Source: an uncultured Hormoscilla sp. (GTDB lineage Bacteria > Cyanobacteriota > Cyanobacteriia > Cyanobacteriales > Desertifilaceae). Taken from it: a stretch of DNA of 64,000 bases. Under the pieces are notes generated by a model. That model was given only the letters and a program-made list of their open reading frames with translations, did not search any database and had not been told where the DNA came from. Of the stretch, positions 1 through 64,000 are shown one piece after another. Location of the stretch: positions 5,248,001-5,312,000 of the forward strand of contig OZ001293.3 of NCBI GenBank assembly GCA_963921275.4, in the 5' to 3' direction. Every line of letters starts with the position of its first letter. The first letter of the stretch is position 1. The translations under genes and the position numbers were made by a program.

Positions 1-496
1 GCTCTATCAGCCAGATAACTCTGGTTATCATGGGGTTTAAATTCCCCTTCCCCAGGTACGGGGGTCGAGGGTACTACCGGTCGGAGGTGCTGCGGAGTCA
101 CATCACCGTGGTGTGGAGCGAGGACTTAAATGTAGGATAACTGGCAGCCTAAGCCGGTGACGCCGCTAGGAAAGATGTTAATGGTTAGAACAAGCGAACC
201 TATGTAAACCTCGTTAACCAGAACCAGCGGAAGAAGGCTTATGCGCTTGCCCAAAAAGGGAAATGGTAGTTAGTATTAGCTCTTGCCTCTGGCTAATAAC
301 GTACTCAAAGAACTCTCGGGGTATAGTAGGAACCTAAAAGCATCGCGAAATGATACCAGGGAACGGAGTAACCTCTCGTGAGCTGTCCCCATTTGGACAA
401 GTTAGATGTAAAGCGCAAGCCACGAAGAGGAAGGATGTCCTAAGAAGCTAACGCCCGGGGTAATGCTTGTGGATATGCAGACGTAGGACGGATATA
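1..496 (+). mobile_element. Partial group II intron (domain I region); 5' end lies before the window, 3' part truncated
   Basis: Nearly identical to 20783-21277 of the full intron at 20738-21663; identity stops after GCAGACGTAGGACGGATAT. Confidence 0.85.
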
Positions 497-512
497 AAAC
501 TCAACTCCGTGG

Positions 513-568
513 CTGTGTCCCTTAACATGCATGAGACGATAGTATCTCATGCATGTTAAGGGACACAG
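513..568. repeat. 24-bp perfect inverted repeat with 8-nt spacer, probably abutted IS4 ends
   Basis: CTGTGTCCCTTAACATGCATGAGA-cgatagta-TCTCATGCATGTTAAGGGACACAG, directly upstream of an IS4 transposase start. Confidence 0.6.
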
Positions 569-724
569 GTTGCTTGCCCTTGACTGTTGTCTTGCTGTTT
601 TGGCTTTCCGGACCGGCCGTGAAAGAGATATCTGCTCCTTGCTCTTGTCCCAGGGTCCATGGCTGCGCCAGCCATGGCTCGCCACCCATGGCTGCGATAC
701 GCGCTAAAGCGATTGTCAATTCTC

Positions 725-925
725 ATGAGCAAAAGCCGAAAGACAAATAGAGACCATGGTAAAAAGACCCAACGCCCAATGGTTGAAGATGAGGTGGTGG
801 CAGAGCAGCTCGAAGCCTTACTAACTCCCGCCATCATCTCTCAAGAAGCCTATTATCGCCAAATGGGTTTGAGAGATAGAATACTCAACTTACCATTAAT
901 GGTTGCAGCTGTACTTGCTAGGGAA
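725..925 (+). pseudogene. IS4-family transposase N-terminal fragment
   Basis: MSKSRKTNRDHGKKTQRPMVEDEVVAEQLEALLTPAI...ILNLPLMVAAVL resembles cyanobacterial IS4 N-termini; ends at an intron insertion. Confidence 0.7.
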
Positions 926-1780
<855 letters not shown>

Positions 1781-2076
1781 AGTTAACTTCACAATGCATA
1801 GAGAAAGTGAAAACACTTGGGTCATGCTGGAAAATAAAAGCAGTACTGTCCTCGATGCACGTCTAAGTCTACAATTAAAATTTGGCGAACAAGCCCTATT
1901 TTTTACATAACCTGGGGGGCGATCGCCAGATGTTTAAAAATGCAGAAACCAGAATCATAGCTAGGAAAAGCATGATGAGTACCGCTAGCAGTATTGCAGG
2001 CCAAACTGTGATGCAAGGCTAATTGAGCTGTGAGAATCGTCCCTGGGCCTTGACATCGACTGTACTTTCATAGTAA

Positions 2077-2932
2077 GGTTGCACAATTACGGGATGATTT
2101 AACCAGATACAGGTATGAAATCATAACGTAAATAGTATAAAAGTAACTTAATTGAAAGCTTTAACATTTATTCGGATTTTGAGTAACACAATGTTTTTCT
2201 TTTTAAGCGAGCGAGATAATGTCTTAATCGACAGTTTTCACCTTCAACACGAGTCATGTATGTTTTACTCACTATCTGGTCAATATCTTCAATAAACTTT
2301 GGATATACTGACCAACCATCCGTCACCTAAAAAAATGATGCCTTTTATGATTTCTCACAATGGCTGTTTCTGCCGAACAGTCTCCTAAAGTCCATGCTAT
2401 AATTCCAGGTTGAAAATAATTCACAACTGTCCATAACCACTTTTTATTCTTTTTTTACCCACATAAGTATGTAACTCGTCAATCTCTGAAACCAAGGCGT
2501 ATATCATAGTTTTCGGGGAGAAAAGGCAAAGGTTTAGCTACTTGTTTTATCCAATTTATAACAGTATTATGCTTGACATCTGTGATTCTTTCAATTCCTC
2601 GCCGTTCCCATTAAGGTACATTTTTCGACAATTTTCTTTCACCTCTTTCGGATAACCTCGTGGAGAATAATATTCAATAAACTGGCGACCACAATTTTTA
2701 CAAAGGAAATTTTGTTTACCGCGCCGATGACCATTTTTATTGATTTGTTCAGAACCACATTGTGGACATTTCATATTCAACTCCTTGAAATCATATATCA
2801 GCCTTAATATCCATTATACCACTGATTGGTACTACTGGGTAAAATTAGCTTATACTGATTATAAATTTATGATAAGCTATTGCAGATTATCATAATCTGC
2901 AATAGCTTATCATCCCGTGATTGTGCAACGCC
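2077..2932 (-). mobile_element. IS1-family element, degenerate (InsA zinc ribbon 2556-2780, frameshifted InsB)
   Basis: MKCPQCGSEQINKNGHRRGKQNFLCKNCGRQF; InsB-like remnants; TIR GGCGTTGCACAATCACGGGATGAT with a degenerate copy at 2077. Confidence 0.8.
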
Positions 2933-2959
2933 AGCTCGTACATATGCTGGGGCATGGAC

Positions 2960-4510
2960 TAGTAGTCCACACCGCAAATATATCTGATAATATAGCTAGC
3001 CGAGGCAATAACTTGCGTCAGGATTGGCTGAAACCCTTGCCGGGCCATAATTTCAGTGGTGCTCCCTACCGCAATAAGAGCACAAATGTTGGCTAGTGTG
3101 TTATAATCACAGCTAAGTTACAAAAACACAAAACGAAAGAACATGGCCCGACCGACGAAACCGCTCAACCTCATGCCAGAACACTCCCGAACTGCTCTCA
3201 GGGATTGCCCGCAGTCGTGAAACGCCGCACAGGTGGTGCGGACACAGATTGTCCTGAAAGCGGCCGCCGGCGATAATAACAAAACGATTAGCCAAGACGA
3301 CATGTGGGAAGATCCTGTCGGTCTTTGGCGGAAGAGGTGGATAGAGGGTGCCCATGAGGACCGAAAAATTCGCGGGTAAGTCTAAAGAATTGCGGGTAGA
3401 TGTTTCCCCTTTTGTGCGACTACGATGTTTCCCCTTTTGTGCGATTAGCGCTCCCGGGAAACATCGAGCTCTCGGGAAACATCGTAGCGGATTGGCAAGC
3501 TAAAGGCAGACAAACCGCGCCCTGGAAGCCCTGGCATATTCAGGGCCGAGCAAGTGTGCCAAATCATTGCTACCGCTTGTGAAAAGCCGCCGGAATACCT
3601 GAGTCATTGGACGCGAAAAGAGTTGGTACACTCAACAGGATTGGCGAGGTATAGCAGAGGAGATAACACCTTCCACCGTCGGTCGTTTTTTAACATCAGG
3701 CAGACCTTAAGCCGCACCGTAGCAAATATTGGCAAAATCTAGAAGTCGAAAACGAAGCAGCTTTTCGGCCAAGAGGTAAGACTTGTGTGCAAGCTCTATC
3801 ACCAAGCCTCCTCGTTACACGCTCAAGGTGTACATGTGGTCAGTACAGATGAAAAGACCGGGATTCAAGCTAGAGAGCGTATTTATCCAACTCGGACAAT
3901 GAAGCCGGGCAAACCTGAAGCCGTAGAATTTGAATATCAATGGCACGGCACTCAAGCATTGATAGCTAATGGAAGAAGAGGCAACGGGCACTCGTTATCA
4001 GTTCCTCAGTAGGACTTACCCGCACCGAAGAAGACTTTGCAGCGCATATCCACTGTGGAAACTGACCCCCAGGGTCAACGGATATTTATTTGCGACCAAT
4101 TGAATACCCACAAAAAAGAAAGTCTGGTTAATCTTGTGCCTGAGTTGAGCGGCATTGAAGAGGCATTAGGTTTGAAGAGGAAGTCGGGTATTCTCCAAAG
4201 CATGGCTTCCCGTGCAGATTTTTGGCAAAATCGCTAGCCTAGCATCCGCGCAAGTGTATACTCCTAAACATTGCTCATAGCTCAATCAGGTGGAAAGAAG
4301 GTTTGGGATTTTGACTCATCGCTTGCGAGAGACGCAGCAACCTCACGCCGATGTCTCCCCCTTTGTGCGAGTAGCGCTCCCAGGAGACATCGAAGGTTGA
4401 AGAACTCATGCATTCGTATTCTCGCATTCATTGATTTCTTTAATGATACCTTAGCTAAACTGTTTCGCTGGACTTATATCGGTAAGCCGTTGCTCATCTA
4501 AGTTATCGGG
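2960..4510 (+). mobile_element. IS630-family element, degenerate
   Basis: MARPTKP...CEKPPEYLSHWT, VVSTDEKTGIQA and DQLNTHK fragments across frames; similar to 24474-26070 and 27450-29251. Confidence 0.85.
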
Positions 4511-4519
4511 GCGTTGCAC

Positions 4520-5110
4520 TTCTTCATCAGTAGCTGGCGTAGTTTTAACAGTTGGAGTGCCATCCATTTCTGTAATTAGAAGCTCTACTCCATCTATGAT
4601 TTCTTCTACTGTTTTTTGAGATATTTTAACCCTAGGTTTTTGGGTAATTGCTTGTGCTGAACTAACTGCAACAGTTATACCATAATGTTCTTGTAGCTTT
4701 TCTGCTTCCAAATGATACATCTGTAATTGCTCGTTGTAATGCTAAAGAATAACCCCGACAGCCGATGATGAAAAAGGTCGAATCACCTTTCCCGTTTTTA
4801 CGTAAAAATTTGCTCTATCACTTGTTCCAAACACTCTAGGCCAATATAGTTGTTTTTCTCTATGCATCGACTGAGATTGTTCACAGGTCTTAGCTTTTTT
4901 TTCTCTTGAGTCTTGCCCCAATCTTCAAGAGCCTCTTTTCCCATCTTTGGGAACTAGATGATAAGTTTTGACCGCCACAAGTATCATCGATTATTTCAAC
5001 AATATCCAACATGAAAAACCCTAAATGGGGATGTTCTTGTAATCGCTCTAACCCTGCTGCTAATCAATTGTTTCTTTTCTTCAGGGTTCATCAATTCCGT
5101 CATTATCTGC
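4520..5110 (-). pseudogene. Transposase remnant (ISKra4/UPF0236-like)
   Basis: EKLQEHYGITVAVSSAQAITQK...ELLITEMDG in fragmented frames. Confidence 0.5.
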
Positions 5111-5879
5111 TCAAGGGCTAAAGGAAAAACAACTGTGCAATGAGGCTAGTCTAAGTAAAAGTACTTTTTGGTACCGCGACAGACTGAGTTGCTGAAAGCC
5201 TGATTCTTGCCTTGAATCTAAGTCTGGTCAAAGTAGCAACTCTGACTTTTCAAACAACCTCTAAATCCTAAGTGGTTACATAGGCCAGAGATGAAACCCT
5301 TACCCAGTCAGGGTTTTATCAAGGGTTGCACAAGTACGCTCCGGCTTGCGAGGGGAAATTATATAACATAATGGTAAACTAACGAGAGGACATTTTTTTA
5401 GTGACACCCATTTGAATGTGGATTTCTCCCTCACCAGATGGTCCCCATCACAGACGGTTGAATTCCGGTTTCACCCAATGACATGAAAACTGTCCGGACT
5501 ATTGTGGAAAAAAAATCCAGTTTTTATTATCCATTTGATTTGTCCCATTCACCAGGAGGTCATCACGGGATGAATTTATCTGTCACCGGTCTTTCCGTGG
5601 CGTCCTGCTGGTCCGAGACTGACTTGACTCCCTGATATTTCCCTCACTCTGTCAGGCACCGGTTGATAAGGCCAAACTGTCACTGACCATTACACCCCCT
5701 CCGGCGTGTCCCAGACAGTGCGATTACGATGTCTCCCCTTTTGTGCGACTAGCGCGAGGCGTCTCCTCTTTTGTGCGAATACGATGTCTCCGGAGTAGTG
5801 CTTCTAGCGCTCTCCGAAGACATCGAGATCCCGGGAGACGCCTCGCCCCGGGAGACATCGAGCGTCCGAGACACGCCGC

Positions 5880-5927
5880 GGGCAAGAGCGCAACATAATC
5901 AGGGTGGTAAACTAGGCGCAAGTTCAT
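5880..5927 (-). pseudogene. 5' remnant of a histone-deacetylase-family gene, followed by short-repeat debris
   Basis: MNLRLVYHPDYVALLP resembles the N-terminus of cyanobacterial HDAC-family proteins; the rest of the ORF (to 5724) is repeat-derived. Confidence 0.5.
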
Positions 5928-5966
5928 CAGGTATAATTGTCAGCAGAATCAGCAGAATTTCTGAAA

Positions 5967-6281
5967 ATGTTTGACTTTCTCAATCCCATCTTAGGTTGTC
6001 ATCCCGATCACATCAAAGCCAACGTAGAAATATACACTTGGGCTAGCTGTCCCTTCTGCATCCGAGCCAAATTATTGCTCTGGTGGAAGGGAGTCAAGTA
6101 CCTTGAATATAAGATAGATGGCGATGCCGAAGCCAGAGACCGGATGGCAGACCGTGCCAACGGTGGCCGGACGGTGCCGCAGATTTTCATTAATAATCAG
6201 CATGTTGGCGGGTGTAATGAACTCTATCAGTTAGACGGAAAAGGTCAACTAGATCCCCTGCTAGCTAAGCTAGCCAGCTAA
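5967..6281 (+). CDS. grxC: Glutaredoxin 3
   Basis: CPFC active site, TVPQIFIN and GG motifs; ATG at 5967. Confidence 0.92.
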   Translation: MFDFLNPILGCHPDHIKANVEIYTWASCPFCIRAKLLLWWKGVKYLEYKIDGDAEARDRMADRANGGRTVPQIFINNQHVGGCNELYQLDGKGQLDPLLAKLAS

Positions 6282-6292
6282 AATTAGTAGGT

Positions 6293-6841
6293 ATGTTAAT
6301 TGCAGATCCAACCTATCAGGGACATCGGCGATGGATGAATCGGGCCCTAGAACTGGCCCAGTCAGCAGGTGAAGCAGGAGAAGTGCCAGTAGGTGCGGTG
6401 ATTGTGGACAGCGAAGGGCAGGCGATCGCCTCAGCATCGAACCGCAAAGAGAGGGACTTCGATCCCACGGCCCACGCGGAAATCATCGCCATTCGGGCCG
6501 CAGGGCAAGCTTTACAAAACTGGCACCTGAACCACTGCACCCTATATGTCACCTTAGAACCCTGTCCCATGTGTGCCGGGGCCATAGTGCAAGCCCGCCT
6601 TGGTCTTCTAGTTTATGGAGTTGATGACCCCAAGACAGGTGCCATTCGTACCGTTGTCAATATTCCCGATAGCGCTTGTTCTAATCATAGATTGCAGGTA
6701 ATAGCGGGAGTAATGTCCTCCCAATGTCGCCAGCAACTGCAAACTTGGTTTGCCCAACGACGGGGCAGGAAAAAGTCGGTACTGGTACAAGATGCCGATC
6801 GTGACAGTACAAGAACTGTCATTCAGATAGAAGAAAAATAG
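6293..6841 (+). CDS. tadA: tRNA adenosine(34) deaminase
   Basis: GEVPVGA, HAEI and EPCPMC motifs. Confidence 0.93.
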   Translation: MLIADPTYQGHRRWMNRALELAQSAGEAGEVPVGAVIVDSEGQAIASASNRKERDFDPTAHAEIIAIRAAGQALQNWHLNHCTLYVTLEPCPMCAGAIVQARLGLLVYGVDDPKTGAIRTVVNIPDSACSNHRLQVIAGVMSSQCRQQLQTWFAQRRGRKKSVLVQDADRDSTRTVIQIEEK

Positions 6842-6916
6842 CAGTAGCAAATTTAGGCTAAACGGGTAGTAGTTGGGAACCCCGATCTGCTTGGGCTCGA
6901 CTTTTCTCAACCAGCC

Positions 6917-7594
6917 ATGAAAACATCTAAACCTGCGGTTACTTCTGATATTTCCCCTTGGTTAACAGTTTTAGTCTATCCTCTGGGGCGTCATGTTGTC
7001 TTGCCATTCTACTTTGGTTCCATTGAGGTGGTGGGACGAGAGCATCTACCTACCGAGGACTGTCCGATCGTCCTCGCCCCCACCCATCGTTCTCGCTGGG
7101 ATTCCCTGATCGTACCCTATGCCGCCGGATTTGATATCACTGGACGCCACTTGCGGTTTATGGTCTCCGCAAATGAAATGGAAGGGCTGCAAGGTTGGTT
7201 CATAAAACGCCTGGGGGGGTTCCCTGTCGATCCTGAACAGCCTGGCATTTCCAGCCTCCGTCATGGAGTAGACCTGCTCAAGGCTGGAGAAACTTTGGTG
7301 ATTTTTCCCCAGGGTAATATCTTTCGCGACAACCAGGTGCGATCGCTCAAACCAGGTTTAGCCCGCCTTGCCCTGCAAGCCGCATCCAGTCACACTAATC
7401 AGGACATTAAAATTGTTCCAATTAACATAGCTTACGCCCAGCCTATTCCTTACCGGGACTGCGAGGTCAAAATTAACATTGGTTCTCCCCTGTCCGTGGC
7501 TGCTTACCGCGCAGGAACAAGCAAACAACAAGCCAAAAAATTGACTGCAGATCTCGAAGCTGCCCTCCAAAGTCTTGCTGTTGTTAGTTGTTAG
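6917..7594 (+). CDS. plsC: 1-acyl-sn-glycerol-3-phosphate acyltransferase family protein
   Basis: HxxxxD (THRSRWD) and LVIFPQG motifs. Confidence 0.85.
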   Translation: MKTSKPAVTSDISPWLTVLVYPLGRHVVLPFYFGSIEVVGREHLPTEDCPIVLAPTHRSRWDSLIVPYAAGFDITGRHLRFMVSANEMEGLQGWFIKRLGGFPVDPEQPGISSLRHGVDLLKAGETLVIFPQGNIFRDNQVRSLKPGLARLALQAASSHTNQDIKIVPINIAYAQPIPYRDCEVKINIGSPLSVAAYRAGTSKQQAKKLTADLEAALQSLAVVSC

Positions 7595-7629
7595 TTGTTA
7601 GTTGTCAGTTGTTAGTTGTCAGTTGTTAG
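7581..7629 (+). repeat. Heptamer tandem repeat (STRR-like) TTGTYAG x7
   Basis: Seen directly; a reverse-sense related tract lies at 37037-37080. Confidence 0.85.
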
Positions 7630-8413
7630 TGGGTGTGGTCATGCATTAGTTAATAGGGTAGAGAATCAATGCTTCTGGACAGATGTTATAGTCATAATTT
7701 GACAAGACCAAACTGGTGCAAGACCGGACCCAACGCTAAGACCAATAAACCGGGTTTCTCTACAAAATTTGGCGCAACCCCCGCGATATCGGATTTGCGA
7801 AACCCGGTTTCTGGCCCCGACGCGAGGGCCCCCCGAATTACCAACTGATTTTGACCACACCCGTTGTTATAGTGAGCCTAAATTATTTGTGTAAAGATTC
7901 TGGGTAATCAGCGCCCAAACCCTTGCGGGGTAATAATTTCAGCAAACACCTATTGCACAACTCATTACTCCTTCGAGAAATTGATGGTATCGCCGAGGAG
8001 TGGGGAGTGGGGAGATAAGATCGGGGGAGGGTGCGATTCGTTCCCTTACCTTGGACTGGGCGAGCGGGTAGGGCCGGGCTAGTTTCCATTGCCTTAAGAG
8101 TTGCCTTGATAACTGTAGGAGACTGGCATTCTGCTTGCAGGAGACTTGTAATCGGATTAGAGAACAAGTAGATAACAAGTCTCCTACAAGTCGAGAACAA
8201 GTTATATTTAAAAATTAACGAGTTTTCAGAGGTTTTCGATATTTTTCTCTATACTGTAATATATTTTTCTCTATCTTGCGATCTGCTTTTTAAGTTAGGG
8301 GGTAACTCCGATAATTGTCAGCACCACATTTTATAATACAATGAATTACACATAACACAAAAATTAGGAATTATGCATATTACAATGTAATCTGATCTAG
8401 AGGCGATCTATGC

Positions 8414-8513
8414 TGGGCGCATCTCAGTTTTGCATTTAAGAAACCAGGTTTTTTGGAAAAATCTGGTTTCTGGGCTACCGATAAAGATCCCCGCCGCAAA
8501 GGTGAGATGTACC
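8414..8513. repeat. Small TIR repeat/MITE (GGYGCATCTCA...TGAGATGYACC)
   Basis: Close copy at 62122-62221; same TIR at 22177-22322. Confidence 0.65.
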
Positions 8514-8647
8514 CGCCAGGATCCCCTGGCCTTCGCAGCGGCTGGGAAGGTCGAGGGGTCAACTCATATACAGCACAAGTTAATCCCTCCGACCCCCCTT
8601 CGCAATGATAAATAGGGTTTTTGGGCTTAAGTCAGTGCCATTCCACT

Positions 8648-10651
8648 CTACGATCGCTGTCCGAGTAACTTCTCTCGCAGCTGCTTGAGGCGATCGCGAT
8701 ATTTGGCCGCTTTCTCAAACTCCAGATTCTTTGCAGCTTCCTTCATCTGTGCTTCCAACTGGGTAATCACTTCGGGAATTTGTTCTAAGGACAGATCGGA
8801 CACCGGTTCGGAAACTGCTTCTAACTCCCGCACATTCAAGCGCCGGGAAACATCCAGAAATGCTAATATCGCATTACTGGATTTCTTCACAATCGGTTGG
8901 GGAGTAATTCCTTGCATCTTATTATATGCCATCTGAATCCCTCGCCGCCGATCGGTCTCTTCTATGGCCCGCTTCATGCTATCGGTGAGAATATCTCCAT
9001 AGAGGATCGCTTGTCCTCTGACATGACGGGCCGCGCGACCGATTGTTTGGATCAGAGAACGTTCGGCGCGCAAAAATCCTTCTTTATCTGCATCCAAAAT
9101 TGCGACCAGGGAAACTTCTGGTAAATCTAACCCTTCCCGTAACAAGTTGACGCCAATTAGCACGTCAAAATTACCTGACCGCAAATCCTGCAAGATTTCA
9201 ATCCGTTCAATTGATTGAATCTCGGAATGCAGATAGCGCACCCGAATTCCTCTCTCTTCCAGATAGTCCGTTAAATCTTCCGCCATCCGCTTGGTGAGAG
9301 TTGTCACTAACACCCGTTCCGACTTTTCCACCCGGTCTTTAATCTCCCCTAGCAAGTCGTCAACTTGACCTGCTGTGGGACGTACAAATATTTCCGGGTC
9401 AGTCACCCCTGTGGGTCTAATTACTTGTTCGACCACGCCATCTTGGGAAATTTCCAGTTCCCAATCTCCTGGGGTCGCTGAGACAAATATACATTGATTC
9501 ACCTTTTCCCAGAATTCCTCTGCTTTCAGAGGACGGTTGTCAGCGGCGCTGGGAAGACGAAACCCATATTCTATCAATACCTGCTTCCGAGACCGATCGC
9601 CATTGTACATCCCCCGAATTTGCGGTACAGTAACGTGAGATTCATCCACGACTAATAACCAATCTTTGGGTAAATAATCAACCAAACATTCTGGGGGTTC
9701 CCCTGGGTTCCGTCCTGCTAAATGGCGGGAATAGTTCTCCACGCCGTTGCAAGTCCCCACCTCAGACAGCATGTCGATATCGTATTTTGTCCGCTGTTCT
9801 AGACGCTGGGCTTCTAATAATTTACCAGCATGTTCTAATTCTGTCAACCGCCGTTGTAATTCGGCTTTTATCGCCTCACAAGCAGCTTCCAGTCGGTCGG
9901 CGGGAGTGACGAAGTGACGCGCCGGGTAAATATTTACAGCCTCCAGATTCTGGATATTTTCACCGGTTACGGGGTCAACATAGAGAATAGCGTCTATTTC
10001 ATCCCCAAAGAATTCTACTCGAATGATGCGGTCTTCGTAAGCGGGTCCTATTTCCAGGACATCCCCTTTGACCCGGAATTTTCCCCGACCTATGTCTATA
10101 TCATTGCGGCTATATTGGATCGTAGCTAAATCTCGTAGCAGTTGACGTTGGTCTATTTCCGATCCTATCATGAGGGGAATGGAAGCTTTCAGATATTCTG
10201 CGGGAATTCCCAATCCGTAAATGCAACTGATGGAGGCGACGACTATGACATCCCGCCTTTCAAACAGCGATCGGGTGGCGGAATGGCGCAGCATGTCAAT
10301 CTCATCGTTAATGGACGCGGTTTTTTCGATGTAAGTATCGCTGACGGGAATGTAAGCTTCCGGTTGGTAATAGTCGTAGTAGCTGATGAAATATTCAACA
10401 GCATTATGGGGAAAAAATTCGCGCAACTCGTTACATAGCTGGGCGGCGAGGGTTTTGTTGTGGGCCAGAATTAATGTCGGTTTGCCGATTTTTTCAATAA
10501 CGCAGGCCACCGTGTAGGTTTTCCCCGTTCCCGTCGCCCCCAACAGGGTTTGGTAGCGGTTTCCCCCTTGGATGCTGGTGGCTAGTTGCGCGATCGCCTC
10601 TGGTTGGTCTCCCGTGGGTGCAAATGGTGCTTGGATCTGAAATGGTGTCAT
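8648..10651 (-). CDS. uvrB: Excinuclease ABC subunit B
   Basis: [12 protein letters not shown] and GRAARH motifs plus C-terminal UVR coil; likely start [10 protein letters not shown] at 10651, since the longer ORF runs into intron sequence. Confidence 0.97.
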
Positions 10652-10927
10652 AACTGGTAGTTTAATGTGCGATTCGTTCCGGCGTAACTGGACACCAGGT
10701 TCAGGATAGCTGGGTGGGGCAACCCACAACTCAGACGTTATGAGGGTTAGATTCCCGTGCGATTCGTTCCGACGTAACTGAGTAATCAGGATAGTCGGGT
10801 GGGGTTTAAACCCACAACTCAGACGTTATGGGGGTCAAATTCCCCCCTCATGTACAGGGGTGACACCGGTCGGAGGTGCTGTGGAGCAACATCACCATTG
10901 GTGCTAAACGAGGACAAATGTAGGATA

Positions 10928-11939
10928 ACCTAAGTTGCGACCTATTAAAAAAAATATGAATTACCCACTTAGACTTTACAGATATTTGGGATATTTCGTA
11001 GCTTTTGATACAAAATTATATTTTTTTTGTGCTAGACGGCGGGTTGGCTGTTTATAGGTTATAATGTACTAAAATAATAGTTAATTGCTGGGGGATGTAG
11101 ATGATGGAAGATATGATTACAACAATTTTTGTTCTTTGTGACGAGCTACTAAAAGCGTTAAATATAAAAGAAGATCCACAAGTAAAAATGAACAATGCCG
11201 AAGTGATGACAGTCGGATTAGTTGCTGCATATTTTTTCGGAGGACACCACGATCGCTCTTGTCAATTTATGGTCCAACACAAGTATATAAAAAATCTGTT
11301 AAGTAAAAGTAGGTTCAATCGTCGATTACACAATATTGAGGAACCAATTTGGATGTTTTTCTTCCAAGTTATAGCTCAAACATTTAAAGAGCTCAATCCG
11401 GGTCAAGAATATATTCTTGATAGTTTCCCGGTGCCAGTATGTGATAATATTAGGATTGATAGATGCCAAATTTATAACAAGGAAGAATATCGAGGGTATA
11501 TTGCCAGTAAAAAACGTTATTTTTATGGATTAAGAGTTCATATGTTGGTAAACAAAAATGGAAAGCCAATAGAATTTTATCTAGATCCTGGTAGTTATAA
11601 TGATGTTAAAGTTTTGCAATCTTTTGGCTTTGACTTACCATCAAATTCAATAGTTTATGGAGATAAAGCTTATAATGATTATCAATTAGAGGATTTACTA
11701 AAAGAGTCGTCAAGTATAATGTTAAAACCTTTGCGAAAAAAGAACTCAAAAAGAAAAGAATATTCTTGTTTTGAATATATACAAAAAGTAACAAGAAAAC
11801 AAGTTGAAACCTGTTTTAGTCGAATCACAAATTTGTTTCCCAAGTCAATTCATGCTGTTACATCTAAGGGATTAGAGTTGAAAATAATTCTCTTTATCAT
11901 AGCTTTTTGTATCCAATTTTTATAGGTCGCAACTTGAGT
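10928..11939 (+). mobile_element. IS982-family element, copy 1 (1012 bp)
   Basis: TIRs ACCTAAGTTGCGACC / GGTCGCAACTTGAGT; 7-bp TSD TAGGATA at 10921-10927 and 11940-11946. Confidence 0.93.
11101..11925 (+). CDS. IS982-family DDE transposase
   Basis: ILDSFPVPVC, YFYGLRVH, YGDKAY and RKQVET motifs; intact 274 aa. Confidence 0.92.
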   Translation: MMEDMITTIFVLCDELLKALNIKEDPQVKMNNAEVMTVGLVAAYFFGGHHDRSCQFMVQHKYIKNLLSKSRFNRRLHNIEEPIWMFFFQVIAQTFKELNPGQEYILDSFPVPVCDNIRIDRCQIYNKEEYRGYIASKKRYFYGLRVHMLVNKNGKPIEFYLDPGSYNDVKVLQSFGFDLPSNSIVYGDKAYNDYQLEDLLKESSSIMLKPLRKKNSKRKEYSCFEYIQKVTRKQVETCFSRITNLFPKSIHAVTSKGLELKIILFIIAFCIQFL

Positions 11940-13667
11940 TAGGATAGCTTCCAGCCCTGAGGAGGTAACGCCGCTAGGAAAGATGTCCAGGGTTAGAACA
12001 CGCAAATCCTTGTAAGGGTCGTTAAACCAACCGGTGAAATAAGGCTGATACACCGGGCACAAAAGTGCAAAGCAGTTAGAGCTAATGCTGAGAATTCATT
12101 AGTTTTGTACACAAATAACTACTGGCCTAAAGAGGAGACCTAAAGACATCGTGAAATGACGTTTGGGAACGAAGTAACCTCCGTGGTTCTGTCTCTAGGG
12201 ACCAGTCAGATGTGAAGCGCATGACCGCGTGAGGAGAGATGGCCCGAGAAGCCAATGCCTAGGGTAATGCCTATGGATATGCAGACGCGGGTCGGTGATA
12301 GTAGGAAATCTCAGGAGAAAGTAGCTCTCTAAATGTACTAAGCCAGTGGCAACACTAGGAAGTAATGATGGACTAAAATCCTAACCAGGTAAAAACTTGA
12401 TGCCCCCAAGATATGGGCCCTGTTAGTAAAGAGCGGTTTAAGTGGTTTTTTTTCCAGTTCTCCCCCGCAAACCTTCCGGAGTTAGGTAATCAATTGGTTC
12501 ATCGACCAACCAAAAGGAGTAAAATTTCATGAGATAAGGGACAACGGGAGTAATCTCTAGTAATCCTACCCGTGACAAGGCCCTACTACCCAGTAGCCGG
12601 ATGCGGTGAAAGTCGCTCTTTAGGTTCCGAATGGGAGGGTTGGGGAGCGATTCCTAGCTTGACCCCTAATTTCCCTCATGTACAGGGGTGACACCGGCCC
12701 ACCGTTCCGGAAAAATCGGTGCTGTGGAGCAACATCACCATGGTGCTGAGCGAGGGCAAATGTAGGATAGCTTCCAGCCCTGAGGAGGTAACGCCGCTAG
12801 GAAAGATGTCCATGGTTAGAACAGGCAAATCCTTGTAAGGGTCGTTACCCAGAACCGGTGAAATAAGGCTGATACACCGGGCTCAAAAGTGTAAGCAGTT
12901 AGGACTAATGCTGTTGAATCATTAGTTTTGTACACAAACAACTGCCGGACTATAAAGGAGACCTAAAGACATCGTGAAATGACGTTTGGGAACGAAGTAA
13001 CCCCCGTGGCTCTGTCCTTATGGACCAGCGAGATGTGAAGCGCATGACCACGCTCTTAAGGATGGCCTAAGAAGCAAATGCCTGGGGTAATGCCTAGGAT
13101 ATGCAGACGTAGGTCGGTGATAGTAGGAAATCTCAGGAGAAAGTAGTTCTTATATGTGTTAAGCCAGTTCGCAAGAACCAGGAAGCAATGTGGATTAAAA
13201 TCCTAACCGGGTAAAAACATGGAAGCCCCTCAGATATGGGCAATGTTAGTAAAGAGTGGACCCAGGGTTTATCCTGTTATCCTCCATGAAGCTTCCGGAG
13301 TTAGGTACTCAATTAGTCTAGTTGACTGACCAACAAGGAACAAAATTTCATGAGACAAGGGACAACGGGAGTAATCCCTAGTAATCCTACCCATGACAAG
13401 GGCCTATTACCCAGTAGCCGTGTGCGATGAAAGTCGCTCTTCAGGTTCCGAATGGGAGGATTGGGAAGCGATTCCCAGCTCGACCCCTAACATGGATGCA
13501 TCCCAATCTAGCGGCTCGGAGTCTCCGGGAGCGCTACTCGCACTTCTCGGGGGACTCCGGCGAAGCATTCGGATATTAAATTTGTCGATTTATCCCATAA
13601 GCGATCCGCCCGAATGCTTCGCCCCTACAGGTTAATTTGTATAAATGGGATGCTCCCGTTTATTATT

Positions 13668-13880
13668 TTAGGCAGCAGGTCGATCGTATAACACTATTAG
13701 CTGTTCAGCCCGGAGTGCCAAACTGGCGTAGGTGCAGCCATCATTGTCGCTGAATTCCACTTCAAAAACATTTGGCGCTAAAATTTCGACCACTGTACCA
13801 ACTTGCCCTCGGCGCAAATCCCTATCGGGCAAATTATCAGTTAGCACTACGACATCAAGCATCTGGATGTTACTATTCAT
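13668..13880 (-). CDS. DUF4926 domain protein (putative antitoxin/immunity)
   Basis: LDVVVLTDNLP..LRRGQVGTVVE..FEVEFSD pattern; AGGAGG RBS. Confidence 0.8.
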   Translation of the reverse strand: MNSNIQMLDVVVLTDNLPDRDLRRGQVGTVVEILAPNVFEVEFSDNDGCTYASLALRAEQLIVLYDRPAA

Positions 13881-13892
13881 TTAATCTCCTCC

Positions 13893-14228
13893 TTATTTCA
13901 GAACATAACAACTGGTTAGTCGCAGGAAGTCTTCTCCTGGGCGAATGATCCAACTGCTACGAAATCTTGCCTATCCAGCTTGTCTGCTCATTTCCAAGTC
14001 TAACCTGTAGCGTTGACCATATTCATCCCGTTCAGTAGGAGTGGCATCGCCAGTACGGGCAGCTGCTAACAACTCCTCTCGCAATTCTTTAGCATTTTCA
14101 GCAGTCAGTCCTAGTATAACAGCAAAGACACGGGCTTTGTGCTGACCGCGTCCGTGATTGGGGTTCAAACAGTAGTCGCGAAGTTTCTCAATATCTACAA
14201 CTGCACGTTTAAAGTTTGGTAGTTTCAT
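13893..14228 (-). pseudogene. DUF6883-like putative nuclease toxin with an in-frame amber stop
   Basis: KLRDYCLNPNH..G.HKARVF; TAG at 13971-13973, then the frame continues SSWIIRPGEDFLRLTSCYV to a stop at 13893. Confidence 0.7.
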
Positions 14229-14320
14229 CCGTCACTCCCAGCATTGCTTCTCAAGCTTGACCTATCTGTACTATGATTATAAAGTATTTTTCCTGTTTTT
14301 GCGTTTTGCTAAAAAAAACC

Positions 14321-14802
14321 GTGAAAACTATATCGCAACTTGACGCGCCGAGCGTTCCCGATCGCAGCTTAGGCGGCTTTGACTTGAGAACTCCTATTCG
14401 CGACCTCAGTGATTTATTATTCGGCTTAGGTTCGTGGACAGAAGGGTTCTGTGAATTAGCTTCACCATTTGAAGCCCGGTATCGCCTGGGAAAAGGTGAA
14501 ATTGAACTTGCTGTTGACGTGAGAAATGGCAAGGTGTTTAAGATCGCAGCTTACTCGGGATACAAAGGAAAGCTATTCGACAAAATTGTTTTGGGGATGA
14601 GAGTGAAAGTAGCAATGGAGTATGAACCCAGGTTATTTTACAGTGAAGCAGAAGCAGCAATTCTCTGTCAGGATTTCACGGGTCTGACTCTGGACGTTCC
14701 TGAAATCCGCCACTGGAATCAATCCCAGATATGACGATTTCGGCAATTTCCGTACATATCGCAGAACTTTACACGCCGCAAGGCATGTCTGGCGAGTGGT
14801 AA
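14321..14802 (+). pseudogene. Hypothetical protein, probable 3' frameshift
   Basis: ORF 14273-14734; another frame continues LESIPDMTISAISVHIAELYTPQGMSGEW. Confidence 0.4.
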
Positions 14803-14856
14803 CCATAGTCTGTCACCATCTTGACCCACAAAAAGGGCTGACATTTCCCCATTGAC

Positions 14857-16064
14857 TCACTCCTCTGTCGATAGCCAGTCTTCTAACTTGAGTCCCGGAA
14901 CCCGCAGCATGTCGGAATCGTGAGAAACTAGAGTCAAGTCACGGGCGATCGCCGTTGCCGCGATTAAAATATCTGTATCCTCTAGCAGAGTTCCCTTACC
15001 TCTTAAATCTGCATGAATTAATGCCGCGCTTTCGATTATCTCGATTTCATCTAACAATGCCACGGTAACCGCTTCGCAAAAGCTATTAAAATCAGACAGT
15101 TTCCTGGTAGCATTGGCATACAACAAGCCTCTCTTGGTCTCATAATAGCTGATAATGTGCGATGAGTTCTAGCCTAACGTAGTCAAACGCGGAACGCTAG
15201 CCTAGGAAACTAGTAACTCTGGTATTCATGGGGGTTAAATTCCCTCTCCCCAAGTACGGGGGTAACACCGGTCCTCGGTACTGCGGGGTAACATCACCGT
15301 GGTGCTAAGCGAGAACTTAAATGTAGGATAGCTGGTAGCCTAAACCGGTAACTCCGCGCTCTCAGATGTCCAAGGTTAGAACAAGCAAACCTATGAGAGC
15401 CTCGTAACTATTAATCGGCGAAATAAGGCTTTATGCGCCGGAGACAAAAGTCACTGTAGTTAGTGTTAGTTGTATTATCTGGCTAACAACGTACTCAAAT
15501 AACTACCGGGGTGTAGTAGGAACCTAAAGGCATCGCGCTCCGGAGACCAGGGAACGAAGTAACCCCTCGTGGGCTGTCCAACTGGACCAGTCAGATGTGA
15601 AGCGTATGCCACGAGAGGGAGCCCAAGCCTGCCCTCAAGAAGCTAATGCCTGGGCGGTGTCTGGAGCCTGCCGAGTCCTTCAGGACAAGAGCATGCGGAA
15701 GACGCCGAGTAATGCCCGGGATACGCCGACGTGCGGTGAGGGTGGGTGATAGTAGGAAGTCTCAGGTAGAAAGTAAATCTGAAAATGTTATGAACCCTTC
15801 ACTATAGGTGATGAGGTATAGATGTAAAGGAGCAAAATCGCATGGGATTTGTCGCGAGTGCCGATATGCCTAAGGACAAGCCCCAGCGGTGAAAGTCGCT
15901 CTTTAGGTTCCGAACGGGAGGGTCGGAGGGTGACTTCCGGCTCGACCCCTAATACTTATATACAGCTTTTCTCCCCAAAACTTCGCCTCCTCTATTTTCT
16001 CTCTAATTTTTTCATCATTCTTCAAATGAGCCGCGATAATCTTCGTATCTAGCAGATAACTCAT
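14857..16064 (-). pseudogene. vapC: VapC/PIN toxin split by an antisense group II intron
   Basis: MSYLLDTKII...KLYIS (16064-15954) joins in frame to IISYYETKRG...DILIAATA..LVSHD (15156-14857). Confidence 0.88.
15157..15953 (+). mobile_element. ORF-less group II intron (797 nt) with degenerate DV
   Basis: GTGCGATGAG start; ends CTCGACCCCTAAT; EBS1 ATTATC / IBS1 GATAAT and EBS2 CTATTA / IBS2 TAATAG pair perfectly. Confidence 0.92.
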
Positions 16065-16072
16065 TGCCAATT

Positions 16073-16375
16073 TTACCTTCCTTCTACTGCTGCGTCGAAC
16101 CTTTCGATTTGCTCTGGAGTTAGGTCTAAAAGCATCCCTGCCGTCGCCTCGATCGCCATTACACCCTTGATCCTTTCTGCCAGTCCCTCTTCATCCAGAG
16201 AAATAATATTTTCTGGAGAAACCTTATCTAACAGTTTAGAAAATATTTGCATCAGATCGTCTAGTTTAAGTTTCTCTTGATAGAGAGCATTGCTTTGCAT
16301 AAACTTATCGACCAAATTCGCTATCCGAATCATTGCTGTATCTTTTGCCGCTCCAACTTGAGTTACTTGAGTCAT
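16073..16375 (-). CDS. Putative antitoxin upstream of vapC
   Basis: AGGAGG RBS before ATG 16375; acidic C-terminus LLDLTPEQIERFDAAVEGR; operon geometry with vapC. Confidence 0.65.
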   Translation of the reverse strand: MTQVTQVGAAKDTAMIRIANLVDKFMQSNALYQEKLKLDDLMQIFSKLLDKVSPENIISLDEEGLAERIKGVMAIEATAGMLLDLTPEQIERFDAAVEGR

Positions 16376-16409
16376 ATGTCCTCCTTGTCGTCTAGTTGAC
16401 ACTAAAAAT

Positions 16410-17441
16410 AGACATCTCCAAAATATAAATTTCTGCTATAATAAGATTTGAAAATTTAATTTTGTGACGAGTATTACCTGGACATATTTGCAAGCCAAGC
16501 CTAAAGAAGCAAAACGGCTCATCGGTATCAGCTATGAAAACTTAATACAACTTATTGCAATTGCTGTTGGATAAAAATCATAAAGAAAAGGTGGAAGAAC
16601 ACAAAACTAGATTGATACGTCGAGGGGCGAAACCTAAATTATTAGTAGAAGAGCAAATAATTTTAAATTTGATGTGTCAAGGATTAACATTCCAAGTATT
16701 AGGTATACTTTTTGGGTAAAAGCTAATGATATTTTTAATTATTGGCAAGATCTTTTCCGCTTTGCCGTTTACTTGAACAAAAAAAATGGAGAAGATGAAG
16801 AATATTTATCCAAACACAGAATATGAGTTGATAGTCGATGAGCAAGCCATACCAAGACCTAAAGACTATGAAGAGCAGAAAAAGTTTTACTCAGGTAAGA
16901 AGAAATACTTTGAAAAATTAATTAATTGTTTTACCTGGTAGCGTGCAGATCTTGTCGATGTTGTATCTGGAGAAAGAGGCCCAGCAAGCGATATAAATCT
17001 TGCGAGCGTCGTTTTCGATCCAGATCAAATTTTTGCAGGGGATAAAGCCTATATTGGAGAACCTCAAATAAAAACAACCGAAAAAACAGGAATTAACAGC
17101 TAAACAAAAAGAATAAAATAGAGATTTTTCTTCCCGTTTTCGTTGAACACGCCATAAGATTGGTTTTTCCGGGTTGCCAGCGAGCGATTTCGGTTAAATA
17201 TTGATAAATATGAATCAGTAATTTCGACAAAAGTTGGGTTGGTTAGATTGCGCGAATTTTAGAAGTATTAGAATCTGTTGATAGCTCTGAAAAACTTGAG
17301 ATTAACCAGTACCACCTTTGGATCTCTTTATTAACAGGAAATCTATCAAACCCCGATTCTGCCGTTTGAGTAACATATGTGATCATGGGAGGTAGAGCTT
17401 AAAACCCAGAGCTGACAAGGGTTTTATTTTTGGAGATGTCT
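16410..17441 (+). mobile_element. IS5-family (ISL2-like) element, degenerate
   Basis: TIR AGACATCTCCAAAA / TTTTGGAGATGTCT; 3-bp TSD AAT; fragments YSGKKK, GDKAYIG and VEHAI. Confidence 0.75.
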
Positions 17442-17600
17442 AATTATCTAGTCCCGTTTTTAATTATCGCCTGTAATAGGGGGGCGATCTCTTTACCCTT
17501 CCACTTGTTCTGGGCCACTTTCTTTCGGGTGTGGTCAAAACCCGTTGATCAAGCATGGGATCTCCCGATCGCCGGATTCTCCCAAACCCTCGGATCCCCC

Positions 17601-17993
17601 CTAACCCCCCTTAAAAAGGATCGTCTCTGTGGGGATGTCGATGCTAACCTGGAATATGGCTTTCCCCACCTTGATGATATCGCCAGCTTTTAAGTCATGT
17701 TCGGGAAAAGTTATCCCTGCAGCTTCTTCTGGAGTTTGATCCTTTTGGCGCTGTCCAATTTTTTCCCCATTCAGGTAAGTGCCGTTTTTGCTGCCAAAGT
17801 CCCGCACTCGGATGTTGGGAGGGTTGATGTCTAGCAAACAGTGATAGCGGGAGATGCTGCGATGCTGTTCGTCATCGGGTATTTTAATCTGGCAGTCTTG
17901 GGCCCGACCGATGATGCAGGTGGTGCGTTCTGCAAAGATATATTCGAGTCCTTGCAGGTCTCCTTCCGTGATGGTGAGAGTGATTTTTGACAT
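17601..17993 (-). pseudogene. FHA-domain protein, probably the truncated N-terminus of an FHA-kinase
   Basis: IIGR...ISRYHC...RDFGSKNGT FHA motifs; ends in a CCCCCTAACCCCCCTTAAAAAG repeat. Confidence 0.7.
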
Positions 17994-18504
17994 ATTTATC
18001 CCTTCGCAATTCACAATTCGCCATAGGGCTACACTGGGTAAACCCCATTCGTCAATTATAACTGTAAGGATCCTGTTTATACGGCAGGAAGGGAGCTGAA
18101 AAGGGAGCATCCCAGTTTTACACTAAGTAATTGTACTTAGTGTACGCCATTAAGATAAGCACAGCGTAAGCGAAGCATTTGGTTAACTGTCCAACTGTAT
18201 TAAGTAAATGCTTCTGACTACCATTTTCTCTGCTTTCAAAGTCTTGAAGATGCTCTTGTGTCTGCATAGAGGAGTTTTGATAATTCTTTGAGATGGTATT
18301 TAAGTTTTTGATTTTCTTCTGGGGTCATGTAGCCTGCTCTACCGTGGATATTTTTTCCATATTACCAGAATAACTTTTTTCTCGCTTAGCTTGCCGCTGC
18401 GGGAGTTGTGCAACTGGTCGATGAGAGCAAAGCCTTACCCTGCAAGGACTCAGCGCCGCCATCTCCCAACGGAAGGAAATTTGCACAAATGTATAGGACA
18501 CAAA

Positions 18505-18900
18505 TCACGAGTATTTATACTCATTGCCAAAGTGGGATGCTCTCGCTGAAAATCTTGAATACTTGACTTCACCACTGGATGGGGGCAGTTCTGTTATGGC
18601 GATCGTGCCCGTATTTACATCCTCGAAATAGATCTCGTTACCCATGCGTCCCTGGACGTGGAATGGGCCATGAAAAAACTTATATTCGGGAATGTCGATC
18701 AGGAGTAGGTCACGGATAATCACTTCTGAAGCGAATATTTGCTTACAAATCTCGGGGATGATGGCCTCTAGTAATGGACTCTGGCTCCGATCGCCGTATT
18801 CTATAAACTCGGGGTGATCGGCGAAGTGGTCCATGAAAAATTTCCAGATGTTGGATAAGTCTTTTTCCTTGACAAGTATTTGCTTTAGTTCGTCGTTCAA
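18505..18900 (-). CDS. Hypothetical protein
   Basis: 131-aa ORF with protein-like composition; start uncertain. Confidence 0.6.
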   Translation of the reverse strand: MNDELKQILVKEKDLSNIWKFFMDHFADHPEFIEYGDRSQSPLLEAIIPEICKQIFASEVIIRDLLLIDIPEYKFFHGPFHVQGRMGNEIYFEDVNTGTIAITELPPSSGEVKYSRFSARASHFGNEYKYS

Positions 18901-19154
18901 TCTTCATCTTCATAGGGTTTCCGAGGGAGAGAATCTTACTGCACTACTATACTCGATATCTGCGATCGACTGACGGTCCTGGATGATGACATCCCTTATT
19001 TTGGGCGCGATCGGGCCCCACGCAGTCTGCTGGTGCGATCGCGCCCAGATGACCTACTGCTATTATACCTGACTGGAGGAAGAGCCTCACGAGCCCATTC
19101 CCTGTCAGAGACCTTGTCATTATCCACATTTTTTCAAGTAATCTTTGTGGCAAG

Positions 19155-20714
19155 CTCTACACCTATGCACAAGTCTTGGAACCTCCGCCAGCCCCGCCGT
19201 CTGCCAGCCAGGGTTACCATCTCCAGAACGACCAATGAAACCACCTTTCGCGAGCGATACTTTTCCAAAATTCTGCGGTTGTCAAATTATCATCGGGTAA
19301 ATTGAGATGCGCTACTAACACTTTTAAGCACTTGATGGGAATCAACTTAGAAGCTGGAAGTTCTGGAGTAGTACGGCGCTCGATTACGTAATTGTAACAA
19401 CCGATCCTGATACAATTGCTAAAAATCCCAGTAATGCTAATAACCCTGATGCTGTCTCTAGCTGCCGTTTCTCTATGGCACAACCAGTCTTCATGCATTT
19501 GTGATATTCGCACAATTTTCCAACTATACCAGTCTAATTGTTGTAAAGCATCCTCCGCATCTTGCACCTTCACAGTTGTAAATAAAATCCATTCTAATCC
19601 ATCATCAACTCCCGCTTCCCAACAACGAATGCACCATCCTGAGATGGTTTCTTCTTTTGAATAAGGACTGTTTAATGGTGGGTGAATGGTCAGCCCAAGC
19701 CACTTCCAACTTGACTGTACGTTGGGGTTCTCCATTACGACCACGTAACACCATCGTTTTATAAGTCATGCTCTCCAGAGTGCGAGCATAGGTTTTAAGG
19801 TTACTTTTAGTCCCCGAGGCCGTTGTCATCACTCGATGAAGACAAATTCTCACCAAGCCATGCCACCCTAAAGCTTGTGAAGGTTTAATGTCATCGAATA
19901 CATCACTCTCTATATCTCCAACACTCACCCATAACGACCCTGTTGTTAATAATGGAGTCCTACCTATTGACTCCACCATTTCCGCCCATTTGTCTCCTTC
20001 TGTACGAACATTTCCTTTTTTCGTTGGCGATAGGTTTTTTTCTCTTTTTTTGGCTCTAGACACATCCAAGTCTCCTGACCTGCTAGACCTAATATTTCTG
20101 GGTTGTCTGGTTTTGGGATAACTGCTAGACTACTATATACCATTATTCCTCTACCTTTACCATTTCCAATATATCCTATACCTTTTATGTCTTGACGCTG
20201 ACTATAATCTAATTCCGTAGTATCTTGCAGAAACAACACTACTGATGAATCACTTTCTCTAGCCCTCTCAATGGTCTTTTCCCAATGAGGTTTACTTAAC
20301 ATGAGTTACAAATGAGGTTTACTTAACATGAGTCACATCAGAAGAATTTAACAATCGATAAGCTGCTATAGCTTGACTCCATTGAGTCATTTGTTCAGGC
20401 CTACTGGCTGTTGGATTAGCTGCCATTGCCGCTCCCACTTTAATAGCTCTTTGTGTGCGACGGCTATCTCCCAAATCACAGGTTGACCATTGGGAAGTGG
20501 CCTATTTATTAATGTCTATTAACTCCTGCTGATTCATCATGTGTGATTTTTACTACAATTATTGCCTTGGGTGTGAGGAGACCGGTATACTACCGCAGTA
20601 TAACGGGGAAGTGAATCACCTATCACTGGCAGTATCAAGTTCCAGGCGATGTCCCACGTATGTGGGTGAAAACTACCCTATTTCCAGCTTAACACAAAAT
20701 GTGGGTAATGACAA
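19155..20714 (-). mobile_element. IS4-family (IS50/Tn5-like) element, degenerate
   Basis: DLGDSRRTQR, LFLQDTTELDY and LEWILFTT fragments; internal 23-bp duplication near 20284-20333. Confidence 0.8.
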
Positions 20715-20737
20715 TGCCAGAGACTGGGAACGAGGGA

Positions 20738-21663
20738 GTGCGATTCGTTCCGGCATAAGCCAGTAGGTGAAAGTCGGGTCTGGCTCTATCAGCCAGATAA
20801 CTCTGGTTATCATGGGGGTTAAATTCCCTTTCCCCAGGTACGGGGGTCGAGGGTACTACCGGTCGGAGGTGCTACGGAGCCACATCGCCGTGGTGCCTCC
20901 CGAGGACTTAAATGTAGGATAACTGGCAGCCTAAGCCGGTGACGCCGCTAGGAAAGATGCTAATGGTTAAACAAGCGAACCTATGTAAACCTCGTTAACC
21001 AGAACCAGCGGAAGAAGGCTTATGCGCTTGCCCAAAAAGGGAAATGGTAGTTAGTATTAGCTCTTGCCTCTGGCTAATAACGTACTCAAAGAACTCCCGG
21101 GGTATAGTAGGAACCTAAAAGCATCGTGAAATGATACTAAGGGAACGAAGTAACCTCTCGTGAGCTGTCCCCATTTGGACAAGTTAGATGTAAAGCGCAA
21201 GCCACGAAGAAGAAGGATGTCCTAAGAAGCTAACGCCCAGGGTAATGCCTGTGGATATGCAGACGTAGGACGGATATGGTAAGACACCCTTGGGAAAAGT
21301 AACCTTAATGTCACAGAACTAGGGAGAAATTCCGAAAGTACGAATTTTGGATTCAAATCTTAGCCAGGTAAAGTTCAGAGCCCTTACGAAAAGCGGAAAG
21401 CAGAATGGGGAAGATGTTAGTAAAGAGCGGCGAGTATGGTTTGCTGAACTATCCTCCGCGAACCTTCCGCAGCTCAGTACTTAAACGGTCCAATAGGATT
21501 GACCATAAGGGGTAAAATTTCAAAGGGTAAGGGACAACGGGGGTAACCCCCAGTAATCCTACTGATGACAACAGCTTACCAACCAGTAGCCGTGTGCGGT
21601 TCCAGTCGCTCTTCAGGTTTCGCTCTTGGAGGGTTGGGGAGTGATTCCCAGCTCGACCCCGAC
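20738..21663 (+). mobile_element. ORF-less group II intron (926 nt)
   Basis: GTGCGATTCG start; ends CTCGACCCCGAC; EBS1 TGCCTC vs exon GAGGGA (5/6). Confidence 0.9.
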
Positions 21664-21699
21664 CAAATCATGCTCCCTTGATAGGGAACATGATTTTTG

Positions 21700-21960
21700 A
21701 TAATCACGACTGCACTTTGCTAATTTTTGCCGATATTCTAGCCATTACTTCCTTATGAGGGATTAATTCTCCCCGGTCCGCTGCTTCAATTCCTTTCTTG
21801 ATTTCTGCGATTTGCCATGCTTCCTCTTCTAAAAACTGTCCGATCGCTTGATTGACCAGACAATCGATCTACAGATTCATTTGCTTGGCCAAGCCAAATT
21901 ATCTAGCTTTTTTTGTTTTTTCAAGTATATTCTGATCGTAAATTATGCTGAATTGCCCAT
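21700..21960 (-). pseudogene. CopG/RHH-type antitoxin remnant
   Basis: NQAIGQFLEEEAWQIAEIKKGIEAADRGELIPHKEVM. Confidence 0.6.
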
Positions 21961-22509
21961 GAAATTTATCCCCTGTGCCTATTGAAAATTATCCTATCTC
22001 TCGTTGCCTGACTCTGGCAGACAACGCAATGCCAGAGGCTCTGCCTCTAGTTTTTTCCTGACTGAATATGTTATTATCAGAAAATATTCCATTCTTGTCA
22101 AAGCCCAAATCATTGGTACATTAATCTTTATCCTAGACTAGAGGCAGAACTCTCAACTCTCGGGTGCAACGATAATGGGGTGCATCTCACTTTTGACATT
22201 CGTAGGTTGAGTTGACGCCCTTGAAACCCAACAAGTCCAACGCCAACAACATATCTTTGTTGGGTTTCGTGCCTCAACCCAACCTACGACATTAAGATTT
22301 TTGCTTCTATGAGATGCACCCCGATAATGCATTTAATCTAGCCTGCGCAGGCGGGCTTTGTTTGTGTAGCCGGGCCCTTTAGGGTTCGGGCTGTGTCCCT
22401 CGGGTAGTGCGACTAGCGCTCCCGGGGGACACAGAAGGCTAAGCAAATATGAGATGCGCCCTAACTCTCTGGCATAATTTCAATGCACCCAAACGGCCAA
22501 AGGATGAGG

Positions 22510-23250
22510 CGGGTTTTCAACTTGCGCCTACTCAACCGCCCCACCCAGTTGATTTTCGGACGGAGTTTTCCCCATCGCTGGAACAGGTCTGGGTGGTGAT
22601 AAACATGTAGTGATGCACCATCTATCCCGACAAACATTCATTGTAATGATGAACAAAGTACCAAATAGCTTTTTTTTCTTTTGTTGCTCAGATAAATTGA
22701 CGACCGGAAACCATTTTTCTATGAGTTTCAGGTAGGACACCAAATAATCCTATTCATATCCGAGGGGTTGGTTGGCCTGTTCTTCATTCATAAGTAATCC
22801 TTATCATTCGTGCTCGCTAACCACCTATATAGCCTAACCTGTCAAAAAAACCTGAGTAAAAATACTCAGGTGCTCGACTTTTGCAAGAGGTCTAATAGAC
22901 AACTCCTAACACAAATAGCTTTAACCAGTCTCCTCCCGCTTCTGTCTCCCACCAGGAGGATTCTGGATGCTGATCTCGACGCGCAATCGCTTGTTGATGG
23001 CGTCCGACGCTACTTTTTGGTAGATCGGTTGCTTCGGCAATCGCAAGAGATGCTTTTGATACCCTCTTTCTGAAGACATTTGGCGACGGCGGAACACCGT
23101 TGTCGTATAGTAAGACTCATCGTTCCCGATTCGCAGATTTACAAGGGATACAATACCAATCCCTGTGACCTATCGCAGGGATTTTTTTGAGAGTGTTTTT
23201 TTATACACGTCATCGCCGAATTTTTTGTCCCGCTTTACGCTGATAGCCCT
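22510..23250 (-). mobile_element. DUF6399-type transposase-like element fragment (left part)
   Basis: KCLQKEGIKS...PESSWWETEA fragments; related to 35613-35915. Confidence 0.55.
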
Positions 23251-23636
23251 TTTTTCTACCCATGACTTTCAGTTTTTTTGTCCCGCTTTACGCTGATACC
23301 TCGCCGTTTCATCAACCATTATAAAAAAGGACAGCGTGCCATATAGCTTGCCCTATCTACGTTCTAACCCGCGTTGTCCCCCTATCAGATTTCCTCTACG
23401 AGATCTAGAATGCCCATAATTGATTTCTACTGGTTGAGTCTCCATAACTCTACCAGTATATAACATTCCTGTGGCCAAGCCTGCGGGAGTGTTTTTTTGT
23501 CCCACCTCTGTTCCCTTGTTCGTATTTCTAATGGCATACATCGAAAGAACTTCCCACTGGACAGTATTTATGTATCTTTATTATATACCATGTGAGCTTT
23601 TTTACACCCTTTTCTACTTTTAAAACAGCCTCTAAG

Positions 23637-24473
23637 GTTTAAATGCATATGTTCCTTATGCATGGCAAGAACAGGTCGAAGTTGTCGAGATGAAAAGTAA
23701 AAAAAGTAGACGATTAAATGTCTGAGTATTTTTGAACCGCAAGAATGAAATAGAGCCTTACTTATTTGAGTGCCGGCTCAATAGTGAGGTGGTCATATCA
23801 TGTATAGATGATTTTTGCTCGAAATTAGAGAAAAAAACAGTGTTGGTGATGGATAATGCTTCTACCCATACGAGTAATGCAGTAAAGAATAAACAAGAAG
23901 AATGGGAAAAAAAACTTTGACAATATTTTCCTTGCCCACCTATTCTACGGAATTAAATATCATTTAAATTTTGTGGCTATTTCTTAAATATGAGTGGTTA
24001 AATATTGATGCCTATGAGATTTGGAAAAGTTTAGTTAAAGCGGTGGAAGATGTGCTTTGAGGCGTTGAAAAAAATCTAAAATTAATTTTGCCTAACTACT
24101 TAAGTCTGAGACGTTGGTCCGTCTGGTGGCAAAACGAGAGAATTTGGATTTGGCTTTAGGCGAGAAGGAAAACTCTGGCATTCTCAAATCGATGGCCATC
24201 CGCATGGAGTTTCTCAGGGATCCGCAACGACGGATCCGCTTTATCTATCTCCCCAAACATACCTCTTGGCTCAATCAGATAGAATGCTGGTTCTCGATTC
24301 TGGTCAGACGGCTGCTGAAACGGGGCAATTTCACCTCGACTATGATCTCCAACAGCAAATAGAGGCATTCTGAGAATATTTCAATCGACGCTGGGCCAAA
24401 CCATTCAACTGGAAGTTCCAGGGCTTTAAAGAAGCTTGTAATACTGGGTAGTTATTTCTGCCCGGAGGCACTA
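23637..24473 (+). mobile_element. Two abutted IS630-family 3' fragments
   Basis: VLVMDNASTH...LPTYSTELN, then [15 protein letters not shown]. Confidence 0.7.
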
Positions 24474-26070
24474 GTAGACCACGCCGCAAATAACTCCGAT
24501 AACTTAGATGAGCAACGGCTTACCGATATAAGTCCAACGAAACGGTTTGGCCAAGGTATCATTAAAGAACTCAATGAATGCGAGAATACGAATGCGTGAG
24601 TTCTTCTACCGACGTGAAGTTGCCGCGTTTGAGCAAACGACGGGTTCTTATGCCAAACCAAATTTCCACCTGGTTGAGCCATGAGCAATGTTTGGGGGTA
24701 TACACAAAGTGGATGCGGTGGCTTGGATTTTGTAAAAAATCTGCACGAGAAGCCATGCTTTGGAGAATGCTGGACTTCCCTTTCAAACCTAATTTATCTT
24801 CAAGACCGCACAACTGGGCAACAAGCTTAACCAGGCTTTCGGATTTGTGGGTATTCAATTGGTTGCAAATAAATACCCATTGGCCCGAGGGGTCGGTTTC
24901 CACAGTAGCCTGGATGTGCGCTGCAAAATCTTCTTCGGTGCCTGTAGGTCCGATAGACGGACAGATAACCTTGCCAGTCGCTATCTCAAAATTGGCTATC
25001 AACCCTTGCGTGCCGTGCCGTTTGTATTCAAATTCGACTGCCTCAGGTTTGCCCGGTCTCATCGGACTGGTCGGATAAAGGTGCTCCAAGACCTGAATCC
25101 CCATCTTTTCATCCGTGCTGACCACATGCACACCTCTATTGTGCAACAACTCCGCTTGATGATAGAGCTTGCAGACCTGTCTAACTTCTTGCCGAAAAGC
25201 TGCTTCGTCTTCGACTTCATGATTCAACCAATATTTGCTGCGGTGTGGCTTGAGAGCGGCCTGATTTTAAAAAACGACCGACCGTTGTCGGTGAAATCTC
25301 CTCTACTATACCCCGTTTGACAGCTTCATTGACTAACCCCTTGCGCGTCCAATGACTCAGATAAGACGGTGGTGTTTCACAAGCTAAAGCAATGACTTGG
25401 CACACATGTTCTGCGCTGAATAGACCAGGGCTTTCGGGGCGCGGTTTGTCCGCCAAGAGCTTACCAATCCCTATTCGCAATTCGGCGTTGCACAACGACG
25501 GGATGATAAGGGTTGAAAATTGTTAATTGTCAATGGTCAATTGAAATAGTTATAGATGTTCATCAATAGACAAATAAACAATTTTTCAATTTTCAACTAT
25601 TGACTGCTATCATCCCAAAAATGTGCAACGCCCGCAATTCTTTAGACTTGCCCACTAATTTTTCCAATTCATGGGCACCCTCTATCCACCTCTTCCGCCA
25701 AAGACCTACGGTATCTTCGCATAAACCCAAGTCTTGGCTAATCGTTTTGTTATTATAGCCGGCGGCGGCTTTCAGGATAATCTGCGTCCTTAGCACCAAG
25801 CTGTGGGGCGTTTCGCGACTACGGGCAATCCGAAGCAGCAGTTCCTTTTGTTCAGGCATGAGGTTGAGAGGTTTCGTCGGTCGGGCCATGTTCTTGAGCG
25901 CTCAGTTTTTTGTAACATAGCTGCGATTATAACAAACTAGCCATCATTTGTGCTAGAATGGCACTCAGCTGCACCGCTGAAATCATTGTCCTGCAAGGGT
26001 TTCCGCCAAGCCGAATTTTCGAGGTGCCTCTGTCAACTATATTATCCGATATATTTGCAGCGTGGTGTAC
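24474..26070 (-). mobile_element. IS630-family element with an IS1-derived MITE in orfA
   Basis: TA flanks; TIR GTAGACCACGCCGCAAAT / ATTTGCAGCGTGGTGTAC; ORFs 25593-25889, 25217-25495 and 24571-25227. Confidence 0.88.
25484..25632. mobile_element. MITE with IS1-type TIRs
   Basis: GGCGTTGCACA...TGTGCAACGCC; 8-bp TSD CGCAATTC. Confidence 0.88.
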
Positions 26071-26155
26071 TAGAAATAAGGGTTTGAGTAACTGTCGAAC
26101 TCAAGTCAATACTGCCTAAGTATTTTTACCTACTGCACAACGGGGATGCTCCCGA

Positions 26156-27376
26156 TCAATCTCCTCCATCCAACAGTTCCAAAACTGCCTTCGGTGACAA
26201 CTTATCCTTAAACCAAACAATCCTAGCGGGCGTCTTCCTAATATTAACACCCGCTTTTTCCAGATTCAAGCGTTCGGAAACTGCTAGAATCAAATTATCG
26301 CATTCCGCCTTGCGCACCTGAGCAAACTTCTTCTGCAAATATTCCGGACGCCAATAACCGACAATTTCCAGCAAAAACACCCGTCCATCGGGATGTACCA
26401 AACGAAAGTCCGGAACCATAACGCTGCCCGGAATAGGAATTAAATCAACTTCCCTCTCTAAAACCCACTCCGTTTTCAGTTTTTCCCAGCGGTTAGCAAA
26501 AGAAGCCTCTAACATACTATCATAAGGCTTACCCGGAGGATAGTGACTGACTAAACCACAATCAGAATCGAGACTGAAACGACCCGTTTTCGGTTCACCA
26601 GTGTAAAAATCTCGCGTTTGCAGGGTAGCATGCATGCTCCATCTAGTAACATGAAGTAAAGCAGGGAGAAGTTTAGCTAGGGCCAACCCATATCTAGTGC
26701 TAACCTTCAATAAACTCGTCGGACCATCAACAGTAATCGTAAACCCGTGGTCAGCATCGCCTTCAATATAGGCCATCAACTGAAATAGCTTCAGATAGCG
26801 AAATAAAAGTTTATATTCTCCAGGAACATTGCGGTGAGCATTCAGAATAATCTGAGTAGCGCGGTAGAAAATCCCTTGCACTTGGGCAAGATTATAGCGA
26901 TGCAGCAAAGCTTCCGGTTCCGGCGCGTCGAACTGAGTCAAAATCCGATTCTCTGGCAAGTCCGCATACAACCCCTCCCGGATATGGACGGATAGCACTT
27001 CCCGGTTTAACTCGCCAGAGAGAGTATCTGCTAGCATTGCTAAAGTTTTTTCCGTTGCTTGGGGACTGGGAACAACGGTGGCAGCTTGCGCAAACACCCG
27101 CTGTCGCAACATTGGCGGTTCTAGGGGACTAACGATCTCAAAGGTGGAGAAAGCACTTTTGAGGATATGGGCAAGTCCCCGCCTTACTCTAAAATCAGGA
27201 CTGTCCCCTTCCAATTCCTGTAGGCGCCTGTCCAGTTCCCCCATGCAGTTGCCAGTCAGGGATTGAAAGCAGTTAATCAATTCAGTCGCCAGGCCCAAAT
27301 TGCTATTAATGGCCAGTCCCTTGGGGATGATCGTCTCCCCATTGTGCCGGTGACTCAGGAGATCGCTGGGTAACAT
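26156..27376 (-). CDS. DUF790 family protein (Bax1-like nuclease)
   Basis: RYNLAQVQG and PDF..LEIVGYWRPEYL (PD-(D/E)XK-like) motifs. Confidence 0.85.
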   Translation of the reverse strand: MLPSDLLSHRHNGETIIPKGLAINSNLGLATELINCFQSLTGNCMGELDRRLQELEGDSPDFRVRRGLAHILKSAFSTFEIVSPLEPPMLRQRVFAQAATVVPSPQATEKTLAMLADTLSGELNREVLSVHIREGLYADLPENRILTQFDAPEPEALLHRYNLAQVQGIFYRATQIILNAHRNVPGEYKLLFRYLKLFQLMAYIEGDADHGFTITVDGPTSLLKVSTRYGLALAKLLPALLHVTRWSMHATLQTRDFYTGEPKTGRFSLDSDCGLVSHYPPGKPYDSMLEASFANRWEKLKTEWVLEREVDLIPIPGSVMVPDFRLVHPDGRVFLLEIVGYWRPEYLQKKFAQVRKAECDNLILAVSERLNLEKAGVNIRKTPARIVWFKDKLSPKAVLELLDGGD

Positions 27377-27582
27377 AAGTAGTTCTCTGTTTGGTGAAAA
27401 CCTCGTTCCCTGCCGGAGTCAGGGAACGGGCCTCTTAAGGCAGAGCCTAGTACACCACACCGTAAATAGATTGGATAATCTAGCTAGCCGTGGTCTCTCT
27501 CACGTCAGGATTGGTCTAAACCCTTGCAGGGCAATAATTTCAGCGGTGCTGTCTACAGCAAATTTAGCACAAATGTTGGCTA

Positions 27583-27829
27583 AGCTGTCGCGCATCTAAA
27601 CTGCATATTTGGGCTGTCGATCAAATCGTGGCAACCGGAGACCCCTAAGCATTTCAGCCACTCAGCCTGCCCCATTTTCGACTATGCAATTTAAATGCGG
27701 CGTTGCACTTCGGACGGGATGATGGGTCTCTTTGCATAAGTCTTAAACATAGACTATAAGCCACTTTCAGTTATGTGCAAACAATGGCATCATCCCCAAA
27801 ATGTGCAACGCCTTAAATGTATCACAGCT
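27583..27829. mobile_element. TA-targeting MITE containing an IS1-type MITE (27699-27812)
   Basis: Empty site GGCTAGTGTG at ~3091; TA duplication; inner MITE TSD TTAAATG(C/T). Confidence 0.8.
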
Positions 27830-28277
27830 TAGTGTGTTATAATTACAGCTAAGTTACAAAAACACCGCTCGCTCAAGAACATGGCTCGACCAACGAAACC
27901 ACTCAACCTCATGAGAGAACAAAAGAAACTGCTCGAAGGGATTGCCCGCAGTCGCCAAACACCGCACAGCTTGGTGCTACGGACACAGATTGTCCTCAAA
28001 GCCGCCGCCGGCGATAATAACAAAACGATTAGCCAAGACTTAGGCTTGTGCGAAGATACTGTCGGTCTTTGGCGGAAGAGGTGGATAGAGGGTGCCCATG
28101 AGTTAGAACAGTTCGCGGGTAAGCCCAAAGAATTGCGGATTCTAATTGGCAAGCTAAAGGCAGACAAACCGCGCCCTGGAAGTCCCGACATATTCAGCGC
28201 CGAGCAAGTGTGCCAAATCATTGCTTTGGCTTGTGAAACGCCGCCAGAATACCTAAGTCATTGGACGCGAAAAGAGT

Positions 28278-28740
28278 AGACATGTCCAAAATATAATTTT
28301 TTGCTATAATTGGAGGTCAAAATTTTATTTATGAGTCGATAAATATGAGTTATATTTGCCGTTAAAATTGCCAATAATCTAAATAAATGCTTATTATCAG
28401 CTCGTAATAACGCTCAATTGAGTAAATAAGCTGAATAAATGGTAATCACCGCAAATGTTTCAGCTTTTTTATGGCGCATTTATTCTCGAATTACTACATC
28501 TATTGGAGTCAGTTATTGCTCTAAGTTGTTGGCTAGGACTAATTGTGTATGGTGCCTGGGTTTCAGATATATTATAATTTGGCGATTGCTCTTAAAAAAT
28601 TGAGTTTAATCAATACTATTTTTGCTTTGTTGACAGTAAATACATCAAACCCTGATTTATTCGTGTAAGTAACATATGTGATAAAATGAGGTGGAGATTA
28701 AAACCCAGACCTGGCAAAGGTTTTATTCTTGGACAGGTCT
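28278..28740 (+). mobile_element. Non-autonomous ISL2/IS5-like MITE
   Basis: TIR AGACATGTCCAA / TTGGACAGGTCT resembles 16410-17441; 3-bp TSD AGT; empty site at ~3619. Confidence 0.8.
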
Positions 28741-29251
28741 AGTTGGTACACGAAACTATCAAGCGAGGTATAGCAGAGGAGATAACACCTTCCACCGTCG
28801 GTCGTTTTTTAACATCAGGCAGACCTTAAGCCGCACCGTAGCAAATATTGGCAAAATCTAGAAGTCGAAAACGAAGCAGCTTTTCGACAAGAGGTCAGAC
28901 AAGTGTGCAAACTCTATCATCAAGCCGAGTCGTTGCACACCCAAGGTGTACATGTGGTCAGCACAGATGAAAAGACTGGGATTCAAGCAACCGAGCGTAT
29001 TTACCCGACTCGTCCGATGAAATCGGGCAAACCAGAGGCAGTAGAATTTGAATATGAACGGCACGGCACTCAAGCATTGATAGCTACTTCTGAAGTGGCA
29101 ACGGGCAAAGTTATCTGTTCGTCAGTGGGACCTACCCGCACGGAAGAAGATTTTGCAGCGCATATCCGCGCCACTGTGGAAATAGACCCCCAGGGTCAAT
29201 GGATATTTATTTGCGATCAATTGAATACTCACAAATCCGAAAGTCTGGTTA

Positions 29252-29437
29252 ACGGGACTTTGAGAAAAAATAGGCGTAAAATGGCATCAAACCCTTTCAC
29301 AGAGCCACAGTGGGGTCGAGCTGGTCTCGCTCAACCCAGGCGAGCGGGTTTGCTGCCTATGAATTTCCTTCGACGTAAAACCCACACCCCGTAAGCTAAG
29401 AAGCCGTTTTTTGCCTGAGAAAATCTCAAAGTCCCGT
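29252..29437. mobile_element. MITE (ACGGGACTTTGAGA...TCTCAAAGTCCCGT)
   Basis: 14-bp TIR at the junction between two IS630 pieces. Confidence 0.7.
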
Positions 29438-30206
29438 ATAACAAACTAGCCATCATTTGTGCTAGAATGGCACTCAGCTGCACCGCTGAAATCATTGTCC
29501 TGCAAGGGTTTCCGCCAAGCCGAATTTTCGAGGTGCCTCTGTCAACTATATTATCCGATATATTTGCGGCCTGGTGTACTAGTATACACCCTCTGGAGCG
29601 AAAATACTTCACCAACCCTAGGAGACCTCCTGCGTTGTGCAATAGCTTTGAGAGCTGAAATTATTATCCTGCAAGGGTTTGAGCTGTGTCCCACCCCGAA
29701 GAAAAACACAAGTGCCAGCTTGAAAGCTATCTATTTTCAATAAGCTGTCTCTATTGCAGTGAGCAGTTACCACTTCGATGTCTCCTGGGTAGTAGTCTAT
29801 CAAGATTGAGTTGACAGATGAAGAACGGTATAGCAGTCTGGAATTAAGTAATCCGGCTCTTCGGTACAAAGCAATGGTATTTTATCAAAAAAATAAGGTT
29901 GTAAGCCTTGCGCAGCAAGGCGAGGGAGCCCCTTAGCATACATTCGGAAAATGGGTTAATCAATTCGCCCCTAGCCTTACACTGCAAGGCTTTCGGCGGT
30001 TTTTAACTATCAATTTAGCGCTCCCAAGTATCGAAGACCCAGTAATCCTTGTATCGGTTGCAGGGTAAGGGTCAGAATCAATAATGGGGAGAGATTCGAA
30101 TCGGATCTCGAGAAGACGATTATTAAGAATATCCTCCACTATTGACAATCCCTGCTGATTATATTATTACCCATGATACTGCCCATGGCTTTTTATTCAC
30201 AAAAAA

Positions 30207-32524
30207 ATGCCTAAATATTAGTACATTGTCGCCCTTATACCATTTTGGAAAAACAATGCTACAATTAGTTAAAGACCTAAATAGGAGGAAGTATGGCCGG
30301 CGTAGTTAAGATAGAAATTATCGAATCTAAATAATACCTTCAAAAATTGCTATCCCGAACCACCGGTGATAAGAAAGAGCGAGTACAAGCTTTATACTGG
30401 CTAAAAATTGGGGTCGTAGAAACAACTGAACATATTGCTGTTCTTTTAGCTTGTCATCGGACAACCGTATCTCGTTGGTTGACAATTTATCGAGAAGATG
30501 GTTTGGAAAAATTATTAGAACAAAAAAAAAGCCCCGGACGGCCCCGTTTAATACCCGAAGAAGCCCTAGAATCTCTCAAAAAGGAATTGTCGGAACCAGA
30601 AGTGTTTAATAGCTATGGAGAACTTCAGTTATGGTTGAAAATATTTGGGGAGCTAGATTTATCTTATTGGACAGTATATGAATGGGTTCATTATCGACTT
30701 AAAGCAAAGTTAAAAACTCCGAGGCCAAGACATATTAAACAAATTCCAGGTAGAATATAAACAGTTAAAAATGAGTTGCCAAATGTGCTAAAATCAGCGG
30801 TTTAAAGGATTAGAGCTTGGTCTAATCCTCAGAAATAAGTCAGGTTTTGGTGTCAAGATGAAACTCGACTGGGTTTAATGACACGGTCGCCACTCGGAAA
30901 GGAGTAAAACCTATACAAACTGAACAATTGGAATTTAAGTATTTTTGGCTTTATGGTTTAATTGAACCACGATCAAGGGAGCATTTTTTATAGGAATTTT
31001 CCCATTTAGATACAATTTGTTTTGAAAAATACTTAGAGTTATTTTCCCAAGATTATCCTAATGAACTACATATTATCCAGGCGGACAATAGCGGAGCACA
31101 TCAAGGCTCAACCCTTTCAATACCGTCAAATATTATTTTAATTTTTCAACCATCATACTCTCCAGAAGTTAATCCAATAGAAAGATTGTGGTTGGAAATC
31201 AAAAAGCAATTAAAAAGATGAGAATGGTTCAAAGACTTGGACGAATTGCGTCAAATTTTGAGTAGGATATTAGGATAATTAAGCAATCACGCTGTTGCAT
31301 CTTTAAGTAAATGGGGATTTATTGTCGATGCTTTATGTGTAGCAAACATATAGCAAAATGGTATTACTCCAGAAGAACGGGAGCATCTAGAGCAAGTAAA
31401 AAAAGGTAAAACTGCTGCCTATAAGATTAACCACGCACGGATTCTGCTTAAAGCAGATATCAATCAAGAAGGTTTAGCAAGACCAAAATATTAGTAACGC
31501 ACTAGACATAAGTGTTTCGACAATTGAACGAGTCCGCAAACCCTTTGTCGAAATTGGAATAGAATCAGCTCTTGAGCGTAAACCTCAACAAAATCACAAA
31601 GAATCTTGTCTGGAGAAAAAGAAGCTTATTTAATTGCCCTTACTTGTAGGGAACCACCTCCCGATGTCACTTGACAAGGGTGATTTAATAAGATATCACC
31701 CTTGTCAAGTGACACCGCCAGGACAAGCTCCCTGGACCTTACCTCTCCTGCCAGACAAGATGGTGGAAGTTGAATATGTCGAGAGCATCTCTCATGAAAC
31801 TATCAGACAAACGCTAAAAAAAATGATTTAAAGGCTAAATGAATCTTGGGTAATTCCCCCTGACTTTGTTTGCCAAATGGAGGAGGTAATAGAAGTATAC
31901 CTCAGACCTTACGACTCTCAAAATACTGTCGTATGTTTTGAGGAAAGTAATAAGCAGTTAGTTAAAGAGACTCCCACTCCTTTACCAATGAAACCCCCTG
32001 GCGTTGAAACGGACAAATCTGGAGTTAATGAACGGTATGATTACGAGTACGAGCGAAATGGAACCTGTAATATGTTTATGTTTTCAGAGCCTCTAGCTGG
32101 TTGGCGTCATGTAGAAGTTACGGAGAGAAGAACTAAGAAAGATTACCCTAAACCAATGAAATATTTAGTCGAGCTTAAATGATGATCAAAAAATTACGGT
32201 TGTTCAAGACCAACTGAATACTCATGTACCTAATTCTTTATATGAAGCTTTTGAGCCAGCGTCAGCCAAGAGAATTTTAGATAAACTAGATTTTCATTAT
32301 ACCCCCAAGCATGGTAGTTGGCTCGGCTGAAATTGAATTGAGTGTTTGAGCTCGTCAATGTCTTGACCGTCGAATTCATGACATTGAGTCTTTAATCCGA
32401 GAGATAGAGGCCTGGGAAGAATTACGAAATCAAGAGAGTCGTAAGAGCTCCTGGCAATTTACAACAACTGATGCTCGGATAAAGCTCAAGGGTCTTTACC
32501 CATCAATTCAATCTTGACTGACTA
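30207..32524 (+). mobile_element. IS630-family element, degenerate, host to a second IS630
   Basis: IVAL|TPEEREHL joins across the insert; ARILLKAD, YDYEYERNGT and YTPKHGSWL motifs. Confidence 0.78.
30238..31363 (+). mobile_element. IS630-family element, degenerate
   Basis: TIR TACCATTTTG / CAAAATGGTA; HTH ORF 30347-30760; QDETRLG and PYSPEVNPIERLW motifs. Confidence 0.82.
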
Positions 32525-32696
32525 GTAGTGCGAGTAGCGCTCCCAGGAGACATCGAAGGTCGGAGAACTCATGCATTCGTATTCTTGCATTCATTGATTT
32601 CTTTAATGATGCCTTAGCCAAACCGTTTCGCTGGACTTATATAGGTAAGCCGTTGCTCATCTAAGTTATCGGAGTCATTTGTGGTGTGGTCTACTA

Positions 32697-34677
32697 GGGT
32701 TTTCACTTTAGGGGGATTTTCCCCCGAGAAGTTCATGCACATTCTGTGTTAAGCATCGCCCCGTGAAAAACGGCTCGACGCTTTGCCAGGGGGAGAGGCC
32801 AAAGACCTGACGATACCAATCGGAAACCGCAGCAAACGAGACTGTTTCCAGGGCTATAGAGATCAGCTCAGCCGTCAACTTAGTGGTGAGGAGGGGCAGG
32901 GCATCTGCGTAGGAGGAGACGAAACATTAGGAGGCTTGTGCGATTCGTTCTAGCCTAACGTGGTCAAACACGGAACGCTAGCCCGGTTTCATTAGCCGGG
33001 AACTCTGACCGCATGGGGGTTAAATTCCCCTCCCCCCAGGTACGGGGGTGACACCGGTCCTCGGTGCTACGAAGCGACATCATCGTGGTGCTAAGCGAGG
33101 ACTCAAATGTAGGATAACTGGCAGCCTAAGCCGGTGACGCCGCTAGGAAAGATATCCAAGGTTAGAGCAGGCAAACATGTGCAAGCCTCGTTATAAGGAA
33201 CCAGCGAAATAAGGCTATATGCGCTGGCCTAAAAAGGAAATGGTAGCTAGTATTAGTTTTAGACTCTGGCTAATATAGTACTCAAATAGCTCCCGGGGTA
33301 TAGTGTGGACCTAAAGGTATCGCGAAATGTTGTTAGGGAACGAAGTAACCTCTCGTGTGCTGTCCATCAGGACAAGTTAGATGTTAAGCGCAAGCCACGG
33401 GGGGAGGGATGGCCCAAGAAGCGAATGCCCGGGGTAATTCCTGGGATAACATCTACAGTAATGTAGATGATGCTGGGTAGCCAGCGCTGACGTGGGTCGG
33501 TGATACTAGGAAGCTGCTGGAATGAGTAATCCTAAAAAGCCACGGAACTAATCCGAAACGCAAGTGGAGGATAAGGTATGGATAACTGGTAAAACTGACT
33601 TGAAAATGGTGATACTAACGGTTATCAGAACAACCACTCGCTAAACCAGGAAAGGGAAGAAAAGACAGGCGGCAAGGGCTAACGGAAGTAATTCCTATTA
33701 AGTCTACCTATGAAAAGGGCCTAGTACCCAGTAGCCGGATGCGGTGAAAATCGCAAGTCCGGTTCCTCAAGGGAGGGTCGGGAAGCGATTCCCGGCTCGA
33801 CCCCATCCACCCATTTTGGTGATGGTGGAATTGAGAGCGTGGCTACATTTTCACGCCTTGTCGAAAGTGACAATCGTACCTACGAAACGTGGCAACAGCA
33901 AATTCAATCGTGGTGGACGAACGGCGGGATGGCACTGTCACTTCATGGTCAGTGATGGAGCTTTCATCACTGATTAAACTGGCCCTAGAAGGCTTGAGCT
34001 GTACTGAGTTCTTCCCTCTCACAGCTGCGTTCCCTGGCGATGCGCTACGGCATCAACAAAGCCCAAACCGCCATTGATACCTTTGAACGACACATTCCTT
34101 CCTTTGCTGAAGGAATTCATGCTCTTGTGCGCTGGGTCAGCGAAGCGTTCCATGCCAAAACTGACGATTTAGAGTTGCAGCAGTGGGTGGTGGAACTTTT
34201 GTTGCCCTGGGCCTATTGGCATCAACAAGCAGACAAAACTAGACAAAAATGACTCAAACTTGTCTATCAGGTGGCTGCGGAGCAAGCCAAGGAGCGCTTG
34301 CTTGCTCACCCTCTCACTCAACAATTAGAGGCGGCGAAGCATCAACAGTGGGTAGAGTGGGCAAACTGGATCGCTCTTAAATATCAACGCACCACCTCAG
34401 CCGTGGAAGGGCGCAATGGCTATTTGTCTGGTATCCATCATAGCTCTCGCGGTTTCTCTGTTCAAACCTTAGCCCTGCTTACCCTCATCCACAATTTTGA
34501 CATCAGACGAGCGGATGGTAGCACGCCTGCACAAGGAATATTTGGGCATTCTTTTCCAAATCTCTCAGAGTGGGTGGTAGACCATATGGGTGAACTCCCC
34601 CGACCACGACAGTCATCTTTAGCACAACCGCTGAATCCCTTACCCAGACTGACTGTCCCGGCTTAAGTTGGTAGCCC
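32697..34677 (+). mobile_element. DUF6399-type transposase-like element, degenerate, containing a group II intron
   Basis: GGDET..L|PILVMVEL, FMVSDGA and YQRTTSAVEGRNGYLS fragments; end TTAAGTTGGTAGCCC. Confidence 0.7.
32938..33808 (+). mobile_element. ORF-less group II intron, sense orientation in its host
   Basis: GTGCGATTCG start; intact DV AGCCGGATGCGGTGAAAATCGCAAGTCCGGTTC; removal restores TTA CCC ATT TTG (LPIL); 3' terminus mutated. Confidence 0.88.
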
Positions 34678-34735
34678 GTACCGCCGCAGAGGTTGCCCTG
34701 GCAGAGATAGGATCACTTCTAACCTATCTGGTAAT

Positions 34736-35612
34736 GTGCGATTCGTTCAGGCGTAAACTGGCGACGGTGAAGTCTGGTCTGGTTTCATTTGCCGGATAAC
34801 TCTGGTTATCATGGGGGTTAAATTCCCTCTCCCCAGGTGTGGGGGGTCGAGGGTACTACCGGTCCTTAGTGCTGCGGAGTCACATCGCCGTGGTGCTCCG
34901 CTAGGACTTAAATGTAGGATAGCTGGCAGCCTAAGCCAGTGACGCCACTAGTAAAGATGCTCATGGCTAGAACAAGCGAACCTGTGTAAGCCTCGTTAAT
35001 AGGAACCAGCGGAATAAGGCTTATACGCTGGCCCAAAAGGGAAATGGTAGCTAGTGTTGGTCGTATTGTCTGGCCAACATCGCACTCGAATAGCTCCCGG
35101 GGTATAGCAGGGGCCTAAAAGCATCGAGAAATGATACCAGGGAACGAAGTAACCTCTTGTGTGCAGTTCGGCTCAACGGGGCCGAACCAGTTAGATGTAC
35201 GTCCGCGTAGCGTGCGCGCAGCGCATAGCGCAAGCCACGAGGGGAGAGATAGCCCGAGAAGCTAATGCCTAGGGTAATTCCTATGGATAAGTTGAGGACT
35301 GCCTCAACATGCAGACGCGGGTTGGTGAAAGTAGGAAATCTTGGGAAAAAGTATCTCTAAGAAGCCCCGAAACCTCTAGAAGGTGGGATGACTGGTAAAA
35401 CAGAGAAAAGAAAAATGGTAATACTTAAGGTTATCTGGCAGCGCCACTTACCAACCAGGAAAGGGGAGAAATCTCGTGAGATGAGGGACAATGGGAGTAA
35501 TCCTTAATAATCCTAGCAATGACAATGCCCTGCTTCCCAGTAGCCGGATGCGGTAAAGAGAGTCCGGTTCCGAATGGGAGGGTTGGGGGGTGACAATAGG
35601 CTCGACCCCGAC
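34736..35612 (+). mobile_element. ORF-less group II intron (877 nt) with damaged DV
   Basis: GTGCGATTCG...CTCGACCCCGAC; EBS1 ATTGTC / GGTAAT and EBS2 ATAGG / CCTAT. Confidence 0.9.
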
Positions 35613-35919
35613 TATTATCGGATAGATTACCGCTGCCTTGGGGTCTATCTCATCTATTTGCTGCGTGTAATTGCTTGTTTATGTCGGCTGACGCTGCTTT
35701 TGGATAGACCGGTTGCCGATGATATTGCTCTGATAGTTTTGACACCCTCTTTCTGGAGACATTTGGCGACTTTTTGGCACCGTTCACGCAAGCGTAAGAC
35801 TCATCGTTCCCGAGAAGAAGATTTACAAGGGATACGATACCAATCCCTGTGACCTGTCGCAGGGATTGGTTCAAAAGTGCTTTTTATACACGTCTTCCCC
35901 GCTTTACGTTGGTAGCCTT

Positions 35920-36330
35920 AACGCCACAAAGGTGAAAACCAATATTGGCATCCTTCAAGACCCTAGCTATGATGAACCTACCGCTCATAGCGATGGATTG
36001 CCCCTGAATACAAAACTCTCGATTATGGAATGCGTTGGCGGATTGAAGCCATGTTTTCTGATGAGAAAATCCCGAGGTTTTGGTATTACTCCAGACCCAA
36101 AAAGAACATGCAGATCCTATTGAACGTTTGATGCAAGGTTATGGCTCTAGCTATGTATTGGTCAACATCTGCCAGTATGAGTGATGAGACGCCTTTGCCC
36201 AAGGGGAGCATCATACGCTTCCGTCAAGGGTGTTCCTTGTTTACCACTGGACTTAGTTTTATTATTCGAGGGATTCATGGACTACCGGTCCCCCCTCTAT
36301 GGGCTCGCTCTCTAACTGAGGGGTGGTAAG
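35920..36330 (+). pseudogene. IS4-family transposase C-terminal remnant
   Basis: LDYGMRWRIEAMFSD..KSRGFGI..VMALAMYW across frames. Confidence 0.6.
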
Positions 36331-36474
36331 CTGCGGCCCAACACAAATCTTGACAATTCTCAGGTGAGTGGTATAACTACCCTGCCATCTGCCGAGGAAG
36401 TCAAACCGCTCGATCGGAGTGCTGCCCAGCTTGTACAATACGATCGTCTTTGGAGCTACCATCACAGGATAATT

Positions 36475-36564
36475 ATGGACATTCTTTCCTTAGGTTGGGT
36501 TTCGCTGCTAGTTTGCTTCACCTTCTCGATCTCATTGGTCGTGTGGGGTCGCAACGGCTTCTAA
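36475..36564 (+). CDS. petN: Cytochrome b6f subunit VIII
   Basis: [29 protein letters not shown] (29 aa). Confidence 0.95.
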
Positions 36565-36586
36565 TTGACGCGCTATCAAGTCCGCA

Positions 36587-36727
36587 ATGGAATCTACTGT
36601 TGTTTTTAACGTCCTCGTTTTGCTTGGCTTTGGGCTGCTGGTGATTGTCACTGGCGGCATTATCTATCTTACCCTGGCAGATTGGCGTGATCGCCGACGC
36701 CGGGAACGGGATAAGCGCCAAGGCTAA
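36587..36727 (+). CDS. 46-aa single-TM small protein downstream of petN (below ORF-track cutoff)
   Basis: MESTVVFNVLVLLGFGLLVIVTGGIIYLTLADWRDRRRRERDKRQG; hydrophobic helix plus basic tail. Confidence 0.75.
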   Translation: MESTVVFNVLVLLGFGLLVIVTGGIIYLTLADWRDRRRRERDKRQG

Positions 36728-37092
36728 AAGCCGTAGGGTGGGCACCGCCCACCTGACGCGCCTGTACCCAGGGATTTTAGTCGTAGGGTGGAATGGCACT
36801 GACTTAAGCATCATTTGAGTAACTGTGCTTTCAACTCTTGACGCCGTTGCCTCGCTTGGGGCGCAGCCACTCCTTCGTCGTCAGTGCCATTCGTCGTAGG
36901 GTGGGCACCGCCCACCTGACGCGCCTGTACCCAGGGATTTTAGGTAACAAGTATGACTACAGGCGCGATTTCCTTATGGGAGTATGAAGAAAGATTCTGG
37001 TGTACCGATCGCCGATCGCCAGCATTAATGTCTCTTGACAACTGACCGCTAGCAACTGACCACTAACAACTAACAACAGCCGCTCTGCCTCT

Positions 37093-40000
37093 ATGGTGCA
37101 TATCAAGCGCCTGGAACTCACCAATTTCAAGTCCTTCGGCGGCACAAAGGGAATTCCTTTGCTGCCTGGGTTTACCGTGGTTTCTGGACCAAACGGTTCG
37201 GGCAAATCGAATATCCTGGATGCGCTGCTGTTTTGTCTAGGCTTGTCCAGTTCTAAGGGCATGCGGGCAGAACGCCTACCGGATTTGATCAATCATAACC
37301 AAAAGGACCGCAAAATCAAAGAAGCCAGCGTCACCGTCACCTTTGACTTGGGGTCCGATATCGATGGAGGCGAGTCCCAGGACTGGACTGTCAGCCGCAG
37401 AATCAGAGTCACCCGTAAGGGCTACACATCCACATACTACATCAATGGTGAAACTGCCACCCTCACGGAACTGCATGCAGAACTCAACCGCCTGCGGATT
37501 TATCCAGAAGGCTATAATGTGGTGCTGCAAGGGGATGTCACCAGCATTATTTCCATGAACTCCAGGGCCAGGCGGGAGATCATTGATGAATTAGCTGGCA
37601 TAGCCGAGTTTGACCGCAAAATTGACCAGGCGAAAGAAAAGTTAGATGCTGTCAAGGAGCGCGAACAAAGTTCTCGGATTATAGAAAAGGAACTGATTGG
37701 CCAGCGCGATCGCCTGGCCGCAAACCGGGCCAAAGCCGAACAATACCAGCAGCTGCGCGCTCGACTACAGCAACAGCAACAGTGGGAGGTGCTGCTCAAA
37801 TGGCGATCGCTCAAGCAGCAAGTCTGGCAGCTGCGAGAACAGATATCCGCAGGCGATCGCTCCCAGGCCCAGCTGAAAGACCAGGAAAATAGTATATCAA
37901 ATCAAATAAGTCAAGTGACTGCTGAACTGGACAGCCTCAACGCTAGGGTAAAAGCTTTGGGAGAAGAGGATATGCTGGCTTTACAATCAACTCTAGCAAC
38001 CCAGCAAGCCGAACAGCGGCAACTGGAACAGCGGCAGGGGGAACTAGGATCCAGGGAGAAAAATATTAAAGCAACGATAGCTAGCAGCGAGCAAGAAATT
38101 CAGACCGCCAGACAATCTATAGAGGCTTTAGGATCGCAATACCAGCAAGAGACCCAGCACCGCCAGTCAAGAGAACGGGAAGTTACCAGGGCCCAAGCAG
38201 AATTGGAGCAATGCCGGGAAGCCACAAGTGCGATCGCCACCGCAGCTCAAGAATGGGTACAGAAACAAGGAGACCTGAACCGGCAAATAGAGACCATACT
38301 GCAAACCCTAGACCCCCAACGTGCCGAACTGGCCCAGTTAGGAGAACGCCAGCACCAGCTCGCTCGGGTCATACAGGAGCAACAACAGCTGATCGAGACC
38401 CTAGAGCCAGAAATGGCTAGCAAACAGGTGCTCTTAGGAGAATTGCAAGGAAAAATAACTAGCTCTACTCGAGAAATCCAAGCGATCGGTCAATCCCTAG
38501 GGACGGTAGAATCAGAACTGCAAACCCAGCTGGAGACGCAAAAACGGCTGCTAGGAGAGCAACGAGACAAGCAGCGGCAACTGGATAAGCTAGAAGCCCA
38601 AGCCCAAGCCCAGCAAGAAGTCCAGGGCACCTATGCTAGCAAACTGATCTTGAAAAGAAGAATAGCAGGAGTTTGCGGATTAGTGGCCCAGCTGGGAATC
38701 GTAGAACCGCGCTATCAGTTAGCATTAGAAATAGCCGCAGGGGGGCGGATGGGGAATTTAGTCGTCGAAGATGATGGCCTTGCAGCAGCCTCGATCGCAC
38801 TGCTCAAACAAGAACGTGCTGGTCGAGCCACTTTCTTACCGTTAAGTAAAATTAGACCTCCGAAATTTTCTTTCCCTATGCAGATGCGCTGGGCAAAAGG
38901 ATTTATTGACTTCGCTATTAATTTGATAGAATGCGACCCCCGCTATCGGGATATATTTGCTTATGTCTTCGGGAATACTGCAGTCTTTTCTGACTTAGAA
39001 ACGGCCTGCTGCCAGCTGGGGAAATGCCGCATTGTCACCTTGTCCGGTGAACTGCTGGAAGCTTCTGGGGCTATGACTGGTGGCAGCGGCAACCAAGGTT
39101 CCGGGCTGCATTTTGGCTCCCAAGAAGCCACAGAGTTGGCAGAAGTCCTGGCTCTCAGAGAACGTTTGCAGGCGATCGCCCTAATCTTGGCTCGTTGTGA
39201 AGAGGAAATACAGGGCCTGGAAGTGGCCAAAGCACAGCAGTCCGTGCAGTTGATGGAAGCAAAGGCTAATCAGAGGGAAAACCAGCTACGCTTAGAACAG
39301 CTGCAAAAAGAGATTAAAACAATATCTGAGCAAAAAGAGCAGGCTAACCGGCAATTGACCAAGCATCAGCAGGAAGCAACCGCCACTAGCGAACGCTTGC
39401 AGGTGCTGCACAAGGAGTTACCAGCCCTGGAGGAGCAACTGGTGCAACATCGGCAAGCCCTAGCAGAACTGGAGAAAGATGAAACGACAAGCGAATGGCA
39501 GCAGCTTCAGGCAAACATAAGGTCCAAAGAAGCCCAGCTGTCAGAACGCCAAAAGGCCCTGCGAGAATCAGAACAGCGGTTGCAGGATCTGGAAAATCGG
39601 CGCGAGCGCACTCAGGCAAAAATCCAGGAATTAGAACAACGTATAGTTGAATTGTCTCAAGAGCAATCACTCCTCGGCGTCGATCTCTGTGAAGTCAGCG
39701 CTCAGCAATCAGCACTCAGCAGTCAGATAGGGGAAACACAAACGCAACTGTCAGAGATTTCCGAGAGATTAGCAGTAGTCAAACAGGAACGCAATCGGGT
39801 AGAAGAAAAACTGCGGGAATTACATCTGCAGCAACAACAGCTACAATTCCAGCTCGGCAAGCTAGCAGAAGCTCAGCAAACCCGTCGCCAGGAACTAGAA
39901 ACCCTGGTTCGCCAGCTGGAAACCACTCAGACAGAACTGCCCGACCCATTACCGGAGGTACCAGAATATCTGAGCATCTCACAGCTGCAAAAAGAACTGC

Positions 40001-40629
40001 GCAGCCTGCAAAAGCGCCTGCAAGCACTCGAACCAGTCAACATGCTAGCAATCGAAGAATACGATCACACTCAAGGGCGGCTAGAGGAACTTACAGAGAA
40101 ACTAACTATACTAGAGAAAGAGCGGACAGAACTGCTACTGCGGATAGAGAACTTCACCACCCTGCGGCGGAAAGCCTTCAAAGGGGCCTTCGACGCCGTT
40201 AACGAAAACTTCCAGACCATATTTGCCGAACTGTCCGACGGCGACGGCTACTTGCAGCTAGAGGCTCCTCAAGACCCCACTAGCGGCGGTCTCAACCTGG
40301 TAGCCCATCCCAAAGGGAAGCCAGTGCAGCGGTTAGCCTCTATGTCCGGCGGCGAAAAATCCTTGACAGCACTGAGTTTTATCTTTGCCCTGCAACGGTA
40401 TCGCCCCTCGCCCTTCTACGCCTTTGACGAAGTGGATATGTTTCTGGATGGAGCAAACGTAGAGAAATTAGCTAAAATGATTAAACGGCAAGCTATGCAA
40501 GCACAGTTCATAGTAGTGAGTCTGCGACGCCCCATGATTGAATCCTCAGAGCGTACCATTGGCGTTACTCAAGCCCGGGGAGCCTATACCCAAGTGCTGG
40601 GCATCAAAATACCGCCCCAACAGACATAG
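37093..40629 (+). CDS. smc: Chromosome segregation protein SMC
   Basis: GPNGSGKSN Walker A, hinge GRATFLPL, MSGGEKS signature, DEVD; 1178 aa. Confidence 0.98.
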   Translation: MVHIKRLELTNFKSFGGTKGIPLLPGFTVVSGPNGSGKSNILDALLFCLGLSSSKGMRAERLPDLINHNQKDRKIKEASVTVTFDLGSDIDGGESQDWTVSRRIRVTRKGYTSTYYINGETATLTELHAELNRLRIYPEGYNVVLQGDVTSIISMNSRARREIIDELAGIAEFDRKIDQAKEKLDAVKEREQSSRIIEKELIGQRDRLAANRAKAEQYQQLRARLQQQQQWEVLLKWRSLKQQVWQLREQISAGDRSQAQLKDQENSISNQISQVTAELDSLNARVKALGEEDMLALQSTLATQQAEQRQLEQRQGELGSREKNIKATIASSEQEIQTARQSIEALGSQYQQETQHRQSREREVTRAQAELEQCREATSAIATAAQEWVQKQGDLNRQIETILQTLDPQRAELAQLGERQHQLARVIQEQQQLIETLEPEMASKQVLLGELQGKITSSTREIQAIGQSLGTVESELQTQLETQKRLLGEQRDKQRQLDKLEAQAQAQQEVQGTYASKLILKRRIAGVCGLVAQLGIVEPRYQLALEIAAGGRMGNLVVEDDGLAAASIALLKQERAGRATFLPLSKIRPPKFSFPMQMRWAKGFIDFAINLIECDPRYRDIFAYVFGNTAVFSDLETACCQLGKCRIVTLSGELLEASGAMTGGSGNQGSGLHFGSQEATELAEVLALRERLQAIALILARCEEEIQGLEVAKAQQSVQLMEAKANQRENQLRLEQLQKEIKTISEQKEQANRQLTKHQQEATATSERLQVLHKELPALEEQLVQHRQALAELEKDETTSEWQQLQANIRSKEAQLSERQKALRESEQRLQDLENRRERTQAKIQELEQRIVELSQEQSLLGVDLCEVSAQQSALSSQIGETQTQLSEISERLAVVKQERNRVEEKLRELHLQQQQLQFQLGKLAEAQQTRRQELETLVRQLETTQTELPDPLPEVPEYLSISQLQKELRSLQKRLQALEPVNMLAIEEYDHTQGRLEELTEKLTILEKERTELLLRIENFTTLRRKAFKGAFDAVNENFQTIFAELSDGDGYLQLEAPQDPTSGGLNLVAHPKGKPVQRLASMSGGEKSLTALSFIFALQRYRPSPFYAFDEVDMFLDGANVEKLAKMIKRQAMQAQFIVVSLRRPMIESSERTIGVTQARGAYTQVLGIKIPPQQT

Positions 40630-40636
40630 CTTCCGA

Positions 40637-40749
40637 GGCGTTGCACAATCACGGGATGATGGGCATAGTTGCAGCACTTTTAAACTTAGAGTACAAGCTA
40701 TTTTCTGTTATGTGCAAAAAAGGGAATCATCCCCAAAATGTGCAACGCC
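40637..40749. mobile_element. MITE with IS1-type TIRs
   Basis: 8-bp TSD GCTTCCGA; close to the copy at 27699-27812. Confidence 0.9.
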
Positions 40750-40819
40750 GCTTCCGATTAGCTAATAGTATTATTAGTACATACAATTTGATCAGATCAA
40801 CAGAACTCTGCCCATTATA

Positions 40820-41848
40820 ATGATGCCCGAACAAATCATCCAACGCTCAGAATTTCTGGGAACCCAAGTGATCACCCGCGATACTGGCAAGCGCCTAGGG
40901 GTGGTGAGTCAACTGTGGGTAGATATCGATCGGCAAGAGGTCGTAGCAGTTAGTCTAAGAGAGAACCTGATCGCAGGACTGCTCTCCTCGATACCACGGT
41001 ATATGTACCTGAGCAGCATTCGTCAGATTGGCGACGTGATCCTAGTTGACGATGACAACGTCATCGAGGATATTGATGTAGAAGCATACAGCAGCCTGAT
41101 TAACAGCGAAGTGATCACAGAAGCAGGCGAGATGCTAGGTAGGGTAAGAGGCTTCAAATTCTCCGACAATGACTATAAGGTTTGCGCTTTGATCATTGCC
41201 TCCTTAGGGATACCCCAGATTCCCGATCGGGTTGTGAGTACCTACGAATTGCCGATCGACCAAATCGTCAGCAGTGGCCCAAACCGCCTGATAGTATTTG
41301 AAGGTGCTGAAGAACAGTTAATTCAGCTGAGTGTAGGATGGCTAGAACGCCTAGGAATTGGTGAAGCGCCCTGGGAACGAGAAGGAGAAGAAGCCTACAT
41401 GCTCCCCACAATCCAGACAGACAAACAGCTGGGTCCGGGAACCCCCGTCAGAACTGCCAAACCAATCCGCCAAACTGCACCAGTAGTTGAAGAGACCTGG
41501 AATGAGGATAATTGGCAAGAACCGGAAGCTGAACCGATACGCAAGTTGCAGCCAGAACCGGTTTACGAGGAATTAGAACAAGATAACTGGGGCGAGACAA
41601 CCTCTGCGGTGTATCCTAGTGCTGTGTCTCCCGAGAGCGCTAGTCGCACAAAAGGGGAGACACCGAGCGAACAATACGGCAAGAAAGCCTATGCCGAACT
41701 AGAGTCTTACGATTACTATGAAGATGATTACGACGACATGTCCAAAGATGCCTGGGCTGATGATGAGCCGGAAGCCTACAAACCCCCGCGCGTAAACATT
41801 CCCGAAAAGACTAAGAAACCAGAGTACGAAGGAGAGATGGATTATTAG
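40820..41848 (+). CDS. PRC-barrel domain protein with acidic tail
   Basis: LGTQVITRDTGKRLGVV and IRQIGDVILV motifs; typical smc neighbour. Confidence 0.88.
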   Translation: MMPEQIIQRSEFLGTQVITRDTGKRLGVVSQLWVDIDRQEVVAVSLRENLIAGLLSSIPRYMYLSSIRQIGDVILVDDDNVIEDIDVEAYSSLINSEVITEAGEMLGRVRGFKFSDNDYKVCALIIASLGIPQIPDRVVSTYELPIDQIVSSGPNRLIVFEGAEEQLIQLSVGWLERLGIGEAPWEREGEEAYMLPTIQTDKQLGPGTPVRTAKPIRQTAPVVEETWNEDNWQEPEAEPIRKLQPEPVYEELEQDNWGETTSAVYPSAVSPESASRTKGETPSEQYGKKAYAELESYDYYEDDYDDMSKDAWADDEPEAYKPPRVNIPEKTKKPEYEGEMDY

Positions 41849-41897
41849 TAATGGGTAGAAAGTCTTGCCGGAAAGACAAATCAGCTAGACTTAAAGT

Positions 41898-42701
41898 ATG
41901 TCTATTCAAACATTTCCCCTGGCAACAGTCAAAAAAATCAGACAGTATATCAAAAATATGCTGGTGGTGCCGGACTCAGAAAACCATCCCAAAGGGTGGG
42001 TTTCCTTTGAGGAAGTAGACGATCTACCTGAACCAGAGTCTCTGGAGCAACTGGGGGATTTGTTTAAGTTTTCCAGTCCCCTAGACGCCCAAATGCCAGC
42101 ACCTAACACAGCCGGGAGTTGGTTTATCAGTACCGTTAACCCTGGATCGGTGTTTGGCAAGTTGCCAGGGTTGAAACTGAAATCGGGGTGGCGGTTAGTA
42201 AGCTATCTTTATCGTCAGCAGGATAATGGTGTGGGCATTACCTGGGCAGTACCAGAGGCGATGAGTACAACAGCAGAGTTGGAAAATGCTCTGGCAGATA
42301 GTAGCGATGATTTAAATCCGCCTCACCCAGCTGCGGCATTGCCAGATTTTATGGAAGCTTTAGAGGGCGATCGATCGCCTAGGTCTTTTCTAATCGCCTC
42401 TCTGCTGCGCCGAGAACTAGAGGAATTTGGACGCTTGGGCAAGAATTGCCGATGGAGCAATCACCGGCTGATTAACGAAATTCCCGCCCAAGTGAAATGG
42501 CAGTGGAAAACCTCCTCAGCCCCCAAAGACCTCTCTACCAAAGTACAGGTTTTGCCCGATGGCAAAGTCGCCGTGGAGTTTTTTACCTTACAAGTTACCC
42601 AACCTGTAGTTATCTGCTGTCATATGGAGCGGTACCCAGCCTCTGGATACAATGCCAAATATGTCGATCAGCCCGTAGCGATTCCAGTCCGTAAAACTTA
42701 G
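41898..42701 (+). CDS. Hypothetical protein
   Basis: Intact 267-aa ORF co-oriented with the smc cluster. Confidence 0.75.
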   Translation: MSIQTFPLATVKKIRQYIKNMLVVPDSENHPKGWVSFEEVDDLPEPESLEQLGDLFKFSSPLDAQMPAPNTAGSWFISTVNPGSVFGKLPGLKLKSGWRLVSYLYRQQDNGVGITWAVPEAMSTTAELENALADSSDDLNPPHPAAALPDFMEALEGDRSPRSFLIASLLRRELEEFGRLGKNCRWSNHRLINEIPAQVKWQWKTSSAPKDLSTKVQVLPDGKVAVEFFTLQVTQPVVICCHMERYPASGYNAKYVDQPVAIPVRKT

Positions 42702-43370
42702 CTCATTGGCCTAAGGTAGGACTTGTCTCGCCCGTCCGAGACCTAGAACTCATGGAGCGCGGTCAAGAGCAGTTGATAGAGTAGAGCAATTTATTTTGTC
42801 GCGACCTGAACTTAAGTTTTGCAGCGAACCGAGAAAATTTGTTGAGTCAATATGCCGGGATTTTGAAGATGGAAAAGTGCTTGATGCAGATCCAGATGAA
42901 GCAGCTTTAGTGATGTAATACTGTGCTCGGGATGAACCCAACATATGCTTGTCAAAAAGGTGCTCGCTAAAGAGCTGCAGTTGACAGTTGCTGTTCCCTC
43001 TGCTCCTTAATAGGAGTCATCGTGAGTTCTTACCCTGGAATGAGGATTTAATAATGTGTCAAACTCGTCTGAAACGCCCGCGCTGACAATACTTTATGGC
43101 TTCTCGGATGAGCATCTTGTTTAATCCTTGTTCCACTGTATGAGGCAACAAGTTTCAACCTATATTCCGCACGACAAAATGTATTACGTAATGATGACAA
43201 CCGCTTGTTGATGAAAGCGAACCGAAAACATCTTATCCGTATAAAAAATTATACGTTTTGTTGGCCAAATCGTCAGACATATTACGTGTTACAAAATGTC
43301 GTGCAATTGCAATCGTACCGTATCATTACATATTCCTATGTATTACGATTTGTAGTGCAAAATATAGGTT

Positions 43371-44618
43371 TCAACCAGCTTGACTACAGATGCCAAACAC
43401 AGAAGTATAGCCATTTAGAAAGGTGTTCCCGCCCACTGGTCCGATTTCGCCATTGCAGAAAAAGCCACTCAGGGGAATATCGTCCAGATAGCGTTGAAAC
43501 AGCTGAGAGTCAAAATTGGGGTGTCCGTAAAGTCCTTCTCCTCGTCCCATGCAGGCGAACATTAAGGCCCCGGCGGCGGCCCCCTTGGCAGACTGCTTTT
43601 GATAGCGCTGCAACAGCAGGTCTAAATCTTCAGCAGATGCTTGGGCGTCTCGCAGGTGAAATTGAATCCGCTGACCCAGACGCACCCGATCGCCGATCGC
43701 GATCGCCCCGGCTTTGGGATCGACTCCCAGCAAATTGCGGATTAAAAAGTCCCCATGTTGCAGTTGCAGCTTAAATTCATCCCGGGCAATACCTACAAAC
43801 AGGGAGTGTTCGGCCAACTCCCGGTCTTTTTCGCTCAAAGTTGCCACCATCTCCCGCAACAGTTCTAGAGGCGGGCGTGACTTGCCACCACCACCCAGAG
43901 TCGATTCTACATCGGACTCCGACAGGGCTAGCACAATATTTCGCTCTCCGGACGTCACCCGGAACGTTGGCCCGATCGGGCGACATCCCTGAGCTACAAT
44001 TGTTTCCATCACTATATTGCCACTCAATGCCACTCCCACCGCGCCATCTCGGTAGAGCTGGTAATTGCAAAACAAACTACTGCCCGACCCCACGCGCTCG
44101 CCGCTAGCCAGGCCCCCCACCTTCACGGACCCAGGGTAAGCATAATCCAATCCCTGGAGTAGGTCGTTGATGCCAGCCGAAAATGGATCGGCTAAGATGA
44201 TAAACTGCGGACCGACAGCAGGGGAAACACTGATCGCCCGGGCCCAAGCGTCCGGGGGACTATCTAGATCCGGCAATGCCTCGGAAGCCACGTGAAAAGC
44301 TTTCGCCTCCACTCCGGGCAGCTGAGCTAAAGTAATACTGAGGGCTGCCGAACCTTCCAGTTCCAGGGCCTTTCTTTGCTGGTTCATGCCAATCACGCCG
44401 CCGCCGCCGCAACCAATCAGCGCTGGCACCGACAACCGTTCTTGCAGCAGGGGCATGAGGCGGGAATACTCGCTAGCGAAAGCATTGGAAATAAACACTA
44501 GGGCCAAAGAAGCCTCCCCTGGTAATAGTTCCCGGAGGTTCTCGCAGACTTCTATGACTGCTGCTTCCAAAGAAGCACGGGTTGATAAGGCATTTGCCCA
44601 TTTCATTTGATTGTTCAT
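43371..44618 (-). CDS. FIST N/C domain protein
   Basis: VGGLASG, VAQGCRPIG and FFCNGEIGP motifs; likely start MNNQMKW. Confidence 0.9.
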   Translation of the reverse strand: MNNQMKWANALSTRASLEAAVIEVCENLRELLPGEASLALVFISNAFASEYSRLMPLLQERLSVPALIGCGGGGVIGMNQQRKALELEGSAALSITLAQLPGVEAKAFHVASEALPDLDSPPDAWARAISVSPAVGPQFIILADPFSAGINDLLQGLDYAYPGSVKVGGLASGERVGSGSSLFCNYQLYRDGAVGVALSGNIVMETIVAQGCRPIGPTFRVTSGERNIVLALSESDVESTLGGGGKSRPPLELLREMVATLSEKDRELAEHSLFVGIARDEFKLQLQHGDFLIRNLLGVDPKAGAIAIGDRVRLGQRIQFHLRDAQASAEDLDLLLQRYQKQSAKGAAAGALMFACMGRGEGLYGHPNFDSQLFQRYLDDIPLSGFFCNGEIGPVGGNTFLNGYTSVFGICSQAG

Positions 44619-45106
44619 AGTTAGAAATTGTATATAGTTTCCGTCGTAGCAGTCAAATGTCCGCAGCCAGGGCCACCGTCGCGCCCGTTCGCGCAGTGTG
44701 GGGCAGCCATGGGCCTCTAGAACATCAGTCAAGTTGAAGCTAGAAACCGGGTTTTTGGTGCCGCTATCTTAGAGAGATCGATGTTCTGACAAGAGAAACC
44801 TGGTTATCAGTACCGACTCTCTAGATCCTATCGGTTCGTCCAGATTTTCCATCTCCGTGAGGGTCGGTTATCTCTGTTATGCTGGTTCGTATTACCACAA
44901 CTTAGCATATTTTGACAATCTATGTTAACATTTCTATACATAGGCAGCACCAGATCAGGTCGTGAGGGAGGATGGGTGAAATCTTAAAAAATAAGCATAC
45001 ATACAGCTAGTCCTCGCCAAAGTCAGGTACAATCATCGTTAGTGGTGCCTTGCGCCAGAACCGGATCTAGCTGCTCAACTAGCAAAAACATGATTGAGGA
45101 TAATAA

Positions 45107-45328
45107 ATGACTACCCTGCAAGAAAAAATCGAACAAGAACGCGAGCAAGCTCGTGCTGTATGCGATACCAAAGGTGCAACCTCTCCAGAATGTGTCGCGG
45201 CCTATGATGCTCTCGAAGAAATGCAAGCAGAAGCATCGCATCAGAAGGAAATTCCCGGAAAAACCAACTTCGATAAATACTGCGATGAGGATCCTGGTGC
45301 TGCTGAGTGCCGTATATATGAAGACTAG
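45107..45328 (+). CDS. cp12: Calvin cycle regulator CP12
   Basis: Two Cys pairs; C-terminal YCDEDPGAAECRIYED. Confidence 0.93.
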   Translation: MTTLQEKIEQEREQARAVCDTKGATSPECVAAYDALEEMQAEASHQKEIPGKTNFDKYCDEDPGAAECRIYED

Positions 45329-45464
45329 GGCGATCTTTGGCAGCGATCGCGGTCTCCGAGGGTCTGCCGGAGACCTCGCGAGGCTCTGAGCTTGTAAATT
45401 TGACCCAAGACGACCCCGCTAGCAGAGTGCTGGCGGGGTTATTGGCGTCAGGTAGCATGGTGGG

Positions 45465-46109
45465 ATGCTAGGCTTGGGTTTGAGTTTAGCTTTTATCAGC
45501 CTGGAAATGTTTATGGATGAAATGTTGTTGCGAAGTCTTGTCTGGACTGACTACCGCCTGGCGGTAATATTTACAGTGTTGATACCCCTAGGGCTGCTAG
45601 TCTGGGCGGCTGTCAAACGATCGGGGGCGATGGTGCATTTATTAATCATTTACTGGCGAGTTGCGAGTCTGCTAGCAATTACAGTCTATCTGATGATTGC
45701 CGCTATGCCCATCAGTTTTGTCTCGGGTCTGTGCGCCCGCATCTTGATTCCCATCTCCCTGTGGTTTTGGGTGGACCTGAACGAAGAAATTGAAGATTTG
45801 CCGTCATCTCGGCCTTTGAAACTATGCTTTACTGCCTGGCGCTGGGCAGTGACAATTTACACGATCGGGGGCGCTGTGCTCCTGATTCCCAACCTGCGTT
45901 GTGCAGTGCTGGCAAAAGCCCAACTGATCGCCGATCCATTTTGCAACATTTGGCTAGAAGCCCCTTGGGCTTATAAACAGATTTTCCATGCCAACTCTAC
46001 GGAAGGATTTTTAGGGGTTCTGGGGATCCTTGGTTTAATGATTTACGTTCTGTACTTCAGCTCTTTTGTGCTGTTCAAACTAGGCAAGCAAGGACGATCT
46101 GCTGTATAA
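45465..46109 (+). CDS. DUF3177 family membrane protein
   Basis: LVWTDYRLAV..YWRVASLL..SLWFWVDLNEEI; true start may be ~45513. Confidence 0.85.
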   Translation: MLGLGLSLAFISLEMFMDEMLLRSLVWTDYRLAVIFTVLIPLGLLVWAAVKRSGAMVHLLIIYWRVASLLAITVYLMIAAMPISFVSGLCARILIPISLWFWVDLNEEIEDLPSSRPLKLCFTAWRWAVTIYTIGGAVLLIPNLRCAVLAKAQLIADPFCNIWLEAPWAYKQIFHANSTEGFLGVLGILGLMIYVLYFSSFVLFKLGKQGRSAV

Positions 46110-46111
46110 CC

Positions 46112-46411
46112 ATGAATAACTCGATTGCAAACCGTCTGGAACAGTATACGATTAAACGCCCCTCGGAAGTGCTGCTGGTCGCGGCAGAAATTAGTGGAGA
46201 ATCAGACCAAATTCTGATTTTCAAGGGATTTTCTAGTTCCCTCATGCGCCCTACAGCTTTTGACCCCGATGTGCCAGTTCTGCCAGCCTCCGCGAGGATT
46301 GTTAGTATCGATCGGGTAAAAAGTCCCTATAATCTTGATGCTCCCTGTTACATTCAACAGGGACTGACTTGGGAAACTATGGAACCTCTCTTGGCAGAGG
46401 TGGGAGTTTGA
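46112..46411 (+). CDS. Conserved cyanobacterial hypothetical protein
   Basis: IFKGFSSSLM.PTAFDPD motif; coupled to the upstream gene. Confidence 0.8.
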   Translation: MNNSIANRLEQYTIKRPSEVLLVAAEISGESDQILIFKGFSSSLMRPTAFDPDVPVLPASARIVSIDRVKSPYNLDAPCYIQQGLTWETMEPLLAEVGV

Positions 46412-46460
46412 TTCTTCTGTACCGAGGCAAGGGATCGGCTTGCCTCGGTCATCTATGATA

Positions 46461-47472
46461 ACCTAAGTTGCGACCTATTAAAAAAAATATGAATTACCCA
46501 CTTATACTTTACAGATATTTGGGATATTTCGTAGCTTTTGATACAAAATTATATTTTTTTTGTGCTAGACGGCGGGTTGGCTGTTTATAGGTTATAATGT
46601 ACTAAAATAATAGTTAATTGCTGGGGGATGTAGATGATGGAAGATATGATTACAACAATTTTTGTTCTTTGTGACGAGCTACTAAAAGCGTTAAATATAA
46701 AAGAAGATCCACAAGTAAAAATGAACAATGCCGAAGTGATGACAGTCGGATTAGTTGCTGCATATTTTTTCGGAGGACACCACGATCGCTCTTATAAATT
46801 TATAGTCGAACACAAGTATATAAAAAATCTGTTAAGTAAAAGTAGGTTCAATCGTCGATTACACAATATTGACGAACCAATTTGGATGTTTTTCTTCCAA
46901 GTTATAGCTCAAACATTTAAAGAGCTCAATCCGGGTCAAGAATATATTCTTGATAGTTTCCCGGTGCCAGTATGTGATAATATTAGGATTGATAGATGCC
47001 AAATTTATAACAAGGAAGAATATCGAGGGTATATTGCCAGTAAAAAACGTTATTTTTATGGATTAAGAGTTCATATGTTGGTAAACAAAAATGGAAAGCT
47101 AATAGAATTTTATCTAGATCCTGGTAGTTATAATGATGTTAAAGTTTTGCAATCTTTTGGCTTTGACTTACCATCAAATTCAATAGTTTATGGAGATAAA
47201 GCTTATAATGATTATCAATTAGAGGATTTACTAAAAGAGTCGTCAAGTATAATGTTAAAACCTTTGCGAAAAAAGAACTCAAAAAGAAAAGAATCTTCTT
47301 GTTTTGAATATATACAAAAAGTAACAAGAAAACAAGTTGAAACCTGTTTTAGTCGAATCACCAATTTGTTTCCCAAGTCAATTCATGCTGTTACATCTAA
47401 GGGATTAGAGTTGAAAATAATTCTCTTTATCATAGCTTTTTGTATCCAATTTTTATAGGTCGCAACTTGAGT
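46461..47472 (+). mobile_element. IS982-family element, copy 2 (transposase 46634-47458)
   Basis: Near-identical to 10928-11939; 7-bp TSD TATGATA. Confidence 0.93.
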
Positions 47473-47473
47473 T

Positions 47474-47899
47474 ATGATAATATTATCTGTAAATTCTCAC
47501 AACACTATAAATATCTTAACAGCCCCCCAAACTCAAACCGAAAACGCCGTAAGGATTGTGGTCACAGAGACGATCGGGGATAATCTCTGTATAGCATGTG
47601 AAGATGGTCAAAAAGTTTATGAACGGATAGCAGCGGCTTTTCACGCTGGCAAGAAGGTGATAGTATCTTTCAAGGATGCTGAAGATATTACTACCGCTTT
47701 CCTGGCAGAGGCGATCGCTCAATTGTACCATGTCTTTCCAGAAGAGCAGGTGGAATCATCTCTCAGGGTCGTGGATATGGAGGAAATTGATGCCATAGAC
47801 CTGGAAGATGCAATATACTGGACAAAGGAATATATCAAAGACCCGGAGCGATATATAGCTGCGGCGAAGGAAGCATTCGGAGATTACTTCTTTGACTAA
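47474..47899 (+). CDS. STAS-like (DUF4325) protein, copy 1; original ATG appears mutated to ATA (47507)
   Basis: EDGQKVY..VIVSFKD..ITTAFLAEAI; paralog of 47996-48385. Confidence 0.65.
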   Translation: MIILSVNSHNTINILTAPQTQTENAVRIVVTETIGDNLCIACEDGQKVYERIAAAFHAGKKVIVSFKDAEDITTAFLAEAIAQLYHVFPEEQVESSLRVVDMEEIDAIDLEDAIYWTKEYIKDPERYIAAAKEAFGDYFFD

Positions 47900-47995
47900 A
47901 TAGTCACCCATAATTGATTCTCCTATAACACAGTTTAATAAATTTTGCTATCATATCATTGTCACGAAATCTGTTAACTAACTCAGGAAGAAGCC

Positions 47996-48385
47996 ATGAA
48001 TATCTTAACAGCCCCCCAGACTCAAACAGAAAACGCCGTAGAGATTGTGGTCACGGAGGCGATCGGGGACACAATATGTATAGCCAGCGAAGATGGCCAG
48101 AAAGTTTATGACCGGATAGCAGCGGCTTTTCAGGCAGGCAAGAAGGTGATAGTATCCTTCAAGGATGCGGAAGATATTACTACCGCTTTCCTGGCAGAGG
48201 CGATCGGCTATTTATACGCAGACTTTCCCGAAGAGCAGGTCGAATCATCTCTCAGGATTGTCGATATGCAGGAAATTGATGCCATAGACCTCGAAGATGC
48301 AATATACTGGGTTAAGGAGTATATAAAAGACCCGCAGAGATTCGAGGCTGCTGCACGAGAAGCGTTTGGTGATTACTATGAGTAA
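47996..48385 (+). CDS. STAS-like (DUF4325) protein, copy 2
   Basis: Same motifs; stop codon overlaps the PIN gene start (ATGAGTAA). Confidence 0.75.
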   Translation: MNILTAPQTQTENAVEIVVTEAIGDTICIASEDGQKVYDRIAAAFQAGKKVIVSFKDAEDITTAFLAEAIGYLYADFPEEQVESSLRIVDMQEIDAIDLEDAIYWVKEYIKDPQRFEAAAREAFGDYYE

Positions 48386-48926
48386 CCAAGTTTACCGCAT
48401 CAGCGAATATAGATTTAGCAATACTGATGCGGTATTGTTCGATGTTAATATCTGGTTGTACATTTATGGACCGCCGGGTAATCGATATCCGCGATTACAA
48501 AGCACATATACTTTGGCACTCAGGCGAATTCGCAGTGTGCGAGGTCGCATATTTCTCGATGTGCTGGTACTGTCTGAATTCATTAATGCTTTCTCTCGAT
48601 TCATTTATAACGAATTACCACAAGTAAGAAAGCCAGCAGAGTTCAAAACTTTCCGCGACAGTGACTAGTTTAAGCCGTTGGCTGCCAAAATTGCTAGAAA
48701 GGCTGAGAAAATATTGGATAAGTGCGAACTGACGGAGAGTGGCTTGACATCGGTTAATCTGCGGGGTATCGTAAGAGAGTATGCAGCAGGCGAGTCTGAT
48801 TTTAATGACCAAGTGTTGGCGGAACTATGCAAGACTAAGGAACTGATATTGGTTACCCACGATACGGATTTCTCTGGCGATAATTTGACGATCCTTACGG
48901 CTAATCGGAGGTTGCTGCCTGAGTAG
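48378..48926 (+). pseudogene. PIN-domain protein with an in-frame TAG (48666-48668)
   Basis: VLFDVNIWL..VLSEFIN..DFND..LVTHDTDF. Confidence 0.8.
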
Positions 48927-49182
48927 GCGTCGGGTAAAATGGGCAAAGGGCGATCGCCGGCAGACCTTAAATGTAAAGGATATCCATTAGCCCGCGCCGG
49001 CGAGGGAGGGAACATGAGGCGCCATTATTGAGGGTGGGGGGAACAATCCACCGGCACTATGATAATTGATGGAGACTTAGCCCGCGCAGGGGGGCGAGGG
49101 AAAGGGAACAATTCACCTGCGCTATGATATCATTGATGAGACGATGTTAGAATAAACAGAGCAACCTGGGAGCAGCAAAGTT

Positions 49183-52100
49183 ATGGAAAATCCCTTGATT
49201 AACAACCGGTACCTTCTCTTCGACAACCCGAGATCGGGCGGGATGGCTGATGTTTATCAAGCCACGGACAGGAAGAAAGGGCCGCAGGAAGTCGTCGCCA
49301 TAAAGATATTCAAGAACCAAGAGATAGAGACAAAGTTTTTAGATGAGTCTTTCAAGCGCGAAACCCAAGCCCTGAAAGATTTAAAGCATCCTCACATTAT
49401 CGAACTCCTAGATTCAGGTCAGGAGGAAAGCACGGGTAACTACTTCCTCGTCCTGGAGTGGATGGAGAAGGACTTGAAAACATTTCTGGAAGAATCACCT
49501 GTAGAAGGATGGGATGAGTTCTGGGAAGACATCGGGTTACCGGTGCTGGAAGCGCTGGCTTTCTCCCACAATCGCGAAATCATTCACCGGGATATCAAGC
49601 CCAGCAACATTTTAGTGGCGAGTGACGGAACACTCAAACTCGCTGATTTCGGCATCTCTAAGCTCAGGAGATATCTGCAACAGAGCAATACCCTCAGAGA
49701 ATTTCGTTTGAACACCTTCACGCCGCCAGAGGATGACGACGGGACTTATACTTATACTCGCGATGTTTACAGTTTTGGAGTATTGGTACTGAAATATCTC
49801 ACGCAGGCGGAAATTGCAGATCGTGATGGCATTAATCAGGCACTGCAAGAGTTGAAGGCACAGGCATCGCCAGAAATCGTTAAAATCATCGAGCGTACTG
49901 TTTCCTTAGATCCCAAAAAGCGCCAGCAGAATGCTGATGTGCTGCTAGCTGAAATCAAGGCTGTCCAAGGAAAGAGAGCGCCAAGTGAGTCACGCAGGCA
50001 AAGCCGTTGTTACCTGACACTTACTAGGAAGGCGTTAAACAATCTTCAGAATCTACTCAAGAAATCTCAGGAAGAAATTGAAAGGATTGTCCTAGAAGAT
50101 TTGAATAGTGGGTGTGGAATCTCTCCTTTCAAGAAGGATGGAGAAGATCAAGAGAATCATTATTCGATATTTGGGTACTCATACAGATATCACGTGGCCA
50201 CAGAACAATATAAGTTAGTTGTCATTAACGCTGAAGATTTTTCCAGCGCTACTCTCGAAAAATATCGAGAACGTGCCTGGTCTCCACCCTATGAATTCAG
50301 ATTTGACGACAATCCTCCGAGAAGATGGGAAGCAGAGGAAGTTATTTGGGAATTGAGACAAGAGGTAGAAGGGCATGAAGCAAATCGGCGCCAGAGAAGA
50401 GCAGAAGAAGAAAAGCAGCGCATATTCCGAGTTTGGAGCGATCTTCTGAAAGCGAAGAAAGATTGGGAGGAGAATCGAGAAAAACCGCTGAAATACAGGA
50501 GCTTTAAACCGGAGGGGCATGGCAATCAGGTAATCTTTAAGTTATCAGAACTACTAGAAGATGATGTTGTTCCACAACCCCGCCACGTGAAAGGGTTCGA
50601 TGGACGTAGCATTTTGCGGGGAGAGGTAGTGGAAGTCAATGGCGATGAATTGTATCTCTCTGTGAGCGATGGAGAAATAGACGAACTCCCACAAACAGGC
50701 GAATTGCTTTTCGATAATATTGCGGCGCTTGATGCATTAAGACGTCAAGAGAATGCTGTAGATGCGATTAAATACGATCAGGGGGTACGGGCGGATCTTC
50801 GGAATTTACTGGTCAATCCTGAAGCAGTCCATACTCCCGAGTTACCAGCAGCAGTGGAATTTTTGGATGCCAAACTCAACCCATCACAGCAAGAGGTGGT
50901 GAAGGCGGCATTGGGAACGGCAGATTTTTTGATAGTCCAAGGACCGCCGGGGACGGGAAAGACGACATTTATTACAGAAGTTATCCGACAAACTCTTCAG
51001 CAAAATCCTGATGCCAGAATTTTGCTGAGTTCCCAGACTCACGTAGCACTGGATAACGCCCTAGAACGAATTCTAGCTCTCAATCCTGATTTGAAAATGG
51101 TGCGACTCGGCAACCGTTCCAGGGTGTCAGATACGATTCACTCTCTCTTGCTGGAAGAACAGATGGAACGGTGGAGGGAGGAGGTGAGGGATCGCAGCCA
51201 GGAGTTTCTGGACAATTTGTCGGCAGAGAGAGGGTTCTCTCAAAATGATATTCATGATCTTAAAGTCGCGACCCTTTTGCAAGAGTTGAAAGCCAAGCTG
51301 ACAAAGATTGAATATATGAGAACAGAACGGGAAAGTCGGAAACAGGAGAAATATAATATTCAGGTTGAACAGACTGATGAAGATCGAGAAAAGAGCAAAC
51401 GTCTGTCGCGAGAGATTGAAGAGTTAGAGGAGGAGTCAAAGTCAGCCCGTAAGGAGCAAAGGGAAGTGGCTAAACGCCTGCAAGCATTAAGTGGAATTGA
51501 CGAACGGGAGCTATTAAAGCTATCATCTGAGGAATTATATCTGCGGATCGATGAGTTGCTAGATCAAAATGACCCCGATGCTAAGATGATTCAACAACTG
51601 CTGAAACTGCAAGCAGATTGGTTCGAGTGCTTCGGGCGCAGTTATCAATTTAAAGCCGCTTTGATTAAGCGATCGTCTGTTGTCGCTGGAACCTGTATCG
51701 GCATTGCCAGATACATTCAGGACATAGAATTAGACCTTTGCATTATTGATGAGGCTTCCAAAGCTCTGGTCACAGAAGTGCTGGTGCCAATGGCGCGATC
51801 GCGTCGGTGGATACTGGTAGGCGACCCCAAGCAACTGCCACCCTTCCAAGATGAAGCCAGTCGGGATACGGAGCTTCTGAATAGGTACGAGCTCAGTTAC
51901 GAGGAGATCCGAGAAACCTTGTTCGATCGGCTGCTGGGGACTCTCCCGGAAGCTTGTCGAAAGATGCTCGCCATTCAACATCGGATGGTAGCACCAATTG
52001 GCAATCTGATCGGCGAGTGCTTTTATGAAGGTCAGCTCAAAAGTGCTAGGACCGATATAGATGAAAACCTCGGTCAAGTTTTACGGCAACCGGTTACCTG

Positions 52101-52614
52101 GTTGACAACAAGCAAACTTAAAAATTGTCGCGAACAGGCTGCTAACTATAGTTATAATAATGCCACTGAGGTCAAGGTCATAGTCAAGGCGATCGAACAG
52201 CTCAATGTCATGGCAGAATCGGCTCAGAAAAAATACAGCATTGCTGTCTTGAGTGGGTACGCAGCACAGTTAGAATTACTCAATCGCAAACTATCTTCAA
52301 AAAGAAAAGTCTGGGAAGATTTGACATTCGAGTGCAACACGGTGGACGCCTTCCAAGGGCGGGAAGCAGATATTGTCATTTATTCCGTGACTCGTTCTAA
52401 CGAAGAAAACCAAATAGGTTTCCTGAAGGATGAAGCGCGACTCAATGTCGCTTTATCCCGAGGTCGAGTTGGTTTAGTCATCGTAGGAGATCACCATTTT
52501 TGTCGTAACCTACCTACTGACAGCCCGTTACGTCGAGTTCTTGATTACATCGAGAGGCACACCGTTCCGGAAAAATCAGACGGTTGCCAATTGATAGAAG
52601 CTACGTTATCATAG
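49183..52614 (+). CDS. Ser/Thr kinase fused to SF1 (Upf1/Dna2-like) helicase; Mokosh MkoA-like
   Basis: Kinase VAIK, HRDIKPSN, DFG; helicase QGPPGTGKT, DEASK, GDPKQL, QHRM, TVDAFQGRE, RLNVALSR. Confidence 0.9.
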   Translation: MENPLINNRYLLFDNPRSGGMADVYQATDRKKGPQEVVAIKIFKNQEIETKFLDESFKRETQALKDLKHPHIIELLDSGQEESTGNYFLVLEWMEKDLKTFLEESPVEGWDEFWEDIGLPVLEALAFSHNREIIHRDIKPSNILVASDGTLKLADFGISKLRRYLQQSNTLREFRLNTFTPPEDDDGTYTYTRDVYSFGVLVLKYLTQAEIADRDGINQALQELKAQASPEIVKIIERTVSLDPKKRQQNADVLLAEIKAVQGKRAPSESRRQSRCYLTLTRKALNNLQNLLKKSQEEIERIVLEDLNSGCGISPFKKDGEDQENHYSIFGYSYRYHVATEQYKLVVINAEDFSSATLEKYRERAWSPPYEFRFDDNPPRRWEAEEVIWELRQEVEGHEANRRQRRAEEEKQRIFRVWSDLLKAKKDWEENREKPLKYRSFKPEGHGNQVIFKLSELLEDDVVPQPRHVKGFDGRSILRGEVVEVNGDELYLSVSDGEIDELPQTGELLFDNIAALDALRRQENAVDAIKYDQGVRADLRNLLVNPEAVHTPELPAAVEFLDAKLNPSQQEVVKAALGTADFLIVQGPPGTGKTTFITEVIRQTLQQNPDARILLSSQTHVALDNALERILALNPDLKMVRLGNRSRVSDTIHSLLLEEQMERWREEVRDRSQEFLDNLSAERGFSQNDIHDLKVATLLQELKAKLTKIEYMRTERESRKQEKYNIQVEQTDEDREKSKRLSREIEELEEESKSARKEQREVAKRLQALSGIDERELLKLSSEELYLRIDELLDQNDPDAKMIQQLLKLQADWFECFGRSYQFKAALIKRSSVVAGTCIGIARYIQDIELDLCIIDEASKALVTEVLVPMARSRRWILVGDPKQLPPFQDEASRDTELLNRYELSYEEIRETLFDRLLGTLPEACRKMLAIQHRMVAPIGNLIGECFYEGQLKSARTDIDENLGQVLRQPVTWLTTSKLKNCREQAANYSYNNATEVKVIVKAIEQLNVMAESAQKKYSIAVLSGYAAQLELLNRKLSSKRKVWEDLTFECNTVDAFQGREADIVIYSVTRSNEENQIGFLKDEARLNVALSRGRVGLVIVGDHHFCRNLPTDSPLRRVLDYIERHTVPEKSDGCQLIEATLS

Positions 52615-52782
52615 TTTCTGTAGGTTGGGTAGAGTCGCCGCCGCCCTCACCCGTTCCCAGGCGGGAGCCAGGGAACGAGGGGTCCGGCTACAGAAACAAA
52701 GCAATCTAGATTACAAAAGTGAGAGGCACGAAACTCAACTGCATACATCGCTACGGAAAATAGATTTAGTGGGAGCGTTTTT

Positions 52783-54272
52783 ATGAATTCACAAAAATCA
52801 ACAGATATTACCCCAAAAGAACTGAAGCGCTACGACAACCGACCGGGTTTTGACTTGGTTAGCAGTAGAAAAGTCGGGTTACCAGTGTATAAAGTCACCC
52901 TGCAAGCGATCTGCCAGATCCGCAAACAAATTCCCCGATCGAAGAATATGTCTTGAAAGCAATGGATGCCGGATTTAATTCAGAAGACATTGGCGATTTT
53001 CTCGGTCTCGAACAGGAAATTATCAAAGATGCAATGATTAATCTGAGGAGGAGTGAAGATATTGACCTCATCGCCCCTGAAGGATCTTCGATGCAAGTGT
53101 GGTAATTGACCCAAAAAGGTAAAATAACCCTAAAAGAGGCTCAAACTATTGTCCCGGAGGAGCGCACCTTCGATATCGACTTTGATGGACTGCTGCGTAA
53201 AGCCCGCTGGTACGGACAATGGTTACTCAAACCGGGAGACTTGCGCCAGGACGGAATTATAGAAATTGACCCCTCTCCCAATAAACCCCCAGAATTGCCT
53301 GACATCAAACTCAAGGATGTGGACGCAATTATCAGCGAATTAGAACAGAAGAGAAGGAGGAAGCAAGAGCAGCAAGAGCAGCAAGATTTGCTAGCTTTGA
53401 AAGCCATTGAGCGCAAGTCTAGATTTTTTCAACCCGCCTTGGCATTAATCTATAAAGCTAAAGAAAGTGACGAGGTGCAAGTGGCGTTCGCGATCGATGG
53501 CCTCCGTTCTGACAAACATGAAGAAGTCTTTGCCCATAGCCGTCAGAAACTCAGAATTTCAGAGTCTCTTAAGGAAAGCGAACCTGGTACGCTAGCTGAA
53601 GAAGTTTTTGGCTCTGAATTGATTACCCAAGATCTGCTAGAAGAAGCAGAGGAACTGCAACAGAAGTTGGATTCTGCTCAAGTTGAACTAGATACGAGTC
53701 AAGAGGAACTTGAAAAAGCTGAGAACGATCGGGAAAACGCTGACTTCCAGCAAAAAATTAGCGATCTCCAGCAGAAACTTGAGTCTCTGAAAAAACAGGT
53801 TGAGCAGCGTCCAGTTCGGTTTTTGAAAGTTTACGACCACCCGCCTATGCTGCAAAAGGCTATTTCTCATAGCCAAGAACGTCTGATGATTATCTCTCCT
53901 TGGATTCGAGCTAATGTAGTTGATAAAAAGTTTCTGCAAGCATTTGAAAAAATGCTCAAGCGTCGGGTGGAAGTTTTCATTGGCTACGGTTTGGGAAATG
54001 AAGATAAAAACATGTCAGAAGATGACAGGAAAGCCGAGAAGGAGCTGAAAAAATTAGCTAGTAAGTACAAGAATTTTTGGCTGGAACGCCTGGGAAATAC
54101 TCACGCAAAAACCCTCATATGCGATACCAAATTTGCAGTCACTACGAGTTTTAACTGGCTTTCCTTCAAGGGAGACCCCGATCGCACGTTTCGGGACGAA
54201 CGGGGAACCCTTGTATCTATCCCCAAAAATATAAATGAGCTGTTCGCCAGCTACAGGAAGGAATTTGACTAG
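52783..54272 (+). pseudogene. PLD (single HKD) nuclease, Mokosh MkoB-like, disrupted
   Basis: ATG 52783; frameshift near 52935; in-frame TAA 53103-53105; C-terminal IISPWI..THAKTLICD..TSFNWLS in ORF 53106-54272. Confidence 0.8.
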
Positions 54273-54469
54273 GGAAGGCGCCTCGGGACTGCGATCGAGA
54301 ACTACATAGCCCGCGCAGGCGGGCTTTGTTCATGTAGCCCCACCCTTGAGGGTGGGGGTAAAACAATTCACCTGCGCTATGATATAATTGATGATACGAT
54401 GTTATAATAGAAATACGCTATCTAGCCATAGCCAAGTTATGTCAGATATAGGAAGCTGCCTAACTGATT

Positions 54470-54769
54470 TTGATGAAGTCATCAAGGACAAACGATTACA
54501 TGGAGAGTAAACTAGACAATAGTATGTGTAAAATGAATACACACAAGCTAACATTAGAGATGTCAGAAAAGCTTTTTCAGGAATTAACCTTGTTGGCAGA
54601 TATGACGGAAGAATCTGTAGAATATTTAGCAGTCCGCCTTATTGCTACTAGAGTGCCATCATTACTGGAAAAAGAACGTAAATTCAATGAATTGCTAGAA
54701 GAAATTAAACCTGATACCATACATGGTGAAATAGGATTGTCAGAAACAAGAGAATATGAACTCCGATAA
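54470..54769 (+). CDS. Putative MazE-like antitoxin
   Basis: C-terminal ELLEEIKPDTIHGEI like MazE; overlaps mazF; start uncertain. Confidence 0.7.
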   Translation: MMKSSRTNDYMESKLDNSMCKMNTHKLTLEMSEKLFQELTLLADMTEESVEYLAVRLIATRVPSLLEKERKFNELLEEIKPDTIHGEIGLSETREYELR

Positions 54770-55106
54770 TTCTCAGTTGTACGTTCCGCGTCAGGGAGAT
54801 ATCATTTGGCTCAACTTTACCCCTCAAGCTGGACGGGAACAAGCAGGTCGCCGTCCAGCACTGGTGCTTTCAAAAACGCGATACAATCGTCGAGTTGGAC
54901 TCGCTTTGGTCTGTCCCATCACTAACCAGGTAAAAGGTTACCGTTTTGAAGTATTGATTCCAGAAGGATTGGTTATATCAGGAGTAGTTTTAGCAGATCA
55001 AATTATATCATTGGATTGGCAAGCAAGACAAGCAGAGTTTGCTTGTCAAGTAACCCCGGAAGTGATGACTGAAGTGGTTACTAAGTTAACTAACATATTA
55101 GCATGA
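54756..55106 (+). CDS. mazF: MazF endoribonuclease toxin
   Basis: YVP..GDIIWLNFTPQAGREQAGRRPALVLS..YN. Confidence 0.92.
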   Translation: MNSDNSQLYVPRQGDIIWLNFTPQAGREQAGRRPALVLSKTRYNRRVGLALVCPITNQVKGYRFEVLIPEGLVISGVVLADQIISLDWQARQAEFACQVTPEVMTEVVTKLTNILA

Positions 55107-55327
55107 ACATATCTTAGTCCAGAAGAACAGGTTACGACGAAAACCGACAGGGTTTTGATTTCGTTAGCAGTTACGCGCACTGCGTAAAAGCGCCCTTCGT
55201 AACCCACCGGGTCAGGTCAGCGTAACCCCAGCCCGGTCCAGCGGGTCGTTCGTCTATTATCGCTATCCGTCCGGAACATAAGCGCGATCGCGAGTTCTTG
55301 GAATCATGATATCCTCCGAACACGAAT

Positions 55328-56812
55328 GTGTCGTGTAGGAATATGATATTATCTGCTTTGAAGTCTCAAACTTCCGCTCGTCTAGACCAGTCCATATCTA
55401 TGACTCCGCCAGTATCCCCTCAGAATGTGAATCTCCAAACTTGGGCTCCCTTGACTTTGCCCGCAACCCCCCTATTTGGCACCGATGGCATTCGCGGTCA
55501 AGCGGGAGAGTTGCTAACTGCGCCCTTAGCTTTGCAGGTGGGTTTCTGGGCCGGTCATGTGCTCAGAAATCATGCCCGCAGTGGGGGTACAATTATTATC
55601 GGTCAAGATTCGCGAAACTCCAGCGATATGCTGGCTATGTCTCTGTCCGCAGGTTTAACCGCTGCTGGGTTAGAAGTATGGAATGTCGGACTATGTCCGA
55701 CTCCCGGCGTGGCCTATCTCACCGCAGCTACTGGGGCCCTGTCCGGTGTGATGATTTCCGCTAGCCACAACCCCCCAGAAGATAACGGCATTAAGTTTTT
55801 TGATGCCGATGGATCTAAGCTATCCCAGACTTTACAGGATGCTATTGATGCTGCCCTGCGCGGACACCCAGATATTGCCACTTCCCACAGCCCTTGGGGA
55901 CGGCATTATCATCGACCTGAGTTGATCGATCGCTATATTGAGTCTTTAACTACATCCAGTCAGGGCCAGTCGCAGGGGATGCGCATTGTCTTAGATTTAG
56001 CTTGGGGTGCGGCAGTGCCAGTGGCCCCGGCCATCTTCCGGGCGATCGGGGCTGAAGTGATCTGCATTCACGACCGGGCGGACGGCGATCGCATCAATGT
56101 CAACTGCGGTTCCACCCACCTGGGGGCTCTGCAAGCTGCGGTGCTAGAGTACAATGCCGATCTGGGAATTGCCTTTGATGGGGATGCCGATCGGGCGATC
56201 GCGGTAGACAAGAAGGGCCGACCAGTCAACGGGGATTATATCCTCTACCTGTGGGGTCAAACCCTGCGCCAAGCCCAACAGTTGCCCGCCAACACCATTG
56301 TTTCTACAGTCATGGCCAACCTGGGGTTCCAGCGGGCCTGGGAACGGCAAGGGGGCCAATTAATCCGCACCCCTGTGGGCGATCGGCACGTCCAGGCGGA
56401 GATGGTGAAAACCGGTGCCATGCTGGGGGGCGAACAATCAGGACATATCCTCTGTCGCCATTACAGCGTCACGGGAGACGGACCCTTAACAGCTTTGCAC
56501 CTAGCCACATTGGTAGCAGCATCAGGAGTAACCCTGTCAGAATTGGTAGATCGGAGTTTCCAGACCTATCCCCAACTGCTGCGCAACGTGCGGGTAGAAG
56601 ACCGCCAGACTAGACTAAACTGGCAGCAGTGCCAGCCATTACAGCGGGCGATCGACCGTGCCAGCCAGGCCCTGGGGGACTCTGGGCGAGTCCTCGTGCG
56701 CGCTTCTGGCACAGAACCCGTCATCCGGGTTATGGTAGAAGCAGATAGGTCAGACCTTACCAGTTTGTGGGCCGAAAATCTCGTGCTAGCGGTGCAGCAA
56801 CATCTAGCATAG
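55328..56812 (+). CDS. glmM: Phosphoglucosamine mutase
   Basis: [21 protein letters not shown] and GGEQSGH motifs; start may be ~55400. Confidence 0.95.
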
Positions 56813-57128
56813 TGCATCTCTACGCTGTTGCTGTATAGTGGGATAAGTAGGGGGCGATCGATCGCTTATAGCTAAGGAAAGAAATGCTTTCAGCTAGCTA
56901 GAAGCCATGCCGAAAACCAAGCTCAAGTCTAAGGTAAAATCACAGCAGCAGGCCAACCCCCAAACCCCAACTCTGTATCCCTTGCGGGAGCGCAGCGCAT
57001 ATCCCTTGCGGGAGCGTAGCCATGTAAGAAAGAGTTGGCGGCCCAAAAGCGGAAAGCAGCTAATATACGCAGAGAACTGATAGGCGCGATCGCGTAGCGT
57101 GCGCGCAGCGCATTCGGCCAATCTCCGC

Positions 57129-57549
57129 TCATGGCGATATAGGAGAACGCACAACGCGAATCAGCTTGCCTTGCAAATCTGATTCTGCTGTAATCACAAT
57201 ATGGATTCGGTTAGCCAGCGCCTCCCAATCGCGATTATTCGTACAGGCGATGATGCCAGCATGATCGGGCTGTACGCGGTGCAACCGAAAGAAATCTTTA
57301 CGGTTCTGGGTAATAACAGCACGTTTGGAGCTAGTTGCAAAAGCTAACACATCCGTATCCCTTGCGGGAGCGCGCAGCGCATATCCCTTGCGGGAGCGCA
57401 GCGCATATCCCTTGCGGGAGCGCAGCCATGTCGGAAATTCTCTGATTTGCTTTGCCTGCTTCTTGAACAGTTAAAACATCGTGTCCCAAAGCTCGCAGCA
57501 ATTCGACAACGGGATAGGGATATTGCTCATCGGCATATAGACGTGCCAT
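57129..57549 (-). pseudogene. DUF5615 PIN-like toxin disrupted by a short-repeat array (57355-57429)
   Basis: MARLYADEQ..LRALGHDV | VLAFATSSKRAVITQNRKDF..HAGII. Confidence 0.8.
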
Positions 57550-57552
57550 GGG

Positions 57553-57917
57553 CTACAACTCCTCGTACATCACTTCATCGTTTTCGGCGATCTCTGTTTC
57601 AATTTCATCGGGGAAAGCTATGGCTACGCTCCCGCAAGGGATACGGCATAGGCCCAAGCCTTAGCAATATCAGTAGCTTCTATAGATGGATAGCTCGTGA
57701 GTAAGTCGGCTTCGCTATAGCCAAGCCGACGAGCTTCTACAAGCCCCCAAACGGTCATGCGAGTTCCAGCAATACAGGCACTACCGCCACAAACACCAGG
57801 GGTTTTTTCAATACCCCGCCCCAGGGTGATTTTGCCTTTAGATAGCAGTTGAACGACTTGAGCTTTTTCTTCGTCAGAGAGTGCCAGCAGTTGAGGCTCT
57901 AATTCTTTCAGCGTCAT
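57553..57917 (-). pseudogene. DUF433 antitoxin disrupted by a short repeat (57620-57644)
   Basis: PGVCGGSACIAGTR..YP; the repeat introduces TAG; tail FPDEIETEIAEND. Confidence 0.8.
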
Positions 57918-58403
57918 GGCCAACAATGGAATTACGGCTACTTACTATTATGTCTATTGTCCAAACAAGGGATGCCTATATAGCGGTTTTCACCCACGCG
58001 CGTGGTCTATCTCTGACGAAGGCACTCTTGGCACAGAAGCGCTCAGGGCCAATTCTTCTGTACCTCATCAGCGCCGAATACGCTATAATCGAATATGAAG
58101 TTATACGACCTGGATGCAATATTTGAAGATTTGCGCAAAAAGCAGAACGCTCCCATGCGAAAAATTTGTGAGTCTTCCAATCAAGCGGAGACCTCGCAGC
58201 AAGTCTTGGGAACATACCGGTCCACAATAGTCGATCGGGTGCCGCAGGCGATCGCCCCACCCACACAGCAGGCGAATGCGCTGCGCGCACGCGTAGCGTG
58301 CGCGCCTCATCTTGCTGCCGGTGCGATCGTTCCACCTCAACCAAGGGCGATCGCTTCTTTTCAAGTTTGACCGCACTTTGCAAACTCAAGAATTAACTCT
58401 CAC

Positions 58404-58802
58404 GAATTACTTGCCCAAAGAATAGAAACATCGCTGTATTGCTTAAAGATTGAATCAGCAGTCACAAGGATCATGTCCTCCATTTGATCTTGGGCAATCA
58501 GCATTCGATCGCTCTTGATTTCGATGATGTAATGGTAATGCAGCTGCTCGTAACGCATGAGCTGTTGTAATTTCCAGAGATCGCATACCTAATTCCGCCA
58601 TGGGACTATAAATGTAGGTATCTATCGGTTCTGGCAGAGGCAACTTTCCAATCGCCACTTTTATACCTATTTCCCAGACACTAGCAACAGAGAACCACAA
58701 TTCATTCGTTTCATCAGCAATTTGCGCGATTGCATTTTCACATCTTAGCTCTGGTTGGACAAACCACCACAACCAGCACTGGGTATCCAGCAATAGTTTC
58801 AC
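58404..58802 (-). pseudogene. vapC: VapC/PIN toxin, 3' frameshifted
   Basis: MKLLLDTQCWLW..SVWEI.IK...LPLHHR, then DRMLIAQ in another frame. Confidence 0.8.
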
Positions 58803-59072
58803 TGTTCATCCCCCGAGAATGCTGCTAAAATATCTGTTGGCAAAGGAGCGTTAAAGTCCTCTGGCAGGAGAAATTGCCCTCGATTTCTTTCCCTAAACTA
58901 GCTCGTCGATTAGATGAAGTCCGAAATGGAACCAACTTGGCAATGGGAATGCCTTGGTTTGAAATAATGATTTCTTCTCCAAGTTCTACACGGGACAATA
59001 TCCGTGAGAGATTCCTTTCGCAGTCAGGGATGTTTACAGTTTCCACGTCCGCGTAGCGTGCGCGCAGCGCAT
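58799..59072 (-). pseudogene. Phd/YefM antitoxin with a short repeat at its start and a 3' frameshift
   Basis: ETVNI...NLSRILSRVELGEEIIISNQGIPIAKLVP. Confidence 0.75.
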
Positions 59073-59239
59073 TCTTAAAAAAATTCCCTTAATATTCTTC
59101 TTGCGCTCGAATAAAAACCTGATTTTTTTATCTGAAAAATGCGATCGCGCCTTCTTTCCGTCCAGTTAAGAAGATAGAAAGCGATCGCGTAGCGTGCGCG
59201 CAGCGCATTCTCTTCCTACAAAGCTAAGTATGATATTTC

Positions 59240-60028
59240 TGTTGTGACTTAACTATCTATTTATTCCCGCCCTGATAATTGCCTTCTCATAAGCGGCATC
59301 CTGTTCGTCAAAACTCAGAATTGCTACCCTTTTCGGAGCTGGTTTCTCATAAATTCGGTAAACTAGCTTGTAAGCGTTAGGGTTGCTTTCCTATTCAATA
59401 TCCAAGACCCTATACCCCTTTAACCTTCTCTGCAAAATATGGTTGTGAAAACCTTCACGAACCTAAGGGGTCAGTCTTTAAAATAGGCTGAAAAACCTCT
59501 GTGAAGTCTGACTGTAGTTCTGGGGGGAGGTTTAGCAAGTCTTCAGCGTTTACTCCTCGGTGAATCTGTATCCCTTGCGGGAGCGCGCAGCGCATATCCC
59601 TTGCGGGAGCGTAGCCATGCGCAGATATCTCGATCGCGTAGCGTGCGCGCAGCGCATTCTTGTAGCCACGTTGTCTAATCCTTTCCCTGACAGCTTCCAG
59701 ATTTATTGGTACTTCCCCGACCGTTTCCCATTCCACATAATCCGGCCATTCCTCGTCTTCTGGTAAATCAGAATCATCGTAATCAGTCAGATGGTAATCT
59801 TGTTGTGTGACTTTCAATCCCAGATCTGTAGCTTGAATGATACGCTGTAGCAGATCCCGATGCGATCGCATATCGGTAGGGGCTACTTCCAGTTCCATGT
59901 TTAGCTTACCCAACAGGGTTTCTAGGTAACCTGCAACAGCAGCTAAGGGATGCCGGACAACTTTCTGTTCGCGTAGCGTGCAGCACGCAGCGCGAATGCG
60001 CTGCGTGGCGTAGCCATGCGGTTTCCAT
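59240..60028 (-). pseudogene. Putative antitoxin plus RelE-like toxin pair, fused or disrupted by short repeats
   Basis: Acidic ORF, then DLLNLPPELQ..ILKTDP..HILQRRLRGYR..YKLVYRIYE with stops. Confidence 0.55.
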
Positions 60029-60099
60029 AGCCAGTTCCTTTACTTTACCCTATCAGTCTATCATATTTTTGACTTGTACTAAATATTAAGACAATTACT

Positions 60100-60360
60100 A
60101 TGTCTGAACCCGAGATCGCAGTCACCATCAAACTCTTCGCCGCCTATCAAGAAGCCTATGGCCTCTCGGAACTACAGCGGAAATTTCCCCCACATACTCC
60201 TGTCGCCGCAGTCCTAGAACGCGCGATCGCGGAACATCCCGAACTCCAGCAATGGCGCGAACTCACCCGCTTTGGTATCAATCTCCAATTCGTCGAACCC
60301 GATACCCGACTGCAAGATGGCGATGAAGTTGTCCTCATACCACCGGTCAGCGGCGGCTAG
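60100..60360 (+). CDS. moaD: MoaD-family sulfur carrier
   Basis: IKLFA..LQDGDEVVLIPPVSGG. Confidence 0.85.
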   Translation: MSEPEIAVTIKLFAAYQEAYGLSELQRKFPPHTPVAAVLERAIAEHPELQQWRELTRFGINLQFVEPDTRLQDGDEVVLIPPVSGG

Positions 60361-60717
60361 GACATCGAGTATTCTCAGAAACCCGGTTTCTTGACTGGCC
60401 CTCTACTCTCAGTCATCGGTAGAGAGGGGCGGCCAAAAAAACCGTATCCCTTGCGGGAGCGCAGCCATAAAAAATTTTTTTCCACAAATTATTGGGTTGA
60501 GAGGGGATTTTGGCAGGGCCATCAGTCGATTCTGGAGGATATTTTTCCAGTTCTATCGCCCTAAAACTCACTCCTGGTAAGGCTTTCAGCAATACTATTG
60601 GGAATATTATTTTTTTGGAAAATTAATCCAGATTAAAAAAGTCTGGTATGGTTGCAAGGTATTTTTTCCCCGTGCTACGATTTCAACATCAATCGCAATC
60701 AAGGAAATTAACCAGTC

Positions 60718-62028
60718 ATGACAGTAGCAACCAGCACCCCAATATTCTGCACAACCACTGGCTTTAGCACCACCCTGAAATGTAAAGAATGTGGTGAAGA
60801 GTACCTGCTGGAAGCAAAGCACATCTGCGAAGATGTCTGCTTTGGCCCCTTGGAAGTCAAGTATGATTATGACAAACTGCGCCTCTCCGTCAGCCGCGCT
60901 ACCATAGAAGCCGGTCCTAACTCGATTTGGCGCTATCGTCCCTTCTTACCTGTTGCTACTGATAATCCTATAGATGTAGGCACCGGCATGACGCCCCTAG
61001 TGAAATCTCACCGGTTGGCGCGGCGTCTGGGACTAAAGAATCTATATATAAAGAATGATGCAGTCAATATGCCCACTCTCAGCTTTAAGGATAGAGTGGT
61101 GTCAGTGGCATTAACTCGGGCCCGAGAGTTGGGTTTCTCCACAGTGTCTTGCGCGAGTACCGGAAATTTGGCCAATTCAACCGCTGCGATCGCGGCCCAT
61201 GCCGGTCTGGACTGCTGCGTGTTCATCCCCGCAGACTTGGAAGCGGGTAAGGTCCTGGGCACCTTGATTTACAATCCCACGGTGATGGCAGTTAAGGGCA
61301 ACTACGATCAAGTGAACCGCCTCTGCTGCGAAGTGGCCAATACCTATGGTTGGGGGTTTGTCAATATTAATCTCCGCCCTTACTACTCGGAAGGTTCCAA
61401 AACTCTGGGCTTTGAAGTGGCAGAACAGCTAGGATGGCAGTTACCCGACCATATTGTCGCCCCTCTGGCCTCCGGTTCCCTGTACAGTAAAATCTATAAA
61501 GGCTTCCAAGAATTTATTAAGGTGGGATTGGTTGACGACAAAGCCGTCCGCTTCAGCGGGGCCCAAGCAGAAGGCTGTTCCCCGATCGCTCAAGCATTCC
61601 GGGAAGGACGGAACTTCGTTTCCCCTGTTAAACCCAATACCATTGCTAAGTCGATCGCCATTGGCAACCCCGCCGATGGCATCTACGCCTTAGAAATTGC
61701 CCGCAAGACAGGTGGTAACATTGAATCAGTCACAGATCCAGAAATCATCGAAGGCATGAAGTTGCTAGCGGAAACGGAAGGCATCTTCACCGAAACTGCT
61801 GGTGGCACGACCATTGCCGTATTGAAGAAACTGGTAGAAGCTGGTAAAATTGACCCCGATGAAACGACAGTTGCCTACATCACCGGGAATGGCTTGAAAA
61901 CCCAGGAAGCTGTCCAAGGTTACATCGGCGAACCCCTGACTATTGAAGCGAAACTAGACGCTTTTGAACGGGCAATGGAACGGGCCCGCACCTTGGGTCG
62001 CCTAGAATGGCAACAAGTATTGGTATAG
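60718..62028 (+). CDS. thrC: Threonine-synthase-family PLP enzyme with N-terminal zinc ribbon
   Basis: CKEC..C..C, PTLSFKDR, CASTGN and ITGNGLK motifs. Confidence 0.85.
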   Translation: MTVATSTPIFCTTTGFSTTLKCKECGEEYLLEAKHICEDVCFGPLEVKYDYDKLRLSVSRATIEAGPNSIWRYRPFLPVATDNPIDVGTGMTPLVKSHRLARRLGLKNLYIKNDAVNMPTLSFKDRVVSVALTRARELGFSTVSCASTGNLANSTAAIAAHAGLDCCVFIPADLEAGKVLGTLIYNPTVMAVKGNYDQVNRLCCEVANTYGWGFVNINLRPYYSEGSKTLGFEVAEQLGWQLPDHIVAPLASGSLYSKIYKGFQEFIKVGLVDDKAVRFSGAQAEGCSPIAQAFREGRNFVSPVKPNTIAKSIAIGNPADGIYALEIARKTGGNIESVTDPEIIEGMKLLAETEGIFTETAGGTTIAVLKKLVEAGKIDPDETTVAYITGNGLKTQEAVQGYIGEPLTIEAKLDAFERAMERARTLGRLEWQQVLV

Positions 62029-62278
62029 TGTCAGATACCCACGAATGGCAAGTAGGGTGGGCATCGCCCACCATTGCGAGATTAGCATCGCCCACCATTA
62101 CCAAGTTACGGTTATGGGATCAGGTGCATCTCAATTTTGAATTGAGAAACCCGGTTTTTCCAAAAAACCGGGTTTCTGGGCTACAGGTGAATATACCCGC
62201 CGCAAAAGTGAGATGCACCCCATGCGATCGATGGTGGGCATTACAGTAAGATGAGAAGAACAAAGGCATCACGGAAAA

Positions 62279-62554
62279 ATGGCAGTAAAAGTTTTGGTTC
62301 CCACCCCCTTACAGAAGTTCACGAACAATCAAGCCAAGCTAGAATGTACGGGCAGCGATATTACTGAGTTACTCGACTCTCTAGATCAAAGTTGTCCTGG
62401 GATCAAAAACCGCTTGTATGACGAACAGGGACAACTACGTCGGGGTTTGAACTTATACGTCAATAGCGAAGATATCAGGTTTTTAGAAGGAACAAATACA
62501 GCTTTGAATGATGGGGATGAAGTTAGTATTATCAATGCTTTTGCAGGAGGTTGA
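62279..62554 (+). CDS. MoaD/ThiS (CysO-like) sulfur carrier, divergent copy
   Basis: [27 protein letters not shown]. Confidence 0.85.
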
Positions 62555-62703
62555 GTTGAGAGTTCCCAGCAGATATGCCTGGGAAATATAAAAAAAGACG
62601 CGATCGCTGCCGGGACCTCTTGAAGATAATCAAGTCCTCACCAGCGGGCTAAGATTAGACAAAGATAGGGTGATGCGATCGATGGTGGGCAGTACAGCAG
62701 TAA

Positions 62704-62947
62704 TACCATTTTGTCAAAATTGGCTACAAATTTTAAGCATTATCCTATCAGTCGGTATAAGACCGACTTAAGCTATTAGCAGGGGGTTTGAACCCTCCGT
62801 GTCTCGTGGGTAGTGCGAGTACGATGTCCCCGGGGTAGTGCGACTAGCGCTGGGGACATCAAGAGACCACGAGACACGGGAAGGCGGGCTGACAGCGAAG
62901 TGAAGGAATTACGGCTTGAGAGTGTAGCAACTTTGTTACAAATGGTA
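62704..62947. mobile_element. IS630-type MITE
   Basis: TACCATTTTG...CAAATGGTA as in 30238-31363; absent from the paralogous leader at 62222-62278. Confidence 0.75.
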
Positions 62948-62979
62948 TAAGATTAGAAGGACAAAGGAATCAGCGAAAA

Positions 62980-63255
62980 ATGACAGTAACAGTTTTAGTT
63001 CCCACTCCCTTACAGAAGTTCACGGACAATAAAGACAAGGTAGAATGTACGGGCAGCAATATTACTGAGTTGTTCGACTCTCTAGAAGAAAGTTGTCCTG
63101 GGATCAAAAAACGCTTGTGTGATGAAGAGGGACAACCGCGCCGCTTTTTGAACTTATACGTCAATAGCGAAGATATCCGGTTTTTAGAAGGAACCAAGAC
63201 GCCTTTGAAGGATAAGGATGAAGTTAGTATTGTCCCAGCGGTGGCAGGTGGTTGA
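62980..63255 (+). CDS. MoaD/ThiS (CysO-like) sulfur carrier
   Basis: [23 protein letters not shown]. Confidence 0.88.
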
Positions 63256-63382
63256 TATCAAGATCGGATTGAATAACCATAATTAACGGGCGGATACTCT
63301 GTAACCCAGAAACCAGGTTTCGTAGGAGAAACCTGGTTTCTTCATCTCAAAGTGAGATGTCACCCAGAAACATCGCGCTCAA

Positions 63383-64000
63383 CTACACAACCTGCTTAGC
63401 CTGAAACTGGCTTAACTCACTTGGCGAGACAGCACCATGCTCTGTGATAATAGCCGTAATCAAGGCAGCAGGGGTAACATCAAAGGCAGGATTATAAAAC
63501 TTTGTACCCGCTGGACAAAAGATACTATCCCCAATTTTGTAAATTTCCGCTGGGTCCCGTTCTTCAATGGGAATTTGGCTGCCATCGGCTAACTTAAAGT
63601 CAATGGTAGAAAGGGGCGCGGCGACGAAAAAGGGGATATTATGAGCTTTGGCTGCTAACGCGACACTGTAGGTGCCAATCTTATTAGCAGTATCCCCATT
63701 GGCCGCAATGCGATCGGCCCCCACGATCGCGGCATCAACTAAGCCTTGTTGCATACAATGAGCTGCCATGCTATCAGTAATGATTGTAATCGGAATTCCC
63801 TCTTGGGTACATTCCCAAGCTGTCAGTCGCGATTCTTGCAAGCGGGGACGGGTTTCATCAGCATAAAGTCTTTTTAACCGTCCCTGACTCCAGGCAGAAC
63901 GCACCACACTCAAAGATGTGCCATAACCAGCAGTTGCCAAGGCACCAGCATTGCAGTGAGTGAGAATATTTAGCTGAGTGGGTTCGGGGGGTAATACCTT
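63383..64000 (-). CDS. mtnA: Methylthioribose-1-phosphate isomerase (5' end outside the window)
   Basis: [35 protein letters not shown] and NPAFDVTP motifs. Confidence 0.93.

Follow-up and report, generated by a model that had tools for sequence, protein, structure and literature searches.

Intron copies in the window

The window analysed here is a stretch of 64,000 nucleotides from an uncultured Hormoscilla sp. (GCA_963921275.4, contig OZ001293.3, positions 5,248,001 to 5,312,000 of the forward strand), and it contains seven complete ORF-less group II introns of subgroup IIB2 together with one truncated copy. The truncated copy (window positions 1 to 495, plus strand) is the 5' part of an intron (DI to DIII, lacking DV and DVI) that begins approximately 45 nt before base 1, and it belongs to the family of the copy at 20738, with which its EBS1 is identical. 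It is followed on the minus strand by a complete intron of 856 nt (925 to 1780), a member of a family of eight, which has a canonical domain V, ends in GACT and carries EBS1 GGTTAG at 1452 to 1447, with 12 of its 13 guide positions paired. The next two copies, both on the plus strand, form a twintron. The outer intron (10667 to 13491; own length 911 nt; EBS1 GTTGAA at 12913 to 12918) lies antisense, preceding the likely start of uvrB by some 16 nt, and has a mispaired domain V bearing a TCTTCAGG patch. Within its domain I sits the inner intron (10757 to 12670; EBS1 GAGAAT at 12090 to 12095, guide pairing read by eye), whose domain V is mispaired by a TCTTTAGG patch and which measures about 895 nt once an insertion element on the plus strand is set aside (approximate limits 10921 to 11939, with a DDE transposase ORF at 11101 to 11925).

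The remaining copies are also on the plus strand. The intron at 15157 to 15953 (797 nt; EBS1 ATTATC at 15474 to 15479; 13 of 13 guide pairs) has a doubly aberrant domain V and lies antisense, either next to a PIN-domain reading frame or within it. That at 20738 to 21664 (927 nt; end GACC; EBS1 TGCCTC at 21065 to 21070) belongs to a 16-copy family, and its domain V (21588 to 21620) has three mispairs below the bulge, a UC bulge and UCCA replacing the GAAA loop, an allele common to its near-identical siblings. The copy at 32938 to 33808 (871 nt; canonical domain V; end ATCC; EBS1 AGACTC at 33261 to 33266) is a member of the dominant, 145-copy family, and the last (34736 to 35613; 878 nt; end GACT; EBS1 ATTGTC at 35065 to 35070; 13 of 13 guide pairs) has a disrupted upper domain V stem. 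Domain V is thus mispaired in five of the seven complete copies, as a result of which only two of them score at the Rfam gathering threshold. A start-like motif at 8031 was rejected as a further copy as it has no intron body.

All eight elements lie where the first-pass annotation had placed them, and none of the window copies has an RT ORF, as it had also reported. Three of its 3' ends were each one nucleotide too short and now stand at 925 (minus strand), 21664 and 35613: the final base of the intron covaries with gamma in J2/3 (Watson–Crick in 339 of 351), and EBS3 pairs with the base that follows it. The copy it had given as 1 to 496 is an intron, but a truncated one. Its observation that EBS1 differs in all seven complete copies and matches the adjoining exon holds, with six of six positions paired in four copies, five in two and four at 32938. 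The poor fit at 32938 turns out to be a single loose insertion of the 145-copy family, the target consensus of which matches AGACTC. The second variable patch does pair with the exon as EBS2; it spans five nucleotides opposite exon positions −9 to −13 (displaced by one in the 20738 copy) rather than reaching −14, whose partner, out of register, is EBS2a, located two bases upstream. The very high density that had been proposed is borne out, at seven introns per 35.6 kb against a genome mean of 2.1, which ranks among the top 1.4% of windows.

A single lineage of protein-less introns

Across the genome, 406 complete introns were parsed, 360 of them ORF-less and 46 with the ends of an RT-bearing lineage, and some 60–90 partial elements lie outside this parse. 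The complete introns make up 6.3% of the chromosome, 48 are nested within other introns, and in two sequencing runs their read depth exceeds 200 times that of unique DNA. None of the 360 ORF-less copies shows RT similarity over more than 100 aligned residues. The consensus fold of 58 representatives recovers domains I to VI, as the first-pass reading predicted, with most helices 89–100% paired and compensatory changes in DI, DII, DIII, DIV, DV and DVI. A complementarity of 7 bp between DIV and DV is predicted as well. A 5' GUGYG, a bulged branch A in DVI and the gamma–gamma' pair are all present, and domain V has the AGC triad, 2-nt bulge and GNRA loop in 292 of 360 copies chromosome-wide; it deviates, through mispaired stems or an altered loop, in the other 68.

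Group II introns have the 3' end consensus AY. Most copies here do not conform to it (ATCC 147, GACT 111, GACC 71, TAAT 46 and TAAC 3 among 402 ORF-less-type ends), and it is the covariation of gamma and EBS3 that fixes the end position. The described hallmarks of subgroup IIB2 are a 5' GUGCGAUUC and two stem-loops inserted at the base of DI (PMC4649490, PMC8643678). Both are found here, the insertion as two hairpins in all four copies folded, along with a stem-less, unpaired EBS2, an EBS3 and the absence of a DIII–DIV linker (DIII ends at consensus position 561 and DIV starts at 562). The repeats are true protein-less group II introns of subgroup IIB2, forming one lineage of approximately 360 copies.

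The copies fall into 58 guide sets. The first-pass description of a natural library overstates its evenness, because 219 of the 360 copies belong to two families (145 + 74). Their members occupy 125 and 63 distinct targets, respectively, and variation in the dominant family is star-like, with 63 of 144 copies identical.

Guides match their own targets

Genome-wide comparison against shuffled pairs upholds the proposed pairing of guides with their own sites. Over the 58 families a mean of 10.03 of 13 guide positions form Watson–Crick pairs, compared with 3.98 after shuffling, and none of 1,000 shuffles equalled the real value, either overall or for EBS1, EBS2, EBS2a and EBS3 individually, although the family representatives are related and the tests overstate their independence. 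EBS2a pairs with position −14 in 83% against 33% in shuffles; this pair has been described as RT-dependent and required for DNA integration (PMC8643678). In a blind covariation scan of 15,750 column pairs, the top 14 (z 4.6–9.3; next best 3.2) are exactly the EBS1, EBS2, EBS2a, EBS3 and gamma pairings, which therefore excludes chance. Intron base 369 at first seemed to form a novel pair with exon position +2 (z 6.2), but this was rejected, since it is EBS3 seen with the 3' boundary one base short.

Guide columns are the most variable in the intron, with a nearest-neighbour divergence of 62% compared with 9.8% elsewhere (46 pairs). Individual targets are matched loosely, at a mean of 10.6 of 13 counting G-U pairs (range 3–13), and EBS2a is Watson–Crick paired in only 163 of 286 canonical copies when read in a fixed register. 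EBS1 of the RT-type introns shows no gain over shuffles (1.33 vs. 1.75, n = 12), which probably reflects misalignment of this loop by a profile derived from the ORF-less introns.

Candidate helpers and the probable mode of spread

After removal of nested introns, 24 of the 46 RT-type introns encode an ORF of at least 560 aa with a YADD motif, and 12 of these are uninterrupted. The RT has RVT_N, RVT_1, GIIM and HNH domains, and its best solved match is the Thermosynechococcus elongatus CL1 maturase (6ME0, E 2.5e-109), in a comparison that contained no labelled CL2 reference. RT-type and ORF-less introns fall into separate clades at 100/100 support; they are approximately 66% identical over some 280 nt of DI, and differ in DIV and DVI. 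An RT encoded elsewhere in the genome, as the first-pass annotation envisaged, is present in the 12 uninterrupted introns, the nearest 194 kb away and one resident RT being at genome positions 4097676–4100073. These likely helpers are a separate, distant clade and not the parental lineage of the ORF-less introns, with cross-recognition between the two being assumed.

The reading we consider very probable is that the ORF-less IIB2 introns, with guides complementary to their own sites, spread by retrohoming with a helper supplied in trans by this distant lineage. The intron RNA would splice to a lariat and bind, through its structured domain IV, the RT/maturase/HNH protein encoded by a resident RT-type intron; it would then reverse-splice into guide-matched DNA, followed by target-primed reverse transcription. 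Changes in the guides would open new sets of targets and give rise to bursts, the latest being those of 145 and 74 copies. We infer mobilisation in trans from the recent spread, the EBS2a pairing and the 12 intact RT introns, and the first-pass proposal, in which retargeted ORF-less introns use an RT from another locus, is supported as the best reading. With an aberrant catalytic domain in the majority of the window copies, some of them may not be active integrators.

It is rather unlikely that the helper is instead a cognate RT-bearing parent that has been lost, is unassembled or is carried by only some members of the population. The deep split between the lineages would fit such a history, as would the partial elements outside the parse and a few divergent RT remnants of 30–43% identity. 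However, the bursts are very recent; this genome and the relatives' loci examined yielded neither an RT-bearing parent for the ORF-less introns nor an RT ORF with an ORF-less-type 3' end after it; and the only other full-length RT has YADG and lies in tmRNA. DNA duplication, IS hitch-hiking or assembly artefact is a most improbable source of the copy number. The nested copies and an IS site common to 4 of 16 copies of one aberrant family (family 2) point that way, whereas the 145 copies of the dominant family have 125 distinct flanks, the 68 aberrant copies have 65, and the read depth agrees with a high copy number.

Sense insertions occur in eno, zwf, prfC, recJ, the B12 ribonucleotide reductase gene and ribD, genes that lack a close second copy, and canonical copies would probably splice well enough to sit in such single-copy core genes. 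Sense copies with an aberrant domain V include those in a chromate transporter gene and a response regulator gene. A lysA-like host of one aberrant copy proved to be a stop-containing paralogue, the true lysA being intact. Of 76 insertions in ORFs of at least 300 aa, 35 are antisense, which counts against the model because a gene interrupted in this orientation is not restored by splicing. Neither a spliced junction nor a lariat nor an empty site turned up; the sole RNA run is from another strain, has only 5% of the words in common and shows no splice joint, and is evidence neither way.

Copies with a mispaired domain V

The 68 copies with a mispaired domain V lie at guide-matched sites, and their families pair with their targets as well as canonical ones (10.2 vs. 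10.0 Watson–Crick pairs). One such subfamily counts 12 nearly identical copies, which occupy different sites. There are several independent multi-base lesions, up to three in one copy, yet the aberrant alleles retain the AGC triad and the basal pairs, the branch motif is kept in 25 of 26 families and the junctions are precise. One aberrant allele is supported by the assembly, by a contig end and by two other genomes, in which the patch allele is also present. An over-represented genome word as the source of the patches was rejected (ratios of 0.6–1.65 outside introns). Multi-copy, mispaired introns at guide-matched sites are, we believe, new here, and it appears that some families went on multiplying in spite of the mispaired catalytic hairpin.

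On balance we favour the view that these copies are weakened, protein-dependent ribozymes that still retrohome and are not tolerated in housekeeping genes. A less probable account is that they are dead, having inserted normally and later been altered by gene conversion among the roughly 400 copies, except where splicing is essential. Conversion itself is shown by one chimeric copy and by polymorphisms common to different guide sets, and carriers of the TCTTYAGG patch are dispersed across the DI tree. Among sense copies of minor families, none of ten aberrant but five of nine canonical copies are in housekeeping genes (p = 0.011, with categories defined post hoc), and in a further family (family 3) zwf and an NlpC/P60 gene harbour the only canonical representatives of each guide set. 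Against conversion, all 16 complete carriers of the family 2 guide hairpin have the patch, with no canonical donor in the assembly; 12 of them lie within 0–3 nt of the modal sequence and are as young as the 145-copy family, where none has converted. A conversion tract is found in only 1 of the 16, and all 13 aberrant family 3 copies carry DI and DV patches together, with no partial state.

Domain V can act in trans in vitro, and the mispaired introns might be unable to catalyse by themselves and use the domain V of an abundant intact intron RNA in the manner of U6 snRNA, though we regard this as improbable. Multi-base lesions have accumulated while guides, branch motif and junctions are kept, guide pairing equals that of canonical copies and more than 290 canonical donors are possible. 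In 1,319 tests no compensating DI change was found in the zeta or kappa regions, the gamma region alone being associated with aberrant domain V, probably by linkage. Retention of the AGC triad and basal pairs, however, is expected if domain V works in cis, and rescue by maturase is a simpler account of the same data. It is correspondingly doubtful that these introns represent an extant halfway stage linking self-splicing introns to the spliceosome, in which copies with a broken domain V retrohome by means of one supplied in trans.

Comparison with known systems

In the literature we could find, this is the most intron-rich bacterial genome described, published maxima being 101–150. Arthrospira platensis NIES-39 is reported to have at least 150 introns, 79 of them without an RT (PMC2853384), and a survey of 1,790 representative genomes gives it 101, more than any other (PMC8919778); no higher count was found in the main texts searched. 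No paper on Hormoscilla group II introns was found in the largely open-access literature covered, the main text of PMC6520454 does not contain the word "intron", and the same search gave no bacterial tmRNA group II intron. Arthrospira is likewise a filamentous cyanobacterium with a large load of CL-type introns, many ORF-less (PMC2853384, PMC8919778); here there are about 2.7–4 times more complete introns, counting methods differing, and 89% are ORF-less.

The genome offers some 400 copies and 58 natural guide sets with in vivo targets of up to 125 per set; alongside these are a distantly related helper, core genes in which splicing would be required, and variants of domain V. The looseness of RNA-guided targeting is also measurable here, which bears on targetron design.

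As far as the published descriptions drawn on here extend, a close likeness is to T. elongatus, where ORF-less introns also outnumber RT introns, with EBS families, twintrons and a helper RT acting in trans (PMC2882425). That genome has 28 introns in 6 EBS families, 85–100% identical, compared with at least 406 and 58 guide sets here, and its TeI3 (ORF-less) and TeI4 (RT-bearing) introns are IIB1 rather than IIB2 (PMC2882425). Its ORF-less copies retain ORF remnants, whereas no RT remnant was detected in those described here, which form a separate clade only about 66% identical to the helpers and end mostly in CY rather than AY; derivation by ORF deletion from a resident RT intron is not seen here. 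Mispairing of domain V was treated there as impairing (PMC2882425), whereas here it occurs in multi-copy families. Trichodesmium erythraeum shares IIB2 features (Tr.e.I7), ORF-less introns in genes and twintrons, and 17 introns are shown there to be spliced in vivo (PMC4649490); the present genome has roughly 20-fold as many, with splicing predicted from sequence. The EBS2a–IBS2a pair resembles that described in PMC8643678 in its position at −14, Watson–Crick covariation with all four combinations, and one-base register shifts, but unlike in that account it is recovered here from the ORF-less paralogues of a single genome.

Intron content and class

The window corresponds to G000:C1:5248001-5312000, in an assembly totalling 7.03 Mb. 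Profile searches of the chromosome (contig C1, OZ001293.3, of assembly G000) recovered 493 intron starts, 478 ends and 406 complete group II introns, which together occupy 6.3% of it. ORF-less-type ends with no reverse transcriptase (RT) stretch longer than 100 residues are found in 360 of the 406; the other 46 carry a different domain VI, and 42 of these have more than 100 aligned RT residues. The ORF-less introns comprise 66 families (95% identity in domain I, DI) with 58 guide sets. The largest two, with 145 copies at 125 distinct sites and 74 copies at 63, vary in a star-like manner. Guide columns are the most variable part of DI, nearest-neighbour divergence being 62% there and 9.8% elsewhere. 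Contig depth over introns was >200x unique DNA in two runs.

The eight related elements listed for the window by the first-pass annotation were all located by local BLAST and in the sequence. Seven proved complete, lying by profile parse at 925-1780 (minus strand) and, on the plus strand, at 10667-13491 (an outer intron hosting the inner one nested at 10757-12670), 15157-15953, 20738-21664, 32938-33808 and 34736-35613; the eighth, also on the plus strand, is truncated, starting some 45 nt upstream of the window and ending near 495. Because domain V (DV) is mispaired in five of the seven, an Rfam scan of the window recovers just two intron copies at the gathering threshold. When 58 full-length representatives were folded to a consensus, all six group II domains (DI-DVI) were recovered, with compensatory changes. 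The ORF-less introns begin with GUGCGAUUC, have two hairpins at the DI base, a stem-less EBS2 and an EBS3, and lack a DIII-DIV linker. These features are criteria for IIB2 as worded in PMC4649490 and PMC8643678, and by sequence and predicted fold the introns match that subgroup. The majority of copies terminate in CC or CU rather than AY.

Several smaller features were seen in the window. An 8-nt DI insertion yields GGGGTCGAG, complementary to the same intron's branch-point strand CTCGACCCC, at 822-839 (approximate; 1660-1677 for the minus copy 925-1780), 20843-20858 and 34843-34858, the motif occurring also at 61-69. Domain II of the 34736 intron holds a short hairpin repeat of the CGTAGCGTGCGCGCAGCGCAT type (35201-35228), a word about 20-fold over-represented in the genome, which we take to resemble cyanobacterial small dispersed repeats; GCGATCGC occurs about 4,700 times in the genome. 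A single Rfam match to CRISPR-DR28 lies at 54307-54330 on the minus strand.

Guide-target pairing

All intron columns were scanned against all exon positions (15,750 pairs) for Watson-Crick covariation, with one representative from each of 50 aligned families and one badly aligned row removed. The 14 strongest column pairs (z 4.6-9.3; next best 3.2) join EBS1 to exon positions -1 to -6, EBS2 to -9 to -13 and the base two upstream of EBS2 to -14, with two more at the 3' junction. The -14 pair is EBS2a-IBS2a, described in PMC8643678 as RT-dependent and required for DNA integration. One junction pair, initially a candidate new pairing to exon +2, proved to be EBS3 once the 3' boundary is corrected; the other is gamma with the true last intron base. 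These assignments shift the ends of GAC-type copies, annotated at first one base short, outward by one base.

The EBS1 hexamers and exon fits of the first-pass annotation were confirmed, and pairing in general far exceeded that with shuffled exons. With corrected ends, and with 351 of the 360 copies in the alignment, a single copy was drawn at random per family (58 families); 10.03 of 13 guide pairs were Watson-Crick versus 3.98 +/- 0.25 after shuffling, a value reached in 0 of 1000 shuffles, and each guide element was significant by itself. At least 10 pairs form in 81% of copies with their own exons versus 2% with other families' exons. An EBS2 register shifted by one base, already known for IIB2, is the best fit in about one-fifth of copies. 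Among RT-type introns (12 families, same test) EBS2 passed and EBS1 failed, the latter probably through misalignment.

Host genes

Insertion contexts of the 314 top-level ORF-less copies were judged after in-silico excision. ORFs of at least 300 aa contain 76 of them, 41 in sense and 35 in antisense orientation; this share of 24% compares with 39.5% for random sites. Annotation covered 40 of 61 sense, single-copy hosts; these include glutamate synthase as well as enolase, zwf, prfC, recJ, B12 ribonucleotide reductase and ribD, for which last six no close second copy was found. Excision restores the reading frames of these genes, which makes it likely that splicing is needed for them. The gene for B12-dependent ribonucleotide reductase (G000:C1:849548-851947, L101) hosts an intein in addition to its group II intron. 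Within the window, uvrB (8648-10666, minus strand) has its likely ATG about 16 nt from the antisense 2.8-kb twintron upstream, which may separate the gene from its promoter.

A separate 2,302-nt group II intron, outside the window (G000:C1:1777698-1775397, minus strand), interrupts the tag frame of the sole tmRNA gene; ARAGORN reads the intron-free sequence as a normal tmRNA with tag ANNIVPFARKAAAVA. The 600-aa intron protein has YADG replacing YADD, so is likely to be a maturase only. A literature search found no bacterial precedent for a group II intron in tmRNA.

Aberrant domain V

One of four multi-base DV lesions is present in 68 of the 360 copies, at 65 distinct flanks; they amount to 48% of the 141 copies that belong to neither of the two big families. 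Stem lesions move the predicted DV folding energy from about -14 to -17 up to -5 to -10 kcal/mol. The lesioned copies retain the branch motif and pair with their targets as well as canonical families do; a search of DI revealed no change that would compensate. Family 2, to which the 20738 copy belongs, has three DV lesions, and the patch is present in 16/16 complete carriers of its guide hairpin. Twelve family-2 copies lie within 0-3 nt of the mode at different flanks, which argues that the aberrant RNA itself served as template. The same patch occupies one shared locus in two relatives' genomes (G003 and G004), and is thus old rather than an assembly error. In 9/15 patch families a motif in domain IV, located 222-244 nt before the intron's 3' end, matches the reverse complement of the DV patch CGCTCTT exactly (21420-21432 and 21607-21613 for motif and patch in the 20738 copy); this complementarity could reflect either a template-switch origin or inhibitory pairing between DIV and DV.

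We consider it probable that the lesioned copies have weakened cis catalysis assisted by an RT. Full function is argued against by their absence from housekeeping genes, where sense copies number 0/10 aberrant versus 5/9 canonical minor-family (p=0.011, categories set post hoc). Gene conversion is visible among copies, so that inactivation by conversion after insertion stays a live, if less likely, rival. Supply of DV in trans to the lesioned copies appears more doubtful still.

A probable distant helper

A Pfam search gave 93 RT matches; the main RT has RVT_N, RVT_1, GIIM and HNH domains. The RT ORF is intact in 24 RT introns once nested introns are removed. Twelve contain no interruption, and the closest of these to the window is 194 kb away. 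The RT-bearing introns fall in a clade apart from the ORF-less copies: a DI tree of 75 rows separates the two (100/100 on a long branch, bootstrap not fully converged), and they are about 66% identical over the alignable part. On the simplest reading of these sequences, resident RTs would mobilise the ORF-less introns in trans. ORF-less copies within RT-type introns account for 26 of 48 nested introns (12 of the 26 antisense), and 19 of the 46 RT-type introns are interrupted (for example at G000:C1:1056960 and 2406679). Such insertions into the presumed helper introns could brake the burst.

Distribution and comparison with known systems

The ORF-less lineage is present in 4/4 same-genus genomes, and 7/26 other genomes match short pieces only, mostly DV. 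A strict DV pattern occurs 292 times in G000 versus 1, 21, 28 and 28 times in four comparison genomes, three of whose assemblies are fragmented. The nearest named RT relatives are records from Hormoscilla (about 70%), described in PMC6520454 as a genus of sponge symbionts. In fourteen runs of other studies (X5-X18), 40-62% of the words from window positions 32700-34200 are present, approximately the intron's share, and run X5 holds a contig of 885 nt with full identity to the 32938 copy; on these matches the dominant family occurs in other samples.

The mechanism proposed for the swarm is already known. In T. elongatus, as described in PMC2882425, the introns are all 85-100% identical with ORF remnants visible, whereas here the RT-bearing and ORF-less lineages share about 66%. 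The published maxima in the sources consulted are both from Arthrospira, at least 150 group II introns (PMC2853384) and 101 (PMC8919778), against 406 complete introns in G000. Four features are apparently new: the scale of the swarm, the distant relationship of its probable helper, the ends other than AY, and the DV-defective families that seem to be mobile.

Follow-up and report, generated by a model that had tools for sequence, protein, structure and literature searches.

Why should one group II intron lie inside another, with an insertion sequence inside the inner of the two, just ahead of uvrB, and does the inner intron owe its place there to chance or to a specialisation for its own relatives? 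The locus is in a stretch of 64,000 nucleotides, 'the window', of an uncultured Hormoscilla sp. (assembly GCA_963921275.4, contig OZ001293.3, positions 5,248,001 to 5,312,000). The genome is referred to as G000, its chromosome as C1 and four congeners as G001 to G004.

Architecture of the nest

The original prediction placed a sister intron within an outer intron and an IS982 element, flanked by a TAGGATA duplication, within the sister, and every one of these boundaries is borne out by the sequence (Table 1). The block from 10667 to 13491 comprises 2,825 bp and reads, in order, outer intron 1–90, inner intron 1–171, IS982, the rest of the inner and the rest of the outer. Both introns start with GTGCGATTC, and the inner one follows nt 90 of the outer (GATTCCC|GTGCG). 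When the inserts are removed in silico the outer intron is 911 nt and the inner 895 nt, with 85.6% identity over 736 nt; excision of the inner leaves an outer that is continuous and aligns with it end to end, as befits a twintron. Neither encodes a reverse transcriptase (RT) ORF.

Table 1. Features of the nest and its surroundings, in window coordinates
Feature	Position	Strand	Remarks
uvrB	8648..10651	-	intact, 667 aa; NF003673 1075 bits, TIGR00631 1066 bits
15-bp spacer	10652..10666		from uvrB ATG (A = 10651, minus strand) to 5' end of outer intron
IBS2 and IBS1 of outer intron	10654-10659 and 10661-10666	+	within the 15-bp spacer
-10-like TAAACT	10664-10659	-	7 nt before ATG; putative promoter element
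Outer intron (Y clade), nt 1-90	10667..10756	+	Ia, Ib, Ic1/theta hairpin
IBS2 GGGTTA and IBS1 ATTCCC of inner intron	10744-10749 and 10751-10756	+	both within outer nt 1-90
Inner intron (Y'), nt 1-171	10757..10927	+	ends in first TAGGATA (7 bp, 10921-10927)
IS982-family element	10928..11939	+	1012 bp; transposase ORF 11101-11925, 274 aa
Second TAGGATA and rest of inner intron	11940..12670	+	TAGGATA at 11940-11946; no ORF
Inner guides	EBS2 12023-12028; EBS1 12090-12095; EBS3 12130	+	TAAACC; GAGAAT; A
Inner domain V, then domain VI	from 12594	+	domain V mispaired
Outer intron, nt 91-911	12671..13491	+	no RT ORF
Outer guides	EBS2 12847-12852; EBS1 12913-12918; EBS3 12953	+	ACCCAG; GTTGAA; T
Outer domain V, then domain VI	from 13415	+	domain V mispaired
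Former uvrB leader	13492..13667		palindromic repeat pieces; joined to 10666 in G002-G004
DUF4926	13880-13668	-	upstream of uvrB, co-oriented; Pfam
DUF6883	14228-13971	-	upstream of uvrB, co-oriented; Pfam

Could a genome so rich in repeats have yielded the nest as an assembly artefact, or could homologous recombination have duplicated one intron into another? No single public contig covers the whole block, and the public contigs that lend read support, possibly derived from the source sample, cover the uvrB|outer and outer|inner junctions. One of 3141 nt joins uvrB to the outer intron with zero differences, and another of 73 nt, at flank depth, spans the outer|inner junction with 45 and 28 nt on its two sides, 3 short of the 31-nt bridging rule. 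Against an artefact, the two introns differ by about 15%, contig pieces unique to the inner and to the outer are each at single-copy depth, and the same junction recurs in 14 other nests. As to recombination, a single crossover would be expected to give a permuted order rather than A1–90, B1–end, A91–end. Either origin is hardly credible.

The empty site was predicted to read TTTAAT|ATGGATG in relatives, and that junction is present, exactly and without duplication, in G002, G003 and G004; G001 has a different insert there. So precise an insertion in comparison with three of the four congeners, together with a GUGYG-type 5' end, is as expected of a group II intron.

Guides, target hairpin and intron class

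Guide sequences EBS1 and EBS2 could be made out in 316 of 466 introns and fall into 38 guide types, a few types misregistered by the regular expression being kept in. Their registers are validated by a mean own-flank match of 8.9 of 12, versus 5.05 on shuffling and 5.8 for the best of 200 shuffles. EBS3 was recognised by covariation, as the sole variable position complementary to exon +1 in 35 of 39 types. The guides of the outer intron match its own site at 6/6, 4/6 and 1/1 positions for EBS1, EBS2 and EBS3. The original prediction had the inner EBS1 and EBS2 matching domain I of the outer intron; they do match, though imperfectly, with 5/6 each against GGGTTA-G-ATTCCC|T and 1/1 for EBS3, i.e., 11/13 in all (guides GAGAAT, TAAACC and A). 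How selective is such a match? Scored out of 12 at this site, two guide types of the lineage here called X reach 11, the inner intron 10 and the 36 other types at most 6, and random guides score 10 with P = 0.0018. The prediction that the target motif is shared by most of the family holds: of the 466 intron 5' ends, 362 have a theta-type motif.

Subdomain names, theta, kappa and zeta included, follow the IIB consensus. In a consensus fold derived from 43 sequences, whose helices covary, the insertion site falls in the 3' strand of the terminal hairpin of Ic1 and IS982 at the foot of the hairpin of Id1, while EBS1 lies in the loop of d3 and EBS2 is without a stem, as expected for domain I. At the other end domain VI is recognisable, the introns terminating in ACCCCTAAT and ACCCCTAAC, 9 nt that include the presumed branch A. 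Family-wide, and in the comparison with the empty site of the G004 intron also, the presumed branch A and the 3' end are 9 nt apart, and most ends read CT or CC, not AY. The assignment to IIB2 is on three features (PMC4649490): a 5' end GUGCGAUUC, a stem-less EBS2 and the presence of EBS3.

An intron swarm

Chromosome C1 carries 466 intron 5' ends and 443 matches to domain V/VI profiles, and the six small contigs have none. ORF-less intron sequence amounts to 5.1% of the chromosome. RT matches number 93, 22 of them with stop-free frames of at least 550 aa, and the one examined, which passes TIGR04416, contains domains of RT, maturase and HNH type. A 12-letter 5' pattern has 102, 148 and 94 matches in three congeners and only 2 in G001; a narrower one has 411 in G000. 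The highest published intron counts found, in such parts of the literature as were consulted, are 101 (PMC8919778) and a figure of at least 150 that PMC4649490 cites, so that this genome carries about 3–4 times as many. Since both the outer and the inner intron score below the Rfam gathering threshold and the 24-bit cut-off given in PMC8919778, censuses of the published kind would miss them.

Several side observations belong here. Other introns of the same family start in the window at 8031, 15157, 20738, 32938 and 34736, and at the Rfam gathering threshold there are just two domain V matches in its 64 kb (926–1003 and 33730–33806). Family f0 is nested in itself at nt 767–768, where it has a built-in self target (C1:1325884–1327623, 5180205–5181944 and three more). 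Lineage X combines one and the same domain I with three or more kinds of 3' half, of 754, 894 and 993 nt (C1:1428685, 1540347 and 2265897), from which it appears that guide modules recombine with different tails. A single Rfam CRISPR-DR28 match is at 54307–54330 of the window, minus strand (36.6 bits vs 35), and a 31-kb contig of the assembly (C3) has 17.6% G+C in a 47% genome and is possibly foreign to it.

Two lineages at one nucleotide

The genome-wide count of twintrons at this position that was originally proposed gives 15 at the very same nucleotide, 13 due to lineage X, the main invader of the theta site in this genome, and two due to Y', the lineage of the inner intron, which is within the Y clade. 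Nests were counted from their junctions, stack pairing having been abandoned as it paired only 357 introns and missed many nests. Of the 14 copies of X, 13 are at the theta site and the other is at a look-alike site outside introns. The two Y' copies are the present one and one at C1:1809083, with 97% identity over 114 nt; the latter ends before its guides, and readable guides are in one Y' copy only. A genome-wide search for Y' copies outside the theta site found none.

Did one lineage give rise to the other? In a tree for which EBS1 and EBS2 were masked, a long branch separates the Y clade from the rest (support 100/100), and X is placed among other families. The data reject a single clade of X plus the inner intron (p-AU 0.0002), and the 30 diagnostic columns in the guide region of the inner intron divide into 25 that are Y-type, 2 X-type and 3 other. 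Judged by tree and columns, then, Y' is not a derivative of X and two lineages use one site, their common target being due, on an unrooted tree, either to convergence or to long retention under selection.

Such mosaic introns do invite another thought, namely that the inner intron is an X insertion overwritten by Y-type gene conversion, or that short tracts brought it guides from X. X does occur with different 3' halves, arms of domain V have been swapped, and each inner guide is one change off its X counterpart. However, the inner intron has no X-type 5' end, the d3 stem beside its EBS1 is Y-type, and the columns and the rejected joint clade tell the same way, so that conversion appears largely refuted already and is very improbable. 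An independent Y' that homes by its guides is the reading retained, but is it a specialist for relatives, as originally proposed? One part of that proposal stands, homing into domain I of a relative as directed by guides (11 of 13 pairs, with both Y' copies at the site). The other part, the specialisation, is less secure: the lineage with most of its copies at one conserved intron site, and so firmly a specialist, is X (13/14). For Y', with 2/2 copies, one truncated, and imperfect guides, specialist status is only suggested. Its guides may instead be tuned to something elsewhere, with the abundant theta motif, present some 360 times, simply a good-enough target: EBS1 and EBS2 have a mismatch each, n is 2, and 7,488 genomic sites reach 10 of 12 for EBS1+2, the score of the nest site, with 559 at 11 or more and so a better fit to the present guides. 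Weighing against this, about 155 of the 2,382 sites with a score of at least 10 and T at +1 are theta sites, so that finding 2/2 there has P of about 0.004; all three Y' guides are unlike those of its Y sisters and yet fit the site; and elsewhere in the genome no Y' copy was found. A Y' without such specialisation is accordingly rated unlikely.

Which hosts are invaded? Leaving Y' itself aside, the Y clade has four members and every one holds an insert, which is X in two cases and Y' in two. Counted with a regular expression that caught 12 of the 15 nests, invaded hosts are 3/3 in Y versus 9/84 among other low-copy introns (p = 0.002, overstated since the hosts are kin) and 0/273 in high-copy families. 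Two of the latter, with 143 and 75 copies, are 99.8–99.9% identical within themselves, and so the invasions are likely older than these big families. Theta sites that match X but hold no insert number about 337. The base at +1 is T in 10/10 intact theta nests vs 144/337 empty sites, where C is found in 193/337, and the own +1 base of both X and Y' is C. X has within itself a perfect site (12/12 for EBS1+2) and self-nests are 0/13. This suggests that X and Y' avoid their own copies by way of that C, i.e., seemingly by one base, but C is common there, family f0 follows its EBS3 in just 92/133 copies, and all of the 78 f1-type theta sites with T are empty. Among 60 relatives the exact theta-junction pattern was not found, three of the four congeners being fragmented drafts.

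A broader reading can tentatively be put forward, though the odds are rather against it: the theta hairpin of IIB2 introns would be a recurring niche for introns parasitic on introns, in which two lineages, and maybe a third in Trichodesmium, have tuned three guides to one nucleotide, both lineages here escaping self-invasion by their own +1 C where an EBS3 of A needs T. If true, such lineages would put the introns they enter out of action, since insertion at theta splits an essential helix, and would hold the swarm in check.

How the nest was formed, and its present state

The stack was probably built in three steps, the outer intron, then Y' in Ic1 (theta), then IS982, an order that follows from an interrupted intron being unable to splice and move. 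Both introns likely reached their sites by retrohoming, directed by their guides and relying on a borrowed RT, for which intact IEP-coding relatives are candidate helpers; mobilisation of ORF-less introns in trans is known from Thermosynechococcus elongatus (PMC2882425). The outer intron would have entered TTTAAT|A on the strand opposite uvrB after the split from G002–G004. Subsequently Y' would have reverse-spliced between outer nt 90 and 91, where the pairing is seen and the reaction is presumed; its present guides have likely decayed, being one transition and one deletion off the best fit. IS982 would then have gone, likely by chance, into a TA-N-TA target in the Id1 arm of the inner intron.

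Members of the IS982 family are about 1 kb, with short inverted ends and a short target duplication, and the element here agrees. Its ends are 18-bp imperfect inverted repeats with 2 mismatches, and its DDE transposase is above the curated cut-off (NCBIfam NF033520, 198.3 bits vs 130). The outer intron holds an uninterrupted homologue of the target site. Full-length copies in the genome number 82, with target duplications mostly of the form TA-N-TA and of 5–11 bp in 79/82; otherwise there is nothing notable in comparison with the family. Its nearest copy being 99.9% identical, IS982 is likely the youngest layer. A preference of IS982 for introns was considered and rejected (8/82 in intron sequence vs 5.1% coverage, P = 0.06).

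Does the ribozyme state bear on activity? Against Rfam RF00029 the inner intron scores 23.8 bits and the outer 18.9, with gathering at 40. Both domain V helices are chimeric, with the 5' arm of one variant and the 3' arm of another; AGC is present and D5 positions 2–9 have 2 non-pairs in the inner and 3 in the outer. The mispaired 3' arm recurs in 52 copies, among them families in which as many as 7 identical 900-mers occupy separate sites, so mispairing may be tolerated, or made good in trans, and need not of itself mean inactivity. The better-matched form is present in a single copy in G000 and also in G003 and G004. Some families with chimeric domain V are also without the GAAA loop, and in others domain V is shortened. 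Today the nest is likely inert: Id1 carries the IS, the Ic1 helix is split, the block is antisense to uvrB, and domain V is mispaired; sequential splicing of the twintron is predicted to fail with an IS in the inner Id1 arm and an orientation antisense to uvrB.

uvrB and its displaced leader

The nest was predicted to be antisense to uvrB and to cut an intact uvrB from its former upstream region. Its orientation is as expected, the empty junction in congeners confirms the separation, and a uvrB dN/dS of 0.12–0.145 versus the four congeners (0.10–0.23 among congeners, by simple counting) is in keeping with an intact gene. Changes private to G000 are 12 synonymous and 7 non-synonymous. A longer uvrB from TTG 10729 was rejected, as the reading frame enters intron sequence. 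Parts of the former leader are repetitive, with as many as 11 occurrences genome-wide. Near the DUF4926/DUF6883 pair is a PIN-domain ORF (14857–15126, minus), the set being toxin-antitoxin-like; G001 is without DUF6883 here.

From where is uvrB then transcribed? TAAACT is at -13 to -8 in G000 and in G002–G004, on the gene side of the insertion, and G001 has the same element with a TG extension 190 nt upstream. Of 1,403 crude ORF starts, 1.4% have TAnnnT at that spacing before them. TAAACT is a bare hexamer with no -35, and the same spacing recurs in only 1/9 more distant loci; a UvrB-based search gave 80 distant loci, of which two were used in the upstream comparison. Scanning for promoters gave a chance result (11 vs 7.9 +/- 3.0), as did scanning for terminators. 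That uvrB keeps a nearly leaderless minimal promoter in the retained 15 bp is about an even proposition, if leaning slightly to the doubtful side.

Whether the nest matters for uvrB is a question apart from its origin. It might have cut off a promoter or read-through from DUF6883–DUF4926, or have supplied a new promoter: the old leader, in which there are other TAnnnT hexamers, is now separated from the ATG by 2,825 bp, and the upstream genes are co-oriented with uvrB. On the other side are a uvrB with no lesion and the modest private changes already given, the hexamer retained by the gene and the chance-level promoter scan. Moreover, leaders of congeners have independent insertions: in G001 (L095) a palindromic repeat insert at the uvrB ATG and in G004 (L093:2387–3259) an f0-like intron, antisense to uvrB and 119 bp further up. 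A consequence for uvrB is thus improbable, and as far as the gene itself can tell no harm from the nest is evident.

Comparison with known systems

Is the theta nest to be met with elsewhere? Among 400 genomes of the order, a theta-twintron pattern had 21 matches, of which 10 are chance matches in coding regions (Rfam on 4 of them gave no intron) and 11 were dismissed on the matched string only; another theta pattern in 400 genomes of the order gave 7 matches, none with an intron-like start in the matched string. At the family level there were 8 matches, and the two intron-like ones (L287 and L289, in G355) are 5' ends duplicated across 100-N gaps and so assembly artefacts. In a metagenome scan, among the matches listed, 0/123 loci fit intron profiles and most resemble tRNA T-arms. 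In the literature searched, no title or abstract indicated that two lineages use one theta site.

The comparisons that follow draw on parts of the papers cited. The closest precedent is Trichodesmium erythraeum, where T.e.I8 is in T.e.I7 (PMC4649490), a cyanobacterial IIB2 host with 5' GUGCGAUUC that also has its inner intron in domain I, adjoining the theta sequence; by published coordinates only, with the sequences unaligned, host nt 154 minus a 62-nt insertion is about 92, against 85–93 here. That is a single locus, within a coding gene, where both introns have IEP ORFs and come from distantly related subgroups (IIB1 in IIB2) and where splicing in sequence was demonstrated. Here, by contrast, ORF-less sister introns make 15 nests from two invading lineages, and the nest is intergenic, antisense and IS-interrupted. 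T. elongatus, with TeI3 (F3) in TeI4 (F1), likewise has an ORF-less family that EBS changes have redirected to a site conserved among related introns, with driver IEPs acting in trans, an IS in an intron (TeI4g::ISEL2f) and mostly intergenic locations (PMC2882425), but there the target lies between two ATGs, in domain IV rather than in the ribozyme core, one family is the invader, and the genome has 28 introns compared with about 440–470 here.

Methanosarcina acetivorans has nests up to five deep from repeated site-specific homing into group II introns, without coding exons (PMC4424553); it is archaeal, the target, going by the title of PMC1370365, is the intron ORF, and the contrast is with X, whose perfect 12/12 self site is self-invaded 0/13 times. 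The 'zombie' twintron sdh3i349g2 of Lycopodiaceae makes domain I invasion known in plant mitochondria too (PMC7049729), and there the host was shown to splice despite its insert. Seen beside these, the nest itself is a fossil of an already known type of twintron, and what is new, as its guides and phylogeny indicate, is a second lineage, Y', landing on the nucleotide used by X in a hairpin widespread in the family. Its value is that of a natural replicate, two ORF-less lineages at one nucleotide of a ribozyme core, and with it one can test whether the parasitism of introns on introns is convergent and whether it keeps the expansion of introns within bounds.
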